Origin: Tubulanus polymorphus
Taxonomy: Eukaryota > Animalia > Nemertea
Direction of reading: 5' to 3'
Length of the DNA stretch: 64,000 bases
NCBI RefSeq assembly: GCF_964204645.1
Contig: NC_134032.1
Location: 4,488,175-4,552,174 of the forward strand
The translations under genes and the position numbers were made by a program. Positions 1 to 64,000 of the stretch are shown here, piece after piece. Below the pieces are notes generated by a model. That model ran no database searches. It was not told where the DNA came from and saw only the letters and a list, made by a program, of their open reading frames with translations. Positions within the stretch are counted from its first letter, which is position 1. The number at the start of each line of letters is the position of its first letter.

Positions 1-311
1 GGCCTCGCCTCTGCAGTCGAGATTATACTCGATTCATTCCAACTCAGTTGGTTAAATCTACATTCAAAAATCTTAAAAATTCGATATCACAGTCGTCAGA
101 GTTTTATACCAAGTTTCTATCAAGAAAAAATCAAGTCCCGTACGCGAACATCCCCATTGATGGCACAGTAAAACCAAAATAAGACATCTTGTTTCGAAAG
201 AATAAATAAATGTTCACTTACTATTCATATTTCTCATTCTTATTTCAATGGTCAATTTTCATTTGACTTTTTCATTTGAAATTGTGTATCACTTACAAAC
301 CCACCACACAT

Positions 312-543
312 CAGAGGCGGATCTAGAAAAGTAATTAGGCTGGGCTCAAGAAAAGCAGTTTCATAGGCTACTATCGGGGTCCCGTACTAGGTGTTGTAAT
401 TTTTAAAGAAATATAGTTTGCAATTTTTGGGAGGATAAACGCCAAATTTATAGGTTTTAACAAGCACTGTCCTGACGAAAAGGACAACCTCAATGGGAAG
501 ACATTGGTCCGACCCCCCGACACCACCCCTAAATCCTCCTCTG
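312..543. mobile_element. Short non-autonomous DNA transposon (MITE)
   Basis: Inverted ends CAGAGGCGGATCTAG (312-326) and CTAAATCCTCCTCTG (529-543), 13/15 complementary; non-coding interior; no clean TSD. Confidence 0.55.
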
Positions 544-1249
544 CACCTGCCGGGAACGAAACAAGGGCATTGAATTTGAACTCGAAGATCGGAGTAGAGA
601 TGACTTAGTCGGAGGATCGGTCCAATTTATTTGGGTTCCGGGTCATTTGAATAACCTTCCAAGTAGCCTGAACCGGCAAGCGACTGATTCGGGCATTTTT
701 AATGCAAGTATATCAATTCTTATATTCCAGAATGCTTTGTGACTTTCTTGTTCGATATCGAAAATGAAACCAATTATCTAGTTATTTAATTAAGACAATA
801 AATTTAACAAACGAGACACCGGTGGGTACGTCTTCTGATTAAAGGGAGGCTATTTGGTTCTTTGGGGGTTCTTTAAAAACCTATGAGTTCTTCGCGGAAC
901 CTTGGAGTTCTGCTGCAGTAGATAAACGTGATGGGAAAACGGGACCCTAAAGGCACAACACTTGTTAAAATCACACATATTCTGATGATATATTAGGGTT
1001 TAAAACAATCAAGTTGTTCGCATGACACAGGTAATGTTCATTTTGACATATATCAAACAACACCTAATATGGTAAGAAATAAGGTAATGAATCATAGAAA
1101 ACTATTGCTAAGTGGTCTATTTTATGGTGTCCTATATATCCCTGATATATATCCTGGATGAAACATATGTTTACTTGGCTAGAACTAAAATAAAACTGAT
1201 ATGTCGCATTGATAAGTTGGTACGATATATAGGGCGACCCATGAGTCAC

Positions 1250-2140
1250 TCAACTTTAAAAATAAATCAATTTCTCCAAGCATCACAGACATAGATGTTC
1301 CTTATTCGCGTCGAATTTTGAACAAAATACGACGTTGCATCATCATCATCGTCATAATTTTCTGATTAATATGAAAGTTCTAAGGTATAATCTTCAATAT
1401 TATCACCTTTAGTGTCTGTAAAATTCGAATACATTTATCTTTAAATCGTTAACTTTTTCTATTTTATGAATCATTTCTATAGTTACTGGGTATTGGTCAA
1501 TTGTTTACAATTATTCATATTTCTAATAATTCGTTACTCTATAAACAAATCCAAATATGTAGATAATACATGAATGAATACATTATTTCATCCAAGTGAA
1601 TGATAATCCAGAACCTCGGAAATATCTCTCTTCGATATGCTGTATTAATTCATTAGATACTTTATCTAATTTCTCTTTTAATTTGTGTTTTCGATAATTT
1701 CATAAAAATGTTATTGACTATTACGTTATACTTTTTCTTCAGAATTAAAACAGGTCACTTTCCCAGGATGTTTTATGGATATTCAACATCTGTTGTTATT
1801 GACTCCATAAGTTTTTCGGTTATTCCAATATATTTACTATAGTCTTCTGGTGTTATTCCTTTATAGAATCTAAGATATAATAGCTGCAGTACCAATTTTA
1901 CTATGTAATGTTTTCAGTTTATCAATTATATCTTTAATTTCTAATGAATTGATATAATTTCCATATAAAGCTTATTCGAATGAGATTTAGTTTTAGAATC
2001 TGATTTCTATAGATCTTTTTTACAGGTTCACCATCAAAATATTCTTATGCTAAAATATTGGCTTAAATTTTGTTTCTGTTTTAAAGTTTCAAGATGTCTA
2101 TTATATTTCCATTTAGTTATAAATTCTTCAGAATCATCTT
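1250..2140 (-). pseudogene. Decayed N-terminal fragment of a Polinton protein-primed DNA polymerase B
   Basis: Minus-strand pieces KWKYNRHLETLK (Zn-finger-like), HIEERYFRGSGL and NVFEF..TKGDNIEDYTLE match the PolB copies at 4508-5800 and 27190-28420 (HIEERYFEGSGL; NVFDL..TKGNNIKNYTLE); many stops and frameshifts. Confidence 0.75.
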
Positions 2141-3870
2141 CAAAATATATGCTGAGTAAAAATAATTCCGCTAAAAATCGATCTCGTAAGTGAAAATAAT
2201 TCCGCCATGAAAAATAAATCGCGTTCAATGCGTGAGTAAAGATAATTCCGTTATGAAAAATGCATCGCCTTTCTTCAAAATATATTCCGATGACTAAAAT
2301 ATTTTTTGCAGTGTAAAAGGTAATTGTGGGGTTTTCCGCTAGTGCGCACGCGCTTGTCGATTGAACTGTCTTACCTGGTCTTATCTTATCTGTGCTACTA
2401 GCCCTAAGTATCTGGTACACTGCGTGCGTACTATACGGGGCACACCGCATGGCCCTCACACAGGAATCAGTACTAGGGTAGAGCAGTGGTTTTGATCCTA
2501 AAATGTCGTGACGAGTCCTTGTGACTTAACGTTAGGAAGGGTGGGATGGTGGTGCTGTCATCGGGTCCATTTGAACACAAATTAGGGCCATAAATATCAA
2601 AACTTACATCCAAAATCAAAATTAGGGCTCTAGATTTTGGTTCCTCCTCAGACCTCCATCACCATCCTGTCTCATCGTTTTAGATATTTTTGTCGATGTA
2701 TTTGACTCCACAGAGGAACCAGAAAGAAACTTTCCATGATGGGTTTCTGTGTAATTGTTTCTGTTTCATTCACCGAACTCGCTGTCAAAAAGGCGATTCT
2801 CGATATAAATAGTAATGGGTTTTCCCCGCAGGATACCCGCTTTGGGAAAGGCACCTGAATCGATGCTACGAGTTCGAACCCCAATATTTAGACGTAATTT
2901 ATTATTCTTTGAAATAAATTCTTAGAATTTCTATTTATGATAGGATGTGCAGGTTTTGATTTGGTAATGATGTTAATAAAAGTTAACCTCTTAAGGTATT
3001 GTTTTCTATCTATGTGACGGATTAGTTTCGATGCTCCTCACAACCCGCCCCACCACGTGTCACTTATTCACGGACGCGCGGATTGTATCATTTGTTATAG
3101 GTCTACCACATGAAAGAGTCCATGGCCTACCGTAGAATAGTAGGGCCTACCGATCACGCTATGTGCGATGAAAGTAGTGTTTGAATAAAACAAATCTTTA
3201 ATGAAATAAACATTATTTATCATAATTAATCAATAGATCAGTTGCCGCCTAAATAATTGTTTGTTTCGTGAAATTTGTACAAAACTTTGCGACTTCGTCA
3301 TGTCTTGTGACCCTGAAAATACTAGAAGAATCATCGGTAACTTATAAAACGGCGAGGTCAACATAGTAACAACAACTTCGGGGATTGAAAAAAAAACTCA
3401 AAAGAATTATTTTTTATACTGATGAGTTATACTGATGGGGAGTAGCGACCGTCATTGACACCGGTTATTTTTCCATTCACTATCAAATGTGACGAGCCCA
3501 ATAAATGATTGCGCATAGATTCGGCCTCTCAGCATTTAGCACAGCAGTTCCGAGAAGTGTTAAGACTGATCAGCGCGCGCGCTATCTAAAACCGGTGCTA
3601 GTACGATCAATATCTACAGGTATATACGTGTTCAGTATTACACAGCGAGTACCAGTATGTTGATCGAGCGTCGTCGTAGCAACGCGCTATACAGCGGCTT
3701 GAACTAGCGAGTAACATTAATTATCTTTTAACCAAATTAGAGCATTTATAACCATCGGAATCAAATATAAACCAAGCTGCCCCATCTACATCAAGTAGAG
3801 AATGCCTGTGTGAAATTACAGAATTGTCGGTCCACACAAACAGCTTAAATCGTGTCATAAAGAAACATCC

Positions 3871-3946
3871 ACAGACGGACAGACAGACAGACATGACGAC
3901 GATGCCATAGATGGGTTCGTCTGACGACGAAACCCATCAATAAAAA
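3871..3946 (+). mobile_element. Helentron/HINE (DINE-1-like) 3' end
   Basis: (ACAG)n microsatellite, then hairpin GATGGGTTCGTC-tgac-GACGAAACCCATC (3910-3938) and an A-rich tail, the usual layout of these elements. Confidence 0.5.
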
Positions 3947-4073
3947 GGGCCAAAATAACGTTAAGGGATACAATTTGCTGTAGGAACGAAAACTAAGACA
4001 TCTTTTACTTGATGTCCCATTCAACGCACTATATACACATTTCATACTTAACGGGTCAAACACTGATGCGTCC

Positions 4074-4453
4074 CAATTGGTCGCTCCACTTCGCTACCGC
4101 TCCGCTCCGCGACCAATTGATTTATTTACAATACACAAATTCATATAATCAATATATTCAAATAATAATAATTATTCTATTATTCAACTGAAATACACAC
4201 GGTTATGAAAATATATTATAGTTTTAAATTACTTTTAATATTTGTTTTTAATGAACTCGACCATTCAACCTTTGATATGAAAGCCCATTACCCCTATTAC
4301 TCTTAAAATATTCATGTAAATGAATAACATTTAAATTGACAGATTATTCAATATAAAAGTATATATTTACAACATTATTTCAATATTCATATTTGTGTGA
4401 GTTAGATTTTTAAACATTAAAATTGTTAGTAAAGTGTGATTGAAATAATACAT
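4074..4453 (+). repeat. Left terminal inverted repeat with terminal hairpin
   Basis: Reverse complement of 21361-21738 with about 6 substitutions; stem CAATTGGTCGC 4074-4084 / GCGACCAATTG 4109-4119. Confidence 0.95.
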
Positions 4454-4479
4454 GATATAAATCATTGAACTTCTAAAAT

Positions 4480-4510
4480 CAATTTTAATAAAAAATTTGA
4501 TATTAAAATG
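4480..4510 (+). promoter_or_regulatory. Putative promoter (replication-gene class, TAAAATG)
   Basis: CAATTTTAATAAAAAATTTGATATTAAAATG, almost identical to 8629-8659 before the next gene. Confidence 0.5.
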
Positions 4511-7500
4511 GAAGCAAATAAGTACTACTGTTCAACATGTAATATCAATATAGAAAAATCCCAAAAAGCAAGACACGATAAAACTAAAACACATTTAGAG
4601 GATAAATTGAAACTAGAATATAAAGATGATATATTAGAATCTAAATTAGATGAATTAAAGAATGAAAAAGAAACATACAAATGTGATACATGTAATCAAT
4701 CATTCAGTGATAAAAGATATTATAATGAACATTTAAAATCTAAAAGTCATATTAGAAATAAGAATAATGATATTTTAGGTGAAGATTATTTTGATAATGA
4801 TAACGATAAGAAACATAAGACAATTAAAAGAATAAGAAATAAATTAAACAATAAAAGACCGTATATGGAAGATGTAAGAAAATATATTAATGTATTGGAT
4901 AATAAAAAAGATATTGAGATAACCGAAGCATTTAAAAGTGATATTGGCCCAGCAGCTAACGAGTTTAAATTTCATGAAGGAAAAACATTAGAAGAAAATA
5001 AAAAACATTTAGAAAATATGAAAGAAATAATAAAAATAATTACAGATGTTGAATACCCTAAAATAAGTATATCAGTTAAAGTTAAATTCATAAAATCTGA
5101 AGGTAAACCAATATATAATATAAATTCTCATTCACAACATATTATTTCAAAACAACATATAGATGATAAATAAGATAAATGTTATAATGAAGTAAAAACT
5201 AAAATAGAAGAGAAATATTTTGAAGGATCTGGTTTAATATTTGATGAAATAATATTTATGACTTTACATGTTTATAACACAAAATATAATAATTTAACTA
5301 AATCAAAACCAATTGATGAAAAGAATGTATCATATTATAAAGAACCAGATATTGAAGCATCGAGTTATATTAAACGACCATTTAAAACTAATGCTGTAAT
5401 AAATGTACAAAATTTGGATGATAAATGTTTTCTATGGACAATTGTAAGTTGCTTACATCCAACAGAAGATATTACACATAGTTTTAGATTAACTCATTAT
5501 AAACCATTTGAAAATAATTATAAGATAGATAAGTATCCTGTTAGAATTAAAAACATCCCAAAAATAGAAAGAGATAATAATATAAAGATAAATGTATTTG
5601 ATTTAATCAAATTACCAAATACAAAAGGTAACAATATAAAAAATTATACATTAGAACCTTTATACCTATCAAAAGATTATGATTCAAACGATGTTATAGA
5701 TATACTATATTATGAGAATCATTATATGTGGATTAAACAAATCGATTTATTTTTTAAATCAGAAAATGATCATCATAAAATATATCTATGTAGAAAATGT
5801 TTACATAGATTCAGTAATGAAAGTACATTATTAAATCATAAACAATTATGTGAAAATCATGATTATTGTAAATTAGTTTTACCAAATGAAAAAGATAAAA
5901 TATTAGAATTCAAAAAATATGATTACAAAAATAAAGCACCATTTGTTATATATGGAGATTTTGAATCATTAAATAAAGAACTAACTGATCAAGATAGAAA
6001 AGAAATATATTATAAAAGAAAGAAATTAAATTCTAATGAAAATGATTTTTCAGATGAACCACCAAAAACAAATACTATTAAAAAGATTCATCAATCAGCT
6101 GCAGCTTTCGGGTTATATATTAAATCTGATTATCCAGAACTAATTGAAAGTGAATATTATCATTATAGAAATGAAAATGTTATCAATCATTTTTGTGACT
6201 TATTAATTGAATATGAAATAAGATTTAGTAAATTATTGAATACAAATATAGAAATTATAATGACAGAAGAAGATAAAGAAGAATTTGCGTTTGCAGATAA
6301 ATGTTATTATTGTGAAAAGATATTTAATTATAAAGATAAAAAAGTAAGAGACCATGATCATTTGAATGGAAAGTTTAGAGGCGCTGCACATGAGAATTGT
6401 AACTTACAAGCTAAGAAAATTAACTTTGTACCAGTTATATTTCATAATCTATCAGGATATGATGCACATTTATTCATCAAACAGTTATGCCATAAAATAG
6501 AAGAAATTAATAATGAAATAGAAAGATTAAATTCAAATAGATCAAAAGATAAAATACCAACTTATAAATTTAGAATGTTAGCTAAAACATCTGAGAATTA
6601 TATATCATTCCAATTTGGTTGCCTAAGATTTATAGATTCATATAAATTTTTAAATAGTTCATTAGATAACTTATCAAAATCATTAGTTGATGATGAATTA
6701 AAAATATTAAAGCAACACTACCCAAATAATGATGATTTTCAATTGATAAGATATAAAGGCGCAATTCCATATTCATTTTATAAATCACATAATGATTTCA
6801 ATATAACTGAATTATTGAAAGAACAATTCTATGATGAATTATAAAATGAATATGTTAAAGATGAAGTATATAATAGAACATTGAATATTTGGAATCATTT
6901 CAAAATAGAAAATCATGGACAATTAGTAGATATATATATTTAAAATCAGATGTATTATTATTATCGGATATATTTGAAAGGTTTAGAGATGTAAACCTAA
7001 AATATTTTAACATTGATCCTTGTCATTGTTATTCTAGTCCAGGTTTAACATGGGATTGTGGATTAAAATTCACAGATATAAAAATGGATTTGTTAACAAA
7101 TATAGATCAATTATTATTATTTGAAAAATCTATAAGAGGAGGAGTTTCAGGTGTATTAGGCGATAGATATTTCAATGTAAATGATAATCCTGGATATAAG
7201 TTATTATATATAGATGCAAATAATTTGTTTGGTTGGGCAATGATGGAACCACAACCTTATGGAGTATTTGAATTAACTGAAGTTTTACAGAATGAAAATA
7301 ATGATAAATTTGATTGGAAGAAAAGAATTCTAGATATCGCAGATGATTCAGATACTGGTTACTTCTTTGTTGTAGATTTAGAATATCCTGAACATATTAA
7401 ATTTAAATCTAGAAATCTAGCTTACTGTCCCGAACATAAAACTGTAACTCATGAAGAATTATCAAATTATCAAAAAAGAATTAAACCCGAAAATCATATT

Positions 7501-8627
7501 CATACAGATAAGTTAATGGTAACTCAAGAAGATAAATATAATTATGTAGTACATTATAGAATGTTAAAGTTTTATCTAAAACAAGGAATGGTTCTAAAAA
7601 AAGTACATAGATATATTTCATTTAGTCAATCTAAGTGGTTAGAAAAATATATAGATTTTAACACCAAACAGAGAACTGAAGCTAAAACTGATTTCGAGAA
7701 AGATTTCTTCAAGTTAATGAATAATGCATTTTATGGTAAGACTTGTGAAAATATTAGAAATAGAAATGATATTGAGTTAATTAGTAATGGTAAAGATTTA
7801 GACATTTACAATCATATCCTAAGTTCATTGGCAACAGAATATTTGATGAAAATTTAGCCGCAGTTAAGATGAGAAGAACATCAATGAAATTTAATAAACC
7901 AATGTTGGCGCTTCAGTTTTAGAATTATCAAAATTACTAATGTATGAATTCTATTATAATGTATTACAACCACTTTTTGGAGAAAAACATATAGAAATAT
8001 TATATTTTGATACCGACAGTTACATATTAAAGATAAAAACTGATAACATAACAGATGATTTAAAAACATTAAAACATCATTTTGATTTTAGTAACTATCC
8101 TATGAGAATCATTATATGTGGATTAAACAAATCGATTTATTTTTTAAATCAGAAAATGATCATCATAAAATATATCTATGTAGAAAATGAATCATGAATT
8201 GTTTAGCAATGATAATAAAAAAGTTCCAGGGAAGTTTAAGGATGAATTAGGTGGTGAAGAAATGATAGAGTTCATAGGTATTAGATCTAAAATGTATTCA
8301 TATAAAACTAAAGAACATGAAGCTAAAAAGTTAAAAGGAATAACCAAAAGTGTAGTAGAAAAGAATATTCATTTCAAAGATTACATCAATTGTATATTCA
8401 ATGAAGAAGTTAGAAAACATAAGATGAGATGTTTAAGATCTGAAGATCATGAAATGTTTATTGAAGAAATTGAAAAGATAAGTCTAAACCCATTTGATGA
8501 TAAAAGATATATTTTAGATGATGGAATTCATACAGTTGCTTATGGTTGCAATTTAGATGAATACTTAAAATTTAAAAGAGAAGAAACAAAAGAGAATGAG
8601 ATTATGAAAAGAATTCTAACGTGTTAA
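4508..8627 (+). pseudogene. polB: Protein-primed family B DNA polymerase with N-terminal C2H2 zinc fingers and an endonuclease VII-like domain; broken into 5 ORFs
   Basis: YGDFES (ExoI), FHNLSGYDAH (ExoII), VRDHDHLNGKFRGAAHENCN (EndoVII), YIDANNLFGWAM (motif A), KLMNNAFYGKT (motif B), YFDTDS (motif C); stops at 5173 and 6844, frameshifts near 6930, 7800-7910 and 8190. Confidence 0.95.
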
Positions 8628-8656
8628 TCAAATTTTAATAAAAATATGTTATTAAA

Positions 8657-9010
8657 ATGGAGAGTAAACAAACACACAGTGAGAACAACAAATTATTTCT
8701 AGATAGAATAAAAGATACTACAAATGTAAAATCTGTAGATTATAAATTCAAAAAGTTAACAGAATTAACAATTCATAAGAAATATCTAATTACAAATATT
8801 GATACAGTTACTAATAACTATGGAGATGAATTAATTATACACTTAGAATATGAAGGATTAAAAGGAAATACACATAAATTCAGAACATATTTACCAGATA
8901 GATTTCATAGATTATCATGTGAAGATCTTGAAGAATTATGTTCTGGTGATTTCTATTTCGTATACAAAGGTAAGAATGAAAAAGGGCACCATGAAATAGA
9001 TTTCGAATAA
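8657..9010 (+). CDS. Small Polinton protein, possibly an OB-fold ssDNA-binding protein
   Basis: Intact 117-aa ORF after PolB sharing its upstream motif; beta-rich pattern (KYLITNIDTVTNNYGDELIIHL..TYLPDRF); fold is inferred. Confidence 0.6.
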   Translation: MESKQTHSENNKLFLDRIKDTTNVKSVDYKFKKLTELTIHKKYLITNIDTVTNNYGDELIIHLEYEGLKGNTHKFRTYLPDRFHRLSCEDLEELCSGDFYFVYKGKNEKGHHEIDFE

Positions 9011-9027
9011 GAAAATATGTAAAATAA

Positions 9028-9789
9028 ATGGTAGAATTAAAAGAAAACAGAATATTTGTTGATTCTAGAAGACTTACAGATTATAAATCACATAATTTAC
9101 TAGTACAATTAGATAGAGAATTTAAGAATTGTGTAGATTTAAAATTAGTTAATATAAGTTTATGTAATTCTTTTTATAATATATCGAATAAAACTGTTGA
9201 ACATAGAGCCTTTTTAATTTTTGATAAAGGTAAAAATGAATGGTCCTCTATATTTTTAAAACCGGGGTTATATAATTTAGATACATTAGCACAAGAAATT
9301 AATAGAAAAGCCTGGCACAAATTAGGTAGTAGTTCTGGGTTTAGTATTAGATTTTTAAAAAGTGAGAGTTCTGATAGAATAAAGATAAGGTTGTCTAATA
9401 GTGAAAAACATAAATTTATGGTAAAAAAACCTATAGCTAAACCGTTAGGAATTCTTCCAGATAGATCTTTTACAAATATTGACGCTACTACATCAAACTT
9501 AATACCTTACACACATTTCTTTATTTATTGCAATTTAATCGATCCTACAAAAACATTCGAAGCAACTAAAGATATAACTTGTAATTCTGGTTTACTAAAC
9601 ATTTTACCATTGAAGAATGTTAAAGAATTTGGAACGCAAATAAATTATAATTTAACAGAATGTGATTTCAAACCATGCATTCCTCGTTTTAATAATTTTA
9701 GATTAGAAATTAGAAATCACAATGGATATTTAATTGATTTGAATAACTTTCCTGTAATTTATGAATTAGTTATAAGATGTAAAGAGTAA
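9028..9789 (+). CDS. Minor capsid protein (penton)
   Basis: IFVDSR..LKLVNISLCNSFYNI..PGLYNLDTL..FFIYCNLID..LEIRNHNGYLIDLNN, a pattern typical of Polinton single jelly-roll pentons. Confidence 0.8.
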   Translation: MVELKENRIFVDSRRLTDYKSHNLLVQLDREFKNCVDLKLVNISLCNSFYNISNKTVEHRAFLIFDKGKNEWSSIFLKPGLYNLDTLAQEINRKAWHKLGSSSGFSIRFLKSESSDRIKIRLSNSEKHKFMVKKPIAKPLGILPDRSFTNIDATTSNLIPYTHFFIYCNLIDPTKTFEATKDITCNSGLLNILPLKNVKEFGTQINYNLTECDFKPCIPRFNNFRLEIRNHNGYLIDLNNFPVIYELVIRCKE

Positions 9790-9806
9790 TTTTTTTCACT
9801 ATATAA

Positions 9807-10109
9807 ATGAATATAACTGTTGGACCGAGTATATGTTTTGGGTTTGATTTTAAACATGGTAAAGAAATGAGAATTAAACTAAATGATGTAATTACTGATA
9901 TAAAAAGTAAATCATTTAGTAATGCATCAATGATTAATAAAGAAAATTATAATATAGAAAAAGTAATTGATTTAATTAAATCACCTTTAGAATATTATGA
10001 ATTAAATGAAGATGGAATTATTGATGATATTAAAAATATATTAACCAAAATATATGATAATCATAAAAGTAGTAATGAAATAAATGTTGAATTAATCATA
10101 AATAAGTAA
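9807..10109 (+). CDS. Hypothetical Polinton protein
   Basis: Intact 100-aa ORF with a TAAATG start within the gene run. Confidence 0.6.
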   Translation: MNITVGPSICFGFDFKHGKEMRIKLNDVITDIKSKSFSNASMINKENYNIEKVIDLIKSPLEYYELNEDGIIDDIKNILTKIYDNHKSSNEINVELIINK

Positions 10110-10148
10110 ACTAAATATTTTGATGATAGTAATTTTTTTGATAAATAA

Positions 10149-10370
10149 ATGAGTGATAATAAGTGGATAATAACTGGATTATATAATGGCGCCTTACTAT
10201 CAGTTGGAACTGTTGGTTATTCAATGGTATTAACAAAAGTATTCAAAATGGGAAGTGTTAATGTTGATAGATTTGATATAAATGATATTTTAAAATTAAC
10301 ATTAGCAGTTACTTTATCTAATTTAACTATTGATTATTCAGAAAAACAAAAATATATTCCTCCCATATAA
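10149..10370 (+). CDS. Small hydrophobic Polinton protein
   Basis: 73 aa, two hydrophobic segments, TAAATG start. Confidence 0.6.
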   Translation: MSDNKWIITGLYNGALLSVGTVGYSMVLTKVFKMGSVNVDRFDINDILKLTLAVTLSNLTIDYSEKQKYIPPI

Positions 10371-10394
10371 ATACATAATTATTTTACTAAATAA

Positions 10395-10817
10395 ATGGCT
10401 TGTGCAGTTATAACTATTATAGGATCGGCAATTGTTAATGCTTTAGCATTTACTGGTGGTGGTTATTTATTCAAGCATATTGATAAAAATGGTTCATTAA
10501 CAGAACAAAAAAGACATAACTTAGCATTAGAGAAATACAATAAAGCAGCAGAAGAATATAGAGAAAAGAGACAAAACTATATGGATTACATCAATAAAGA
10601 ATTATTTGATCAGAAGATTTCACATAGAGATTTTCAATCAGTTGATGATGCAATGAGTTTATATAACGCGGTAACCAATAAAGAAAAATTACATCTATAC
10701 AAACCTAAATTATCAGATTATTATACCCCAAGTAATGAACAGAAGAAATATGAAATAATATGGATTTTAGGTGGAACTGTTATTGTTATATTTGTTGCTT
10801 ATAAGTTAACTAATTAG
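10395..10817 (+). CDS. Polinton membrane-associated protein (EQKRHN motif)
   Basis: N-terminal hydrophobic helix, EQKRHNLALEK, C-terminal TM; TAAATG start. Confidence 0.7.
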   Translation: MACAVITIIGSAIVNALAFTGGGYLFKHIDKNGSLTEQKRHNLALEKYNKAAEEYREKRQNYMDYINKELFDQKISHRDFQSVDDAMSLYNAVTNKEKLHLYKPKLSDYYTPSNEQKKYEIIWILGGTVIVIFVAYKLTN

Positions 10818-10836
10818 TAATTTTTTTGCTAAATAA

Positions 10837-11271
10837 ATGGATGATAAAGTTGATAATATTGATATTATTCCTCACGATATAAATAAAACTAAATTAAAAA
10901 CATATTTAGAAAAACAAATATTAGAATTTGAAAGTGACTTAAAGATAAAAAAGAAAAAATATTTAAAAAGTAAAATTATATATTATTTGATTATAAGTGG
11001 TTCGGTTACAATTAGTTCTGTAATAACATTTCTAGCAATATTCAGTCCATTAACACCTTTAGCTATATCAATTGGTGTATTAGGATTAAGTTCAAGTGTT
11101 TTAACCGGCATAAGTTAAAAATTAAATATAAAAAGTAATAAAGAAAAAATTAAAACTAATATAAAAGAAATTAATAAATTAAAGAATACACTAGATTATA
11201 TAATAAGTTTAAATGGTCATATAACAGTTGAAGAACAAGATAAATTATTAAAAGAATTAGTTAATTATTAA
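10837..11271 (+). pseudogene. Two-TM coiled-coil protein with a premature stop
   Basis: ORF to 11118; the reading frame continues as a coiled-coil after the TAA. Confidence 0.55.
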
Positions 11272-11287
11272 TTTTCTAGTTATATAA

Positions 11288-12594
11288 ATGGGGTTTCCAA
11301 AAGCTTTCCAATATAATAAATCAATTATCTATAATATTCCTGCAATAGATTTTAATAAAGATATTACATATAGAAATGAAGTTTTAAATTCATTAATTGA
11401 TTTATATATTTATGTTACTGAAAGTAATAATTTTCATGTAAAGATGGAAAATATATTTCATGTGTATACAATTAATTTCAAAAATTTAAATGAGGCAAAA
11501 CAATGGTTATTAAAATCTAATATTAAGTATTGGCAGAACCAATTAAATTTTGCTGTTTATTGCGCAACAACAGGATGTGGAATTAGTTGGCATGATCATT
11601 TAAACAAACCAAGTTTACCATTGATGTTATCACTTTTTAGATTTCAAACTTATTTTCAAATAAAATTAATATTAGATGAATTAGAATGTCCTTTACCAGG
11701 TTCAAAATATTTTAAAGAATTTAATAATAATATCAATTTTTCTAAGTTTTATAAAATATGTAATGAATTTAATATTAATTCAAATAAAGATTTTAGAGCA
11801 AAAATTGGAACGATGGGTGGATTAGGAATATTATATACTAAAGAATTTGGAAAAATAATGACAAATTCAGATATAAGAACACTCAATTGGAATGAATTAC
11901 CAAAATATTATAATAATATACAACAACAAAATAATAATGGTTGGGTTAATTTCATTTTAGAAAATAGTGAAGGTTTTACTAAAGCTGGAATACAAAGAAT
12001 AAATCAATCAATTAGAACTTATTTGATATGTATTTTAGGCGCGCAAGTTGAAACAAGATCCCCAATAATTGGAAATGATAACACTTCATTCGATGCGCAG
12101 AAACAATTTAAAGTATTATTTGAAGATTCAATTCATAATGATAAAAATAGATTCCGGAAAACATTGTTAGATATCAAAATTATTTAGATAAATCTCATGT
12201 AAGACTAAATTATTGTATAGGCCCTAATCTATTTATAATTTCTAATGATTTAGTATTAAAGATGGGAAACATAATTGGTTACAATAATCTAATTAAAACT
12301 GCAACAATAAATAATATGTTTGGATTAAATGATATAAATAAAAAGATTATTACTGCTCCAAAATTAATGGAAGGTGAAAAAAATAAAAAACACATTCAAT
12401 CAGCTGAAACTAAAACTAAGAATATTAAATTAAATAATGATTCTAAAATTAAAGATTATAATACATCAGAAAATATAAAAACTGATATTATTCAACATGA
12501 TATAATTAAACTAAATGATAATAAATCCCATGAAAATGCTAAATTAGCTTTAACTTGTGTAGGAATTGTAATCGGAGGAATATTATATTTTTAA
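11288..12594 (+). pseudogene. Conserved Polinton protein of unknown function (YWQNQLNFAVYCATTGCG family) with C-terminal TM; frameshifted
   Basis: ORFs 11288-12187 and 12262-12594 join into one gene by comparison with the homologues at 24895-25740 and 25767-26845. Confidence 0.75.
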
Positions 12595-12617
12595 TTTTAA
12601 TTTTTTTTATTTTGTAA

Positions 12618-14053
12618 ATGGCAGAAGGTGGAGAAGATATTGGAATTGATACTTTTGGTGACGCTCCCGGTATAAGTGATGAACAACCACCTGATTTTGA
12701 TGAAACAAGTTTTAGTAATGATAATAAAACAGAATATAATACTAATTTAAATACACCTGAATTTAAAATAAAACACGTTCAAAGATAAGTGCTGAAAATG
12801 AAGTACCAGAATTAACCGGAAAAGAATTTAAATATAATAAAATTGCTAGTGATTTTAAACCAATGTTTAAAAGATCTGGTTTCAATATAACAAATAAAGG
12901 TATGGATTATTTAGTAGAAGGTTTGAAATATTTTAATGGTGATTATTATTGGGAATTGAAAGGCGACTATTATTTTAAGATTTCAAATCTTTAAAGTACC
13001 GATAAAATAATAAAACAATCAACTTTTAATTTATTAAGTCAAGATAGAATTAAGAAAATCATTAATGATGATATAACTAATGTTACAAAAAAAGAAAGAG
13101 ATGATAATATAAGAGAATTTAAACAAAGAAATGATTATTTTTTTACGATAATTAATGAAAATTTAGAACCAGAAACAATTACTAAAGAAGTTATTAATTC
13201 CAAAACTAGTAAACCTAATTCAAGAGAAGTTCAAACTGAAAAACTTTTACCGAAGGGATTACTTGGTGCAACAGATCAAGAATTAGAAGATTTAAATATA
13301 TTTTCTGATAAAGCAATTAGAGAGATTATTAGTATAAGACATGCATCTGATAAAATTGCGCATGATAAAAGTATAAGAGATTTTAAAATTAGAACTTTAG
13401 AAAAAGAATCAACTGACAAAAATAAAGAAATATAAAAAATAAAGTCTGATCTTGATCGTCAAGCAATTGATGAAATGGAATATAGGCAAAAAGAATTACG
13501 TTTAGAAAAAGAAAAAGATGATTTAGAATATAACATAGAATTACAAAAAGAAGAAATTAAATTATTATTAAAATCATATGATTATAATATTAATAGATTA
13601 AAAGTTGTTGTTAAAGATTTGTTGATTAAACCAAATTCTGAAATATCATTGAAAGATAGAATAAAATTATTATTTAAGTTTGAAGGAATAACAGTTCTTT
13701 CAATTCTAACAGCTGTAACTATGGTATTTACAACAATTGGTTTAGCAATATCAAATGCTTTGAAATCTACTCCTACTCCTACTCCCAATAAACCGGATAA
13801 ACCTCCAGATAATAATTCTATACAAGATAAAGTTAAAGATGGTTTAAAGAAATTAGCAAAATATTTATGGGAACTATGTAAAAAATCTGCTGCAGCATTA
13901 CCAGGAATTATTGCATCAATTGTTGGTTTTATATTGAAATCTGAAGGAAACATTATCAACTTTGCTGCCGAACATATTATTTTATTTTTAATTACAGTTG
14001 TAAGTGCTATTATTTTTGGGTTAGTAAATATGATATCAAAAAATATCAAGTAA
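12618..14053 (+). pseudogene. Long coiled-coil protein with C-terminal membrane helices
   Basis: Starts MAEGGED at TAAATG; stops and frameshifts; last ORF 13475-14053 has a coiled-coil, TM, Pro linker, amphipathic helix and TM; homologue at 23450-24872. Confidence 0.7.
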
Positions 14054-14093
14054 CCATGATAAAAAATAAATAATTAATTTTTTTGTTAAATAA

Positions 14094-15341
14094 ATGAGTG
14101 GGAGTTATATCAATCCTTCTAAGAATCATAGAATATCTAATGCTATTAAAGCAGAAAGATCACATCATATAATTACTCATAACCCTTCTCATATTAATCC
14201 CGATGAAACTTTATATGTTAGAATTCCTAAATTAACACAAAATACTTTTTACGTTCCAAATAGTATTTATTTATCAGCCGATATAAAAGTAATTGGTAAT
14301 GATAATAATTATGTTGTTGATAATGTTGGGAGATATTTGATTAAAAAATTAACTATAAAGATTGGTCCAGAAACAGTTTTCTCATTAGATGATTATAATT
14401 TATTTATGCATTATAAAGATTTATGGTTAACTAAAGAAAATAGAAATAATATGATATTTCAAGGAATCCAATCAGAAAACCAAAATAAATTAAGATCAGG
14501 AGCTAATGACGCAATAGTAACTCGTACCGCAGATAATTTGATAAAAAAGATTTATGGAAGCAAATATAAAATTCCATAAGACTTTGAATTGATAAATAAT
14601 AATGCACCTTTATATAAATACGCAATTCAAGAAGACGTTATATTCGAACTAACATTTGCTCCTGTTAATGAAATTGTATTATCTAGCGTTAATAAAGATA
14701 TGAGTTATAAATTATCGAATATATGTTTAGAATATGATACAGTAACTGATGAAAATATTTCAAGTATAATTCAAACTCAATACAATCAAAGATTTTCATT
14801 ATTATATGATTATATTGATAAATTTAAAACTGTAACTATTAATGCAAATGATGAAATTATTAATGAGAATATTAACTTCCCAAGGAGATCTATTAAAGGC
14901 ATATAAATATTTTTTACCATTGCAACATATACTAATGGCGCAATAAATGTTGATAATTATTATAATCCTGAAATAACAAAAGTAGAAATAACAATCGAAG
15001 GAATAGCAAATAAAATATTTTGTCAAGGAATGAGAATGATAGATCAATGGCCGGAAATTAGAAAACATTTTATGAATGAAAAAGTGAAATCATCTGAAAA
15101 TTGTAACATTAATCAAATTGATTATTATACCGGCAATAAATATGCATTATGGTTAGATTTTAGAACAACAGAGGATAATTCATTACATGGTTCTGGAAAA
15201 AAACTACAGAACACTGAAGATGGAATACAATTATTCATGACAAAGAAAAAAGGAAGTCTAAATTTCAAAATGCACATTTATATTATATCTGACGCGCAAT
15301 TAAATATTGTAAATTCACAATTAGATAGTGTTATGTATTAA
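14094..15341 (+). pseudogene. Major capsid protein (double jelly-roll), broken into 3 ORFs
   Basis: ~415-aa beta-rich protein (NPSHINPDETLYVRIP, IKKLTIKIG, YALWLDFR) in the Polinton capsid position; near-identical copy at 22174-23418. Confidence 0.8.
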
Positions 15342-15373
15342 AATTTTAACTTTAATAAATATTTATTATATAA

Positions 15374-16171
15374 ATGGAAGGAGGTAAAGTATATAAACAT
15401 ATTCCATACATCGATACACATGAAAATAATGATGGTTTATATTATGTAATACCTTGTAATATAGCTTTGATATTTGATCCTATTTTCAAAATTTATAAAA
15501 CTAAACTAATAGAAATCGATAATAATAAAAGTGGTGTTGTTGATAATTTAAGTAATGTAATTGATAATAATGTAATACCTACTACATCTAATAATGTAAT
15601 ACCTACTACATCTAATAATGTAATACCTACTACATCTAATAATGTAATACCTTCTACATCTAATAATGTAATACCTTCTACATCTAATAATGCAATAATA
15701 TTAAATGTTAGTGAAAATAGAAATTATTGTGATTATTGTAATGGTGAATTTTCAAACGTTCCATCAAATTGGAATAATCATATGAATACAAATTCACATA
15801 TTATTAATGTTATAGAACGTGTTGGTATAAGAGAATTTATAGAACACCCATTTAGATATGTAACAAAGTTTGTTTCAAATAAAAAAGTAGATGGTAAAGA
15901 TTTATATAAAGATTTATTAGGTGAATTTTTATCTAAGGAACCTTGTAATGACGAATTAGATTTATCTGCTGCTAAAAAAATACTAGAATCAAGCATTGTA
16001 AATACAATATTAAGGTCTAACACTAAGAAAGATGATAATGAAAATGGCGCCGTATGGCACCAACATGGTGATATAGTTACAGATAAGCATATTGATAATA
16101 AAGATTCTATGAAACTTAAATCAGAAAATAAAGATATAGTTGAGATGACTAATAAGTATATCAATACTTAA
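15374..16171 (+). CDS. Hypothetical protein with NNVIPTTS repeats and a C2H2-like zinc finger
   Basis: 265-aa ORF; CDYC..HMNTNSH; probably extends past a frameshift to ~16298. Confidence 0.6.
   Translation: MEGGKVYKHIPYIDTHENNDGLYYVIPCNIALIFDPIFKIYKTKLIEIDNNKSGVVDNLSNVIDNNVIPTTSNNVIPTTSNNVIPTTSNNVIPSTSNNVIPSTSNNAIILNVSENRNYCDYCNGEFSNVPSNWNNHMNTNSHIINVIERVGIREFIEHPFRYVTKFVSNKKVDGKDLYKDLLGEFLSKEPCNDELDLSAAKKILESSIVNTILRSNTKKDDNENGAVWHQHGDIVTDKHIDNKDSMKLKSENKDIVEMTNKYINT
15566..15690 (+). repeat. 24-bp coding minisatellite x5
   Basis: AATAATGTAATACCTWCTACATCT repeated five times. Confidence 0.95.
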
Positions 16172-16388
16172 ACCAATTATTTATGAAGATTCGGTAAAAA
16201 GGGTGAAGAATAAGTATAAAAATAATAAAGAATTTGAAGAAGAAAATTCGGTAGAGAATTTGAGAAAATTGTTAGGGCATGATAGTGAAAGTGATTAAGA
16301 TATTAATTATATTTAACTCAAATAATAATATTAGTTGAAAATTGTATAAAATAATAGTAAATAAAAAAGGGGGTTTTAAGTATTTAAG

Positions 16389-16443
16389 GTATCTAATACA
16401 TATCTAATACGTATCTAATACGAATCTAATACGTATTTAATAC
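16389..16443. repeat. 11-bp tandem repeat x5 in the convergent intergenic gap
   Basis: GTATCTAATAC consensus, flanked by inverted ATTTAAGGTAT / ATACCTTAAAT. Confidence 0.85.
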
Positions 16444-16512
16444 ATATTATTTGAAAATACCTTAAATTATATTTCTTTTTTAAATTTATATTATAGATAG
16501 ATATATAAATAG

Positions 16513-17124
16513 TTATTTTATAAATTTATATTCATATGGAAATTGTAGTCTCAGTAATAATTTTGAACCTTTATTATTCTTTAATTTATTCATATATTCG
16601 TCATGTAATTCAGTAGGTATAATTTGATTTTTTTCCAATGATTGTTGCATAGATTTTTTATCTTTGTTATAAAATAAAACTAGAAATCTTATATTCTCCC
16701 TAAAGTCTTTAACAATTGAATTATATTTTTGATTTAAAACCCATGTTGTTATCCCAAAATGTCTTCCAGAGAAAGCTAAATAACATAACTCACTTTCTCT
16801 CACTTTTGAATCATGTAAATTTGCGCAATCATCTACAATGAATAATGTATTTGATCCTTTATAAGTATCAATTGCCATTTTAATACAATTATCTAAATTT
16901 TCTTTTACTGTTTTAGGATTTAATATAATAAACTTTTTTATCTTAACTATATCTCTATTATATGTTTTATTCATTTCATAAGTAGGACAAAATAATATTA
17001 TGTTATCAAAATGATTCTTATAAATAGTTTCTAACAAATCTAATATGAAATGTGTTTTACCACAGTTTGTTACTCCAGTAACTAACATATTATGCGGTTC
17101 AAATATAAATAAATCTTTATTCAT
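16513..17124 (-). CDS. A32-like (FtsK/HerA) genome packaging ATPase
   Basis: Walker A GVTNCGKT, Walker B LFIVDD, SGRHFGIT, R-E-N motif; intact. Confidence 0.92.
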   Translation of the reverse strand: MNKDLFIFEPHNMLVTGVTNCGKTHFILDLLETIYKNHFDNIILFCPTYEMNKTYNRDIVKIKKFIILNPKTVKENLDNCIKMAIDTYKGSNTLFIVDDCANLHDSKVRESELCYLAFSGRHFGITTWVLNQKYNSIVKDFRENIRFLVLFYNKDKKSMQQSLEKNQIIPTELHDEYMNKLKNNKGSKLLLRLQFPYEYKFIK

Positions 17125-18208
17125 TTATTCTTTTAATTTTACTAGATTAAATCCATTCATTAAATTTATTATCGTATCCTTTATATTTCACCAAAGAATA
17201 CTTTTTTCCTTTAAGAGTTTTTGTTTTCAATACTTTTTCTATTTTGTATTCTATTTCATCTGGATTTGGTACAAGTGATAATTCTTGTTCATAGAACTAA
17301 CCTAATATTTCTTCATCTTTTAGATCTTCTAGTTTATAAACAAAAGGTTTAGTTAATATTATCTTTTTAATTTTAAATATTTCTTCAGTAAAATTAGGGT
17401 TATAACCTTTATAAAAGGTTTTTCTATATTTAGATATTCTAACGTGTTGTCCTATTTTAAATTTAGGTTCTCCGAAATCATGTGTAACAAACGCTCCGTA
17501 TAAATTATTCCTAACTATTTCTGAATTATCTTCTTTTCTAGCTTGTATAGGTTTCATATTTATAGAACTATGTTTAGAATTATTTTAACCTTTCACTAAA
17601 TCATCTAACACATCGATATATTTATATGTTTCATTAGCAGTAAAGTATTTCAATATTCTAGTTTTCAATGTTTTATTAAATCTTTCTATAATAGATGCTT
17701 TTTTATCTGAATGTGTTGAAAAATATTTTACATCGTTATCATATAATAGTTTTTTAAAATGTTTGTTATAAAATTCCTTACCTTCATCAAATTGTATCTT
17801 ATCTGGAAAAGCTTCTTTAAATATAGATTTAAAAGCATTTGTAACTTCTATACCAGTTTTATTTTTGATTGGAATTGACCATGCGTATCTACTGAATATG
17901 TCTATGACATTTAATATCCAGAAATATCCTTTGTTGTGTTCTTCTAAGTTCTTCATCTCAATTAAATCAGCTTGCCATTGTTGATCGATATATGAAACCA
18001 TAACTTTTCTTGTTAAATAAGTTTTATCCATTTTCTTGTGAATTTTATATGTTGGTTGATTTTGTAACCATGATTTTAATTCACTATATTTTATACCACC
18101 ATTTTCTTTATCAGATTTAATTTTATCCCATAATTCTGAAACGTTAGAATATGATACTTCACTCTCTGGGTTATAATATAAATCTCTTAAATATTGTTCT
18201 TTTTTCAT
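17121..18208 (-). pseudogene. int: Retroviral-like (rve) integrase with C-terminal chromodomain
   Basis: WQADLIEM, IDIFSRYAW, QFDEGKEF, ERFNKTLK; C-terminal EYKIEKVL..LVKYKGY..NEW; stops at 17585 and 17297. Confidence 0.93.
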
Positions 18209-18214
18209 CTTATT

Positions 18215-18583
18215 TTAATCCATTAATAATAATTTAGATTTAGTTTCAATGGTTTTAGGATTTGACTTATTTTCTGGTATGATAGGTTTATTATCATTGG
18301 AATCATCTTTATCATCGAATTTGAATTTTGATTTATATATTACACCGGATAATATAATAACTGTTACTAATCCAATTGTAATATATAATTTATAATTACT
18401 TCCAGCATTAGAAGAATCAGATGGATTATCATTCGAATCAATATCAGATAAAGTCTGTGATTCATTTATATCAGTTAATTTCTTTTTCTTAGCTTTTTTT
18501 AATTCTGAAGATCTTTTACCTAATTCTCTTGCCCATTTAATTTGTTTTTCAGATCTAGCCTTTTTCTTAACTCCATCACTCAT
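18215..18583 (-). CDS. Basic single-TM hypothetical protein
   Basis: 122 aa, Lys-rich N-terminus, TM LYITIGLVTVIILSGVI; TAAATG start. Confidence 0.6.
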   Translation of the reverse strand: MSDGVKKKARSEKQIKWARELGKRSSELKKAKKKKLTDINESQTLSDIDSNDNPSDSSNAGSNYKLYITIGLVTVIILSGVIYKSKFKFDDKDDSNDNKPIIPENKSNPKTIETKSKLLLMD

Positions 18584-19184
18584 TTATTTTAGTTAATTTT
18601 TGTTCTGATTCATTTTCTGTTTCGACGTTTGGTTGTAGTACAGCGCCATCTGTTTCGTTCTTACCTGATTTATATTCCATAGGCTTGATATTCGAAAATG
18701 TAATGACGCCAGTAGAAATTAATGTCATAACCGATCCTAATTGAAATGAAGCATAACCAACCCATTTTTGTAATTCAGTCATAACTAAGTAGTCATTTTT
18801 CAAATCACTATATAATTTATTTTCATCATCAATTGGTATTAACTGGTTACATAACTTAGAATAACATTTGACAATACCATCTGAAATAGAATCATTTATT
18901 CGGGATAATCTAGCTTCTTCATAAATCTTAAAATATTTCATTACTTTATCTGGTTTCATAACATCTAATTCTTGAAAAGTAATAGTCTTAGTTAAAAACT
19001 CTTTAGTTTTTCCACCGGCAATCAATAGTTCTAGATGATGCTTACAATATAAATAGTATTCATAATCAATATTACAATTAACTTGAGCACAATTAGTTAC
19101 AACTGTATCTTTATTATCACTTATACCCAAATCATCTAATGTCTTTTCAATATCAATACTATTCTTATTAGATGTCTTTGACAT
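18576..19184 (-). CDS. Hypothetical Polinton protein
   Basis: Intact 202-aa ORF, TAAATG start. Confidence 0.65.
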   Translation of the reverse strand: MSKTSNKNSIDIEKTLDDLGISDNKDTVVTNCAQVNCNIDYEYYLYCKHHLELLIAGGKTKEFLTKTITFQELDVMKPDKVMKYFKIYEEARLSRINDSISDGIVKCYSKLCNQLIPIDDENKLYSDLKNDYLVMTELQKWVGYASFQLGSVMTLISTGVITFSNIKPMEYKSGKNETDGAVLQPNVETENESEQKLTKINE

Positions 19185-19486
19185 TTATATTAGAGAAATT
19201 TAATAAGAAAAATATTATAAGTATTATAAAATGATACTAGATAGTTAAAGCTAAAGAATTCTAGTATTGACTACTGATACTAGCTATTTGAATTTAAGGA
19301 ATTTCTATTTGAATCTATTCAAAATATAAAGTATTCTCTTTTTGAAAAGAAAATATTAAAAATATAATAGAATTCACTAGCTAGTTGAAGTTATTGTTTT
19401 TTTATTATATTTTATTTGAATTCTATTTGATATCTCACTACTTTTGTTTATCTATTAGGAGCAGTAATTATAACTGTCCAGATAAG

Positions 19487-20164
19487 TCATTTCGGATCCT
19501 TGATATCAAATTCCTCAACGTATTGTTCATTATTTGGATCATTGTTCCATTGATCAATAAATTTCTTTGCCTTTGTTAACTGTTCTAAATATAACTGTAA
19601 ATCTAGTTTATTAGATTTAATTATGTTTTCCTTCTTTTCTAAAGGTCTAAAATTTTTCCAACCCCAAATAAGTATTTTATTATATTCATCATTCATGTTA
19701 AATTTAGATATCGGTAACACGTGATCAATATGGTAATAATCCCCATAATTATCTATATACATTTTATCATCGAATTGAAATATAATCCATGATTTTAAGA
19801 ATTCATCTGAACAACCCAATAAATTAGATAGTGTTTCTGAATGCGTTTCTTTGTTGAATAATTGTGTTAATCTAGATCTTAAGCATTGTTTCAATCTAAA
19901 ATTAAGATCTGTTTGATATCTTACTCTCATATATTCCGCCATATAATAATTATAATGTTCTATATTATCTTCTCGATATTGTTTGGTATATAGTTTAAAA
20001 CAGGTTTTACAGCAATATTGAAAACCATCTTTGCTAATCTTACGCTTACTAAATTCTGTTATAGCTAATTTATCTAATTCACACTTAGAACACTTCTTGT
20101 AATATATATTTATAACACCAGTGTTATTTGTAATATTTATAGTTTGTGGTTGTTCTGATTCCAT
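19487..20164 (-). CDS. HNH homing-endonuclease-like protein with N-terminal Zn ribbon
   Basis: KKCSKC..KDGFQYCCKTC; YHIDHVLPIS..NFRPLEKKENIIKSNK, like HNH proteins of large DNA viruses; intact. Confidence 0.8.
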   Translation of the reverse strand: MESEQPQTINITNNTGVINIYYKKCSKCELDKLAITEFSKRKISKDGFQYCCKTCFKLYTKQYREDNIEHYNYYMAEYMRVRYQTDLNFRLKQCLRSRLTQLFNKETHSETLSNLLGCSDEFLKSWIIFQFDDKMYIDNYGDYYHIDHVLPISKFNMNDEYNKILIWGWKNFRPLEKKENIIKSNKLDLQLYLEQLTKAKKFIDQWNNDPNNEQYVEEFDIKDPK

Positions 20165-20309
20165 TTATTATACGTATTTTTTTACTAAATTGGTTAATAT
20201 TTTATAATCCTCTTCCATTTCTTCGACCAACGTCATCCTTTTTCATTCCTCGCTGCTTTTGATAAGTCTTTTCGATTCCTTGATATCTAAATCATACCAG
20301 TTACAATAC

Positions 20310-20650
20310 CCGCGTCACATGCGGACATACAGGCGCGCTTTTGCTTAATGCGCATGCGTTAATCATAATTATATATTCATTCTATAAATTCTGTAAAATA
20401 GAAACAATACATGCGTTACATGTGTCACATGCGGCCATTTATGGCCGGTTTTGCTTAATGCGCATGCGTTAATCATAATTATATATTCATTCTATAAATT
20501 CTGTAAAATAGAAACAACTGAACATAGAAAATTCAAACGTATTCATGTCCTCGTCACATGCGTTACATGTGTCACATGCGGCCATTTATGGCCGGTTTTG
20601 CTTAATGCGCATGCGCTAACCATAATAGAAACGACTGAACATAAAAATTC
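20310..20650. repeat. Subterminal imperfect direct repeats (~110-150 bp, 3 copies)
   Basis: TTGCTTAATGCGCATGCG at 20341, 20451 and 20598; CATGCGTTACATGTGTCACATGCGGCCATTTATGGCCGG at 20410 and 20557. Confidence 0.85.
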
Positions 20651-21360
20651 ACCAATCAGATTTACACAATACATTACACAAGTTGTTCGGCCGTTTCTTC
20701 CAATATATCATTTGATTTCTATAAATACAATTTATAATTACAAACATTTTTTCAATTGCTGGTAAATATTAAACTACATCAACAAATGTTAAACTTAATC
20801 ATTGGAGTCTTAATGTTTTTGAAATTCTTATATAGTTTCTTCGTCGACCTTTTGGTGATTCTTGTGTTTCTTGTGCTAATTTCTATTGGTTCGATATCCA
20901 CATTGCTGTTGATTCCTCAGTCAGAAAGAGTATCTTGAGTTTCTCTATCACTTCTTGATGCGTATGGCGTTTTATTAATCTAAAAGATATTAGCGGCAAC
21001 TCTAGCCATCTAAAAGATATACTAAATACACTTAAATATATCTAAAGGTTTCATATTTAATAGCCCTAATAACTACAAAAAACAGTACTTACATTTAGAT
21101 TTAGAATGGTAAACTATAAACTCCTAATTTCGTTTCGATAGATAGAATATCCTGAGCACAATGTTACAGCGCCTGTTCATTTCTTGCCACGTCATCTGGT
21201 TCCGGTTCTAGAGTGTTCTCTACACGTTTGCAATAATGATTCATATGTCTCGGCGTCATAGTAACAGCTGTAACAGCTGTGAATTTATAGATTTATTCAA
21301 TCGTTCATTACATGGAATGTATATAGGCTCAAATAGAATCATGTTCTAGTATAAACAGCT

Positions 21361-21738
21361 ATGCATTATTTCAATCACACTTTACTAACACTTTTAATGT
21401 TTAAAAATCTAACTCACACAAGTATGAATATTGAAATAATGTTGTAAATATATACTTTTATATTGAATAATCTGTCAATTTAAATGTTATTCATTTACAT
21501 GAATATTTTAAGAGTAATAGGGGTAATGGGCTTTCATATCAAAGGTTGAATGGTCGAGTTCATTAAAAACAATTATTAAAAGTAATTTAAAACTATAATA
21601 TATTTTCATAACCGTGTGTATTTCAGTTGAATAATAGATTAATTATTATTATTTGAATATATTGATTATATGAATTTGTGTATTGTAAATAAATCAATTG
21701 GTCGAGGAGCGGAGCGGTAGCGACCAATTGATTTATTT
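21361..21738 (-). repeat. Right terminal inverted repeat with terminal hairpin
   Basis: Mirror of 4074-4453; 18-bp perfect stem 21687-21704 / 21721-21738. Confidence 0.95.
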
Positions 21739-22143
21739 GATGTTTGTACAGCATCTTTTCTATAAAGTGGGAAGCTCCATACATAACGACTAAAAATATC
21801 AATTATATTCAATACCCACCAATAATCATCATTATCTTTCTTAACATTTTTCATATCAATTAAATCTCCTTGTCACTGTTGATCTACATAACTTGCCATA
21901 GTTTACGAGTTTTATATTTTCTAACAATTTTTTTATGTGTTGTATGTGTTGGTTGTTCTAACATAAATTCATTTATATCTTTATATTTAACTAAATTTTG
22001 TGGGATTATCTAATCTAATTTATGTTGTTTTACTTGACGCCATATATTTTTGGTAGAAGAATAAGCAACCGAACTCTCAGGGTTGTAATGTAAATTTCTT
22101 AAATATTTTTTTCTTTAGTATTAGGACTTTTTTTACCGCCCAT
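21739..22143 (-). pseudogene. Polinton integrase, N-terminal fragment cut at the hairpin end of element 1
   Basis: HYNPESSVAYSS..WWVLNIIDIFSRYVWSFPL. Confidence 0.85.
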
Positions 22144-22173
22144 TTATATATCCTTAATTTTAACTTAATATTT

Positions 22174-23418
22174 CTAATATTGAATAATTTCTAATTGAGA
22201 ATTCATAATATTTAATTGCGCGTCAGATATAATATAAATTTGCATTTTGAAATTTAAGCTTCCTTTTTTCTTTTTCATGAATAATTGGATCCCATCTTTA
22301 GTATTCTGCAGCTTTTTCCCAGAGCCATGTAATAAGTTATCCTCTGTTGTTCTAAAATCTAACCATAATGCATATTTATTGCCGGTATGATAATCAATTT
22401 GATTAATATTACAATTTTCAGATGGTTTTATTTTTTCATTCATAAAATGTTTTCTAATTTCTGGCCACTGATCTATCATTCTCATTCCCTTACAAAATAT
22501 TTTATTTGCTATACCTTCGATAGTTATTTCTACTTTTGTTGTTTCAGGATTATAATAATTATCAACATTTATTGCACCATTAGAATATGTTGCAATGGTA
22601 AAAAATATTAATATACCTTTAATAGATCTTCTTGGGAATTTGATATTCTCAATAATTATTTCATCATTTGCATTAATAGTTACAGTTTTAAATTTATCAA
22701 TGTAATCATATAATAATGAAAATCCTTGATTGTATTGAGTTTGAATTATGCTTGAAATATTTTCATCAGTTACTGTATCATATTCTAAACATATATTCGA
22801 TAATCTATAACCCATATCTTTTATTACACTTGATAATACAATTTCATTAACAGGAGCAAATGTTATCTCGAATATAATACCTTCTTGAATTGCGTATTCA
22901 TATAAAGGTGCATTATTATTTATCAATTCAAAATCTAATGGAATTTTATATTTGCTTCCATAAATCTTTTTGATCAAATTATCTGCAGTACGAGTTACTA
23001 TTGCGTCATTAGCTCCTGATCTTAATTTATTTTGATTTTCTGATTGCACGCCTTGGAAAATCATATTATTTCTATTTTCTTTTGTTAACCATAAATCTTA
23101 ATAATGCATAAATAAATTATAATCATCTAATGAAAAAATTGTTTTTGGACCAATCTTTATAGTTAATTTTTTAATCAAATATCCAACATTATCAACAACA
23201 TAATTTTTATCATGGCCAGTTACTTTTATATCAGCTGACAATTAAATACTATTTGGAACATAAAAAGTATTTTGATTTAATCTCGGGATTCTAACATATA
23301 AAGTTTCATCAGGATTGATATTAGAAGGATTATGAGTATTTATATGATGAGATCTCTCTGCTTTAATAGCATTAGATATTCTAGAATTCTTAGAAGGATT
23401 TATATAACTCCCACTCAT
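22174..23418 (-). pseudogene. Major capsid protein, second copy
   Basis: Highly similar to 14094-15341; 296-aa ORF plus a broken 5' part. Confidence 0.85.
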
Positions 23419-23449
23419 TTATTTAACAAAAAAATTAATTATTTATTTT

Positions 23450-24872
23450 TTATCATATTTACTAACCCAAAAATTAGGCACTTAAAACTGTAATTAAAAA
23501 TAAAATAATATGTTCAGCAGCAAAGTTAAGAATATTCCGAGCAGATTTCAATATAAAACAAACAATCGATGCAATAACTCCAGGTAAAGCTGCGGCAGAC
23601 TTTTTAGATAGTTCCCATAAATATTTTGCTAATCTTTTTAAACCATCCTTAACTTTATCATCCTTATCTTAACTTTATTGGGAGTAGGTGTAGATTGTAA
23701 TGAATTTGATATTGCTAAACCAATTGTTGTGAATACCATAGTTACAGCTGTTAGAATTGAAAGAATTGTTATTCCTTCTTACTTAAATAATAATTTTATT
23801 CTATCTTTTAATGATATTTCAGAATTTGGTTTTATCAACAAATCTTTAAAAATAACTTTTAATCTAGTTAATATTATAATTATATGATTTTTTTAATAAT
23901 TTAATTTCTTCTTTTTGAAATTCTATGTTATATTCCAAATCATTTTTTCTTTTTCTAAATATGCATTTCTTTTTTTAAATTCAATTTCTTCAATAACTTT
24001 ATTATCTCTATCTAATTTTAGTTGTTCTATTTCTTTAATTTTATCAGTTCTATCTTTTTCCAAAGTTCTAATTTTAAAATCTCTTATACTTTTATCATGC
24101 GCAATTTTATCAGATGCAAGTCTTATACTAATAATTTCTCTAATTGCTTTATCAGAAAATAAATTTAAATCTTCTAATTCTTGATCTGTTGCATCAAGTA
24201 ACCCATTTGGTAAAAGTTTTTCAATTGGTACTTTATTCGATTTAAGTTTACTAGTTTTGGAAGTTATATTCTGTTCAGAAGTTCTTTCTGGTTCTAAATT
24301 ATCATTGATTCAAATAAGTCATTAATTCTTTGTTTAAATACTCTTTTATTTCGATTTACTTCTTCTTGTGTAACATTTTCTATTTCATTACTATTACTTA
24401 TTCTTTTAATTCTAGATGGTTCTAAATTACTCAACGTTGATTCTGCTAATATTTTGTTTAGATTTTTATAAGTGATATTAATATAATAATCATCTTTCAA
24501 ATGATATTAATATTCACCATCTAAAGATTTTAATTCTTGTACTAAAAGTCTAGCACCTCTATCATTGATATTATATTCAGATCTTTCAAATATAGGTTTA
24601 AAATTATAAATATATTCATTATATTCTAAATTTTGTTTTACTCAATCTGAATTTTCATTTTCAGGATTTATTCTCGATTTAGTTCTTCTATCAGATTCAT
24701 CTGTTGATGGGTCTTTAGAACCACTATCTGCTAAATTAGAATTATATGCTGATCCATCATCATTATCAATATTAGTTTCATTAAAATCAGGTTGTGGTTC
24801 ATCAGGTATAAATCCGTCATTATTATTTCCCATTTCTCCCATTTCATAAGCTTCTCCACCTTCTACATCCAT
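23450..24872 (-). pseudogene. Coiled-coil/TM protein, second copy
   Basis: Homologous to 12618-14053 (KSAAALPG, KPNSEISLKDRIKLLFK). Confidence 0.75.
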
Positions 24873-24894
24873 TTATATCTTATAAAAATTAAAA

Positions 24895-25740
24895 TTGAAA
24901 ATATAATATTCCTCCGATTACAATTCCTATACAAGTCATAGCTTATTTAGCATTTTCATGGGATTTATTATCATTATCAGTTTTAAATATGCCATGTTGA
25001 ATATTATCAGTTTTTATATCACCGTGTGGGTGCCGTACGTAGTATTGTAATCTTTTATTTTAGAATCATTATTTAATTTAATATTCTTAGTTTTAGTTTC
25101 TGTTGATTGAATATGTTTTTTAATGTTTTCACCTTCCATTAATTTTGGAGCAGTAATTATCTTTTTATTTATATCATTCAACCCAAATTAATTATTTATT
25201 GTTGCAAGTTTAATCAGATTATCGTAACCAGTTATATTTGCCATCTTCAATACTAAATCATTAGAAATAATCAATAGATTAGGGCCTATACAATAGTTTA
25301 ATCTAATATGTGATTTAAATAATTTTGATATCTTACTATGTTTTCTGGAATCGATCTATTTTTATCATTATGAATGGAATCTTCAAATAATCCTTTGAAT
25401 TGTTTCTGCGCATCGAATGAAGTGTTTTCATTTCCAACTATTGGTGATCTTGTTTCAACTTGTGCACCTAAAATACATATCAAATAAGTTCTAATTGATT
25501 GATTTATTCTTTGTATGCCTGATTTTGTAAAACCTTCACTATTTTCTAAAATGAAATTAATCCAACCATCATTATTTTGTTGTTGTTTGATATAAATATA
25601 ATATTTTGGTATTTCATTCCATTTAAACGTTTTTGAGTTAATATTTTTTATTGTTTTTCTATATTCTTTAGTATAAGGGACAGCAAAACCTCCGATTGGA
25701 AATGGTGAATTATTCATTGCATCCATAGCTTTCTCTACTC
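24895..25740 (-). pseudogene. Conserved Polinton gene, 3' part (copy 2)
   Basis: WINFILENSEGFTKSGIQRINQSIRTYLICILGAQVETRS. Confidence 0.8.
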
Positions 25741-25766
25741 TCTCTATATATAAAGTAAAATCTAAT

Positions 25767-26845
25767 ATGAAATATTGGCAGAATCAATTACATTTTGCTG
25801 TCTATTGTGCTGCATGTTGTGATATAAGTTGGAATGATCATTTAAATAACTTAGATAAAAATTTGAATTATTCTGATTTAAAATTAATTCATACAGTATT
25901 TAGATTTCACACATATTATTTTCAAATCAGAATAATATTAAATGAATTAGAATGTACTTTACCCGGATCAAAATATTTTAAAGAATTGGATAATAGTATT
26001 AATCTATCTAAGTTTTTATAATATGTAATGAATTTAATATAAATATTAATTCCGATTTTAGAGCGCATGGTAAATTGCAAGGTATTGGTGAACAGTATGA
26101 AATAAAAAGAATTGATTATATGCATAGAATTGGAGCTTATCATAATTATAATATTGATAATAATAATTGTTGGATTAATTTTATATTAGAAAATAGTGAA
26201 GGTTTTACAAAATCAGGCATACAAAGAATAAATCAATCAATTAGAACTTATTTAATTTGTATTTTAGGTGCGCAAGTTGAAACAAGATCATCAATACTTG
26301 GAAATGATAACACTTCGTTTGAAACACAGAAACAATTCAAAGTTTTATTTAAAGATTACATTCATAATGATAAAAATAGATCGATTTCAGAAAATATAGT
26401 CAGGTACCAAAATTATTTAGAAAAATCACATATTAGATTAAATTATTGTATAGGCCCTAATCTACTAATTATTTCTAATGATTTAGTATTAAAGATGGGA
26501 AATATAATTGGGTATAATAATTTAATTAAGACTGCAACAATAAATTATTCATTTGGATTGAATGATATAAATAAAAAGATAATTACTGCTCCAAAATTAA
26601 TGGAAGGTGAAAACATAAAAAAAACATATTCAATCAACAGAAACTAAAACTAAGAATATTAAATCAAATAATGATTCTAAAATAAAAGATTACAATACTA
26701 AAGAAAATGGTGCCGCACGGTGATATAAAAACTGATAATATTCAACATGACATAATTAAAACTGATAATGATAATAAATCCCATGAAAATGCTAAATTAG
26801 CTATTACTTGTATAGAAATTGTAATCGGAGGAATATTATATTTTA
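25767..26845 (+). pseudogene. Conserved Polinton gene (copy 3), inverted relative to copy 2
   Basis: KYWQNQLHFAVYCA..WINFILENSEG..; frameshifts. Confidence 0.8.
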
Positions 26846-26869
26846 ATTTTTAATTTTTTTATTATGTAA

Positions 26870-27188
26870 ATGGCAGAAGGTAGAGAAAAGTATGAAATGG
26901 AAAACATGGGCAATAATAATGAAGCATATATTGATGACGATTATAATGATTCTGAAACTAATATTGATAATGATGATGAAACAGCGTATAATTCTAATTT
27001 AGCAGATAGTGGTTCTAAAGCCCCATCAACAGATGAATTTGATAGAAGAACTAAATCGAAAATAAATCCTGAAAATGAAAATCCAGATTTAGTAAAACAA
27101 AATTTAGAATATAATGAATATATTTATAATTTCAAATCTATATTTGAAAGATCTGGGTATAATATCAATGATAGAGGTGCTAGACTTT
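26870..27188 (+). pseudogene. 5' fragment of the coiled-coil gene, fused by rearrangement to PolB
   Basis: MAEG..AYNSNLADSGSK matches 24540-24872; the sequence switches to PolB at ~27188. Confidence 0.7.
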
Positions 27189-27636
27189 AATGACATAATG
27201 GGAAAAATACTAGATTTGACAAGAGATGTTGAATATCCAAAAATTAGTATCTCTGGGAAAGTAAGTTTTATAAAGTCAGAAGATAAAATGGATTATAATA
27301 TTCAAACACTCTCTGAAGAAATAATTTCAAAAACACAAATAAAAGAGAAGTTAGAAAAAATATTTAATGAATTTAAACGTCATATTGAAGAGAGATATTT
27401 TGAGGGTTCTGGTTTAACATTGAATGAAATTATATTTTTAGTTTTAAATGTTTATAATACAAAAACGAATAAAACATCAAAATGTAAAACAATGTTCAAA
27501 AATGATTCAAACTTTACAACAGAAAAGGATATTAAAGCATCAAGTTATATCAAATTACCATTTACAACAAAAACAGTAATAAATGTTCAAAATGAAGATA
27601 ATAAATGTTTTCTATGGTCAATTATAAGTTGCTTAC

Positions 27637-28202
27637 TGTAAGAACTGTCTTCTTCTTGTTGTCCCTTTCTCATCTGATCAACACTAAGTGCAAGTTTAAT
27701 CTATCATGAATTTTATTGATGACTTCTTTTCTTTTTGCTGCAGCTTACAAAATATATTTCTATCCAGAGAGTTTGGTCAGAACTCTTCTCTAAAGTGTAA
27801 AATTTTGGCCTATTTATACTAATCTATCTTCCTGGTATCCATGTTATGATTCAGTACTTCCCAGAAAACAATTATTTTTAATAGACAACGTCCGGACGGG
27901 GAAAACCAAAGTTCGATGGGGAAAACCAAACTTCGATGGGGAAAACCAATATTCAATGGGGAAAACCAGAACAATTATTTTTTGATAGACAACCCTACCC
28001 GGAAAAACCCGAGAGTAAAGTTACAATTTTCTGAGAGAACTAATTTTTGTGAGCATGATTTATGATAGGGAAGTTGATAATATTTAAGAGCTTCATATTT
28101 TTGTGAACATGATTTATGATAGGGCCCTAAGATATTTAATTATTTAATGAATTTATACCAGGATGATAGATTTAGTAATGTGACGATGACCGCGTCGTCA
28201 CA
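27637..28202 (-). mobile_element. Solo LTR (566 bp) with 5-bp TSD
   Basis: TGT...ACA ends; CTTAC duplicated at 27632-27636 and 28203-28207; removing it restores PolB CLHPT; AATAAA on the minus strand. Confidence 0.85.
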
Positions 28203-30762
28203 CTTACACCCAACATAAGATATTACGCATAGTTTTACAATAACGTATTACCGGAAATATGAAACATTATATAAAATTGATCAATATCCAGTAACTATAA
28301 AAGTGATTCCAAAAGTAGAAAAAGTTAATAATTTAAAAATAAATGTATTCGAATTAATACAATTACCAAAGACAAAAGGTGAAAATATTAGAGATTATAC
28401 GTTAGAAGCTTTATATTTAACAGAATATTATGATGATGAAAATGCTATAGATTTGTTATATTACAAAAAGAGATGAAAATGAACATTAAACGTGGATAAA
28501 ACAAATTGATTTATTCTTTAGAACAACAGAAAGTGATCACCATCGTAAAATTTATCTATGTAGAAAATGTTTATCTAAATTTATGACTGAGAATGCGTTA
28601 CTAAAACATAAAGAATAATGTGATTTTTGTAAATTAATAATGCCAACAGAAAAAGATTATAAATTGAAATTTACTAATCATAAATTTAAAAATATTGTTC
28701 CATTTGTAATTTATGGGGATTTTGAATTGTTGAATAAAGAATTAACTGATCAAGATAGAAAAGAAATATTTAACAAAAAGCAATTTCTAAAATCAATGGA
28801 TAAAGGAAATGAATTAAATGAAGATATAATTCAAGATCCACCGATTATAAACACAATTAAAAAAGTTCATTAAAGAGCTGCTGCTTATGGAATTTACATA
28901 AAAACAAATCATCCCGAATGATATGAAAGTCAATATATTTCTTTTAGAGGTGAAGATGTAGTAAATGAATTTTGTAATAAAATAATTGAATTAGAAAATG
29001 ATTTTGCAAACTAAAATAAAAGAATAGTTATGACAAAAGATGAAATTGATTTTAATTATGCAACTCATTGTTGTTACTGTGAAAAACGTTTTTATTCATT
29101 TAATAAAAAAGTTAGAGATCATGATCATTTAAATTCAAAATACCGCGGATCTGCTCATGAAGATTGTAATTTACAAGCTAAGAAAGTTAATTTCGTACCA
29201 ATATTATTTCATAATTTATCAGGCTATGATACCCATCTATTTATAAATGAATTATCAGGAAAATTGGGTGCAATTAATCAAGAAATAGAAGAATATAATG
29301 CTATGAATGGTACAAATGTAAGAAAATATGATTTTAAACTATTAGCTAAAACATCTGAAAATTATATTTCATTTCAATTTGGTTGCATTAGATTTTTAGA
29401 TTCTTATAGATTTCTTGCAAGTTCATTAGATAATTTAGCAAAAAGTTTAGTTGATAATGATTTTGTTATAACTCAATATTATTATCCAAATGAACAAGAT
29501 TTATTTTGAGATATAAAGGTGCAATTCCTTATTCATTTAATAAAACACACAATGATTTTAATGTAAGAGAATTATTAAAAGATCAATTTTATGATCAATT
29601 AAAAGAGGAGTATGTGAAAGATGAAGTGTTTAATAGAACATTAAATATTTGGAATCACTTTAAGATAGAAAATCATGGTGAATTAGTAGATTAATACTTA
29701 AAATCAGATGTTATGATATTGGCTGACATACTGAAAAATTTAGAGAAGTTAATTTGAATCATTTTAATGATGATCCCTGCTATTGCTACTCTAGTCCTGG
29801 TTTAACCTGGCAATGTGGTTTAAAATATACAAATGTAGAATTGGATTTATTAAAAGAACCAGACATGGTTTTAATTGAAAAATCAATTAGAGGTGGAATT
29901 AGTGGTGTTATGGGAGATAGACATTTTAAAGCAAATGATGAATGTAAATTATTATATTTCGACGCCAATAATTTATATGGTTGGGCAATGATGCAACCTC
30001 AACCATACAAAATTTTATATTAACAGAAGTTTAAAATGATGATAAAACTGATTGGGAAAGTGCAATTACGAGTTTAATAGATGAAGCACCAATTGGTGAT
30101 TTCTTTGTAGTTGATTTGGAATATCCTGATAACATAAAGTTAAAAACAAGAAACTTACCTTATTGCCCAGAACATTTAACCGAACATGATAGTTATTTAT
30201 TTAAGTAAATACCAGAAGAAAAAAAAACCGAAAGAACTTGATTTTACAGAAAAAGTGATATTAACACAAAATAATAAATATAATTATACTGTTCATTATA
30301 GAATGTTAATGTTAATTTTATCTAAAACAAGGAATGAAATTAAAGAAAGTACATAGATATATTGAATTTAATCAATCGAAGTGGTTAGAAAAATATATAG
30401 ATTTTAATACTCAACAGAGAACCATATCAAAAACAGATTTTGAAAAAGATTTCTTCAAATTAATGAACAATAGTTTTTATGGTAAAACATGTGAAAATAT
30501 TAGAAATAGAAATGATATTGAATTAGTAAATAATTTTGAACGATTAAGACATTTACAATCAAGTCCTAGACATTTAGGAAATAAAAGATTTGAAGATTAT
30601 TTAACCGCGGTAAAATTAAAAAGAACGTCAATGAAATTTAATAAACCTATATTCATTTGTTCAACTGTTTTAGAAGTATCAAAATTTTTAATGTATGATT
30701 TTTATTATAATGTTTCACAACCACTGTTTGGGGAAAAACATATAGAAATCTTACATTTTGAT

Positions 30763-30795
30763 TCTGTATCAGCTGACACCCCAATATTATTAAAC
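30763..30795 (+). other. Putative intein N-terminal block A at the PolB pol-c site (truncated)
   Basis: HFD|SVSADTPILL replaces YFD|TDS of the other copy. Confidence 0.6.
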
Positions 30796-31589
30796 GATAC
30801 CCTAAAGTCTGAATATGTACAGCATGTTCCGCTGTCCTCGGGAAGGGTCGCAATAAAAGGAAGACCCTGGCAAGTTCAAGTACATAAACCTAGTTGAATT
30901 ATACATGAGCCTCTTTTCGTCCATTGAGACAATAGGTCTATTACTTTCACTAGTCGTCCTTTATTGCTGAATTGCACTTTATACACATATTTGAATTTTC
31001 AAGGGGAAAATTAGAAATATTTCGGGTGGTTTCTTGTTACATGATTATTACCAGCACAGTCACATGGAATTGGGAATACTAAAACTTTGTTCTTGCCACC
31101 ATGGGAAGTTGAATATTGAATGTATTACAATTTGTCAATATATAATGATACATATGCATCACGCAAAGTTGTAGCTCATGACATGTCCTGTAATTGTGAT
31201 AAGTTTCATGGTCCATGTATCGAATATTGGTATTGTTGAGTGATTAATATGTGTCACTAATCTTTCTGACTGTGACTTCGTAATTTTGTGAAGATTGTGT
31301 AAATTGAATATAATCATTTTCATTCCAAAACGCAATAAAAATTCTAGAGATACTGTTTAACTGTTTTGTTTTGTTGTTCTTGTAGATGGAATCTTGTACC
31401 ATGTATGCTACTTAGTTCCCCAGCCAGTTAACAATCACAACGAAAAGAAAAGAATAGATTAGAGTGCAATTTCATATGATTAATATTTGAATATGAAAAC
31501 TTTCATTTTACATTTTACTTCTGTTTTACAAGTACAAGCATAAATTCTCTTCTGCAACAGTAGTCGTTAATAATAAGGAAATTTTAAAT

Positions 31590-31812
31590 TTATTCTGCAG
31601 GTACAATCGGATTCGATGCATTACATAAAGCACAAGCTATCCGTACTATCTTATCTAGTGTGGTATAGTGTCCTGAGTTTTGTAAAAACGAGATAGGTAT
31701 TGTGCTCTCTAAAATTGTGAACCTTTGTCGGATCATTCCTATTACACGCTCTACGTGAATCCTTACATTAGCTATATTCCTGGTTCTCTCCACCTCCTCT
31801 GGATCAAGTTGA
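31590..31812 (-). pseudogene. PIF/Harbinger-ISL2EU DDE transposase, C-terminal fragment
   Basis: QLDPEEVERTRNIANVRIHVERVIG..LDKIVRIACALCN. Confidence 0.85.
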
Positions 31813-31860
31813 GTTTTAAAAAAGTCAGAAAAAAATGACGTCAGAGTACGTCCGGTTTGA

Positions 31861-34800
31861 AGAGCTCAGACCACTATTCCAAAATCTTCTATATCCTATA
31901 GTAAAAACACGAAATTCGAGAGTTTAGTTCATATATAAGCGCGTAAATTCAGGGGAAATCCTGCTTATGGCTCATAGGCCAGCATCTTAGCTACGCATTG
32001 AAGTGGTTTTCGCCCCACGTACCCAACCTAACTTTTGAAATAATCAAACCTTTAGAAAGGAGGAGTATCCCAGTACAGGTATGCCAGTACATCCGAGCCA
32101 AATATCTAAGGGAATCCCCAACCGTGTTTGGTACCCTTACTCCAAGCAAAAAAAGTCCAGGGAATCCCTTATTTCATCATCGATCTGTCTCTCAGGATCA
32201 ATGGATTTCATACATATAACCGAAATTCGTTACCTATCCCATTTGCAGAAATTATGGCAACATTTATGGGGGACCTCTTCTTCACTCTAGGTACTATTTT
32301 TCGGGTCCGGCCCTACGCATCTTCGAGCTACTAACCTAATTGTGGTCTGATGCCTGACTAGTACCCAAACTTAAGAATAGCATTAGTTTATGTACAGTTT
32401 TAGAAAGAGTGGAGACACCCTAGTTATACAACGCAATACAATAGCTCTCGGCCAATTACACATGGAAATACATGCTAATGCACAAATCGCGCGTATGCGA
32501 CAAAATCCAAGTTTTCTATCAATATCATCTAAGTCAAACATTCATTTCAAAATATGAATTAAACAATTATACAACATTTTCTGAATACTTGATAGATTTT
32601 TTTCACTGATGGATATAAATATATGGCTATGGATAAAAATCAGAAACACAATCTTTAAGCATTTTTTGAAAAAAATGCCATTTTCATCATCGAATGGGCT
32701 GAAACCTTTAGATTTGGCGTTTTCTTGCGCTGAAAGCCTAATTCGAATGCACCCTACTGCGTCCACAGGCCTTCGGCCGGGACGAATTTTATATACCAAG
32801 CGTAGTTGTCACCAGTACTAGTTAGGAAAAATATCACAACTGGCCTCTGACAATGTCCTTTCGGTTGCCATGGTTTCAACGAAAATATGCATTTCCCCTA
32901 GCCCTTAAATTATATATAAGCGCGTAAATTCAGGGGAAATCCTGCTTATGGCTCATAGGCCAGCAACTTAGCAACGCATTGAAGTGGTTTTCGCCCCACG
33001 TACCCAACCTAACTTTTGAAATAATCAAACCTTTAGAAAGGAGGGGTATCCCAGTACAGGTATGCCAGTACATCCGAGCCAAATATGTAAGGGAATCCCC
33101 CACCGTGTTTGGTACCCTTACTCTAAGCAAAAAAAGTCCAGGGAATCCCTTATTTCATCATCAATCTGTCTCTCAGGATCAATGGATTTCATACATATAA
33201 CCGAAATTCGTTACCTATCCCATTTGCTGAAATTATGGCAACATTTATGGGGGACCTCTTCTTCACTCTAGGTACTATTTTTGGGGTCCGGCCGTACGCA
33301 TCTTCGAGCTACTAACCTAATTGTGAGCTCAGACCACTATTCCAAAATCTTCTATATCCTATAGTAAAAACAAGAAATTCGAGAGTTTAGTTCATATATA
33401 AGCGCGTAAATTCAGGGGAAATCCTGCTTATGGCTCATAGGCCAGCATCTTAGCTACGCATTGAAGTGGTTTTCGCCCCACATACCCAACCTAACTTTTG
33501 AAATAATCAAACCTTTAGAAAGGAGGGGTATCCCAGTACAGGTATGCCAGTACATCCGAGCCAAATATCTAAGGGAATCCCCCACCGTGTTTGGTACCCT
33601 TACTCCAAGCAAAAAAAGTCCAGGGAATCCCTTATTTCATCATCAATCTGTCTCTCAGGATCAATGGATTTCATACATATAACCGAAATTCGTAACCTAT
33701 CCCATTTGCAGAAATTATGGCAACATTTATGGGGGACCTCTTCTTCACTCTAGGTACTATTTTTGGGGTCCGGCCCTACGCATCTTCGAGCTACTAACCT
33801 AATTGTGGTCTGATGCCTGACTAGTACCCAAACTTAAGAATAGCATTAGTTTTTGTACAGTTTTAGAAAGAGTGGAGACACCCTAGTTATACAACGCAAT
33901 ACAATAGCTCTCGGCCAATTACACATGGAAATACATGCTAATGCACAAATCGCGCGTATGCGACAAAATCCAAGTTTTCTATCAATATCATCTAAGTCAA
34001 ACATTCATTTCAAAATATGAATAAAACAATTATACAACATTTTCTGAATAGTTGATAAATTTTTTTCACTGATGGATATAAATATATGGCTATGGATAAA
34101 AATCAGAAACACAATCTTTAAGCATTTTTTGAAAAAAATGCCATTTTCATCATCGAATGGGCTGAAACCTTTAGATTTGGCGTTTTCTTGCGCTGAAGGC
34201 CTAATTCGAATGCACCCTACTGCGTCCACAGGCCTTCGGCCGGGACGAATTTTATATACCAAGCCTAGTTGTCACCAGTACTAGTTAGGAAAAATATCAC
34301 AACTGGCCTCTGACAATGTCCTTTCGGTTGCCATGGTTTCAACGAAAATATGCATTTCCCCTACCCCTTAAATTCCTGACAGTATCTGGCACCAAAAAGT
34401 CAGCCAAACTAGATAACTTAATCAAAGAAAGCTGAATTAATGTGATTATTCTGCATGGGCAAGGATGGCCTTTATGAAATAAATTTATGAGCCTAGACCG
34501 AGCCTCCTACGAGAAAATATCTTACGGTTCATGCCTAAAAATTGACCGAAATCTGCGATTCTAGCCTTCTACAAGCAAAAATATTACCAAATCCTACCAT
34601 GGAACTGATTAAAATCAGCGAATTAGGTCTCAATGAATGCCTCAAGACGACTTATATGTGCAAAAGATGTATAAGATAAAAATTATTTGTGAAATTTCAT
34701 CAAAACTTCAAAATTTGTTATTTTGGCTGTATTGGCTGTCAGAGCTCAGACCACTATTCCAAAATCTTCTATATCCTATAGTAAAAACAAGAAATTCGAG

Positions 34801-35255
34801 AGTTTAGTTCATATATAAGCGCGTAAATTCAGGGGAAATCCTGCTTATGGCTCATAGGCCAGCATCTTAGCTACGCATTGAAGTGGTTTTCGCCCCACAT
34901 ACCCAACCTAACTTTTGAAATAATCAAACCTTTAAAAAGGAGGGGTATCCCAGTACAGGTATGCCAGTACATCCGAGCCAAATATCTAAGGGAATCCCCC
35001 ACCGTGTTTGGTACCCTTACTCCAAGCAAAAAAAGTCCAGGGAATCCCTTATTTCATCATCAATCTGTCTCTCAGGATCAATGGATTTCATACATATAAC
35101 CGAAATTCGTAACCTATCCCATTTGCAGAAATTATGGCAACATTTATGGGGGACCTCTTCTTCACTCTAGGTACTATTTTTGGGGTCCGGCCCTACGCAT
35201 CTTCGAGCTACTAACCTAATTGTGGTCTGATGCCTTGTGGTCTGATGCCGCCTGA
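31861..35255. repeat. Large tandem repeat, ~1416-bp unit (modules A+B+C), about 2.5 copies with an internal rearrangement
   Basis: Module A begins at 31861, ~32912 (5'-truncated), 33325 and 34741; B at 32344-32910 and 33808-34372; C at 34373-34740; very high identity. Confidence 0.9.
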
Positions 35256-35521
35256 AGTTCATGGGGAAATCGGAAGTAGAATTACGTCACGCTAAAATCC
35301 GGCAACTTTTGGATCGGGTGATTTCAGAATGTATTCATCTCGTGAAATTTCGACCAAGATTGGATCGTTGAATCATTTAACAATGAACCGCGTTGATCGA
35401 ACGAGTTCAAAATAGCTGAAATTCCCTTAGCAACCGGAGCGAATTCATAATAACAAACGCGCCCGGTCCGGCAACGCGCACGGGTTCGAATCCCGGAGAA
35501 TTACGCTCTAGCGCGCACGTA

Positions 35522-35869
35522 CAGCAGTCAACTCCAGCCGCAGCACTATTATGCTTTTTTGCCTGTGCATTTTTTGTTCTTGATTTTTTATATCCGCCCG
35601 AGTACAGCTTGCCTGGGCTTTGTAAGTCTCCAGGCACCTACATGATGGTGCAGGCCATTCACAATGCCTATGCAGAGAAGCCTGGCCTCTATATAGTTGA
35701 TCGCCCTAGTGCGTATGCCCCTGATAACCAGACGTTCTGGTCGTACCTTGATAATAAACAGATTGGCCAGGCCGAGCTGTCTCGATATACAAAGGGAATT
35801 CCCACATATATACCGATAAATTTATTAGACTGCCTTAGAGTTATTCATGATGGCCCTGTCAAAATTTGA
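35522..35869 (+). pseudogene. Probably 5'-truncated viral ORF at the left junction
   Basis: Frame stays open upstream of 35609 into host-like sequence with no ATG; overlaps the RPB2 start by 23 nt. Confidence 0.4.
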
Positions 35870-38800
35870 TGGTGAGATGCCATCGTCTTTTTTAAATTAT
35901 TTATATCTGGAAATGCTGCGCTACACGGGGGGTATTAAATTCTCGATGACGTATGAGCCCTTCCACTTGTTTATCAGGCGGGGCATTTCAGAGGTCCTGA
36001 CGAACCGCATGCGGCCCCAGTACATCTCAGGGATCTGGCGAGGCGAAGGAACCTTAGTCAACTATAGATTGCGCAAGCCTGAGCTAAATGGAAAGCCCGT
36101 GCTCCCGAGCAGCATTATTAACAGCAATGGCTCTTACCTGGCCACCGTCGAGTGCGATCTCAAAATCGATCTCTATAAGGCAGGGGAGCTTGTGTACTCG
36201 CAGGCGCTGCCTATGGATTTTTTTAAGATCCCTGTTCCCGTCGGCTCGATCGCCTGCAATTTGATTGATTGCGATCCCAACGATGATCTCACCACCGAGC
36301 AGTACAGGGAGCTCATCTACAAGGCCATGCTTGAATATCCGCAAGAAATCGTCGGCCAAGACACGGCCCCACTGATCTTGGGCGGCAATATTTACACCAT
36401 GCTGACGATCAAAGACATGACGACAAATCACCCATTTTATAACTTTAAGCATGCGCCCAAAGACTCGACAGCGCCCTACCACATGACTGGCAATATGCTC
36501 TGCGAATCGACGACCTCGCACGCCATGAACCATGCATACTCGATTCAGCCCAATGGCGATGGCATGGAGTTTATTTGGCGCATTCATTCGCCGCCCATTG
36601 ACAGCATTTCTATGCCCTTTTCGATGATGTTTAAGCTGCAGGACCTGTTCTCTGAGCGGCTCATGACAGCCAAGATCATATCTTATGTGCGCCACGAGAT
36701 CGTCCCCAAGGCGCGCACGCTCCTGCTTCAGCTGTTTGAGTCCGATAAGACGCGCCAAATTGAGACCTTACACGGCGCTATGCAGTATCTATACAAGCTC
36801 TGCGACGAAACAGACACGCTCGTCAAACTGAAAAACAACTACGAGCAAGAGATGACGTCGCTTAAGATTTATAGAGTTTTTTATGCGCGCCTGTTTCCGC
36901 AAGTGGACAAAACGCACTCAAATGAGCAGGGCATCGAGCTCGCTGGCAAACTCATCGGCGAGGCCATCCAAAATTACTTGACTTATAAGCAGCCCGATCC
37001 CCTCAAACATAAAAAAATTGTAAACACCCAAATTAGGGCCTCTTACCAAGCCAGCTGCATGAGGACGCCCAATGAGTACAGCAAAAAGAACTTGACCTCG
37101 GCGCTGCATCCCAAAGTTTCGCGCGATATCAAAAAGTTCCTGAAATATTGTATAGAAAGCCTCATTATAAAAGAAGACTTCAACGTGGTCAACATGCCCA
37201 AACTCATCAAAAATCTAAAAGAGCTGCCCATCACAAAAGCCATTTCAGATGTGGAAATGAAGCGCCGAAACACAAAGGGGCAGGTCATATCAGAGGCCAC
37301 AAAGCGCCACCTAGTGGGCTCGCCTGGCCAAATGGGGCGGCAGGGGCGCGTAAACTCGATTAATACATATCAGGTATACAGCTCCGAAAACACCAACGTG
37401 CATTTTCGCTATAACTCTAAGGACTCGTTCCCATTTCAGTGCCCCCTGTCCACCCCTGAGGGCGAGCCGGGCAAAAATGCCATCCCCACGCCCACCTCCA
37501 TTTCATCGATCCCGACCATTCCCAAGTCAGAGGTCTTGCGCATTTTGCTAGAGAGCCTGCCCCTTTGCAATCACATCAACTGCTGCAATATCTTCTTTGA
37601 GCAGACCCTCTTGGGGCGCTATTGCGATCCGCGCAGGATTATGGACTTGCTGTTTGGGCTCAGGCGCACTAACAAGGACATGCGCGCGATGTCGATGCAC
37701 TACAATTCCGAACAGAACAACACTAGCATCTTTTACGCAGAGGGCACGCCGATGGTGCCCCTCATTCGCGTGGTGTCCAACGAGGCCGAAGTGGCGTACA
37801 AAAATCGCCCCCAAGACTTTTGCCAGAGCCTGGCGATTACGCCCGAAGATGTCTATGAGCTCGCGCGCGGCAATACAACCATGGAGCACTTTCTGAGCGC
37901 AGGGCTCATCGATTTTGTGTCGCCCAATGAGATCACGCACCTGCATCTTTGCGGCGACTATCGAGAATTTTGGCTAAATAGGCATAACATCGAAAAGGGC
38001 TATGATTATATGTGCATGCCTGAGCAGGCCCTTGACTCTATTATGGCCTCCAATCCCAATATCGACTCGGCGCCCTGCCAGCGAGGCACATTTGCCTGGT
38101 CGCAATCGAAGGGCTCTTCGGAAATTGTCAATGTGGCCGAACTTCGCCAAAAGCGCAGCGCAGGGCTCTTGTCCGCCAATGTGCCCTTCGGCCTGACGGT
38201 GTCTTCGCTCTTAAACTCCACGTATTATCTGATGCCGCTCACGGCACTGACTGTGCATGAGTATTCGCAGGAAGATGGCATCACTCTAAATTCGCATGCT
38301 GTGTCTCGCGATTTTGGGCTAAACCTTTGCTTGAGTAAATACACCAAGAAATTGGATAATAATGAAAAGCTATGCGCAAGAAAAGATTTGCAGTCGCCGC
38401 CGCTGTGGCTCGATGCGAATGGGCTGCCGGCCGTGGGGACGCGCCTTAAAAATGAGACGATCTGCTTTTATACCATGATCACCACTGAGCGCACTGGCAA
38501 AACTGTCCATACCTTTGCCTTTAATATCTCGAGCATCGTGACCTCGGCGACTTTGTCAGTGCACAATAACAACAAGGGCATCATTTGCATTGAATTTATA
38601 TATAATCAGCCCCTGGACATGTCTTCGAAGCTGTCGCAGATTACGGGCAATAAATCGGTTGTCTCGAAGCTCGTCAGCCCCATTGATTTGCCCAAGACCC
38701 CTGACGGCGTGGCGCCCACTGTGATTCAGCAGCCCATTATGACCCCCAAGCGCGCGATCTCCGATGAGTTGGTGGCCCTGAATTCATATTATACGATAGA

Positions 38801-39362
38801 AACAGGCATCTTTAACCTATATCAGCTGGGCAACAAAAAGTCTTTCATTCCGCCTTCGCCGCAGTTCCAAAAAAGCAACCACCTGACTGATCGGTGCATG
38901 ACCCACATGATTAGCCGCTATGGGGTGCCTTTCTTGCAGCCGGTGCTAATGGCGCCCATTCCCACGCGCCGCAGCGACAAGCAGGGCTCTGCTGAGTCTT
39001 ACCATACGATTAATCCTGCGATCAATCCTGCTACAAATCAGCCCCACCGCGGGGGGCGCTCGAAGAAGGGCTCGTTTAATCGGGGCGAAATGCAGCGCAA
39101 TTTGGACTGTGCCTGCGGGGCCACTACATACACATCTGCGACCTGCCCTGATCAGATCCAAATATACAACTGCTTGTACTGCAACGGCAAATGCATCAAT
39201 CACAAAGAGCGCGGAGTGTACTGCCCAAACTGCGGGCGCTCTAAATTTGAAGCGCTCACAATAACTTCCATGGGAGATAAGCTCATCACTAGGATGCAAT
39301 GCGCCAATATCACGCTGAGCCTAAAGACGCAGGGACCCTCATCTTATGGGATCCTTAAATGA
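35847..39362 (+). CDS. rpb2: Viral DNA-directed RNA polymerase, second-largest subunit (highly divergent)
   Basis: FKIPVPVGS, CPLSTPEG, YSQEDGI, LDANGLPAVG, SKLSQITGNKSV, QPHRGGRSKKG..GEMQR, C-terminal CxxC..CxxC; 1171 aa, no introns. Confidence 0.92.
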   Translation: MMALSKFDGEMPSSFLNYLYLEMLRYTGGIKFSMTYEPFHLFIRRGISEVLTNRMRPQYISGIWRGEGTLVNYRLRKPELNGKPVLPSSIINSNGSYLATVECDLKIDLYKAGELVYSQALPMDFFKIPVPVGSIACNLIDCDPNDDLTTEQYRELIYKAMLEYPQEIVGQDTAPLILGGNIYTMLTIKDMTTNHPFYNFKHAPKDSTAPYHMTGNMLCESTTSHAMNHAYSIQPNGDGMEFIWRIHSPPIDSISMPFSMMFKLQDLFSERLMTAKIISYVRHEIVPKARTLLLQLFESDKTRQIETLHGAMQYLYKLCDETDTLVKLKNNYEQEMTSLKIYRVFYARLFPQVDKTHSNEQGIELAGKLIGEAIQNYLTYKQPDPLKHKKIVNTQIRASYQASCMRTPNEYSKKNLTSALHPKVSRDIKKFLKYCIESLIIKEDFNVVNMPKLIKNLKELPITKAISDVEMKRRNTKGQVISEATKRHLVGSPGQMGRQGRVNSINTYQVYSSENTNVHFRYNSKDSFPFQCPLSTPEGEPGKNAIPTPTSISSIPTIPKSEVLRILLESLPLCNHINCCNIFFEQTLLGRYCDPRRIMDLLFGLRRTNKDMRAMSMHYNSEQNNTSIFYAEGTPMVPLIRVVSNEAEVAYKNRPQDFCQSLAITPEDVYELARGNTTMEHFLSAGLIDFVSPNEITHLHLCGDYREFWLNRHNIEKGYDYMCMPEQALDSIMASNPNIDSAPCQRGTFAWSQSKGSSEIVNVAELRQKRSAGLLSANVPFGLTVSSLLNSTYYLMPLTALTVHEYSQEDGITLNSHAVSRDFGLNLCLSKYTKKLDNNEKLCARKDLQSPPLWLDANGLPAVGTRLKNETICFYTMITTERTGKTVHTFAFNISSIVTSATLSVHNNNKGIICIEFIYNQPLDMSSKLSQITGNKSVVSKLVSPIDLPKTPDGVAPTVIQQPIMTPKRAISDELVALNSYYTIETGIFNLYQLGNKKSFIPPSPQFQKSNHLTDRCMTHMISRYGVPFLQPVLMAPIPTRRSDKQGSAESYHTINPAINPATNQPHRGGRSKKGSFNRGEMQRNLDCACGATTYTSATCPDQIQIYNCLYCNGKCINHKERGVYCPNCGRSKFEALTITSMGDKLITRMQCANITLSLKTQGPSSYGILK

Positions 39363-40434
39363 TTTCTTTGCGCCGAGGGGCGCCGGAGAGAAGCCATATG
39401 TGCGATTCGCTCCTGCCCCTGATATGATAGTCATGGGGTCCATGGCCCTCCCCAAATTTCAACAATGCCCAGAAGGGATTTTAGGAAGAAGCATTTTAGT
39501 GATAGGATGTTCTGGCAGTGGCAAGACCACGCTAGTCAGGTCTATGCTTCTGTCTTTAAAGTCATATGGGCATCCGGTTTTTTTAATAGCGCCAACGAAT
39601 ACACTCACCCCTGCTTTTTTTCCTGATTACATGTGGATGCCTTACGAAGACAGCACCGAGATATATATAGAGTCCCTTGAGAATCTGCAAAGCTCGCGCC
39701 TAAAATGGTTTCGGTCGTCAGAGCGCCGATGCCTGGCCACCGAATATTTAAATCGGGTCAATGCATTCGAAGACACTGTCGTCGTTCTCGGCGTCTTTAA
39801 TGAAAAGTGGCAGCGGGGGATGTCTGAGGATGATTATATATGGCACTTCTTTTCTCTCGTGCACAGAATGCTGATGCGCGCCACGCATGGGCACTTAGAT
39901 CACTATTTTGAAAAGCAAGATATATATCACATTAATTACATGTGCCGGAGGGTGCCATCTATCATCTTGGTACTCGATGACTTAGGGGGCTGCGCATACG
40001 ACAAGACATATAACCGAATTTCCATCAGGTATCGGCACCTCAACATCACAATGATCACGCTCTGCCATAGCGCCATTGATCTACATCCGCGAACGCGCCA
40101 CTCGGCAACCCACACCGTCATGTGCAGCAAAGACATCGCTGACTGGTTTTTTTCGCGCAACCTGATAGACCCAAAAAAATACAATCACGAGGAGATTCAG
40201 CAGACCCTGCGCGCCCTCTTCATCGAAGGGTCCAAGCGCTTCGTCATGAAATCTAAGGACCATGAGAACATCCCGAGTCCCTTTCTGTATGTGACGGCAG
40301 AGTATTCGTATGAGGGCTCGTACTATGAATGCAAAAGCCCCCATCACGCGCATCTGCTCGAAAAAAAAAATATAAACCTCGAACTAAAGCTCATGATCAT
40401 CATGCGACTAATAGAGCTTGAGATCTTAGTGTAA
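39346..40434 (+). CDS. A32-like virion packaging ATPase (asfarvirus B354L-type architecture)
   Basis: GCSGSGKT, ~150-aa insert, IILVLDD, RYRHLNIT, DLHPRTR; 362 aa. Confidence 0.85.
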   Translation: MGSLNDFFAPRGAGEKPYVRFAPAPDMIVMGSMALPKFQQCPEGILGRSILVIGCSGSGKTTLVRSMLLSLKSYGHPVFLIAPTNTLTPAFFPDYMWMPYEDSTEIYIESLENLQSSRLKWFRSSERRCLATEYLNRVNAFEDTVVVLGVFNEKWQRGMSEDDYIWHFFSLVHRMLMRATHGHLDHYFEKQDIYHINYMCRRVPSIILVLDDLGGCAYDKTYNRISIRYRHLNITMITLCHSAIDLHPRTRHSATHTVMCSKDIADWFFSRNLIDPKKYNHEEIQQTLRALFIEGSKRFVMKSKDHENIPSPFLYVTAEYSYEGSYYECKSPHHAHLLEKKNINLELKLMIIMRLIELEILV

Positions 40435-40448
40435 ACGCCGGGGGCCCT

Positions 40449-41639
40449 TCATAGCTTCTGACTGAGCATGCGGAAGGCCGGGCGCCCCACGGTTGACGCC
40501 GGCTTTTTAGGTGCGTCAGCGGGCCCTCCTTTTTTCCTTTTTTTTGCATAGGCGCCTCCGGTCAGAGTCATCTGTAGCGCCGTCTGCTTCATTTTCAGTC
40601 GATGCAGGATGTCAGGGCCCTCATAAAACATAAAATCTTGGCAGAAGGACTTGAGCGTCTGGGGGCTTTCGACGATGTCGTCTAAGTATTCGCCCTTTCC
40701 ATAACTTGATTGCAGGGAGATTGCCAACATCGCCGCCGGCATCGAAAAGCCAGTCGAGCCCCTAAAGCGCCTGCGCAAAAAGCACAGCTGGTCTATCAAA
40801 AAGATAAAGGAGTCATACTGGACCCGCTGCTGCTGGAGGGGCTGGTGATAGATCTGCATCAAATCGCCTAGAGAGGGCTGACTTTCGAGCTGCATCACAT
40901 TGGGGTAAGCCGCCTCTTTATACTCTAGCAGCTTTTCAATGGCCGGGATATGATCTTGCACTGCTCTCCCATACAAGTCGAGTGTGGTGGCCATGTCCAA
41001 GAGAAACCCTGTTTTACTAAGCTTTGGAAGCGCAGGGCTCTCATATAGAAATCCGCTAAGGGCTGCGAGGGCGATGTTGGGGGGGCTAGTCCTGAGCAAA
41101 AACTCTTTAATTTCGTCGCAGCCTGGGTGGAGCGAATTTATCATTAGGTTGGCGGCAATAGAGAGGCTGCGACCAGTCTTGGGCGTTTCCATCAGGCAAT
41201 CTGCGCAATAGACCAAGACATAGGCGATATTCGCTGCCTCCAGCTCCAAGAGAGCATCAGGGAGCAGTAGGCTCGTGCTCTCACAGATCTCTGCAATAAG
41301 ATCTTTATAAGTGCTGATGGCCCACTCTAGCTTTGTCGTAATGGAGCGGGCTGGCAGGCCCTGGCATGTTTGCGAAAGCGCCAAGGGCTTAAAATATTTA
41401 AAAAAGAAAGAGTGGCCATTTTTTTCAATACAAATCATGTGCGTGCTCTCAGAGTGTATGACTTTAAGGCCTGAGCATGTCAGCGCTGGATTTACAGCCG
41501 AAATGCAGTAATCGCCCACATCTAATTGCGAGCGCGTGGGGCACTGATCAGGCACCAATATGCACATCGAGCATTCCTGGTCGGTGCAGTATGCCAGGCA
41601 TGCCGCCGTGGTCTCGACTCTATCGCCTGATTCTGCCAT
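40449..41639 (-). CDS. Viral hypothetical protein (Cys-rich N-terminus, basic C-terminus)
   Basis: 396-aa intact ORF; KKRKK NLS-like tail. Confidence 0.75.
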   Translation of the reverse strand: MAESGDRVETTAACLAYCTDQECSMCILVPDQCPTRSQLDVGDYCISAVNPALTCSGLKVIHSESTHMICIEKNGHSFFFKYFKPLALSQTCQGLPARSITTKLEWAISTYKDLIAEICESTSLLLPDALLELEAANIAYVLVYCADCLMETPKTGRSLSIAANLMINSLHPGCDEIKEFLLRTSPPNIALAALSGFLYESPALPKLSKTGFLLDMATTLDLYGRAVQDHIPAIEKLLEYKEAAYPNVMQLESQPSLGDLMQIYHQPLQQQRVQYDSFIFLIDQLCFLRRRFRGSTGFSMPAAMLAISLQSSYGKGEYLDDIVESPQTLKSFCQDFMFYEGPDILHRLKMKQTALQMTLTGGAYAKKRKKGGPADAPKKPASTVGRPAFRMLSQKL

Positions 41640-41700
41640 CTCTCCTATTTAAGAAAAAAAAAGCCCGAGGCCTCTGATCTTTTTTGTATTATAGACCAGA

Positions 41701-42147
41701 ATGGATGAGCTAGGTGATTCTGCGATCGCGGCCATTGTGGTCATAATTCTTATGATTCTGATCTTGGTTACAGTCAGCATCATTAATATGGTCACTGTCA
41801 AGGGAATAGAGAGAGTCCTATTGCGCGACAATGGCCCACCCCCGCGCAGGCCCCTTGGCGCAGGGCCCCCGAGGAACCAGGGCGTGATCTCTACGATCCA
41901 CAAAGAGGGCCCTGATCCACCCGCAAAGATTGGGCCAAAGGAGCAAAGCGCAGGGGGCAAGCCCATCTTGTCAAAGGCGCTGATAGCCGATGAAAATCGC
42001 AAACGGCCACCCACCAATCTCAGCGATCCCGCAAAGGCGCCTGTTCCAAATTTAAAAAGGGCAGGGACTCGGCCGAATATTAGTAATACTAGGATTGCGC
42101 TGATGTCGGCTGTCTTGCCTTGGGCCAGCCCTGCCTTCCAGGGATGA
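41701..42147 (+). CDS. Viral single-pass membrane protein with Pro/basic tail
   Basis: TM at residues 8-30; TATA upstream; T7 run at 42159. Confidence 0.7.
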   Translation: MDELGDSAIAAIVVIILMILILVTVSIINMVTVKGIERVLLRDNGPPPRRPLGAGPPRNQGVISTIHKEGPDPPAKIGPKEQSAGGKPILSKALIADENRKRPPTNLSDPAKAPVPNLKRAGTRPNISNTRIALMSAVLPWASPAFQG

Positions 42148-42199
42148 GCAGGGGGTGCTTTTTTTCTCTATCGGCCGAGGCGCAAAAAAAAGGGGTAGG

Positions 42200-42466
42200 T
42201 TATTTTTTTTTTTCAGCAGCCACTGGGGGATTATGCGCCTTTTGCTCGACTTGCTGGGCAGCTTCGCTTATAATCTGAAGTTGCAGAGGGAGATTGGGCA
42301 TGTCTACACAATTATTGCGAAAATCATGCAGAATTGTGTTTACTTGCGCAATCGCCGCATCTGCCATCAAAGGATGACACTGGTCCCAGGCGATTTTAAT
42401 GGTAGTAAGGCAATCCCCAGGAGACATGTCTTTTAAGGCCTCGAGCGCTTTGGGATCACTGGACAT
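42200..42466 (-). CDS. Viral hypothetical protein (possibly the frameshifted 3' half of the upstream ORF)
   Basis: 88 aa; followed by a minus-strand T8 at 42184. Confidence 0.5.
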   Translation of the reverse strand: MSSDPKALEALKDMSPGDCLTTIKIAWDQCHPLMADAAIAQVNTILHDFRNNCVDMPNLPLQLQIISEAAQQVEQKAHNPPVAAEKKK

Positions 42467-42701
42467 CTGAGCGCGATCTCGATTTTGTGCTAGTTTGGAT
42501 GTCAGAGCTGCCTACACTGCTCGTTGAAAATGAGGACAGCGCCTGCTGAGATAGGCAACGGATCGATTCTGCTAAGGCGCACTCGGGGAGAGAATTGAGT
42601 TTTTGATCGTAATCTTCATGAGTAAATGACTCTAATTGGCTTTTGTATTTGTCTGCAATATCGGCCAGGTGAGTATTAATGTTTCCACTACTGTTAGCCA
42701 T
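42456..42701 (-). CDS. Viral hypothetical protein
   Basis: Likely start MANSS at 42701; overlaps the next ORF. Confidence 0.45.
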   Translation of the reverse strand: MANSSGNINTHLADIADKYKSQLESFTHEDYDQKLNSLPECALAESIRCLSQQALSSFSTSSVGSSDIQTSTKSRSRSDVQ

Positions 42702-43551
42702 GGCAGTTTCAATGTTTGTTGGGCCGATGTGTTGCGGCAAGACTAAACACATTCAATCATTAATGCAGAGAAATAAAAAATTAAATGGTGCGTATATCGT
42801 ACCTGCCGATATTCAAGTCAGCTTTAATAGCAGGGCTGAGCACTCTCTTGCACCCAATTTTTTCCCTTCTATGGACATAATCCCTATTTTTTCCCTCGAG
42901 AATCTCAGCAACACCATTGCGACTAAGGCCCTTAAAGAGTATGACACATTTATTGTGGCTGATTTACTATTCTATGATGGGCACCTCAAAGACAACAACA
43001 GCCACCAAGACTATGTCAGGCTCGCCAATAAACATGGCAACCACCTGCTCGAGTTTATAGACGAGTGCAAGAGCAAAGGCATAACAATCATTTTGCAAAG
43101 CAATCCGCGCTTTTTCGACAAATCGCCAGTACTGATCTGCGAGGTAATAGTCTCTTCTCCGCACTTAAGCGGCCGCGTGCGCGTTTTGCCAGGCTGCTGC
43201 TCTTATTATATGTGCCAGAGCACTCTTAGACCTTATGCGCAGCGCCTGACATCGCACAGCAAAAGCATACTCATTGACCGGCACCTGTACATGACTCTCT
43301 GCGACGATCACGTCGATTATACGGCGCCTGAGTTGCAGTCGATCTACATTACCTCTATGGTCTGGCACCTGACAGTTCCTGACAAAGGCGCCCTAGCCCT
43401 TTTCCGCGAATTTCAGGACAGGGGGGTGAGCGCCATCATTGGCACGGGCTGGGCTTTGCTGGTTAGTCATCTCTTGCACATGCCTCACAGCCCGCCGATT
43501 ACCATTTTCAATCTAGCAGAGAGGACTGCCAGGCCTGCAGGGATGCAATAG
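42700..43551 (+). CDS. tk: Thymidine kinase-like protein (type II fold), divergent, with C-terminal extension
   Basis: GPMCCGKT P-loop, SR motif, Zn-site C..C and lasso region RL..ILID..YMTLCDDH; Walker B reads IVADLLF. Confidence 0.7.
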   Translation: MAVSMFVGPMCCGKTKHIQSLMQRNKKLNGAYIVPADIQVSFNSRAEHSLAPNFFPSMDIIPIFSLENLSNTIATKALKEYDTFIVADLLFYDGHLKDNNSHQDYVRLANKHGNHLLEFIDECKSKGITIILQSNPRFFDKSPVLICEVIVSSPHLSGRVRVLPGCCSYYMCQSTLRPYAQRLTSHSKSILIDRHLYMTLCDDHVDYTAPELQSIYITSMVWHLTVPDKGALALFREFQDRGVSAIIGTGWALLVSHLLHMPHSPPITIFNLAERTARPAGMQ

Positions 43552-43733
43552 CGCTCGTTTCTGTGCTCGCAGAGGATGGGGCCCTTGAGATACACTTATA
43601 GCATATGCCTTTTTTTGCACAATCGGCGCAGGGGCCCAAAAAGGCAAAGGGCAAAAAAAAAGTTTAAAGCATCGGAGGACTGCTGCAGTCAGGCGCCCCT
43701 CTCTTAGATATTTTGCGGTGGCCCTGCGCTTAT

Positions 43734-44189
43734 TTATAGGTACTTAGCATAAAGAGGGCAGCCTTCTGCTTCGCCGAGTTCGTGATGTAGGTAGCCACCA
43801 CCCCAAGCCGGCCGGCGCCAGTCATGCCCTTCCCCGCCAAAGCCAGACCTGCACCCCTCGATATCAATAATTGGATGCTCTTTTTGCATGTCCAGCATGC
43901 CTGCACTCGCTAGGTCCCGCAAAAGCGATCGCTGATCCGGCCGCCACTGTCTTTCAATGCTGCTCATCGGCCTATGCTGACCCATCTCTTCCTTCATTAC
44001 CTGAATCACCTCATGCATGACGTTTACGAGGTTTATCATTTGGATGAGGGCTGGTTTCTTTAAATCCATAGGAAGATAGGTGTAGTAGTCTCTTCTGAAG
44101 GCGCGAAAAACGTCTAGGCAGTGCATTAGCTTAAAACCACATATGCGATACAGCGTCGCCCATTTCCCTTTATCAGATGAAAGCTCCAT
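43734..44189 (-). CDS. Viral helical orphan protein
   Basis: 151 aa; AT-rich upstream, T9 downstream. Confidence 0.65.
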   Translation of the reverse strand: MELSSDKGKWATLYRICGFKLMHCLDVFRAFRRDYYTYLPMDLKKPALIQMINLVNVMHEVIQVMKEEMGQHRPMSSIERQWRPDQRSLLRDLASAGMLDMQKEHPIIDIEGCRSGFGGEGHDWRRPAWGGGYLHHELGEAEGCPLYAKYL

Positions 44190-44346
44190 CGCGCCTATTT
44201 AAATAAATGGCAAAGAATGTCTATAAACTATAAATTGTGGGGGCGCCCCCTTCCGCTAGGAGATAAAAAAAACATAAGAACCCCCTCCCATGGAAGCCCG
44301 GCGCATGAAAGGGCTCTGCTAAAGCGGGCAGGAATCTCATCGCCCA

Positions 44347-44943
44347 TTAGATGCCTGATTCATTTGTATCTGATTTATTTTGTTTTGTAAGCTTGGGCAT
44401 GGGCAAGGTGCAGGTCAGAATCCCTTTTACAATCTCGTCTTTTAGCTCGCCAGGATAGTGGCGCACTGTGGCGAAAAAGGTATCAGCGTCTTTCAGTAAG
44501 CAATCCACTTTCGCGCGCCTTCTCAAGGATGCGGGCGTGGGCCAGTCGCATTCTTCGATCTGGGGCTCGTGCTGTTTTAGATACAAGGCGATAAGCTCGC
44601 CGTCTTGCACATCATCAAAAATGGGCCCATGCCCCTTAATCAAATCAGGGCTGCTCGCGCGCATTGCGAGGGCTTTGATCTGTCTCTTCAGCGTTCCCTT
44701 TAGGGCCGCGGCCAATAACACCTCTCCCTGCCCAGAAGTGTTTTCCTTCAGCTCTATATACACACTTTCGACTGCATATACGAGGGCGACCACCTTTTTA
44801 AAGAGGTGCTTATCAGAGTAATTAAGAGCACCCTCAGGGGAGCGGTCAATGGAAGAATCTAGGCGGGCCAGCAGGCCATCTAGCTCCGTGCAGGATCGGG
44901 CTAAAACGATCTTCCAGGACTCTATAGATGAATGCCCCGCCAT
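44347..44943 (-). CDS. Viral helical orphan protein
   Basis: Likely start MAGHSS; T8 downstream. Confidence 0.65.
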   Translation of the reverse strand: MAGHSSIESWKIVLARSCTELDGLLARLDSSIDRSPEGALNYSDKHLFKKVVALVYAVESVYIELKENTSGQGEVLLAAALKGTLKRQIKALAMRASSPDLIKGHGPIFDDVQDGELIALYLKQHEPQIEECDWPTPASLRRRAKVDCLLKDADTFFATVRHYPGELKDEIVKGILTCTLPMPKLTKQNKSDTNESGI

Positions 44944-45101
44944 CGTATCTATTTTTCCCAAAGTTATAAGCCCCCTGGGTAAAATCCTCTTTATATGGCG
45001 GCCGCGCGCCCCCTCTCTTTTTTTTCGCGGAATCAGGTCCCTGCCTAAGAGCGCCTCACTTCCGCACAAAAAAAAAGAAAGGGGGATAATGACAGACTGG
45101 T

Positions 45102-45464
45102 CTATGCTTGGGCCTGCGCCTGGCTGAACAGAGGGAAGCGAGGATCTTCGAGCAAATGCGCCATTTTAGCGCGATGTATCAAACTTATGAGGGTGGCCCG
45201 AGCAGCATTGGCCCTGTCTGCGCGCTGTTTCACTTGGTCTAGGTCGGGCAGAAGGGCATCTAACTTATGATTGGCCTGGTTAATTATCTGTAAGAGCTGC
45301 ATCGCGCCTTCTAAGCGATCTTTCTCTTTGGGGGCAGGAGGGGCCCCAGCATCGTCTGCACTGTTCTTTGTTAGGATGGCTATAAGAGAGACTACATCCT
45401 CAAAGCAGCTCTCGATTAGGGCCGTGTACCGCTCCACGCTGCTAGTGCTTGACATCGCGGCCAT
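45102..45464 (-). CDS. Viral helical orphan protein
   Basis: Coiled helices; T9 downstream; start codon uncertain. Confidence 0.6.
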   Translation of the reverse strand: MAAMSSTSSVERYTALIESCFEDVVSLIAILTKNSADDAGAPPAPKEKDRLEGAMQLLQIINQANHKLDALLPDLDQVKQRADRANAARATLISLIHRAKMAHLLEDPRFPLFSQAQAQA

Positions 45465-45587
45465 CAAACTTCCGTAAGTAAAGGCCAAAGCTAAAACAAT
45501 AACTTTTCATCGCCGCGTCGCCTAAAAAAAAGAGCGCATGGAAGAACTGAATGAATAGGGCTCTGGGCTAGCTCACTCCAAGGAAAT

Positions 45588-46043
45588 TTAATGGCCTCGA
45601 TGATAGCGAGCTTTCTCCTGCGCGTTCATGATGCCTGGGAATCTCCGATAACTCCTTGACTTATGCCAGCCTGCATATCTAAGATGGCGTCCTGTATAAC
45701 CCTTCACTATCTCACTCCAAGGAAACTCAAAGGCATCGAGGATATACAGCTTCTTTGTGTAGCTCAATACGACGTACAACCTGCGAATAACTGAGTTGAT
45801 CCGGCCATCTTCGAAATCTATACCTTTATCCTCGTAAGCTATGGACTTTCTCCCGACATTCATATGGCAAATATCATTTAAGAGCCCGACCGCCTCTTCA
45901 AGGGTCCTGTCCTCTACCGGGATGGGAGGGCTCTTAAAAGTGCCCATAAGATCTTGTTCTACATCCCATAAAATGATGTGCATCTGACGGCATTGGTATT
46001 GTATCATGTTAATATAGTCATGTTCACACTCGAATTCCAACAT
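45588..46043 (-). CDS. Viral orphan protein
   Basis: 151 aa; T8 downstream. Confidence 0.65.
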   Translation of the reverse strand: MLEFECEHDYINMIQYQCRQMHIILWDVEQDLMGTFKSPPIPVEDRTLEEAVGLLNDICHMNVGRKSIAYEDKGIDFEDGRINSVIRRLYVVLSYTKKLYILDAFEFPWSEIVKGYTGRHLRYAGWHKSRSYRRFPGIMNAQEKARYHRGH

Positions 46044-46245
46044 GGTGACAATTTAAATGCAGTGATAGCAAAGAATCTATAAAATCAGAATCTCTTGAAT
46101 CGCGCGCCCCCTCCCCTTTATGCGATCGCGGCCTGCCTAAGAAGGGCCCAGTGCCATCGAGGGCGCCCTGACGAAAAAAACAAAAAGAGCATCATGCAGG
46201 CGCCTGATACAACCCTGGGGCCGTTGACATGTCCACTGCGCTTGA

Positions 46246-46563
46246 TTATTCCTGCGCGATCCCACAGATGTCGTTATAGACGTCTGTAAAGCCCTTTTTT
46301 GCGCTCTTTATGACATTAGAGAGGTCCTTTTCAACAGCTCCAAAAACTCCCCGGTAGTAAGCCAGTTGCTCAGAAGTTTGATACTCGTTTGCATCGTGTA
46401 GACAATATAAAAGCCATATCAGGGCGTTGTCTGCGGTTTTCTTTCGCTCTATATACGGTTTGAGGTCGGCGAAGCAGGTGGGGCGCCCATCCTGGACGAT
46501 CGCATCTCGAGCCAACCGCACGTTAGCCAGGGACTTTTCCCAGGCGCGTAAAAAATCAGCCAT
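46246..46563 (-). CDS. Viral helical orphan protein
   Basis: Likely start MADFLR; TATATATAG upstream; T7 downstream. Confidence 0.6.
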   Translation of the reverse strand: MADFLRAWEKSLANVRLARDAIVQDGRPTCFADLKPYIERKKTADNALIWLLYCLHDANEYQTSEQLAYYRGVFGAVEKDLSNVIKSAKKGFTDVYNDICGIAQE

Positions 46564-46841
46564 TCGCGTGTCCCCCATAATAAACAGTCTATATATACCC
46601 ATTAAATGCAAAACGATAATAGCCCACTAGCGCGAAGGGAAAGCGCCTGACCCGATAGCCATCCTTGCAGGGCAGGGCGCAAAAGCCGCGATCGGCCCCT
46701 TTTAAATGCATAATCGCCGCATCCCGATCTCACGATAAAAAAAGGGGTGCTGCCTTTTTTTTTGTTTGTATACCTGTTGAGTATGATGATCAGGGCTTCT
46801 TATTATGCGCTTTAAATATTTGTGGGGAATTCTGTCAATGC

Positions 46842-47558
46842 TTAGGGGAGGGGTACAGGCGTCGGCGACTCGGTGCGATTGGTGAGCATTCCAAATGCCC
46901 TGAGATCGTCTTCCTCGCTGCCTCTGGACGGGCCGCTCTTATTGCTTCCCGACAGCGGGTCAATCGGGGGCACCAATGGCCTTGGATCCGCAACAATAGG
47001 GCCTAAAGTGTCATTTTTAGTGCTGATCGTGAACGGGCTGACCGGGGGCAGCGATGGGCCCTGACCCGCAACAATAAGAGGGTATCTCATTTTCATAAAA
47101 GGCGCAGGGATCATGTTTTCATGGCTGCTTTTTATCATGCTGTTAGAGAGATTTTTCTTCATGGCATGTCGTATTGAGAATAGTTGGGAATTAATAGCTG
47201 CAATGGTTCCTATCCCCATGAAGGTGTAGTTTTTATTGAGCGCGATGCTGGACTCAAAGGCGCGGAGGACGTACTGATAATTATAATCGGCAGATCCGCT
47301 GATCATGTATGCGTTTTCTCTGTCGGCTGCGGAGGCCCTGGTCGGTTCATTATGTTGGAGCCTGGAGCCTATCTCAATACCTATCTCTCTCAAGTTCCTA
47401 ATCAAGATATTCATCGTCCCGCAAAAAGAAAAATAGAAGGAAAAGTCGATTCTCTTGTCGCTGATTTCATAGGTGTTAATTGCGCCAATGATAAAAGAGG
47501 TTATTTGATTCACAATGCTTTTGCAGGCCCTGATCAGATTTTGGATGTTGTCGGCCAT
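46842..47558 (-). CDS. Viral orphan protein with Pro/Ser-rich tail
   Basis: 238 aa; TTATTAG upstream; T7 downstream. Confidence 0.7.
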   Translation of the reverse strand: MADNIQNLIRACKSIVNQITSFIIGAINTYEISDKRIDFSFYFSFCGTMNILIRNLREIGIEIGSRLQHNEPTRASAADRENAYMISGSADYNYQYVLRAFESSIALNKNYTFMGIGTIAAINSQLFSIRHAMKKNLSNSMIKSSHENMIPAPFMKMRYPLIVAGQGPSLPPVSPFTISTKNDTLGPIVADPRPLVPPIDPLSGSNKSGPSRGSEEDDLRAFGMLTNRTESPTPVPLP

Positions 47559-47642
47559 CCTGATACTCTAATAACAAAAAAAAAAATAATAACGCCCACT
47601 TGAGATCCCCATGACGGCGCGATATCGAGGTAGGGCAGGGCC

Positions 47643-48032
47643 TTATTCGAGGAGCTCTGAGGGCAATTCTGCGATTTTGCGCTTGTTTTTGCGCTTGGGC
47701 TTGGGGAGATCTCCTCCGTCGAGGGGAATCAGAGTGGCGTTGCCCATCTCATCTTCCTTTATTTGATGGAAGGCCAGCGGGCCGTCAGGCGCTTTATGTC
47801 TCTTTTTGATCATCGTGCCGAATCGATCGGTTTCGGGGGGAGAGGTCCCTGCTTGCTGCATGATCATCGTTGTCTGTGCCTTATTAAATGCATTGAGCGC
47901 GTCTTTGGAGAGCGCGGCGTCTTTGGTCTTTTTAAAAAGCACGGCCAGGACCACCACGATGACGATCAAGACACATAAAATAGTCAAGCACACGCAAGTT
48001 TCGGGGTTGTTAATGTCGAGCATAATTGGCAC
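47643..48032 (-). CDS. Viral single-pass membrane protein with basic tail
   Basis: TM CVCLTILCVLIVIVVVLAVLF; KPKRKNKRK; likely ATG at 48023. Confidence 0.7.
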   Translation of the reverse strand: MPIMLDINNPETCVCLTILCVLIVIVVVLAVLFKKTKDAALSKDALNAFNKAQTTMIMQQAGTSPPETDRFGTMIKKRHKAPDGPLAFHQIKEDEMGNATLIPLDGGDLPKPKRKNKRKIAELPSELLE

Positions 48033-48134
48033 AGATCCGCGCTTCTACTGAATTTCGCAAGAAGTCGTTTACGTCATCTATAGTTCGAATATTACTATTA
48101 GATAAAATTTGTGAATACTTTTTTAAAAGGGGCC

Positions 48135-48855
48135 ATGGCGACTTTCGATGAGCTGCGCGAATATTGCGAAGAATGTCATGCGGCAATGACCCTGACCCAA
48201 AAATCGTATGTGTGTAGGTATTGTCTGTTTGAACTGCCTCACCGCCAAAACCGAAATCCCATAATGAGTCACGTTCCTCACCCTGCGCAAAGAGGGCGAG
48301 CTTTATGCCGCCAATCGCCTAGAAGAACTGCTCGACAAGGTCAAAGATTATGTTGATGCATACACGGCCGAAATCAAAGAAGTGTCTGCGAGCGCCGCTG
48401 CCGAGAGCCTTATAGATCTGCGCACTCAGATAGATCGCATGACAGCTGCCAACGAGAAGCAAATCGCCGAGGCCCATGCAGACGCCGTGGCATCCACAAA
48501 CTACTCTGCCCTCGCCATCCTCAAAGTAGACGCAGCCATCCGCACAAAAACCCCTTACCTCGAGCGGATAGTTCTAGACAAAATGACCCAGTACTCTCTC
48601 GCGGCCGCTACCAATCGCACCAAAACCCTAATCACCAAGCTGTATGCCCCGACCCTCGCGGAATACAGCAACAGGACCGCCCATGTCATCGAGGGATTCA
48701 ACGCACTGATCATTAATGTCAAAGACAACAGTAAAGAGATCAATGCCACAGAGCTAAGACTCCAGGCCCTGATCGACGAGGCCAGGGCTCAGTGGGATCT
48801 TTACATCCCGTGCCTGCGCAAACTCCAGACAACTCTCTGCGGCGCCAGCCCATAA
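48135..48855 (+). pseudogene. B-box-like zinc finger plus coiled-coil (TRIM-like) protein, split by a frameshift near 48272
   Basis: CEECH..VCRYC..H..H, then in the next frame TFLTLRKEGEL and a long heptad region; T9 at 48900. Confidence 0.5.
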
Positions 48856-48954
48856 ACATAGGCAGCGCCTCCTCGTATTTATGCTTTATTAACCATTGAT
48901 TTTTTTTTATAGCCGATTCATGTTTGCGGCCGAGTTTCTTTTATAGGTACTAGA

Positions 48955-49659
48955 ATGACTACTTATATCAGCATCGACGCCCTGAACAACTTAAAACCAA
49001 GGATGCCTACCATCCCGCCAAAGCCCCCTGTGTCGCCTATCCCACCCTTGTCTCCCACAGCGACCTCACCAAGCAGACGGCCCTGCTTATCTACTTCTAC
49101 TGCCTCATCTGCGCCTCGCAGTCCACCGCCCACAGTGCGCCCTCTAAGCAGGGACTCTTCTATCTTTATGGCCACTTCTACCCGGCCCCCACAGCTCATT
49201 AGGCACCCCCCGCCAGACACCGGCATTTACTCTGAAATCAAAAGCACCCCCACCGTGCGCACAAATGACTGCTATGTCCCTTGGGGCCCATTCACGCCAA
49301 ACCCAGCCGTAGAATATCAGGACTGCTATAAACGCTCGGCCCCTCGCGCCAAAAAGCCCCGCCGGCAGCGGCCCCAGTGCCACACTGGCATGATCATGCC
49401 CCTGATCGCAATCTTAGCAGTGTTTGCCCTTGGAATCTGCGCGATTATCTGCGCAAGCGGGCTCTTCGTTGAGCGGCCGCCCAGCGCAGGACCTATCAAC
49501 GGCCTCCAATGCATCACCCAAGAGGTCAAGTGCAGTACCCTGCTCACAATGGCGCGGGCCCAGGCCCATCAGGTCGCCTACCGCCAAATTAGACGCATCA
49601 TCAAAAGGGTCATGCGCCATTATCGCAAAGCCCCGCACAATTGTTCAAGTTCTTCATAA
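48955..49659 (+). CDS. Viral type II membrane protein with Pro/Ser-rich cytoplasmic region
   Basis: PxxP-rich, IYSEI motif, TM ~147-171. Confidence 0.7.
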   Translation: MTTYISIDALNNLKPRMPTIPPKPPVSPIPPLSPTATSPSRRPCLSTSTASSAPRSPPPTVRPLSRDSSIFMATSTRPPQLIRHPPPDTGIYSEIKSTPTVRTNDCYVPWGPFTPNPAVEYQDCYKRSAPRAKKPRRQRPQCHTGMIMPLIAILAVFALGICAIICASGLFVERPPSAGPINGLQCITQEVKCSTLLTMARAQAHQVAYRQIRRIIKRVMRHYRKAPHNCSSSS

Positions 49660-49694
49660 TGGCATTGTTTAATATCTCTTTATTTTTTTAAGGA

Positions 49695-50120
49695 ATGCTG
49701 TCATATATGATTTTTAGAAAGCCTGCACCCATGACCGGCCGATATCATCCAAGAAGTTTATCTCCAACCATTCGAAACTGGGTCTGGGTCGCCATTTCTG
49801 CAGGGATTGCAACCGCGATCCTCTTGGCAGGGGCCTCTTTGTGCCTGACCCTGACTATGCGGACCTGCCACATGAAGGAGCCGGCCGTGATCCTTCGGCG
49901 CTTAAGGGACAGGAATGCCACCAACAGCAGCATTCCTAACCCGAGATTTGCCAAGTGCAGCGGCAAAGTGAATAGCACTGTAATTGACTATGATTGTCTC
50001 ACCCATAGGATCCTGCACAAAGTGCGGCGCAAAAGCAAAGTCATCTCTTTCGACTCGTCCCTAAAAGAGCGCACAGTGGCTTTCTTCAAAACACTGCTGA
50101 AAAGGCTGAAGACCTTGTAG
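49695..50120 (+). CDS. Viral type II membrane glycoprotein
   Basis: TM ~29-53, N-x-S/T sites; T10 downstream. Confidence 0.65.
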   Translation: MLSYMIFRKPAPMTGRYHPRSLSPTIRNWVWVAISAGIATAILLAGASLCLTLTMRTCHMKEPAVILRRLRDRNATNSSIPNPRFAKCSGKVNSTVIDYDCLTHRILHKVRRKSKVISFDSSLKERTVAFFKTLLKRLKTL

Positions 50121-50243
50121 GCTCTTATGCACGCTTGTCTTCCAAACCGCCCAAAATCTTTTATAAGCCCTTATACGGCTTGTCTTTAATGTTTTTTTTT
50201 TGCGCGCTCCCGCAAACAAGGCAAAAAAAAAAATAATCCAAAT

Positions 50244-50753
50244 CTACAGCACTCTTGGCCTTTGGTACACCTGCGGCAAGTAGCCCTCTTCGCCCCTCAG
50301 GCAAGCTTCCTTGGATATGTCGCCCAGGCACAGCCCCGTGGGCAACTCCCTGCCCTTGTCCAATCTGACACTAAAGCCCTCAAAATTGGGGCATGGGAAA
50401 AACTTCATGCAGGTATAGTTAGTTGGCGCAGGGTCCCCCGCAGTACTAACCGCAAAGCACACACAGCCGGTCGAGGCAGGGGGCTGCTTAGAAAAGACCT
50501 GATATGCCATAAGGCCCGACAAGATCATAAATAAGAGCACGAGGACAAGTTCAGGCGCGCACCCTAGGCGTCGTGGCGGCGCTGCAGGGTCCTTTTGTTT
50601 GCTGGGGACCACTACAGCCCCTTTGGGCAGCCCAGCGGCCTCTACATCCTTGTCACTTACGCCGGCTACCTGCGAGAGATCTTTCCGCGCAGGCGCGCCC
50701 ACTGTTTCATCAAGGCCCTTGGCAGACTTGTTCAGCAGATACTTGAAAATCAT
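50244..50753 (-). CDS. Viral membrane protein with Cys-rich ectodomain
   Basis: TM LVLVLLFMILSGLMAY, six Cys after it; T11 downstream. Confidence 0.7.
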   Translation of the reverse strand: MIFKYLLNKSAKGLDETVGAPARKDLSQVAGVSDKDVEAAGLPKGAVVVPSKQKDPAAPPRRLGCAPELVLVLLFMILSGLMAYQVFSKQPPASTGCVCFAVSTAGDPAPTNYTCMKFFPCPNFEGFSVRLDKGRELPTGLCLGDISKEACLRGEEGYLPQVYQRPRVL

Positions 50754-50910
50754 TATTACTTAATTTATACAACTATATATATCTAAAAAAAAAATAGAAT
50801 AAGCATGCATGGACGCATGCCCTTAACTAGTATATAAAATAAGCAGCACCATCAGTATATTTTCATTGCAAGCAGATATAGGGCGGAAGCACTGATCATT
50901 TCGTTTCAAG

Positions 50911-51864
50911 CTACTCAGCGCCTGATCCTTCAAAGTCATCTAGCACCACTTCATCGTCACGGGGAATGCTCTCTTCTGTAGGCTCTTCTTTGGACGGACT
51001 TGGCCTTTTAGTCGGGATTGCATCATCTTCTGCTGCCTCTTTGCGAGGAGCACCTGCCCCATCAGCATTGGGCAGGGGGGTTTCTGGCTCTATCTTCGCG
51101 GTCGTCAGATTGATGAGGCCGCTGGTCTCTGCGAACTTCTCGAAGGGCTCTTCTGCGCTCTGGTCTGGCTCTATGTCATTTAGCTCAGGGACCTGCGGCG
51201 CTTTGACTTTGTCCTCTTTCACTATGTTGTTCCTTTGGGCTGGGAGCGCAGGAGTGGGGGCTTTTTTGGCGGCTGATGCCAATGTCTGATTATATGCAGT
51301 TAGCTCAGATTTAAAGGCGGCGTCTCTTGTGCTCGATTCATTCGCGACCTGGGCGATTTTCGTGTTTAGGGCAGTTTTCAAGGCATACTCTCTCTCACGC
51401 GCGTTATTGTCAATGCGAATGATTTTCTGGCTTAGCTTGTCAGAAAGTGTCTGGTCTTTTTGGATCACTTTCTCCATGAACCGTTCGACTTTGTAGTCTA
51501 TAACCAGGCGAATGGCCTGGTCTTCTTCATACGCGGTGTTGTGGTTATGGGTCACTTTCCTGCCTAGAGCCTTGAGTCGGCCCTCAATTAACTTGTCAGC
51601 AGTGTCGACAAAGTCTAAGCGGCGGCGCCACACGCCTATGGACTCCAAGCCGTTGTCCAAGGACTCCAAATCGTTCTGGTCAAATTCAAAGTGGCCTGCG
51701 CGTCCGTGGTAGATGCTAAAGGCAATGACCGTAACAAACACCAGCGTCGAGACTATCAGGCTGAATACGATTAGCCTCGTTACCAGGGGCAGGCGCAGAT
51801 ACACAGACTCGTAAATACGGCCCGGGTCTGGCTCACTATCATCAAGGTCTGGGTCCACACACAT
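50911..51864 (-). CDS. Viral type II membrane protein with coiled-coil stalk and acidic tail
   Basis: IYESV motif, TM ~31-52, heptads; a probable upstream TAAAATG at 51884 is out of frame. Confidence 0.75.
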   Translation of the reverse strand: MCVDPDLDDSEPDPGRIYESVYLRLPLVTRLIVFSLIVSTLVFVTVIAFSIYHGRAGHFEFDQNDLESLDNGLESIGVWRRRLDFVDTADKLIEGRLKALGRKVTHNHNTAYEEDQAIRLVIDYKVERFMEKVIQKDQTLSDKLSQKIIRIDNNAREREYALKTALNTKIAQVANESSTRDAAFKSELTAYNQTLASAAKKAPTPALPAQRNNIVKEDKVKAPQVPELNDIEPDQSAEEPFEKFAETSGLINLTTAKIEPETPLPNADGAGAPRKEAAEDDAIPTKRPSPSKEEPTEESIPRDDEVVLDDFEGSGAE

Positions 51865-51973
51865 TAAGCAGGCTAGCGCGCCATTTTATTAATATTTTTT
51901 TTTAGTTTCTTTGCCATGTAGATTATTTCACAAACGCCCGATGCTTAGCCCCTCCAATTTTCTTGAGACCGGT

Positions 51974-52672
51974 ATGGACGCCCCCGAGCGCATCCGCGCA
52001 GATATCATAGGATTAATTCTTCAGATCAAACACAACATCCTAACCAACACCAATAGCAAAAATGAATGCGAGTCCATCCATAGAGAGCTCGCCCGCCACT
52101 CGCTGGCCGTCCGCACCCAAATGAATAAAACCGCCCAAAAGATAGTCCTGCTGACAGATATCATGGTCACTCATCCCAAGAGAGTCATGACTCTAGCCAC
52201 CCAAGATCTGAGAGGCTACGTGTCCGAGCTCGAGGACTATATCGCTGCTGACCAATTTTCTCATAGCGTTCTGCCCGTTATCGAAGAATTGGAAGTGCCC
52301 TTGGAGGTGACAGAGATCGGCCAAGTTTACAATCGCGGGCAGGCCACTATCATTTCCAACATCTGCCTTCAACTACAAGAGCGCTATCCCGGCTTATACG
52401 ATAATGTGTGCGTCTTAAAGCATCCCGAAATGCCCCGCAAATTTACACTAGGCAATTTCTATCCTAGCTCTGAGAGTCTGGCCCCATCACAGACTGACTC
52501 AGCGTATGAAGAACTCGTTTCGCCTATGAAAAAAGATCAGCAGGCCCTGGACGACCACACTGCCACCAATCTCCGCCTAGAGCAGTGGGTCGCATCTAGT
52601 TCCCCCAACGCCCCAAAAGAAGATGCCATGGCCCCTGCAGGCGCCCCTGAGAAAACATTTCTAACCTGTTAG
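51974..52672 (+). CDS. Viral coiled-coil orphan protein
   Basis: Likely start MDAPER; T10 at 52727. Confidence 0.7.
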   Translation: MDAPERIRADIIGLILQIKHNILTNTNSKNECESIHRELARHSLAVRTQMNKTAQKIVLLTDIMVTHPKRVMTLATQDLRGYVSELEDYIAADQFSHSVLPVIEELEVPLEVTEIGQVYNRGQATIISNICLQLQERYPGLYDNVCVLKHPEMPRKFTLGNFYPSSESLAPSQTDSAYEELVSPMKKDQQALDDHTATNLRLEQWVASSSPNAPKEDAMAPAGAPEKTFLTC

Positions 52673-52860
52673 TCGCTGCCTTCTTTCCAATCCTTTGCAT
52701 TTCGCAGGCGCCCTCTCGCCACATGATTTTTTTTTTAGAGAGGGCCTTGAACCTAGGCGCCCGAAAAAAAAGAGCATAGACATCTGCGCTGCCTGCCGCT
52801 TGCCAGCGCTTATTTTATATTTTCCTCGCATTATAGCAGGAGCCCGGACTAGCCCCAATC

Positions 52861-53214
52861 ATGGAGAGAGCCTGCTATACTCTTGTGATGGACACCGCCC
52901 GCACTTCTAAAGAGCACCTTTACATTCAGACTTCTTTTCCCGATATGGCCATCTCCGAAACGCAAGAGGCCCTCGCAGCCTTAAAAGACAGCATTGGCGA
53001 TATCGCGCATGTGCAGGCCCACACCCACCCTTATTCAAATGACTTCCATCCGCTCCTGAATGACGTGCTGCTCATGACTAAAGTCTCAAAGGCGCACGCG
53101 TCGACGATCTATAGCAATGCTGTGGCTGATGCCTTGCTGCAAGCGCTCCCTTATAGCGACACACTGCGACAACACGGACAACGCTCCCTTATAGCGACAA
53201 CATGGTGTGTTTAA
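52861..53214 (+). CDS. Viral orphan protein whose 3' end runs into the repeat block
   Basis: 117 aa; TTATAG upstream. Confidence 0.55.
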   Translation: MERACYTLVMDTARTSKEHLYIQTSFPDMAISETQEALAALKDSIGDIAHVQAHTHPYSNDFHPLLNDVLLMTKVSKAHASTIYSNAVADALLQALPYSDTLRQHGQRSLIATTWCV

Positions 53215-54440
53215 GGGTTTCTTCATTGATGGCGTTTCTGCGTGAATGGCGTTTCTACGTGAACGAGGGCAGGGATCCAATGAATAACTGCTTCTTTTTC
53301 TCGCTTGATTCGCAAATGGTGTGTTTAAGGGTTTCTTCATCGATGGCGTTTTTGGCGTGGATGGCGTTTTTGGCGTGGATGGCGTTTTTGGCGCGAATGG
53401 CGTTTTTTGCGCGAATGGGGGGCAGGGATCCAATGAATGCCTGCTCATTTGCCGCTCGATGAGCTCGCCTGAGGGGTCATTTCCCGCCTGGTGCGCCGCC
53501 TGACTGCTGATTTCCCGCACGATTCGCAAAAGATTTCGCAAATGGTGTGTTTAGGGTTTCTTTCATTGATGCCATTTCTGCGTGAACGAAGTCAGGCGCC
53601 TTTTTTATCTTACTGTCTTTCCTGCGGCTTTGGGCATCGATGAGCAAAGGGGGTCGGCACTTTTGGCGTGCGAGCGTGCTTTTGTGAGTAGAAAAGGGCG
53701 TTCCTGCGTACCTGACGGCAGGGCCCCTCCCTCTTTTCTCTTCGCGATTCGCACAGATTTCATAAATGGTGTGTTTAGGGTTTCTTTCATTGATGGCGTT
53801 TCTGCGCGGATGGCGTTTTTGCGTGAACGAGCGCAGGGATCTAATGAATGGCTGCTGGTTTCTCGCCCGATTCGCAAAGGGCGCTGATGGCGTTTCTCGC
53901 CCGATTCGCAAAGGGCGCTGATGGCGTTTCTCGCCCGATTCGCAAAGGGCGCTGATGGCGTTTCTCGCCCGATTCGCAAAGGGCGCTGATGGCGTTTCTC
54001 GCCCGATTCGCAAAGGGCGCTGATGGCGTTTCTCGCCCGATTCGCAAAGGGCGCTGATGGCGTTTCTCGCCCGATTCGCAAAGGGCGCTGATGGCGTTTC
54101 TGCGTGAACGAGGGCAGGGGGTCTCCATTCTTTTGCTGATTTCTCGGGGCATTGAGCGGATGATTTAGGATGATTGGCGCAACGATTGAAAAAAATACAA
54201 AGATGCGTACTTAGGGTTTTTTGTGAAGGGCATTTTCGGCGCGAAGGGGGGCAGGGGCCTTTGGGGCCTTTGGAGGGGCCTGCGGAGAGGGGGGGGGCCA
54301 AAAAAAAAGGCGTAAAAACCCCCCTATGGGAGCTTAGTGGACACTCAGGCGCTGACCAGGCGCGCGAGGGCGCTATAAACACCGTGGGAAAAGGGGAGCC
54401 AATGGGGGTCAATCCGGGCTACCCTCTTCCCCTATAAGGA
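53200..54440. repeat. Complex non-coding repeat block (candidate origin or terminal region)
   Basis: Four ~90-bp modules starting ATGGTGTGTTTA at 53202, 53316, 53542 and 53766; seven perfect 34-bp units at 53858-54095; hairpin 54386-54431. Confidence 0.9.
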
Positions 54441-54857
54441 AAAAAAAGTATGTTAAGTGAGCGGGAAATCGCAATTGGCCTTTTACGAAAGAAAGGTACA
54501 GTTATTCAGTGGGGCTTTGAGAATGGAGCGCATAGCGAGAGTGGATTCATTGTTACTGCCGGACTTCACTCAGGAAGAATTTAATTCTCTGTTGATTATA
54601 GTGTTCGGGTCTATTGAGTTTCAGCTCTTTCTACTCTTAATTTCGAGTGTACTATCCGGCTTCACACAGGCAGGGTGGCAAAGGGCGGAACTGAATAGGA
54701 TCTGTCTATTTGGGGGCCCATAGTAGAGCTTTTATGGGCGCGGCAGAGCAGAGGGGCAAAATGATTTCAGCAAGATTTCATGAAGGAGTGGTTTAAGGCT
54801 TTGCGCACAATGCGTTTTTTTTTTTGCGCGGCAAGAGAAGAAAAAAAAAGAATAAGG

Positions 54858-55673
54858 CTAAGAGGAGGGCGCTGCGATAGGCAGGGAGTCTGTTTGGGGC
54901 ATCTGTTTGACGGCTATGGCGTCTAGTGCGCTTAAAAAGGTCAGGGCCTGAGTGACGTCAGTGAGGCGAAAGCAGCGGCATGGAACATCATGGAAGGGCA
55001 CGGGATCCCGGCGCTTGATGTATAGCGGCAGGACTCCGATGTCTTCTACGACCTGCGTAAACAGCGTCAGCTCTTGCGCCAATAGAGCCTCGCTGGTCTC
55101 TTTGCAGTAGATGTGCACTTGGGCGGCATCGGCGATTTCGCTAGTGTCATGATCGATTAGGACGTTGCTGTCCTTTAAGCGGGAGTATCGCAGGGGCGTT
55201 TTGGTGATAGGGGGCTTTTTTGGAAGGGCGTAGCCGGCTATCTGCGAGTAGTTATTGGCAAACAGCAAGGGGCGATTGGGCGCCCTTTGGAGAAGGCGCA
55301 CATTATTCCACATGTGAACAATGCCTATGATGTGGTGCTCAAAATACCGAGTGAGCTTCATGCCCTCTGTCGTGAGCGTTTCTTCGCCTAGTGCGCTGTA
55401 TTGTTGGAGGATGTCAAAGATGACATTGATGGCGATGTGCGCCTGAACCATGGTGCCTGCCCAGTCGGGCTCGCGGAGCTTATAAGTGAGGAGCAGATCT
55501 TCTATGCCTTTGTATGTGAAGAGCAGGGCCTGCTCGAGCGCTTTCATTCTGTCTTTGGCCACGGTGTCGAGCGCTTGGTGGCCTTTTACGAATGCGCCTA
55601 TAAATTCAGCGGCCGTGGATGCATCTCCAAGGTAGAGCAGCGCCTGGCGCTTTAAGTTGGTTAATGGGTCCAT
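54858..55673 (-). CDS. Viral multigene-family member (duplicate copy)
   Basis: EPDWAGTMVQAHIAI motif; likely start MDPLTN. Confidence 0.8.
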   Translation of the reverse strand: MDPLTNLKRQALLYLGDASTAAEFIGAFVKGHQALDTVAKDRMKALEQALLFTYKGIEDLLLTYKLREPDWAGTMVQAHIAINVIFDILQQYSALGEETLTTEGMKLTRYFEHHIIGIVHMWNNVRLLQRAPNRPLLFANNYSQIAGYALPKKPPITKTPLRYSRLKDSNVLIDHDTSEIADAAQVHIYCKETSEALLAQELTLFTQVVEDIGVLPLYIKRRDPVPFHDVPCRCFRLTDVTQALTFLSALDAIAVKQMPQTDSLPIAAPSS

Positions 55674-56456
55674 TTTTTGTCTCAAAATCTATAGTGGGCC
55701 CCTGATCAAATGTGCATAGCATGCCGGCGCGGGGCAGAGGGGGCAAAAAAAAGCAGTTATGCAAGAGGCTGAGTGTTTGTGCCTGATGGCGGGGGGAGGC
55801 GAGAGATAGCGATCTGCTTTAATGTATCAATATGCTCTAGCGCGCTGTCTGCTGTGGGGAGAAGAAAGCAGCGGTATGGTAGGTCATCTAAGATCGGATA
55901 GTGACTTTTATGGAGAATGCGCGGCATATTGGCGATCTTGTTGGCGATGGTGCTGATGTAAGTAGTCTTGATTGCTTGGAGGTCTTGGCTTTTCTAATTT
56001 TTTGCGCGAACGGGGGGCAGGGATCCAATGAATACCTGCTCATTTGCCGCTCGATGAGCTCGCCTGAGGGGTCATTTCCCGCCTGGTGCGCCGCCTGACT
56101 GCTGATTTCCCGCACGATTCGCAAAAGATTTCGCAAATGGTGTGTTTAGGGTTTCTTTCATTGATGCCATTTCTGCGTGAACGAAGTCAGGCGCCTTTTT
56201 TATCTTTCTTACTGTCTTTCCTGCGGCTTTGGGCATCGATGAGCAAAGGGGGTCGGCACTTTTGGCGTGCGAGCGTGCTTTTGTGAGTAGAAAAGGGCGT
56301 TCCTGCGTACCTGACGGCAGGGCCCCTCCCTCTTTTCTCTTCGCGATTCGCACAGATTTCATAAATGGTGTGTTTAGGGTTTCTTTCATTGATGGCGTTT
56401 CTGCGCGGATGGCGTTTTTGCGTGAACGAGCGCAGGGATCTAATGAATGGCTGCTG

Positions 56457-56694
56457 GTTTCTCGCCCGATTCGCAAAGGGCGCTGATGGCGTTTCTCGCC
56501 CGATTCGCAAAGGGCGCTGATGGCGTTTCTCGCCCGATTCGCAAAGGGCGCTGATGGCGTTTCTCGCCCGATTCGCAAAGGGCGCTGATGGCGTTTCTCG
56601 CCCGATTCGCAAAGGGCGCTGATGGCGTTTCTCGCCCGATTCGCAAAGGGCGCTGATGGCGTTTCTCGCCCGATTCGCAAAGGGCGCTGATGGC
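56457..56694. repeat. Second 7 x 34-bp array
   Basis: GTTTCTCGCCCGATTCGCAAAGGGCGCTGATGGC x7. Confidence 0.95.
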
Positions 56695-57454
56695 GTTTCT
56701 GCGTGAACGAGGGCAGGGGGTCTCCATTCTTTTGCTGATTTCTCGGGGCATTGAGCGGATGATTTAGGATGATTGGCGCAACGATTGAAAAAAATACAAA
56801 GATGCGTACTTAGGGTTTTTTGTGAAGGGCATTTTCGGCGCGAAGGGGGGCAGGGGCCTTTGGGGCCTTTGGAGGGGCCTGCGGAGAGGGGGGGGGCCAA
56901 AAAAAGGCGTAAAAACCCCCCTATGGGAGCTTAGTGGACACTCAGGCGCTGACCAGGCGCGCGAGGGCGCTATAAGCACCGTGGGAAAAGGGGAGCCAAT
57001 GGGGGTCAATCCGGGCTACCCTCTTCCCCTATAAGGAAAAAAAAGTATGTTAAGTGAGCGGGAAATCGCAATTGGCCTTTTACGAAAGAAAGGTACAGTT
57101 ATTCAGTGGGGCTTTGAGAATGGAGCGCATAGCGAGAGTGGATTCATTGTTACTGCCGGACTTCACTCAGGAAGAATTTAATTCTCTGTTGATTATAGTG
57201 TTCGGGTCTATTGAGTTTCAGCTCTTTCTACTCTTAATTTCGAGTGTACTATCCGGCTTCACACAGGCAGGGTGGCAAAGGGCGGAACTGAATAGGATCT
57301 GTCTATTTGGGGGCCCATAGTAGAGCTTTTATGGGCGCGGCAGAGCAGAGGGGCAAAATGATTTCAGCAAGATTTCATGAAGGAGTGGTTTAAGGCTTTG
57401 CGCACAATGCGTTTTTTTTTTTGCGCGGCAAGAGAAGAAAAAAAAAGAATAAGG

Positions 57455-58270
57455 CTAAGAGGAGGGCGCTGCGATAGGCAGGGAGTCTGTTTGGGGCATC
57501 TGTTTGACGGCTATGGCGTCTAGTGCGCTTAAAAAGGTCAGGGCCTGAGTGACGTCAGTGAGGCGAAAGCAGCGGCATGGAACATCATGGAAGGGCACGG
57601 GATCCCGGCGCTTGATGTATAGCGGCAGGACTCCGATGTCTTCTACGACCTGCGTAAACAGCGTCAGCTCTTGCGCCAATAGAGCCTCGCTGGTCTCTTT
57701 GCAGTAGATGTGCACTTGGGCGGCATCGGCGATTTCGCTAGTGTCATGATCGATTAGGACGTTGCTGTCCTTTAAGCGGGAGTATCGCAGGGGCGTTTTG
57801 GTGATAGGGGGCTTTTTTGGAAGGGCGTAGCCGGCGATCTGCGAGTAGTTATTGGCAAACAGCAAGGGGCGATTGGGCGCCCTTTGGAGAAGGCGCACAT
57901 TATTCCACATGTGAACAATGCCTATGATGTGGTGCTCAAAATACCGAGTGAGCTTCATGCCCTCTGTCGTGAGCGTTTCTTCGCCTAGTGCGCTGTATTG
58001 TTGGAGGATGTCAAAGATGACATTGATGGCGATGTGCGCCTGAACCATGGTGCCTGCCCAGTCGGGCTCGCGCAGCTTATAAGTGAGGAGCAGATCTTCT
58101 ATGCCTTTGTATGTGAAGAGCAGGGCCTGCTCGAGCGCTTTCATTCTGTCTTTGGCCGCGGTGTCGAGCGCTTGGTGGCCTTTTACGAATGCGCCTATAA
58201 ATTCAGCGGCCGTGGATGCATCTCCAAGGTAGAGCAGCGCCTGGCGCTTTAAGTTGGTTAATGGGTCCAT
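57455..58270 (-). CDS. Viral multigene-family member
   Basis: One amino-acid difference from 54858-55673. Confidence 0.8.
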   Translation of the reverse strand: MDPLTNLKRQALLYLGDASTAAEFIGAFVKGHQALDTAAKDRMKALEQALLFTYKGIEDLLLTYKLREPDWAGTMVQAHIAINVIFDILQQYSALGEETLTTEGMKLTRYFEHHIIGIVHMWNNVRLLQRAPNRPLLFANNYSQIAGYALPKKPPITKTPLRYSRLKDSNVLIDHDTSEIADAAQVHIYCKETSEALLAQELTLFTQVVEDIGVLPLYIKRRDPVPFHDVPCRCFRLTDVTQALTFLSALDAIAVKQMPQTDSLPIAAPSS

Positions 58271-58352
58271 TTTTTGTCTCAAAATCTATAGTGGGCCCCT
58301 GATCAAATGTGCATAGCATGCCGGCGCGGGGCAGAGGGGGCAAAAAAAGCAG

Positions 58353-59175
58353 TTATGCAAGAGGCTGAGTGTTTGTGCCTGATGGCGGGGGGAGGCGAGA
58401 GATAGCGATCTGCTTTAATGTATCAATATGCTCTAGCGCGCTGTCTGCTGTGGGGAGAAGAAAGCAGCGGTATGGTAGGTCATCTAAGATCGGATAGTGA
58501 CTTTTATGGAGAATGCGCGGCATATTGGCGATCTTGTTGGCGATGGTGCTGATGTAAGTAGTCTTGATTGCTTGGAGGTCTTGGCTTTTCTGGGTGCAGG
58601 ATTCGATCACTTCGTCGAGGTCGGCGGTCTTTTCAGACGGCGGTCTTGGAGATCTCTACGATGTTGTTGGAGGCTAAGGTGAAATAGTATGGGAGTGAAT
58701 TTCTTGCGAGGGACACGTCTCTGATAGTCTGAGAATAAGTTTGGCATGAGTGCGTATCAGTATATAGTAAAGACTTTTGGGGCGAGCGGGTCAGCAGGGG
58801 GGCATTTTTCCATACATCATCTATTCTTCTGCGGATCTGGGCAAGAGCCTGGGCCTGTATAGGGGCGCAGTAGCCGAACGCGATTTCGGGGGTGTATATA
58901 TAGCCTTGGAAGATCTCATTGACGATGTTGTACGAAAGGTGTGCCTGTATTAAGAGGCCTGCCCAGCTGGGCTCAGGGATCTCATGAGCATTGATGAATT
59001 GTGGGATGGTTTCGTGGGTAAAGGTCAGGGCCTCTTCGAGGGCTACCATTTTTGTGCGGGCGAGGGGTGAGAGCTTTTTGTGCTTTAGGATGCTGCTGCC
59101 GATTAGTTCGATGGCCACTGCGGCCTCGCCGAAGCGAAAGACAGCGTTCTCTTTTAGCTCTTCTTTGTCTGCCAT
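58353..59175 (-). pseudogene. Viral multigene-family member, frameshifted near 58630
   Basis: EPSWAGLLIQAHLSY; the downstream ORF ends DDLPYRCFLL, matching HDVPCRCFRL of the neighbour. Confidence 0.75.
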
Positions 59176-59272
59176 GATAAATCTACTAAATATGTAGTAA
59201 GCTAGATGGCCAAAATCTGCATAATATATGTTCTATAAAAAAAAAGGCTTACGAAGGCAGGGGCCCTCCCCA

Positions 59273-60160
59273 TCATAGGATGGTGCACGAGCGCGTCATG
59301 GGCCGAGCGGTTCTTCTTAGGGATCGAAAGAGGCGTGCTGCGCCCAGTCGGATGTGGATAAAAATGTCTGAGTCTAAAAAGGTGTTATGGGCGCGATTCG
59401 AATTGATGTATCTTATCAGGTCGTCGAGCTCTCTCTGGGCGGTTTGTAAGCCCGCTAGGGCAGAGCACACTATATAGATGGGGCTGCCCGGGGGATAGGG
59501 CGGCACTGCGCTCTTTTGCGAAATGGTTTCTACGGCCTCTCGCAGGGTGTCAGAGGCATCTGCCTGCAATTGGCTAATGACCTCATAGTAGCTAGAGGCT
59601 TTGGCGCGGTAGTGGGCTAAGATTCTGTTTTCGTCTTGGAAGGCGCCCAGATTTTGATTGCGTGTGCTGCGAATGTAGTGAAAGATCTTGAGGACATGAT
59701 TCATGAGCAGCTCTTCGTCTTTGGTGGTGAAGTGCGAGTACTTTTCCCAGGCTGAGGGGTCAAAGGGCAGCGGGTCACAAAAGAGCTGGGTGGCGCGAGT
59801 ATAGAGCTTGGATATGCGGCTATCGGATAGGCTCTTTATTGTTTTTTTTATTGACGAGTCTGAGCGCTCTTTATCGGTGGGCAGGGCGCTGTAGTCTTCT
59901 AATAGCTGTTCGACAGCCAAATACATAGAGTGCGCCGCGAGTATCAGAGATAGCCATTCAGTCTCGTCTGGGAAGGGGAGAAAGGCAGGCGCTATGGCGA
60001 TCATAGAGAGGCGCGATTGAGAGATGGTGCGATAGTAGTGGTGATAGCGATTGCCGATGCCAGAAGTGTCAGCCATTTGGATGCTAAGGGCTGCGCAGGA
60101 CGAGCTGCCCTGGCCGAGGGCCTCGATTATTGTTAGCTTTTTTGTCTTTAAGGCAGCCAT
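59273..60160 (-). CDS. Viral multigene-family member
   Basis: ETEWLSLILAAHSMY; 295 aa. Confidence 0.75.
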   Translation of the reverse strand: MAALKTKKLTIIEALGQGSSSCAALSIQMADTSGIGNRYHHYYRTISQSRLSMIAIAPAFLPFPDETEWLSLILAAHSMYLAVEQLLEDYSALPTDKERSDSSIKKTIKSLSDSRISKLYTRATQLFCDPLPFDPSAWEKYSHFTTKDEELLMNHVLKIFHYIRSTRNQNLGAFQDENRILAHYRAKASSYYEVISQLQADASDTLREAVETISQKSAVPPYPPGSPIYIVCSALAGLQTAQRELDDLIRYINSNRAHNTFLDSDIFIHIRLGAARLFRSLRRTARPMTRSCTIL

Positions 60161-60171
60161 TTTATATTAAT

Positions 60172-61023
60172 TTAAGATCCTAAAATGTAAAAAAAACAGT
60201 CTCTATCAGGTATGATCGTATACTGCATGGGAGGGGCCTCGTCGTCGGCGCCCCAGCCCTGAGTCATTTCGATGGCTTGATCGATGCGATCGAGAAGCAT
60301 TGACAGGGAGTGCATGTGCTCGGCTTTGGGTGCCAGGCTCGAAGGGGGCAGGTGCTTTGCGTCCCTGGACTCTACATCGATGGCGCCGATCGCGCTCTTT
60401 ATGTAGGACTGGGCTTCCTTAAATTTAGTGGTGGCATTCTTGGCGAGCGCGCGCAAAAAGTTCTGGAGGCACACATTGTCTTGGGGCGCAATCGCCTGCT
60501 GCGCGGCATTAGATCTCAGGACTTCCATTACAAAGTCATCGGCGCCATGGATGCCTACATCGATCTGTTTGTCATCGGGGCTGAGGAGCAGGCTGGGCCG
60601 AGTGCGAGAAGCAGGCTCCCAAGGGTCTGCCTTGGAGCCCATGCGAAGGGCCATTTTATACAAAGAGAAGGCGCATCGATTGTATGAAGATCGCATGCCG
60701 TCTATGATGGACGTCTGGGTGGCCAAGCTGGGCAGGCGCTGCCTTTGAAACTTTTGGCAGTACTCTTCTATTTGTAGGTAAAAGGAGTAGGCCTCGGCCA
60801 GGAGGCATATCCAGCTGGCCTGATCGGTGGTGATTGTAAACATGGGAATCATCTCATAGATCTCCAAGCGCGCCTTGGTGATCTGGGTAAAGCGGCAGAT
60901 CTGTTCGCTCGATGTCGCATCACCGTCCTGCAGAAAGCCGATCAAGGCAAAGATCATGGAGTTAGTGCTGCCAATCAGGTACACGGCGTGCGCGGGGATG
61001 TTTTTTTTGCGCAATTCTTCCAT
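60172..61023 (-). CDS. Viral multigene-family member
   Basis: QASWICLLAEAYSFY; 283 aa. Confidence 0.75.
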   Translation of the reverse strand: MEELRKKNIPAHAVYLIGSTNSMIFALIGFLQDGDATSSEQICRFTQITKARLEIYEMIPMFTITTDQASWICLLAEAYSFYLQIEEYCQKFQRQRLPSLATQTSIIDGMRSSYNRCAFSLYKMALRMGSKADPWEPASRTRPSLLLSPDDKQIDVGIHGADDFVMEVLRSNAAQQAIAPQDNVCLQNFLRALAKNATTKFKEAQSYIKSAIGAIDVESRDAKHLPPSSLAPKAEHMHSLSMLLDRIDQAIEMTQGWGADDEAPPMQYTIIPDRDCFFYILGS

Positions 61024-61175
61024 GATTAGTAATGTGGACTATTAAAAAGCGATTTATAGCGAAACGGGCGCCGGCTGGTAAACGGGCACAGGGGCGCCAA
61101 ACAAAAAAAAAGAAATGGCCAGGGCGATTATAGTATAAAATAGAATATCGCGCAAAAGGGGCAGGGGCCTTAGAG

Positions 61176-61941
61176 TCAAAGGGCCGCTAGGCGCCTGAGG
61201 ATCGCTTTGTAGCCCTTGTCAAGGATGCGCAGCCCCGCGAATTGTTCGCAAAATATAAGGATGCTGAGTTTACCGTGCGGGTTGTATAGAGAGCTGTTTC
61301 GCGTGATAGTTGCGCATTTGTATTCGAGCGATGAATAGGCGCTATAACTGAGAGTCTTGATGAATTGGAGAGTGTTGCCCCCGACTTCAAAGGCTCTTTC
61401 AAGGACGCAGGACTCCATGGGGGGGTCATTATCCAAAATCTCGTTGGACGTGCGGACATCTTCAAAGAGATCGCGAAGGATCTCATTTAAGAATTTGGAC
61501 TCAGGAGACGACTCGTCGGGTATGGGCGGCCATGATGTGATGGGCGGCTGAATGGCCATGAGGGCTTCGGCATAGGCCTGAATAGCGCAGAAATCTCGCT
61601 GGTATAATGTTCGGAGATCCTGAATGACATCCTCTAAGTCGGCTGAGTTTGGAGGGTTCGGCAGGGTCTACGATGCTATCTATGAGGGTTTCGGCCTTTA
61701 GGCAAATCGAGTGCCCCCACGCGGCTAGGCCTACCCATTCGGCCGCTGACCAGGCGGGCAGCAGCATTTCCATCCAGTGATATAAAAACGAGCGCGCATC
61801 CCTGATGTGGCGGGCTCGATGGGCCAAAAAGGCTATATTTATAGGTGTGGCGCCAAGTATCATCATCATGGCCTGCAGGGTGCCATGGGCAGAGGTGAGC
61901 GCCTCGATGATGCTGGCCTTTATTTCGAGTACTGTCAGCAT
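61176..61941 (-). pseudogene. Viral multigene-family member, frameshifted near 61650
   Basis: AAEWVGLAAWGHSIC; the alternative frame SADLEDVIQDLRTLYQ joins ORF 61176-61559. Confidence 0.7.
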
Positions 61942-62133
61942 AGTAGGAATTATATTTAATTTTCTAACTAACTTGGGGCGCGGCAAATATGCGCAATCTT
62001 GTTCAAGGGGGCAGGGGGCCTGCGCGCCATAGGGGGGGCGAGGCCGAGGGGAAAGCAAAGCGGGCACAAAAAAAAACACACGCACACTCTCTGAAGAAAA
62101 GGAGAGAGAGGCAGGGCACAGGGGCGCCTTGGC

Positions 62134-62931
62134 TTAGACGCAGCAGCAACGGCAGCGCTCGATGCATTTGTCGAGGGCGCTCCTGGCATTTAAGATAGAA
62201 GTCTCGCCTTCGTAGGCGCCCATCAGTTCATTGCAAATGTCGGACCAGGCCACTGCGCAGACCTGAATGGGATTTAGATCGCATGCGCGCATTTTGGCGA
62301 TCTCTTGGTCCGGCAAGCCGAGCAGGTGGGCGCGCACTGCCCTAATGGCGGTGTCCCAATAGTCTAGCTCCATAGAGACCTGCTTAGTCTCTTCGATGGT
62401 CGAAGGGTCAGCCTCTGCTAATGTGCGCTTGATTCTGCGGGTGGCAATGATGGTGTCCATGATGCCGCGATGGGGCCCTTCGCAGCTGGGGGTCAGGTCA
62501 TCGTCATCGCTGTTGTGGCACTCATAGTAGGTGGGGTCCCCTCTTATCAGCTCTTTTGAGCGGGTGCCCATCAGGTCGAATTCTGATGATGATATGTGCC
62601 TAAGGGCGCAGAGGGCTTGCATTTTTTTTGTGGTGTCATTCCTTGGGTCTTCATAGGCTTGCATGTAGAACTTGATGTATGTAAAGGCAATCAGAGCGCG
62701 GCCCAAGAGCTCTGCCCACATTCCTTCTAGGGGCAAATGCCTCCTGTCGTCTAGGTCGTCGAGGCATTTTAGCATATTTTTCATATATTGATCTATGTTT
62801 TGGTTGATCAGGGAGCCTATACCATGGGCGCTGCCACAGAGGTCAAAGAGGCCCACAAATACATGAATCGAGACCATGGATACCTTAATGGTCAGGTCAA
62901 TCTCGCTTTCCCATTTGCTTGCGACATTCAT
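62134..62931 (-). CDS. Viral multigene-family member (divergent)
   Basis: EGMWAELLGRALIAF; C-terminal CRCCCV. Confidence 0.7.
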   Translation of the reverse strand: MNVASKWESEIDLTIKVSMVSIHVFVGLFDLCGSAHGIGSLINQNIDQYMKNMLKCLDDLDDRRHLPLEGMWAELLGRALIAFTYIKFYMQAYEDPRNDTTKKMQALCALRHISSSEFDLMGTRSKELIRGDPTYYECHNSDDDDLTPSCEGPHRGIMDTIIATRRIKRTLAEADPSTIEETKQVSMELDYWDTAIRAVRAHLLGLPDQEIAKMRACDLNPIQVCAVAWSDICNELMGAYEGETSILNARSALDKCIERCRCCCV

Positions 62932-63040
62932 CTTTATTGTAAAAGTCAATACCTAAAATAATCACTGATTTGCGCTTTCTTGCGGCCCTTGCGAAAAAAA
63001 AAGCTCAGGGGGCTGAGTGACTAGTGTACAAGGCAGTGGG

Positions 63041-63751
63041 CTATGGGCCGCCCCACCGGGCAGGGCTGGGGGCCAAAAGAAGCGGCGATGCAGGGGGCGG
63101 CCATAGGCGGCTGACATCTGTGGGCAGGTGCGCCTCTGCCGCAGGGGGTTCTCTATATCTGATTTGGGCGAGGGCAAAGTGTGGGGGCACTGAAAGGGCA
63201 TGTGGAGATGGGCACATGAATATAGAGGGGCCCTGCGCGGCAGAGGAGCGAGCGCTAAGGCAGAGAGAGTCGCATAAGGAGCTAGTATCGGCATCAGAGG
63301 CATTATCATATAGAATGCAAAAGCCCTTCCAAGGAGGGCCCTCGTCTTCGGTGCGCGGGTGCAGCCTTTCGCCCAAGAGGCGCGACATCTGCTTGAGGGC
63401 CGATCGAGAGCGCGAGAGGTAGATGGCATTTGTAATAATTAGCAAAATGTGCATATCTGGATTAAAGGTGCTGAGAAATAGTTTTAGGGGTGTTGCTTTC
63501 ATGTCGATGAGGCATACATATTCATCTTTTAGGCCAAAGAGCATGGATATATTGTCTATCTCTGGGCGGTGTAGGACAGGGTCTTGACCATGCAGCAGCA
63601 CATGGATATGCGCCCTGTCTTTGCCATCTTTGTAGTCGGTGGCGATTTCGTGCCAGCGCTGCCAATAGTGGGTGAGCTGCGGGAGCCAGCAAAAGAGGCG
63701 AAGGTCTGAGCTGGGCTTGTGGCTAAATGCAAAACCATGATCGAAAGGCAT
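63041..63751 (-). CDS. Viral orphan protein (alpha/beta pattern)
   Basis: 236-aa ORF, AT-rich upstream, T9 downstream. Confidence 0.6.
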   Translation of the reverse strand: MPFDHGFAFSHKPSSDLRLFCWLPQLTHYWQRWHEIATDYKDGKDRAHIHVLLHGQDPVLHRPEIDNISMLFGLKDEYVCLIDMKATPLKLFLSTFNPDMHILLIITNAIYLSRSRSALKQMSRLLGERLHPRTEDEGPPWKGFCILYDNASDADTSSLCDSLCLSARSSAAQGPSIFMCPSPHALSVPPHFALAQIRYREPPAAEAHLPTDVSRLWPPPASPLLLAPSPARWGGP

Positions 63752-64000
63752 GTCGAAATAATAAGGACTTAACTTCTACAAAGGAGGTAAAATGTGCATT
63801 GCACTGCGCCCGGCTAGCCTTTTTTGTCAGGGCCCCCCCCCCTTTTCTTTTTTGGGGCGAAAAAAAAAACACAACAGTAAGGGGAGGGCCCCCTAAACGT
63901 CGTGGAAGCCTTCTAAGAAGTCGTCTATGCTCTTTAAGATCCTATGTGGATCGTCTGCGAAGATTTGGGGGGTGAGATGAGGATCGATCTGTTGGCGAAT

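Follow-up and report, generated by a model that had tools for sequence, protein, structure and literature searches.

Decayed Polintons with candidate pox-late-type start signals near an insert of a divergent, likely asfarvirus-related virus

The window, by which we mean the entire 64-kb stretch of DNA that was analysed, contains one full-length but broken Polinton (copy A), three further Polinton remnants and, beyond a block of host repeats, an insert of a large DNA virus (Table 1). An earlier sequence-only reading had claimed at least three Polinton remnants and a large-virus insert within 64 kb and both parts of that description stand, with copies A, B, C and a fourth remnant on the one side and viral genes for the second subunit of RNA polymerase (RPB2) and a Pox_A32 ATPase on the other. 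The GC content of the Polintons is 0.24-0.25, as against 0.51 in the viral insert. Copy B has the gene order of a related metagenome locus, L004, and carries TAAATG at 22143, 23418 and 24872; a host insertion lies inside copy C at 27637-28203; and the fourth remnant is 75-79% identical to C versus 66-69% to A. Because B and C are 89% identical in their overlap and have a common insertion at an identical site, there may have been only two independent integrations. The host DNA between C and the virus holds a DDE_Tnp_4 (Harbinger-type) transposase remnant at 31590-31862, four copies of one 0.4-1 kb repeat and, adjoining the viral insert, a 15-nt tandem duplication (35220-35249). Neither tRNA genes nor poxvirus sequence were found within the window.

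Table 1. Positions of the Polinton, host and viral features of the window, from left to right
Feature	Position	Strand	Remarks
Fourth Polinton remnant	~1346..2200	-	5' part of pPolB gene; outside the range of the sequence-only reading
Polinton A	4074..21738	+	Full-length, decayed, ~17.7 kb, GC 0.24
Left terminal fold-back of A	4074..4119		Stem of 11 bp with a loop of degenerate, GC-rich 5-nt repeats
Left terminal inverted repeat of A	4091..4453		363 nt; 98% identical to its right-hand counterpart
pPolB of A	4508..8627	+	N-terminal zinc fingers, endonuclease VII insert; starts at TAAAATG
Eight conserved small/structural-module genes of A	8657..14053	+	Starts 8657, 9028, 9807, 10149, 10395, 10837, 11288, 12618
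Double jelly-roll major capsid protein of A	14094..15341	+	Interrupted; TAAATG start
Accessory ORF of A	15374..16171	+	24-nt tandem repeats; TAAATG start
A32-type packaging ATPase of A	16513..17124	-	Pox_A32 2.6e-12; TAAATG start
rve integrase of A	17126..18208	-	PF00665 5.6e-11; interrupted; starts at TAAGATG
Two conserved ORFs of A, unknown family	18215..19184	-	TAAATG starts
HNH-type ORF of A	19487..20164	-	TAAATG start; recurs in L002, L006, L007
Right terminal inverted repeat (21361-21723) plus fold-back of A	21361..21738		Abuts truncated integrase of B
Polinton B remnant	21739..25675	-	Capsid gene, two structural genes and the 5' part of the integrase gene; 84% identical to A
Polinton C remnant	25756..~30800	+	Structural gene fused to broken pPolB; 73% to A
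Host repeat DNA	30801..35249		Between Polinton C and viral insert
Large DNA virus insert	35250..64000		GC 0.51, 76% coding; continues past right window edge
Viral RPB2	35847..39362	+	Uninterrupted, 1171 aa, very divergent
Viral A32 packaging ATPase	39346..40434	+	Pox_A32 4.9e-11
Tandem duplication	53403..58591		2.6-kb, 99.5% identical; each unit has a single 271-aa ORF and an array of 34-nt repeats
Two small paralogous ORF families	54858..61941	-	54858/57455/58633 and 59273/60172/61501; no database family

We class the elements as Mavericks/Polintons on the basis of a pPolB, an rve integrase, long terminal inverted repeats, a double jelly-roll capsid and an A32 ATPase, all of which, like integration in an animal-like genome, they have in common with that group (Polintoviricetes; adintoviruses, as described in PMC8502044). 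The pPolB gene of A, in which an OTU-like motif was recognised by eye, is broken into five pieces and contains a 96-nt duplication (8094-8189); PF03175 matches in copy C (2e-5 and 5e-4) fall below the curated cut-off, and the C gene, 73% identical in DNA to the broken gene of A, is taken together with it as a Polinton polymerase. Three of the eight conserved genes that follow are broken and seven start at TAAATG (TAAAATG at 8657); the gene at 9028 is, from its position only, the probable penton. The capsid fold was modelled on the L004 relative (73% identical), giving a pLDDT of 86 and matches to iridovirus, PBCV-1 and virophage capsids, and a chromodomain is present in the integrase of the L002 relative. 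The HNH gene had been labelled NCLDV-type; it exists and recurs in relatives, but the label is unsupported since the Atlas clusters closest to it consist of phage proteins. An intein start proposed at the pol-c site of C is likewise unproven, consisting of ~10 residues at a damaged motif with host DNA directly after; an intein was not matched there in Pfam or NCBIfam at E<=10, and scanning viral contigs by pattern gave 0 matches. Several of the ORFs in A belong to no family. When 23 ORF pieces from A were scanned with Pfam, no peptidase family, adenain included, came up, a search that a very divergent protease could escape, and in this the element differs from the adintoviruses of Starrett et al. 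(PMC8502044), for whose survey adenain was the bait. Nor did we find an RNA polymerase gene in these Polintons, a TBP or TFIIB family match among the ORFs scanned, or, in viral contigs and prokaryote genomes, any counterpart of the Polinton ATPase and capsid used as queries.

Only copy A retains its ends, and the hairpins that had been proposed there are borne out by stems at both tips, neither of which was equalled in 200 shuffles (z of -3.4 on the left; z of -9.5 for the 18-bp stem of the right fold-back, 21687-21738). The tips of Maverick/Polinton elements take an AGT-type microsatellite form. Those of A differ in being GC-rich fold-backs, as the element does in its putatively leaderless TAAATG starts; a target-site duplication of the 6-bp type is not seen at the ends of A. 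The insertion site has been rearranged, for the integrase on the right flank is truncated and its other half is absent on the left. The stem was seen in none of 25 loci scanned, among which the related loci do not reach a terminus; a fold-back match in L001, found on scanning viral contigs, is a chance one in an unrelated virus. Microhomology joining of the right fold-back to the integrase of B was dropped as an explanation because homologues carry on with a different sequence. The fold-backs would likely arise through snap-back priming, GCG of the terminal repeat pairing with CGC at the stem, either in each replication cycle or upon insertion only.

The poxvirus-like TAAATG starts noted earlier are confirmed by the counts. 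TAAATG occurs at 13 of 16 hand-picked gene starts of A versus 53 of the 736 ATGs in A overall (7%), and at 56 of 72 ORFs of >=100 aa in 19 related metagenome loci, L002-L020 (background 164/2685), counts that are not independent as the genes are homologous and the pairs L002/L003, L014/L015 and L016/L017 are 96-99% identical. It is absent in the related loci L016/L017 (0/7) and L012 (0/2), and exceptions within A are the integrase and two replication-side genes. AT bias is rejected as the source because the signal is kept in loci of 40-44% GC (3/4 ORFs in L006, 44% GC; 2/3 in L007, 40% GC), and stop-start translational coupling is excluded because the divergent gene pairs, which are separated by 19, 28, 28 and 30 nt and by 24 nt in L014/L015, have no upstream ORF on the same strand. 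Over 73 TAAATG starts the upstream core has T at -12 in 68 and A at -18 in 58, positions -16 to -13 are A/T in 70-73, and Polinton starts read T-A-W-A-T-A before AATG. The T-runs that had been taken for signals are real, mainly as a fixed promoter core. Their role as terminators is weak, and as pox early terminators not established, because sense T6+ runs in ORFs of the related loci are at 0.23 of expected but A7+ and A8+ runs are depleted too (0.49 and 0.35). The combination of T-core and TAAATG fits the published vaccinia late promoter, in which a core containing T is followed, after a spacer of 5-7 bp, by TAAAT(G/A), without a 5' UTR (PMC5294985), and at which slippage yields poly(A) leaders (PMC6211774), and we regard it as a candidate virophage-type promoter. 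A literature search found no report of an animal Polinton clade using the factory of a cytoplasmic pox-type virus, and the words 'promoter' and 'hairpin' do not occur in the available portion of Starrett et al. (PMC8502044).

The viral insert, whose left boundary lies between 35250 and ~35560, has its own multisubunit RNA polymerase gene and an A32 ATPase, as expected of Nucleocytoviricota; capsid and DNA polymerase genes of the virus were not found in the window. A word-indexed protein search found no relatives of its RPB2 and a profile search distant ones only; among 1.84 billion protein representatives there are just five close relatives, at 25-29% identity. Against the PDB the RPB2 profile scores best with ASFV (157 bits), followed by archaea (124) and Pol II (120), with vaccinia the weakest eukaryote-type match (47 bits) and no Megaviricetes subunit listed. 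Of 131 full-length library matches, 76 reach at least 600 bits with an asfar-like sequence, and the Glu-Asp and two Lys positions line up with those in asfar-like relatives. A tree built without named references puts RPB2 on its own long branch with a few unnamed sequences, and Foldseek on a model of pLDDT 49.6 matched all NCLDV groups, giving no placement. The virus is likely asfarvirus-related, as judged from sequence, and very divergent. An A32 ATPase, a TATA-like upstream motif and paralog families are further points of likeness to Asfuvirales, from which it differs in ~18% RPB2 identity to two asfar-like library sequences, its long branch, its 51% GC and in that nearly all its other ORFs have no family. 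The vaccinia score and the absence of TAAATG from all 29 viral ORF starts argue against Poxviridae. An ORF at 42679-43551 that resembled a thymidine kinase by eye was rejected, with no PDB or NCBIfam match and Pfam only at E 0.16-0.2. The near-intact 29-kb insert ties this large DNA virus lineage to an animal-like host genome.

That the Polinton signal is conserved across the clade, independent of GC and fixed in spacing, with gaps of only 19-30 nt between divergent genes, lends support to elements wired for pox-type transcription. It suggests that TAAATG is a candidate transcription start signal of pox-late type, hard to fit with host Pol II, and that an animal Polinton clade may be using the factory of a cytoplasmic pox-type virus. 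A deoxynucleoside kinase in L004 (1.7e-31) counts for such a helper; Polinton-like elements are present in entomopoxvirus occlusion bodies (PMC11296320). With somewhat better than even confidence we therefore read the locus as a pile of decayed Polintons, likely satellites of a cytoplasmic pox-type virus, and a separate, probably younger, GC-rich insert of the very divergent, likely asfarvirus-related virus, the two probably sharing only a repeat-rich landing site. The Polinton, integrated by its own rve integrase, would lie silent in the chromosome until a pox-type virus infects the cell. Transcription by the late polymerase of that virus would begin at the AAA of TAAATG, and slippage there would add a poly(A) leader, as in vaccinia. 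Capsid, ATPase, integrase and pPolB would then be expressed without a templated 5' UTR, and the Polinton would copy itself with pPolB, be packaged and spread alongside its helper. If true, provirophage-type defence, so far shown in protists, would reach animal germlines; a clade-wide, position-fixed signal makes Polinton transcription testable and the motif could predict helpers in other Polinton clades.

The Polintons could instead be autonomous elements of the nucleus that rely on host Pol II for transcription, perhaps aided by a factor that they encode, TAAATG being a compact initiator or translation context convergent with pox. The L002 chromodomain would fit, as would family-less ORFs of A that could be transcription factors and an AATAAA <=60 nt downstream of 16/50 genes, a figure not set against the AT-rich background. 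We nevertheless think it unlikely, in that the signal abuts the ATG, no TBP or TFIIB match was seen among the ORFs scanned, and the 19-30 nt shared by two promoters are too short to hold Pol II core promoters of the ordinary kind together with 5' UTRs. For coral Polintons, expression of the hallmark genes is described in the text available without mention of a helper (PMC11131425), which favours autonomy and counts against a helper.

Polinton-type elements have already been proposed as poxvirus parasites in invertebrates, namely AHEV_PLV1/2 and CBEV_PLV1 (Barth et al. 2024, PMC11296320). Compared by description, not sequence, these have an adenovirus-type protease and no rve integrase, unlike the clade here; the three lepidopteran entomopoxvirus-associated PLVs carry a phospholipase, and the tie to the helper is by co-packaging, 'promoter' not occurring in the available parts of the text and supplement (PMC11296320). 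Mavirus/CroV and the Halocafeteria elements are also integrated small viruses, with promoters that copy the giant-virus late motif, and Halocafeteria-type elements have 52-nt terminal palindromes flanking their inverted repeats that may be compared with the present fold-backs; they differ in their protist hosts and CroV-type motifs, and the palindromes occur mostly with non-pPolB replicases and lie beside target-site duplications, as against a pPolB element with no duplication seen (bioRxiv 10.64898/2026.07.28.741278). The yeast cytoplasmic linear plasmids pGKL1/2 are pPolB replicons with a pox-like TAAAN initiator proven to give poly(A) leaders, and differ in having their own RNA polymerase, not found in the Polintons, and no capsid (PMC6211774).

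Of the sequence-only proposal that the Polintons may be hyperparasites of pox/asfar-like viruses, the pox-type wiring has thus gained ground and the link to the adjacent virus has not. Its own caveat, that this virus, differing in GC, need not be the helper, was well placed: with 0/29 ORFs starting at TAAATG the virus is probably not the helper but an unrelated neighbour. The bipartite Polinton motif has 0 occurrences in 28.7 kb of the insert, no protein similarity to the Polintons was found, and T-run depletion is not seen in viral ORFs. TAAAT does lie <=40 nt upstream of 8/29 viral ORFs (expected 2.9, 0/300 shuffles; opposite strand 6), with five of the eight sites at -12 to -14, which counts against a clean difference from the Polintons. 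TATAGA, found upstream of 5/29 (expected 0.8), is a further mismatch with them. Of two TAAAATGG sites cited earlier as partial promoter similarity, that at 60160 is a real ORF start and that at 51884 opens a 3-codon frame.

It is accordingly a distinctly improbable reading that the neighbouring lineage is the helper, its polymerase recognising TAWATA of the Polintons as a TATA initiator is recognised in ASFV, with both genomes captured from one co-infected cell. Adjacency within 4.5 kb, T-A-W-A-T-A before AATG, the TATA late initiator of ASFV (PMC7458399) and six viral ORFs with ATAG at -9 to -12, five with T 8 nt upstream as in the Polinton core spacing (by eye, post hoc), would speak for it; the missing TAAATG and bipartite motif, the lack of genes in common, the host repeats in between and an unequal decay (longest open stretch of A 556 aa and its polymerase fragmented, versus an unbroken 1171-aa RPB2) speak against. 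We hold it quite unlikely, too, that the viral part is a free or co-sequenced virus joined to host repeats by the assembler. Intact ORFs, unameliorated GC, a join within a repeat array and three relatives on 106-166 kb contigs, which could be free genomes, are in keeping with that; one relative on a 1.76-Mb contig and the 15-nt duplication at the junction, as we infer repair-mediated insertions often leave, are not. Very improbable is a broader scheme in which a widespread clade of integrase-bearing animal Polintons would be endogenous virophages of cytoplasmic Pokkesviricetes with leaderless pox-late promoters and self-priming fold-back ends, the neighbour (an undescribed, deeply branching, near-intact asfar-related animal virus) is their actual helper and both are kept as heritable antiviral memory. 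Most doubtful is a piRNA-cluster-like antiviral archive kept for storing both partners, given that a plain repeat dump accounts equally for four Polinton pieces, a viral insert and a transposase remnant being so densely nested, and that insert orientation is mixed (A and C on +, B and the fourth remnant on -).

The window carries members of a Polinton clade with putatively leaderless gene starts of the poxvirus late type, a real and testable variant, beside a rare lineage of large DNA virus. Three GC classes can be distinguished, host-like DNA at 0.38-0.40, AT-rich Polinton DNA at 0.24-0.25 and a block at 0.51 that runs from ~35250 to the end, the putative viral insert. Several Polinton remnants had been proposed from the sequence only, and self-BLAST and repeat finding bear this out, with one full-length but broken copy (A), two remnants (B and C) and a fourth fragment of pPolB. 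B and C share 89% identity and also a small insertion, placed identically in the two and absent from A; both therefore probably derive from a single old copy. Between C and the viral block lie a Harbinger-type transposase remnant and repeats of 0.4-1 kb, which suggest that the host is an invertebrate animal. In its gene order remnant B agrees with L004, a related Polinton from a metagenome (capsid, integrase, then ATPase and pPolB on the same strand), and the polymerase of B itself may therefore survive as the fourth remnant, severed by the insertion of A and of host repeats. At 3860-3945 an (ACAG)n microsatellite is followed by a short hairpin, an arrangement that we take to resemble Helentron-associated HINE elements.

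Polinton copies and remnants in the window
Feature	Position	Strand	Terminal repeats	Identity to A	Method
Polinton A	4074-21738		363-nt inverted repeats, 98%		self-BLAST and repeat finding
Polinton remnant B	21739-25675	minus		84%	
Polinton remnant C				73% (pPolB)	
Fourth pPolB fragment	about 1346-2200				

Polinton A has genes for pPolB (broken into five pieces), for an rve integrase and an A32 ATPase, and for a capsid protein. With polB, rve and inverted repeats it counts as a Polinton under the definition given in PMC11296320; none of its 23 ORF pieces matched a protease family, and we do not file it among the adenain-baited adintoviruses. The capsid of L004, 73% identical to that of A, has a predicted fold (pLDDT 86) that matches double jelly-roll capsids. 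Capsid relatives with 54% identity (the P0175 cluster) are on record under the name 'Bartonella sp.', as hypothetical proteins from contigs of 0.5-1.6 kb, and are likely carry-over of eukaryotic host DNA. The HNH ORF of A recurs in three of the metagenome loci with related capsids (L002, L006 and L007), and its description as NCLDV-type is unsupported, with a Pfam match below cut-off and phage proteins as the closest Atlas clusters; the suggested intein start is likewise unproven, the intein-like stretch amounting to about 10 residues, without HMM support. Endonuclease inserts in Polinton pPolBs are already known (bioRxiv 10.1101/2023.08.22.554363). Between the HNH gene and the right inverted repeat (20307-20664) there are 110-nt tandem repeats with many short palindromes, and in L004 a deoxynucleoside kinase gene with a TAAATG start (10340-10981; PF01712, 1.7e-31) stands head to head with the start of a zinc-finger pPolB.

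The pox-like start signal, by comparison, is borne out well beyond A. TAAATG is found at 13 of 16 hand-picked gene starts of A as against 53 of all 736 ATGs, the other three starts being TAAAATG (two) and TAAGATG. A metagenome search with the capsid profile gave 24 loci, of which the 19 better matches (L002-L020) were counted; L021-L025 are weak, degraded matches in which no TAAATG start was seen. In the counted loci TAAATG opens 56 of 72 ORFs of at least 100 aa versus 164 of 2685 ATGs, although the p-values of these TAAATG counts overstate independence because three locus pairs are 96-99% identical and the genes are homologous. The signal is present in 3/4 ORFs of L006, at 44% GC, and in 0/2 of L012. 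It is also missing from all seven ORF starts of L016 and L017. Their capsids are 46-49% identical, and a capsid tree, which has no support value at its basal node, places them outside the loci that bear the motif; this lineage would serve as a natural control in asking how helper dependence is gained or lost. When the 73 TAAATG starts (56 from the loci, 17 from the window) are aligned, 68 have T at -12 and 58 have A at -18, positions that played no part in their selection. Divergent genes are separated by as little as 19, 28, 28 and 30 nt (24 nt in L014/L015), with longer gaps of 47, 63, 64 and 72 nt. The vaccinia late promoter has the same architecture, a T-containing core, a 5-7 bp spacer and TAAAT(G/A) over the start, without a 5' UTR (PMC5294985), and slippage at such starts yields poly(A) leaders (PMC6211774). 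We infer that the Polinton signal would function in like manner.

Of the proposed T-run signals only part survives. Sense runs of T6+ in 50 ORFs of 12 loci are depleted to 0.23 of the level expected from codon shuffling, but A7+ and A8+ runs are depleted as well (0.49 and 0.35), so that a role of U-runs in termination is not established. The TAAAATG genes of the window (pPolB and the next ORF; 4465-4510 and 8612-8659) have a longer upstream block in common, TTTTAATAAAAA, which is present also ahead of some genes in L002, L004 and L009 and is possibly a second, earlier promoter class. Long imperfect inverted repeats, possibly hairpin terminators, lie between convergent genes (L002:3688-3852, L009:3121-3277, window 16172-16512), with z near -10 for L002 and L009 when compared with mononucleotide shuffles and a weaker value in the window.

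Among the papers listed by full-text searches of the open literature, none announces pox-type promoters of animal Polintons in its title or the start of its abstract. In Barth et al. (PMC11296320) poxvirus hyperparasites are proposed and promoters are not analysed, and the word 'promoter' occurs 0 times in two 2026 preprints on polisuvirus diversity; for egoviruses see bioRxiv 10.1101/2024.03.23.586382.

The viral insert encodes an unbroken RPB2 of 1171 aa, for which a search of 1.84 billion representatives gave five relatives at E<=1e-30, all 25-29% identical, in clusters whose longest contigs are 106, 143, 166 and 1760 kb, and 5 kb in one case. In a tree of 129 sequences of 900-1450 aa, built without named references, the window protein groups with its four full-length relatives on a single long branch (support 0.999). 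An affinity to asfarviruses, short of demonstrated membership, is our best guess because the profile of this group scores highest with ASFV (157 bits; archaea 124, Pol II 120, vaccinia 47) and 76 of 131 full-length matches score at least 600 bits to the best distant match, an asfar-like sequence (844 bits to ASFV vs 487 to Pol II). A fold search with RPB2 was uninformative, and among the remaining viral ORFs only the A32 ATPase has a convincing family.

The partial promoter similarity suggested between this neighbour and the Polintons fares poorly, and the neighbour is probably not their helper. None of 29 viral ORFs has a TAAATG start, the bipartite Polinton pattern has 10 occurrences in A (8 of them at genes) and 3 in B/C as against 0 in the insert, the site at 51884 opens a 3-codon frame only, and no protein similarity was found between Polintons and insert. 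TATAGA precedes 5/29 viral ORFs (0.8 expected, none on the other strand), nearer to the TATA late initiator of ASFV (PMC7458399). Against this reading, TAAAT lies upstream of 8/29 viral ORFs (2.9 expected, 6 on the other strand), and since Polinton starts also contain TAWATA an asfar-type helper is conceivable. All told, we consider it fairly likely that the Polinton clade depends on some helper, with a little better than an even chance that this is a pox-type virus other than the neighbour; an archive of both partners at the locus is unproven.

The insert also contains two paralog families and a 2.6-kb duplication (99.5%), within which non-coding stretches (53200-54100, 56130-56700) hold repeat arrays, with nested units of 17/18 nt and perfect units of 34 nt, that may mark an origin or a variable region; the left junction of the insert has a 15-nt tandem duplication. 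A second RPB2 of the lineage (P0003), on a contig recorded at 1.76 Mb, is perhaps another endogenised copy, and endogenous Pokkesviricetes-like regions have been broadly catalogued (bioRxiv 10.1101/2025.04.19.649669), in a survey that may already include the present insert.

Fold-back ends, also noted in the sequence-only reading, are present at both tips of A, the single element available (11 bp left, 18 bp right; 0/200 shuffles each). A single stem register is common to both, and the count of 5-nt loop repeats differs; snap-back driven by the sequence would explain this better than a pair of independent accidents. In protist virophages comparable 52-nt terminal palindromes have been reported, for which the same two explanations stand (bioRxiv 10.64898/2026.07.28.741278). 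The usual primer of pPolBs is a terminal protein (PMC11161782), which argues against the need for a hairpin. A has no target-site duplication at its ends, and its right tip adjoins a cut integrase gene.

Follow-up and report, generated by a model that had tools for sequence, protein, structure and literature searches.

Polinton elements and neighbouring DNA

The window, which is the whole stretch of 64,000 nt from Tubulanus polymorphus that was analysed, contains two Polinton elements followed by DNA of a different character. Element 1 is assigned to the Polintons because it combines a protein-primed DNA polymerase (pPolB, copy 1) and a retroviral-type integrase with terminal inverted repeats, a packaging ATPase and a capsid gene, the last of which is matched below the profile cut-off (Table 1). 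No target-site duplication is seen at the BLAST-defined repeat ends, and none of the nine ORFs scanned in the Polinton region matches a protease, which in Polintons is of the adenain type. The second Polinton is rearranged (22140–27188) and carries an inverted 1-kb duplication (24545–25576 and 26159–27188, 89% identity) between its capsid block and its polymerase. Its capsid piece at 22177–23097 gives no Pfam match, and no integrase is seen beside its polymerase (copy 2). A third pPolB fragment, N-terminal part only, lies at 1342–2138 on the minus strand.

Table 1. Features of the window, with the evidence on which each assignment is based.
Feature	Position	Strand	Evidence
Left terminal inverted repeat, Polinton element 1	4091..4453		363 nt, 98% to 21361-21723
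pPolB copy 1, broken, empty intein site 8011|8012	4469..8627	+	tblastn and junction comparison
Major capsid protein gene, fragmented, element 1	14094..15341	+	PF16903 E 0.002, below cut-off; repeat of 22140-25675
A32-type packaging ATPase of element 1	16516..17124	-	PF04665 E 3e-12
Retroviral-type integrase of element 1	17588..18214	-	PF00665 E 6e-11
Right terminal inverted repeat, Polinton element 1	21361..21723		Pairs with 4091-4453
Capsid gene piece of second, rearranged Polinton, adjoining pPolB copy 2	22177..23097	-	84% DNA identity to 11834-15377
pPolB copy 2, pseudogene, several frames and stops	27162..30762	+	tblastn of P0272 and P0319 on the window
Last open N-extein piece of pPolB copy 2, ends at motif C	30316..30762	+	PF03175 E 4e-4, below cut-off
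Highly probable N-terminal remnant of pol-c intein (block A, 10 codons + 2 nt)	30763..30794	+	Junction match, decamer score, P0122 continuation, reads
5-nt overlap, truncation junction	30790..30794		Loose read ends and contig pieces
DDE_Tnp_4 transposase fragment in unrelated DNA, 0.8 kb past truncation	31593..31865	-	PF13359 E 9e-18, above cut-off

Beyond copy 2, the interval 31862–35235 holds a MITE-like unit of ~494 bp with 13-nt inverted ends, in three copies plus partials at 98–99% identity. The remainder (35400–64000) is gene-dense, with ~50% GC. One of its ORFs (35829–39362) resembles the second subunit of RNA polymerase (PF00562, E 4e-12), and the best PDB chains for this ORF are 8xx4_B, 8xx5_B, 8y0e_B and 8q3b_B (E 3e-10 to 4e-9), which we take to be asfarvirus polymerase. 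An A32 ATPase lies at 39325–40434, and a 2.6-kb tandem duplication with 99.5% identity and 68-bp repeats occupies 53403–58591 of this high-GC, viral-type region. Judged by its genes, 35400–64000 is likely a divergent endogenous Nucleocytoviricota-like virus adjoining the Polintons.

A probable intein start at motif C of pPolB copy 2

Copies 1 and 2 share 73% identity over 2.6 kb in BLASTN. The alignment ends exactly at 30762/8011, as anticipated by the original prediction that copy 2 tracks copy 1 up to EIL(Y/H)FD and then carries SVSADTPILL in place of TDS. The ORF at 30316–30897 (plus strand) reads EILHFD|SVSADTPILL, compared with EILYFD|TDSYILK in copy 1 at 8011|8012, so that the insert splits motif C of the polymerase after its first Asp and before the Thr. 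The N-extein piece at 30316–30762 is 89% identical to the intein-free proteins P0002 and P0272. Ten codons and two nucleotides of the insert survive (30763–30794), in agreement with the predicted ~10 residues, and the frame stays open for ~34 further codons in unrelated DNA. A host repeat directly after 30762, which together with the lack of any copy ending HN|TDS was named beforehand as telling against an intein, is not present; unrelated host-side DNA begins after 30794. No C-extein follows the insert within the window, and Pfam/TIGR profile scans of the window ORF give no intein match. The insert also matches 23229–23253, a short chance similarity within the capsid gene.

The decamer was scored on a matrix of 73 distinct pol-c intein starts, all from outside the Polintons, namely from giant-virus-type and archaeal polymerases. 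SVSADTPILL, which has Ser at position 1 inside the block A motif, reaches 30.3 bits, compared with 7.6 bits for the runner-up among the 127,936 decamers of the window in six frames, and none of 300,000 random decamers scores as high; the matrix starts were found with Polinton-intein queries and picked by motif, which biases the score towards the Polinton-intein family, although the gap is very wide. When the 62 junction residues are compared with all 50% representatives, the best match is P0122 (80% identity over 60 residues). P0122 reads EILYFD and then SVTADTPILI, continuing into an intein N-domain (TIGR01445, E 0.009, below cut-off), which bears out the reading of the decamer as a pol-c intein start.

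Three public sequencing runs labelled as the same species (X1, X2 and X3, the last as raw reads amounting to ~12% of the run) were mapped to the junction. The X3 depth is ~486 before the site, 163 at 30770–74, 136 at 30790–94 and 9 at 30795–99, with loose read ends at 30762 (153), 30766 (94) and 30794 (105, agreement 0.86). About a third of the polymerase copies follow the insert to 30794 and then continue together into DNA that is absent from the window. The same step at the site appears in X1 contigs (~14% of the pre-site depth past it), and no X2 contig crosses 30770–30789. One X1 contig matches the stretch fully and may be where it derives from, and no X3 read matches it at 99% or more. 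In contigs of X1 and X2, the downstream DNA from 30790 is joined to other sequence. Since the insert-bearing copies match to 30794 and the downstream DNA starts at 30790, the window copy was cut at a junction with a 5-nt overlap. In Tubulanus, insert-bearing copies are thus known to 30794 from reads, and complete inteins are known from relatives.

The summed contig depth of the polymerase (30400–30771) relative to the flank, which is not a copy number, is raised hundreds to a thousand-fold in X1 and ~40-fold in X3 and is not raised in X2; these differing ratios may reflect very different Polinton loads between samples.

That the decamer arose by chance where a broken polymerase gene meets unrelated host DNA has a negligible probability: the survival of ten residues only, the unrelated DNA with a transposase fragment that follows and the lack of a profile match for the window ORF would suit it, but they are set against the gap between 30.3 and 7.6 bits, the 300,000 random decamers of which none is equal, the same start in P0122 and the ~160 reads that follow the insert to 30794 compared with ~10 in the flank. 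It is highly probable that bases 30763–30794 represent the beginning of a truncated pol-c intein. Its complete relatives, which are 346–354 residues long and include a LAGLIDADG nuclease, lie within motif C of Polinton pPolB; they are predicted to splice and likely spread by homing. The window insert itself is a dead relic that can neither splice nor home.

Complete inteins in related polymerases

At the motif C site of 269 pooled proteins, 225 read TDS and five have an intein-like start, the rest being variants or fragments. The 120 listed full-length proteins closest to P0002 all lack the intein. With a profile built on three intein starts, 166 proteins are retrieved, 120 of which were listed and classified: 38 have a Polinton-type N-extein by BLAST, eight begin two residues before the intein, two (P0301 and P0320) have no extein match, and 72 are other polymerases, 69 of them with PF00136. 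We infer that these 72 are giant-virus-type polymerases because related loci include GVMAG contigs. Nearly all of these listed non-Polinton matches are PolB, and the intein trees covered inteins of the pol-c site.

Complete inteins of the above length occur in eight pPolB proteins. The original prediction had called for full copies with a Hint domain, a LAGLIDADG nuclease and an N|TDS end, and such copies are found in related protein-primed polymerases. The C-terminal junction is N|TDS in seven of the eight and N|ADS, with Ala after the intein, in P0284; the window copy has lost this end. The penultimate His that had also been expected holds for six of them, while P0319 ends in SN and P0320 in KN. 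P0286 scores above the cut-offs for PF14890, PF05204, PF14528 and TIGR01445; P0319 and P0320 fall just below those of PF14890 and TIGR01445 and above that of PF14528 (LAGLIDADG_3). Both LAGLIDADG motifs retain their acidic residue in all eight. The block B motif T-x-x-H is present in six, degenerate in P0288 and unmatched in P0285, and it is lost from the window copy. The intein part of P0122 groups with the complete P0319 (99/97). The residues before the site in the Polinton hosts are YFD, YMD, YLD, YQD or YGD.

The predicted structure of the P0319 intein (pLDDT 90.7, 28-row alignment) finds its best matches among solved nuclease-bearing inteins (7qsu, E 2e-17), and among viral models the giant-virus PolB entries match best. 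The best PDB sequence match of P0128 is NEQ068 (E 0.0014), presumably the Nanoarchaeum split pol intein. P0320 is an intact protein-primed PolB of 1603 aa that belongs to another class, with a strong PF03175 match; its N-extein has no BLAST match to P0272 or P0405, and its intein belongs to the same family, at 46–49% identity.

Many of the intein-plus proteins are fragments, and five partial proteins have no Pfam matches. A word-based search with the junction region recovers only the intein-free P0002 (one of 11 candidates). A motif scan of 3 + 40 loci finds no intein start, and the 24 loci with a motif C match all read TDS. In IMG/VR, no Polinton with an intein is found, and P0284 has no pattern match. 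Among 44 viral loci, 36 carry an intein at a GD|..N|TD-type site. A related intein start in an 898-aa viral ORF (L049:5001) follows VN instead of GD, and this ORF may encode a host protein other than a polymerase. P0284 also has matches of 28–30% to two phage records. An Atlas search with residues 980–1450 of P0286 gives a best score of 0.88, which is a lead only.

Plus and minus forms, splicing and homing

The P0286 cluster comprises 136 sequences on contigs of up to 1 Mb. Among the 13 examined of its 14 listed members (P0399, 129 aa, was left out), six contain the intein, six lack exactly residues 1042–1387, and one ends before the site. The minus forms are 94–98% identical outside the intein. 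Copy 1 and L004 likewise have an empty site. An N-extein tree of 47 rows, built without P0320 and P0322, shows five changes of intein state, and all 11 plus rows fall in one 27-row clade (97/98). Close plus/minus pairs are P0286/P0405, P0321/P0008 and P0122/P0272. Window copy 2 falls together with P0122 and P0272 (100/99), and P0123 is the partner of copy 1 (99/97); the copies therefore represent sister subfamilies and not alleles. The earlier proposal of intein-plus and intein-minus alleles in one locus therefore stands only in part: both forms coexist in the Tubulanus reads, but copies 1 and 2 are not an allelic pair. The tree does not separate gain from loss.

The complete Polinton inteins are predicted, from their sequences, to splice and to home. 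They show the features of class 1 inteins, namely an N|T end in seven of eight, a Hint fold and an in-frame insertion with precise intein-free homologues. In class 1 chemistry, Ser1 would attack, the chain would pass to the Thr that follows the intein, and the last Asn would cyclise. Splicing would restore the motif D-T-D-S, and the polymerase would be inactive until then. Because splicing would restore motif C, loss of the intein must be precise. The nuclease would cut the empty site of intein-minus Polintons, and repair would copy the intein in; the many dispersed copies of Polintons would thus provide homing targets inside one nucleus. Intact splicing residues would also speak for a continued need of these Polintons for a functional polymerase. 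The plus/minus pairs at 97–98% identity make homing among dispersed copies directly testable, by sequence and in vitro.

A different account holds that the complete inserts splice but no longer home, and that the plus/minus pattern arises by precise loss through recombination with empty copies. The confinement of every plus row to one clade, where all five changes could be losses, and the fragmentary state of many intein-plus proteins are consistent with it. However, both nuclease motifs are intact in all eight complete inteins at less than 50% identity, which is unlikely without selection for cutting, and P0320 requires a horizontal jump. We consider this account improbable and favour homing.

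Host of the intein-bearing elements

The original prediction placed the intein in an animal nuclear genome. The named organisms among the 120 listed relatives of P0002 (Mytilus, Macrosteles, Tubulanus, Pinctada and Nymphon, at 46–50% identity) are all animals, which supports that placement by inference, whereas no intein-bearing record carries an animal name. An animal host of the intein-bearing Polintons is probable.

The window and the intein-bearing clade might instead belong to a non-animal eukaryote, which would make this another protist or algal case. No host gene is identified in the window, the five animal-named proteins in the tree all lie outside the 27-row clade that holds every intein-plus row, and such PolB sequences also occur in non-animal datasets, according to part of the text of Starrett et al. 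(PMC8502044). Against a non-animal host, every named organism among the listed P0002 relatives is an animal, and the layout of capsid, ATPase and integrase is that assigned to animal adintoviruses in the same portion of that source. A host outside the animals seems rather unlikely on this evidence. Searches for relatives of the capsid piece that would link it with named animal adintoviruses found none.

Four Polinton-type polymerase fragments (P0124 and P0273–P0275) are recorded under Bartonella names on contigs of less than 1.3 kb and are probably eukaryotic contamination. One of them, P0124, is placed inside the clade containing the intein-plus rows.

Origin and direction of transfer

In each of the two intein trees, a single branch separates the Polinton inteins from all others (support 98/88 for the 31-row tree and 99/100 for the 44-row tree). 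When the tree is rooted on archaeal pol-c inteins (14 inteins extracted from 16 loci), the Polinton clade is nested two starred branches deep among 28 giant-virus-type rows and is joined to five viral rows at 95/93 by a short branch (0.059). The 44-row tree left out viral inteins of less than 320 residues, two long-branch rows and one near-duplicate, and it used no mixture model. Monophyly of the viral rows is not rejected by an AU test (p=0.175), so the nesting, the donor and the direction are not proven. The giant-virus PolB donor of the original prediction accordingly fits the nested clade, but a sister-group relationship is not rejected.

Horizontal movement as such is well supported by sequence comparison: the inteins are 44–49% identical between polymerases with only short, weak extein alignments (P0319 or P0286 versus P0320, P0350 and P0327). 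Inside the main pPolB clade, by contrast, intein identity follows extein identity (47/50% and 61/64%), which indicates that the invasion is old. In the history we propose, one crossing between giant-virus-type PolB and pPolB would have been followed by an extended period of co-descent, during which one pPolB clade repeatedly lost or regained the intein; a further jump would have led to or from another pPolB class (P0320).

A real intein without a giant-virus donor would also account for these data, either as sister groups derived from an older or unsampled source or through transfer from a Polinton to a giant virus. The AU result, which leaves the viral inteins possible as one clade, the shortness and 95/93 support of the branch to five viral inteins, and the old invasion indicated by the tracking identities all favour this reading. 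The archaeal-rooted free tree, which nests the Polinton clade among the viral rows, and the far greater diversity of the viral inteins in the sample count against it. We regard it as unlikely.

The fullest version of our interpretation, to which we give an even chance, is that an active homing LAGLIDADG intein circulates among Polintons of animal chromosomes, having crossed from a giant-virus RNA-primed PolB and jumped between two pPolB classes, with plus and minus copies within single genomes. If true, a true intein family would be resident in animal nuclear DNA and would mark past co-infection by Polintons and giant viruses.

A canonical intein in Polinton polymerases would extend inteins to a further host protein family and a further viral group, and if the hosts are animals it would place inteins in animal chromosomes. 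A gene parasite previously known from archaea and giant viruses appears to have entered elements residing in eukaryotic chromosomes, likely those of animals. Such an allele-specific intein can apparently cross between polymerase families with barely alignable flanks. The presence of the intein in Polintons also supports physical encounters between Polintons and giant viruses.

Comparison with known systems

Searches of the open-licence literature on inteins, Polintons and adintoviruses found nothing that describes a Hint-type intein from a Polinton polymerase, though an earlier mention is possible. A splicing intein in a Polinton polymerase is not described in the accessible portions of PMC12220804, PMC11071308, PMC3671162, PMC549080, PMC10710043, PMC5784728, PMC8502044, PMC11296320 and 10.1101/2023.08.22.554363, and the terms sought on this topic do not occur in PMC11071296. 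The LAGLIDADG inteins of Polinton polymerases are apparently an undescribed family.

Surveys (PMC5784728 and PMC10710043, in the available sections) record viral inteins solely from giant-virus families and most nuclear inteins from unicellular eukaryotes. Green et al., in the part available, list viral inteins in Iridoviridae, Marseilleviridae, Phycodnaviridae, Mimiviridae and unclassified viruses; because Iridoviridae are included, inteins of animal-infecting iridoviruses are already known. Adintoviruses, as presented in a portion of Starrett et al. 2021 (PMC8502044), have the pPolB, integrase, A32 ATPase, capsid and terminal inverted repeats found in the window, and the word intein has no occurrence in the main text of that paper.

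Inserts with HNH and VSR nucleases are reported in Polinton pPolB in the accessible text of Jeong et al. (10.1101/2023.08.22.554363), and Krupovic et al. 2024 (PMC11071308), in the corresponding part, suggest that pPolB nuclease inserts stem from intein invasions. The inserts of these two sources are of the HNH, VSR or GIY-YIG type with no splicing domain named in those passages, and Jeong et al. do not use the word "intein". In contrast, the Polinton inteins have a Hint domain, a LAGLIDADG nuclease, an insertion in the active site and precise empty alleles. The available text of Gallot-Lavallee et al. 2023 (PMC10710043) reports virus-like DNA polymerases that contain inteins and lie on nuclear scaffolds of algae and of a labyrinthulid; these are likewise virus-borne polymerase inteins in eukaryotic chromosomes. 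Unlike the Polinton inteins, these are tied to endogenised giant viruses in non-animals, and "Polinton" is absent from the main text.

The giant-virus PolB inteins are the closest sequences and folds to the Polinton inteins. The Mimivirus PolB intein (Ogata et al. 2005, PMC549080, in the sections available) occupies the same pol-c site, after Asp and before TDS in motif C, with the same Ser start, Asn end, following Thr and LAGLIDADG nuclease. Ogata et al. considered a crossing by homing implausible even between mimivirus and archaea. Compared with Mimivirus, the host protein of the Polinton intein is a protein-primed PolB (PF03175 type) of an integrating element, its exteins barely align to giant-virus PolB, and many plus and minus copies share one genome. 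The archaeal pol-c inteins, including NEQ068, share the site and the block A pattern with the Polinton inteins, but they are longer (386–420 aa) and form a separate clade (98/99).

Follow-up and report, generated by a model that had tools for sequence, protein, structure and literature searches.

A putative giant endogenous viral element from an undescribed lineage in or near Asfuvirales in the nemertean Tubulanus polymorphus

Does this assembly of Tubulanus polymorphus hold the DNA of a giant virus, and if so, to which lineage did the virus belong and is its DNA inherited with the host chromosome? The question arises from a window of 64,000 nucleotides (the whole stretch analysed; RefSeq assembly GCF_964204645.1, contig NC_134032.1, positions 4,488,175 to 4,552,174), in which a preliminary description, made from the letters alone, placed an asfarvirus-like virus within an animal-type genome from 35,520 onward. 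The abrupt GC rise into dense, intronless ORFs that it reported is readily seen: GC is 0.39 across 30.8-35.5 kb and 0.50-0.53 from 35,548 to the window end, and 40 non-overlapping intronless ATG ORFs (at least 60 aa) occupy 83% of 35,548-64,000. The step itself therefore stands, but reads set its edge at 35,547/35,550, and the flank proved to hold Mavericks and repeats only, so that its label as an animal-type genome is not supported. The segment continues past the right end of the window, and it likely extends further left in other haplotypes.

30800-35547, no strand: host flank, with tandem 0.4-1.4 kb repeats and a high-copy repeat
35547-35550, no strand: left junction of host repeat and viral DNA, placed by read ends and an X1 contig
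35548-64000, no strand: viral segment (putative giant endogenous viral element), delimited by raised GC, coding density and reads over 35.55-53.15 kb

Pfam cut-offs are passed by only two of the 28 viral ORFs scanned, encoding RPB2 (the RNA polymerase second-largest subunit) and an A32-like genome-packaging ATPase, the very pair that had been taken to mark Nucleocytoviricota; with both genes confirmed, the segment is likely nucleocytovirus DNA, apparently from an undescribed lineage in or near Asfuvirales. RPB2 is intact as first reported, matching PF00562 with E 4e-12 and 46.3 bits (cut-off 23.4) and having no internal stops. The A32 ORF, whose start overlaps the RPB2 end by 17 nt, matches PF04665 with E 5e-11 and 43 bits (cut-off 22.8) and scores 0.97 against Pox_A32 clusters of the Atlas, two of which are 360 and 385 aa long.

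35847-39362, plus strand: RPB2, 1171 aa, intact (PF00562)
39346-40434, plus strand: A32-like genome-packaging ATPase, 362 aa (PF04665)
40449-41639, minus strand: 396-aa ORF, with no match in Pfam, PHROGs or NCBIfam and none in two asfu-like genomes
41701-52672, no strand: block of short orphan ORFs, with no family above cut-off (hydropathy scan)
42679-43551, plus strand: 290-aa ORF with a P-loop-like start, not confirmed as a thymidine kinase
62134-63751, minus strand: two orphan ORFs of 265 and 236 aa, of which ORF 62134 matches phrog_9433 alone (unknown function, E 5e-4)

The long insert between Walker A and Walker B, claimed earlier for the ATPase, is present: the spacing is 153 aa, compared with 77 in the window's Maverick ATPase and with 165 and 192 in the asfu-like genomes G015 and G014. 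These ~75 extra residues resemble asfu-like A32s in spacing and in the end of the insert; pairwise scores against asfu-like genomes are weak, at 13-17 bits. A PF04665 scan of four of 26 loci found no A32, and a protein query then gave weak A32 matches in two of those four. The 290-aa ORF had been called TK-like, a claim we could not confirm, although it carries a P-loop-like GPMCCGKT. Searches of Pfam, NCBIfam, the PDB and the Atlas gave nothing for it, those of PHROGs gave unnamed families alone (E 0.12-0.31), and its structure model (pLDDT 41) gives a best Z of 6.4, with no TK among the best 50 matches listed.

The other 26 of the 28 viral ORFs have no family by Pfam cut-offs. Capsid, PolB, RPB1, VLTF3 and D5 primase were not recognised among the 28 viral ORFs of the window, off which the segment runs, nor was an integrase in its viral part; inverted arms or an inverted terminal repeat were not found within this 28-kb internal piece. 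One predicted hydrophobic (membrane) segment each was found by hydropathy scan in six ORFs of the short orphan block (41701, 47643, 48955, 49695, 50244 and 50911). Identification of ORF 47643 as ASFV J13L (PF05568) was rejected, with the match below cut-off (E 0.028) and beginning on the hydrophobic segment. Poly-T terminators had also been proposed. Of 27 ORFs, 22 are followed on the sense strand by a run of at least 7 T no more than 130 nt away, and such runs come after most ORFs of the orphan block; the control values are 11% for random windows, 9/27 for antisense and 14/27 for upstream. Poly-T transcription termination is not unique to Asfuvirales. Predicted from the letters, these runs may represent a pattern compatible with ASFV-type termination.

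Toward its right end, the window contains repeats and a gene family.

53200-54500, no strand: repeat-rich region, likely non-coding, with a 34-nt tandem array
53403-58591, no strand: 2.6-kb tandem duplication (copies 53403-55995 and 55998-58591), the copies 6 substitutions and 7 gap positions apart
54858-61941, minus strand: tandem multigene family, from BLAST and leave-one-out profiles (E 4e-5 to 5e-20)
54858-55673 and its copy 57455-58270, 59273-60160, and 60172-61023, minus strand: members of the family
58633-59175, minus strand: broken member, its likeness to 54858 carrying on in another frame at 58,356-58,637
61501-61941, minus strand: short member, likely broken

The array is perfect (34 nt x 7.2, at 53858-54101), and GC skew flips sign near 53200-54500; a reading of the repeat region as joined ends was dropped, with no inverted arms found there. 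The 2.6-kb duplication is either real or a product of stacked haplotypes. Tandem multigene families had been named among the asfarvirus traits, and we count five distinct paralogs in six copies at 54.9-61.9 kb; ORF 62134-62931 does not join them (E 0.2), and no Pfam model matched the family.

To which viruses is the segment related? Five proteins (P0002-P0006) match the window RPB2 with E 1e-123 to 1e-52, the next match being at 6e-22; their identity to it is 23-29%, and they sit on contigs of 105,940, 142,631, 165,577, 1,760,312 and 5,091 bases, P0004 being on the 1.76-Mb contig. Together with P0076 and P0152, likewise from public assemblies, these proteins have the same rewritten RPB2 and form a 100/100 clade. 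A profile of the clade gives full-length scores of 168.7 bits for ASFV, 126 for archaeal, 123 for Pol II, 113 for Pol III, 85 for Pol I and 50 for vaccinia. Word-based protein searches returned one match for RPB2 residues 600-1171, none for the ATPase and four unrelated ones for the clade alignment, and pattern scans of viral and metagenome contigs gave no locus for the window RPB2, the ATPase, P0002 or P0003. We found no evident description of the clade in the literature, which is not proof that it is unpublished, and the supplements of one survey (10.1101/2025.04.19.649669) may include the region; asfarviruses are unmentioned in the accessible part of PMC11097642.

The two RPB2 motifs previously singled out, SKLSQITGNK and KKGSFNRGEMQR, are both found. 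GNK, put forward as an asfarvirus trait, also occurs in the ASFV RPB2 chain and in 8 of the 12 RPB2 ORFs from asfu-like loci (L001-L012), versus 2 of 67 from other giant-virus loci; because two of the 12 asfu-like ORFs have GQK, GNK is, on these sequences, typical of asfu-like RPB2 and not exclusive to it. Neither the Glu-Asp pair nor either Lys of the GxK stretch is lost in the window RPB2, which also retains its four zinc Cys and the conserved Arg residues; the His of Pol II and archaeal RPB2 is Lys both here and in an ASFV-near row. Since these key residues are kept and the rewrites around them are common to the other members of the clade, we attribute the motif changes to divergence of the lineage and not to decay; the motifs are altered, as described, but not eroded. 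Structure adds little: the RPB2 model is poor (pLDDT 58, pTM 0.31), and TM-scores near 0.2 mean that families cannot be ranked by it. With this model, Foldseek does not favour ASFV among viral structures (rank 39, a fragment) and nearly ties ASFV with archaeal and Pol II chains in the PDB. A link to Mininucleoviridae (rank 22, 13% identity in the structure search, a weak test) is not supported.

A careful RPB2 tree (37 rows, 630 columns, LG+C20) unites the window and four relatives in a 100/100 clade inside a 24-row asfu-like clade, also at 100/100, which stands apart from the Pol II row (P0131), archaea and other giant viruses; rows were labelled asfu-like from how P0009, P0054 and P0145 score against the PDB. 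The RPB2 trees contain rows chosen because they resembled either the query or an asfu profile, without poxvirus, egovirus or proculovirus rows and without ASFV itself. Grouping with other giant viruses is rejected (p-AU 6e-5), and these results fit the suggestion of an undescribed lineage in or near Asfuvirales. The phylogenetic check that the preliminary description proposed thus places RPB2 neither with cellular polymerases nor with the five ASFV-near rows (P0145, P0125, P0086, L003 and L005; p-AU 0.02). Within the asfu-like clade, the window clade is nested at 97/86 with P0016/P0054/P0025. Long branches and the missing pox- and egovirus references leave the rank of the lineage wide, and RPB2 alone would place it with Asfuvirales-like sequences.

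Two other placements deserve consideration. The clade could be an order-level branch of Pokkesviricetes in its own right, or one joined with egoviruses or proculoviruses, that long-branch attraction has pulled to the asfu-like rows. The stem of ~1.9 changes per column, with a long-branch warning on the careful tree, points this way, as do the composition of the trees, the 26 of 28 ORFs without a family, and a sister position to the asfu-like rows, outside their clade, which is not rejected (p-AU 0.34, for one marker and no pox or ego rows); however, the clade profile scores ASFV over 100 bits above vaccinia, GNK and the Lys in place of His are shared with asfu-like sequences, the A32 insert is of the asfu type, and the nesting at 97/86 also argues for Asfuvirales. 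We judge this placement unlikely, though far from negligible. We give almost no credence to a divergent cellular or domesticated RNA polymerase gene lying among host genes: the contig does carry eukaryotic mobile elements, and Foldseek scores of Pol II are near those of ASFV, but the gene is intronless, overlaps a packaging ATPase in a region that is 83% coding with poly-T runs after its ORFs, and clusters separately from the Pol II and archaeal rows of the tree (for Pol I and Pol III, the comparison is by profile score).

Is the segment part of the host chromosome? The high-copy host repeat at ~35,253-35,547 ends in a B-box-like GGTTCGAATCC and may be SINE-like; tRNA and Rfam searches gave no matches. 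We drew on samples S1 and S2 (study P1, 2024) and on raw reads of S3 (study P2, 2026), X1 and X5 being runs of S1 and S3. X5 depth is ~870 on the repeat versus ~19 on the viral part; 12 X5 reads diverge at 35,547 into AT-rich DNA, and an X1 contig joins the viral DNA at 35,550 from a different 253-nt flank, the two alternative flanks having a few letters in common at 35547-35550. No read or contig directly spanning the window form of the junction was shown at 35,547-35,550. Its existence in reads has indirect support: 11 of 33 X5 reads have the window's letter at 35,533, and, by a count argument, 12 reads leave at the junction where 24 would be expected if none crossed (p 0.005).

All three samples contain the segment over 35.55-53.15 kb (S3 raw reads in all bins), with ~0.13% divergence between samples. 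Its words are nearly absent from five further runs labelled as this species, and no reads of run X7, perhaps an RNA run, aligned to it; these runs are small and prove nothing either way, about presence or expression. In X5, depth is flat (18.9 +/- 3.7, 29 bins), and of 27 variant sites five are fixed and the other 22 intermediate, at a mean of 0.47, giving two versions at ~50:50 in S3; variants below 15% are absent from the list, which could hide a viral population spectrum. For the depth check against host single-copy genes, proposed earlier, a proxy stood in: 14 single contigs whose host-repeat copies have diverged, with a median depth of 32 (range 20-45; a row at 194 was omitted). X1 viral depth is 34, then 18; contig depth, as the read tool cautions, is not copy number. 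S2 depth is uneven, mostly 25-70 in the left part and 0-29 beyond 49 kb.

48280, no strand: breakpoint, where S1 and S2 have other sequence and X1 depth steps from 34 to 18

At this breakpoint, X1 contigs hold 5.1 kb behind and 1.3 kb before that the window lacks. Sample-specific loose ends lie at 42321, 43517, 46904, 47212 and 48280, three of them within ORFs; that at 43,517 (10 reads) is foreign sequence interrupting the 290-aa ORF near its end in one S3 version. Sample-specific duplications occur at 44567-46691 and 46962-47039. The 26 coding variants comprise 18 non-synonymous and eight synonymous changes, where 23% synonymous are expected (p 0.22), compatible with neutrality, and two gene-family members are broken or short. 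The lengths of the three indels listed within ORFs are all divisible by 3, a hint that selection may keep the frames open.

Independent read support for the earlier view that viral DNA is embedded in the host genome comes from its presence in three samples, from the ~50:50 ratio of two versions, from depth like that of host loci and from polymorphisms that break ORFs. Probably, the segment is a recently integrated, inherited giant endogenous viral element from an undescribed, deep Asfuvirales-allied lineage, now decaying neutrally; an inherited insertion is likely because the three samples carry slightly different, decaying versions. A free or episomal virus, persistently infecting the species or a co-sequenced symbiont and joined by the assembler to a host repeat, would account for the different S1 flank at 35,550, for a junction at the end of a high-copy repeat with no spanning read displayed, for the mostly open ORFs and frame-preserving indels, and for relatives on virus-sized contigs (106-166 kb). 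We nevertheless think it improbable: the S3 allele fractions near one half, the 2:1 depth step and host-locus-like depth in S1, the sample-specific ORF-breaking insertions and the neutral-looking variant mix would each have to be coincidental, and fewer reads leave at the junction than expected. Very improbable, in our estimate, is an integrated, still competent latent provirus (compare the punuivirus in Chlamydomonas) of which the window is one damaged haplotype; its core genes are open with catalytic residues kept, S1 and S2 carry more viral DNA than the window, and divergence between samples is very low, but S2 and S3 have ORF-breaking events and S1 a depth step, the variant mix looks neutral, paralogs are broken, and neither an integrase nor a capsid gene was recognised in the window.

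The ancestral virus likely came from an undescribed deep nucleocytovirus lineage allied to Asfuvirales. It would have relied on a multi-subunit RNA polymerase of its own for transcription, likely in the cytoplasm, ended transcripts at poly-T runs as in ASFV, and used the A32 motor to load its DNA into a capsid. Viral DNA likely integrated into a host chromosome and was then inherited; we infer that this was recent from the ~0.13% divergence between samples, the unameliorated GC and the mostly open ORFs, and it was probably accidental, since no integrase was recognised in the viral part of the window. Haplotypes would since have come to differ through host-like insertions, tandem duplications, frame breaks and a deletion of 6 kb or more. 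At the left edge of the segment in the window, a host repeat has likely taken the place, by a secondary break, of upstream viral DNA still present in S1, and the segment is now likely decaying neutrally.

We tentatively propose, as a bolder reading, a new branch of Pokkesviricetes, of family or order rank, of which this element is the first member to be linked to a host. It would have entered an animal germ line recently and now segregate in populations in the form of several haplotypes, with relatives both in other hosts (P0004 on its 1.76-Mb contig) and as free 100-170 kb genomes. If true, giant viruses that infect animals include an overlooked lineage whose RNA polymerase is radically rewritten. 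The RPB2 of the clade lends itself to testing how much rewriting the active site of a eukaryote-type polymerase can bear. Both the depth and host range of the lineage around asfarviruses and poxviruses and the spread and decay of a freshly integrated giant virus within a population become testable.

Among known systems, ASFV and Asfuvirales offer the closest likeness. The best-scoring solved RPB2 chains are those of ASFV (PDB 8xx4, 8y0e and 8q3b), and the likeness extends to the GNK and His-to-Lys states, to poly-T runs behind the ORFs, to a tandem gene family and to an A32 with a long insert, which two asfu-like genomes also have; transcription in ASFV terminates at poly-T (PMC7163114), and 34-nt tandem repeats are also reported in its terminal repeat (PMC4664411). 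However, the window RPB2 scores 41.6 bits on ASFV, compared with 1220 for an ASFV-near protein, grouping with ASFV-near rows is rejected, most ORFs are without a family, and the gene family, which no Pfam model matches, resembles the ASFV multigene families in its tandem layout, with no kinship shown.

Asfuvirales-derived giant endogenous viral elements are described in Euglena gracilis and Rhizophagus irregularis, with viral regions in the assembly of a sea slug, Elysia marginata, all placed near ASFV, abalone virus and pacmanvirus (PMC12455990, PMC10640383). They share with the window Asfuvirales-type DNA of raised GC in the assembly of a eukaryote, eroded by duplication and mobile elements; in one case the assembly is that of an animal. 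In contrast, the window element sits on a much longer branch away from the ASFV-near rows (the sequences of those elements being outside our trees), and several samples show segregating versions of it; it represents a far more divergent, unnamed branch, missed by word-based searches and now tied to a multiply sequenced host species. Egovirales, a deep, gut-associated Pokkesviricetes lineage closest to poxviruses, similarly have RPB2 and an A32-like ATPase, in linear 160-360 kb genomes (10.1101/2024.03.23.586382). Set against that description, the window clade differs in scoring far lower on vaccinia (50 bits) than on ASFV (168.7 bits).

Base composition and ORFs divide the window into three compartments: Mavericks, host repeats, and a viral segment that runs off the right end.

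Features of the window (strand given for the viral ORFs)
4–31 kb, AT-rich Maverick/Polinton copies, GC 0.24–0.25
4091–21723, Maverick/Polinton of ~17.6 kb, GC 0.24, with 363-nt inverted ends (98%)
5258–8627, fragmented polymerase-like ORFs of this Maverick, which we take to be pPolB
14094–15341, its capsid pieces (PF16903, E 0.002)
16513–17124, its A32 ATPase
17585–18208, its rve integrase
31–35.5 kb, host repeats, GC 0.39
35,548 onward, viral segment, GC 0.50–0.53
35847–39362 (+), RPB2 polymerase subunit, 1171 aa
39346–40434 (+), A32 packaging ATPase, 362 aa
42679–43551 (+), ORF of 290 aa described as TK-like
54858–61941 (-), tandem gene family

The preliminary description placed a GC rise into dense ORFs near 35.5 kb, and this holds: GC climbs from 0.39 to 0.50–0.53 at 35,548, and 40 non-overlapping ORFs of at least 60 aa cover 83% of the viral segment. 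The RPB2 and A32 ATPase named there are the two of 28 scanned viral ORFs that pass the Pfam cut-off, and the tandem family is also present, with five paralogs in six copies (one broken, one short) at 54.9–61.9 kb. The TK-like assignment gained no support for a thymidine kinase from any library searched, and the predicted model was too poor to judge the fold. Together with the gene set, the poly-T pattern is observed directly: a run of at least seven Ts lies within 130 nt downstream on the sense strand in 22 of 27 ORFs versus 11% of random windows (antisense control 9/27, upstream 14/27), bearing out the earlier remark as a sequence pattern; poly-T is described as the end of ASFV (African swine fever virus) transcripts (PMC7163114). 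TTATAG is enriched upstream of the segment's ORFs. Perfect 34-nt × 7.2 arrays (53858–54101 and 56457–56700) sit in a probably non-coding region in which GC skew changes sign. Units of 34 nt are also described for the ASFV terminal repeat (PMC4664411), a likeness in unit length. No inverted arms were found at the array region, which may be an origin or mark where the genome once ended.

When 1.84 billion representative proteins were searched exhaustively with the window RPB2, 267 matched at E 0.001 or better, with five public-assembly proteins (P0002–P0006) far ahead (E 1e-123 to 1e-52; next match 6e-22), whose clusters are on contigs of 105,940, 142,631, 1,760,312, 5,091 and 165,577 bases. Built from the window RPB2 and six sequences of the clade, a profile reaches 168.7 bits across the whole length of ASFV RPB2, versus 126 for the best archaeal chain, 123 for Pol II, 113 for Pol III, 85 for Pol I and 50 for vaccinia. 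Foldseek against viral structures, run with a poor RPB2 model, showed no preference for ASFV.

The clade was recovered in all three RPB2 trees (FastTree, 127 rows; quick mixture, 63 rows; careful, 37 rows after removal of 26 long or redundant rows), which rest on a single marker, carry a long-branch warning, lack poxvirus, egovirus and proculovirus rows, and represent ASFV only by the proxy P0145 (1220 bits on ASFV). In the careful tree, the window groups with four relatives at 100/100, within a 24-row asfu-like clade (100/100); outside it are the Pol II row P0131, three rows from archaea and nine from other giant viruses, which we presume to be Megaviricetes. The phylogeny proposed as a check thus sets Pol II and archaeal RPB2s apart from the window clade. 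With groups chosen after the trees were seen, AU tests reject a grouping of the window clade with the other giant viruses (p 6e-5) or with the five ASFV-near rows (p 0.02); placing it as sister to the asfu-like rows as a whole is not rejected (p 0.34). The placement in or near Asfuvirales stands, and the segment is a real nucleocytovirus piece whose undescribed branch lies within or beside that order. Beside the window's clade are further long-branch RPB2 groups with best matches to ASFV (P0010, P0013/P0157, P0014, P0147/P0159), some on contigs of 170–513 kb; P0010 is a hypothetical protein in a 'Candidatus Riesia' bin at NCBI, likely a mis-binned virus contig. Clade member P0004 is on the 1,760,312-base contig, which probably belongs to another host carrying this lineage endogenously.

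Alignment to Pol II and archaeal residues indicates that the window RPB2 keeps the Glu-Asp pair, both Lys of the GxK stretch, R746, R969 and the four zinc Cys, residues which we take to be catalytic; a Pol II/archaeal His is Lys here, as in the ASFV-near row. The motifs had been called eroded, but the key residues are intact and the altered surroundings are common to the whole clade, so the rewriting reflects old divergence under selection, not decay in the host. GNK was rightly read as an asfarvirus trait, being present in ASFV and in 8 of 12 asfu-like loci versus 2 of 67 others. The Glu-Asp pair, which the window shares with the ASFV-near, Pol II and archaeal rows, is replaced by Glu-Glu in P0002, P0004 and P0005, an unusual substitution for so conserved a site of the polymerase. 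The long ATPase insert is also confirmed: 153 aa separate Walker A from Walker B, comparable to 165 and 192 aa in two asfu-like A32s and unlike the 77 aa of the Maverick ATPase in the same window. The insert end aligns with those two A32s, with weak pairwise scores, and Atlas assigns the protein to Pox_A32 clusters; of the three best-ranked, two are 360 and 385 aa long and mostly Nucleocytoviricota.

Ten sequencing runs were listed, and five were compared with the window over 34.4–53.15 kb. The element is directly observed in three samples: four runs (S1 and S2, study P1) contain at least half of the sampled words, five small runs contain almost none, and the raw reads of X5 (S3, study P2) lie outside the word index. 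X5 depth is 18.9 ± 3.7 fold, with every bin covered. Among variants at fractions of 15% or more, 22 of 27 X5 sites are intermediate (mean 0.47) and five are fixed for a letter other than the window's, as two chromosomal versions would give; if this is one diploid locus, ~100 Mb of host DNA would be implied. Over 17,679 letters, contigs of X1 (from S1) show 23 differences from the window (0.13%), with depth 34 left of 48,280 and 18 right; the suggested comparison with host depth was made by proxy, giving a median of 32 for 14 X1 contigs with single diverged host-repeat copies (one row, 194, excluded), in contig depths that the tool warns are not copy number. S2 depth is uneven and greater on the left. 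Among the variants listed, 31 of 37 single-site changes were classed (six in adjacent pairs were excluded, and nine more lie beyond the listing) as 18 non-synonymous, eight synonymous and five intergenic; the mix fits neutrality (p 0.22), although all three listed in-ORF indels keep frame, which counts against it.

Reads place the viral/host edge at 35,547–35,550. At 35,533, 22 of 33 X5 reads carry another letter than the window, and 12 depart at 35,547 into AT-rich DNA, and therefore come from other host-repeat copies or an empty site. Since ~24 departures would be expected if 0 of 33 crossed (p 0.005), reads equivalent to about one haplotype probably run on into viral DNA, as judged indirectly. 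In S1 the viral contig carries another 253 nt on its left, of DNA that differs from the window's; by eye, the visible end of this DNA resembles the element's own AT-rich spacers. The window edge is thus probably a subsequent break in a single haplotype rather than the place of the first insertion. Damage within the segment is polymorphic, as seen directly in the following differences.

Structural differences between samples
48,280, extra sequence in S1 and S2 (5.1 kb and 1.3 kb in X1)
43,517, foreign sequence in S3
2.1-kb tandem duplication in S3
42,321, 46,904 and 47,212, loose ends in S2

Of the loose ends that mark these differences, three fall within ORFs. Those at 46904 and 47212 (X2, from S2), both inside ORF 46842–47558, terminate in near-identical letters, which suggests two insertions of one mobile element family.

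Further members of the Maverick family seen at 4091–21723, decayed and rearranged (72–94% alike, both orientations), occupy 1400–2030 and 22160–30760, and nested host tandem repeats of 494-nt and 1050-nt units (98–99.8% alike) occupy 31862–35235, where X5 reads are ~45 times as deep as on the viral segment. DNA-virus-like elements have gathered at this locus next to the probable giant-virus insertion; such Mavericks and repeats are no proof of an animal host.

We consider it most likely, with reasonable confidence, that the viral segment is an inherited, decaying insertion from a branch in or beside Asfuvirales. By analogy with asfarviruses, the parent virus would have made its own mRNA with the polymerase bearing this RPB2, ended transcripts at poly-T and packaged its DNA with A32. 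Entry of one viral copy into the germ line may have been recent and was probably accidental, and that copy would now be decaying; a survey of eukaryote assemblies likewise suggests accidental entry for nucleocytovirus regions without mobility genes (10.1101/2025.04.19.649669).

Asfuvirales-derived endogenous elements are described in Euglena and Rhizophagus, and viral regions in an Elysia marginata assembly, all placed near ASFV, abalone virus and pacmanvirus (PMC12455990, PMC10640383), so this kind of element is known; a 2026 catalogue divides Asfuvirales into several families (PMC13524828), one of which may hold this clade. Egoviruses entered the comparison through their published description (10.1101/2024.03.23.586382). 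New here are the lineage and the population-level evidence. Whereas the Euglena, Rhizophagus and Elysia elements are placed near ASFV, the window's lineage diverges much further, and its matches are all to unnamed sequences.
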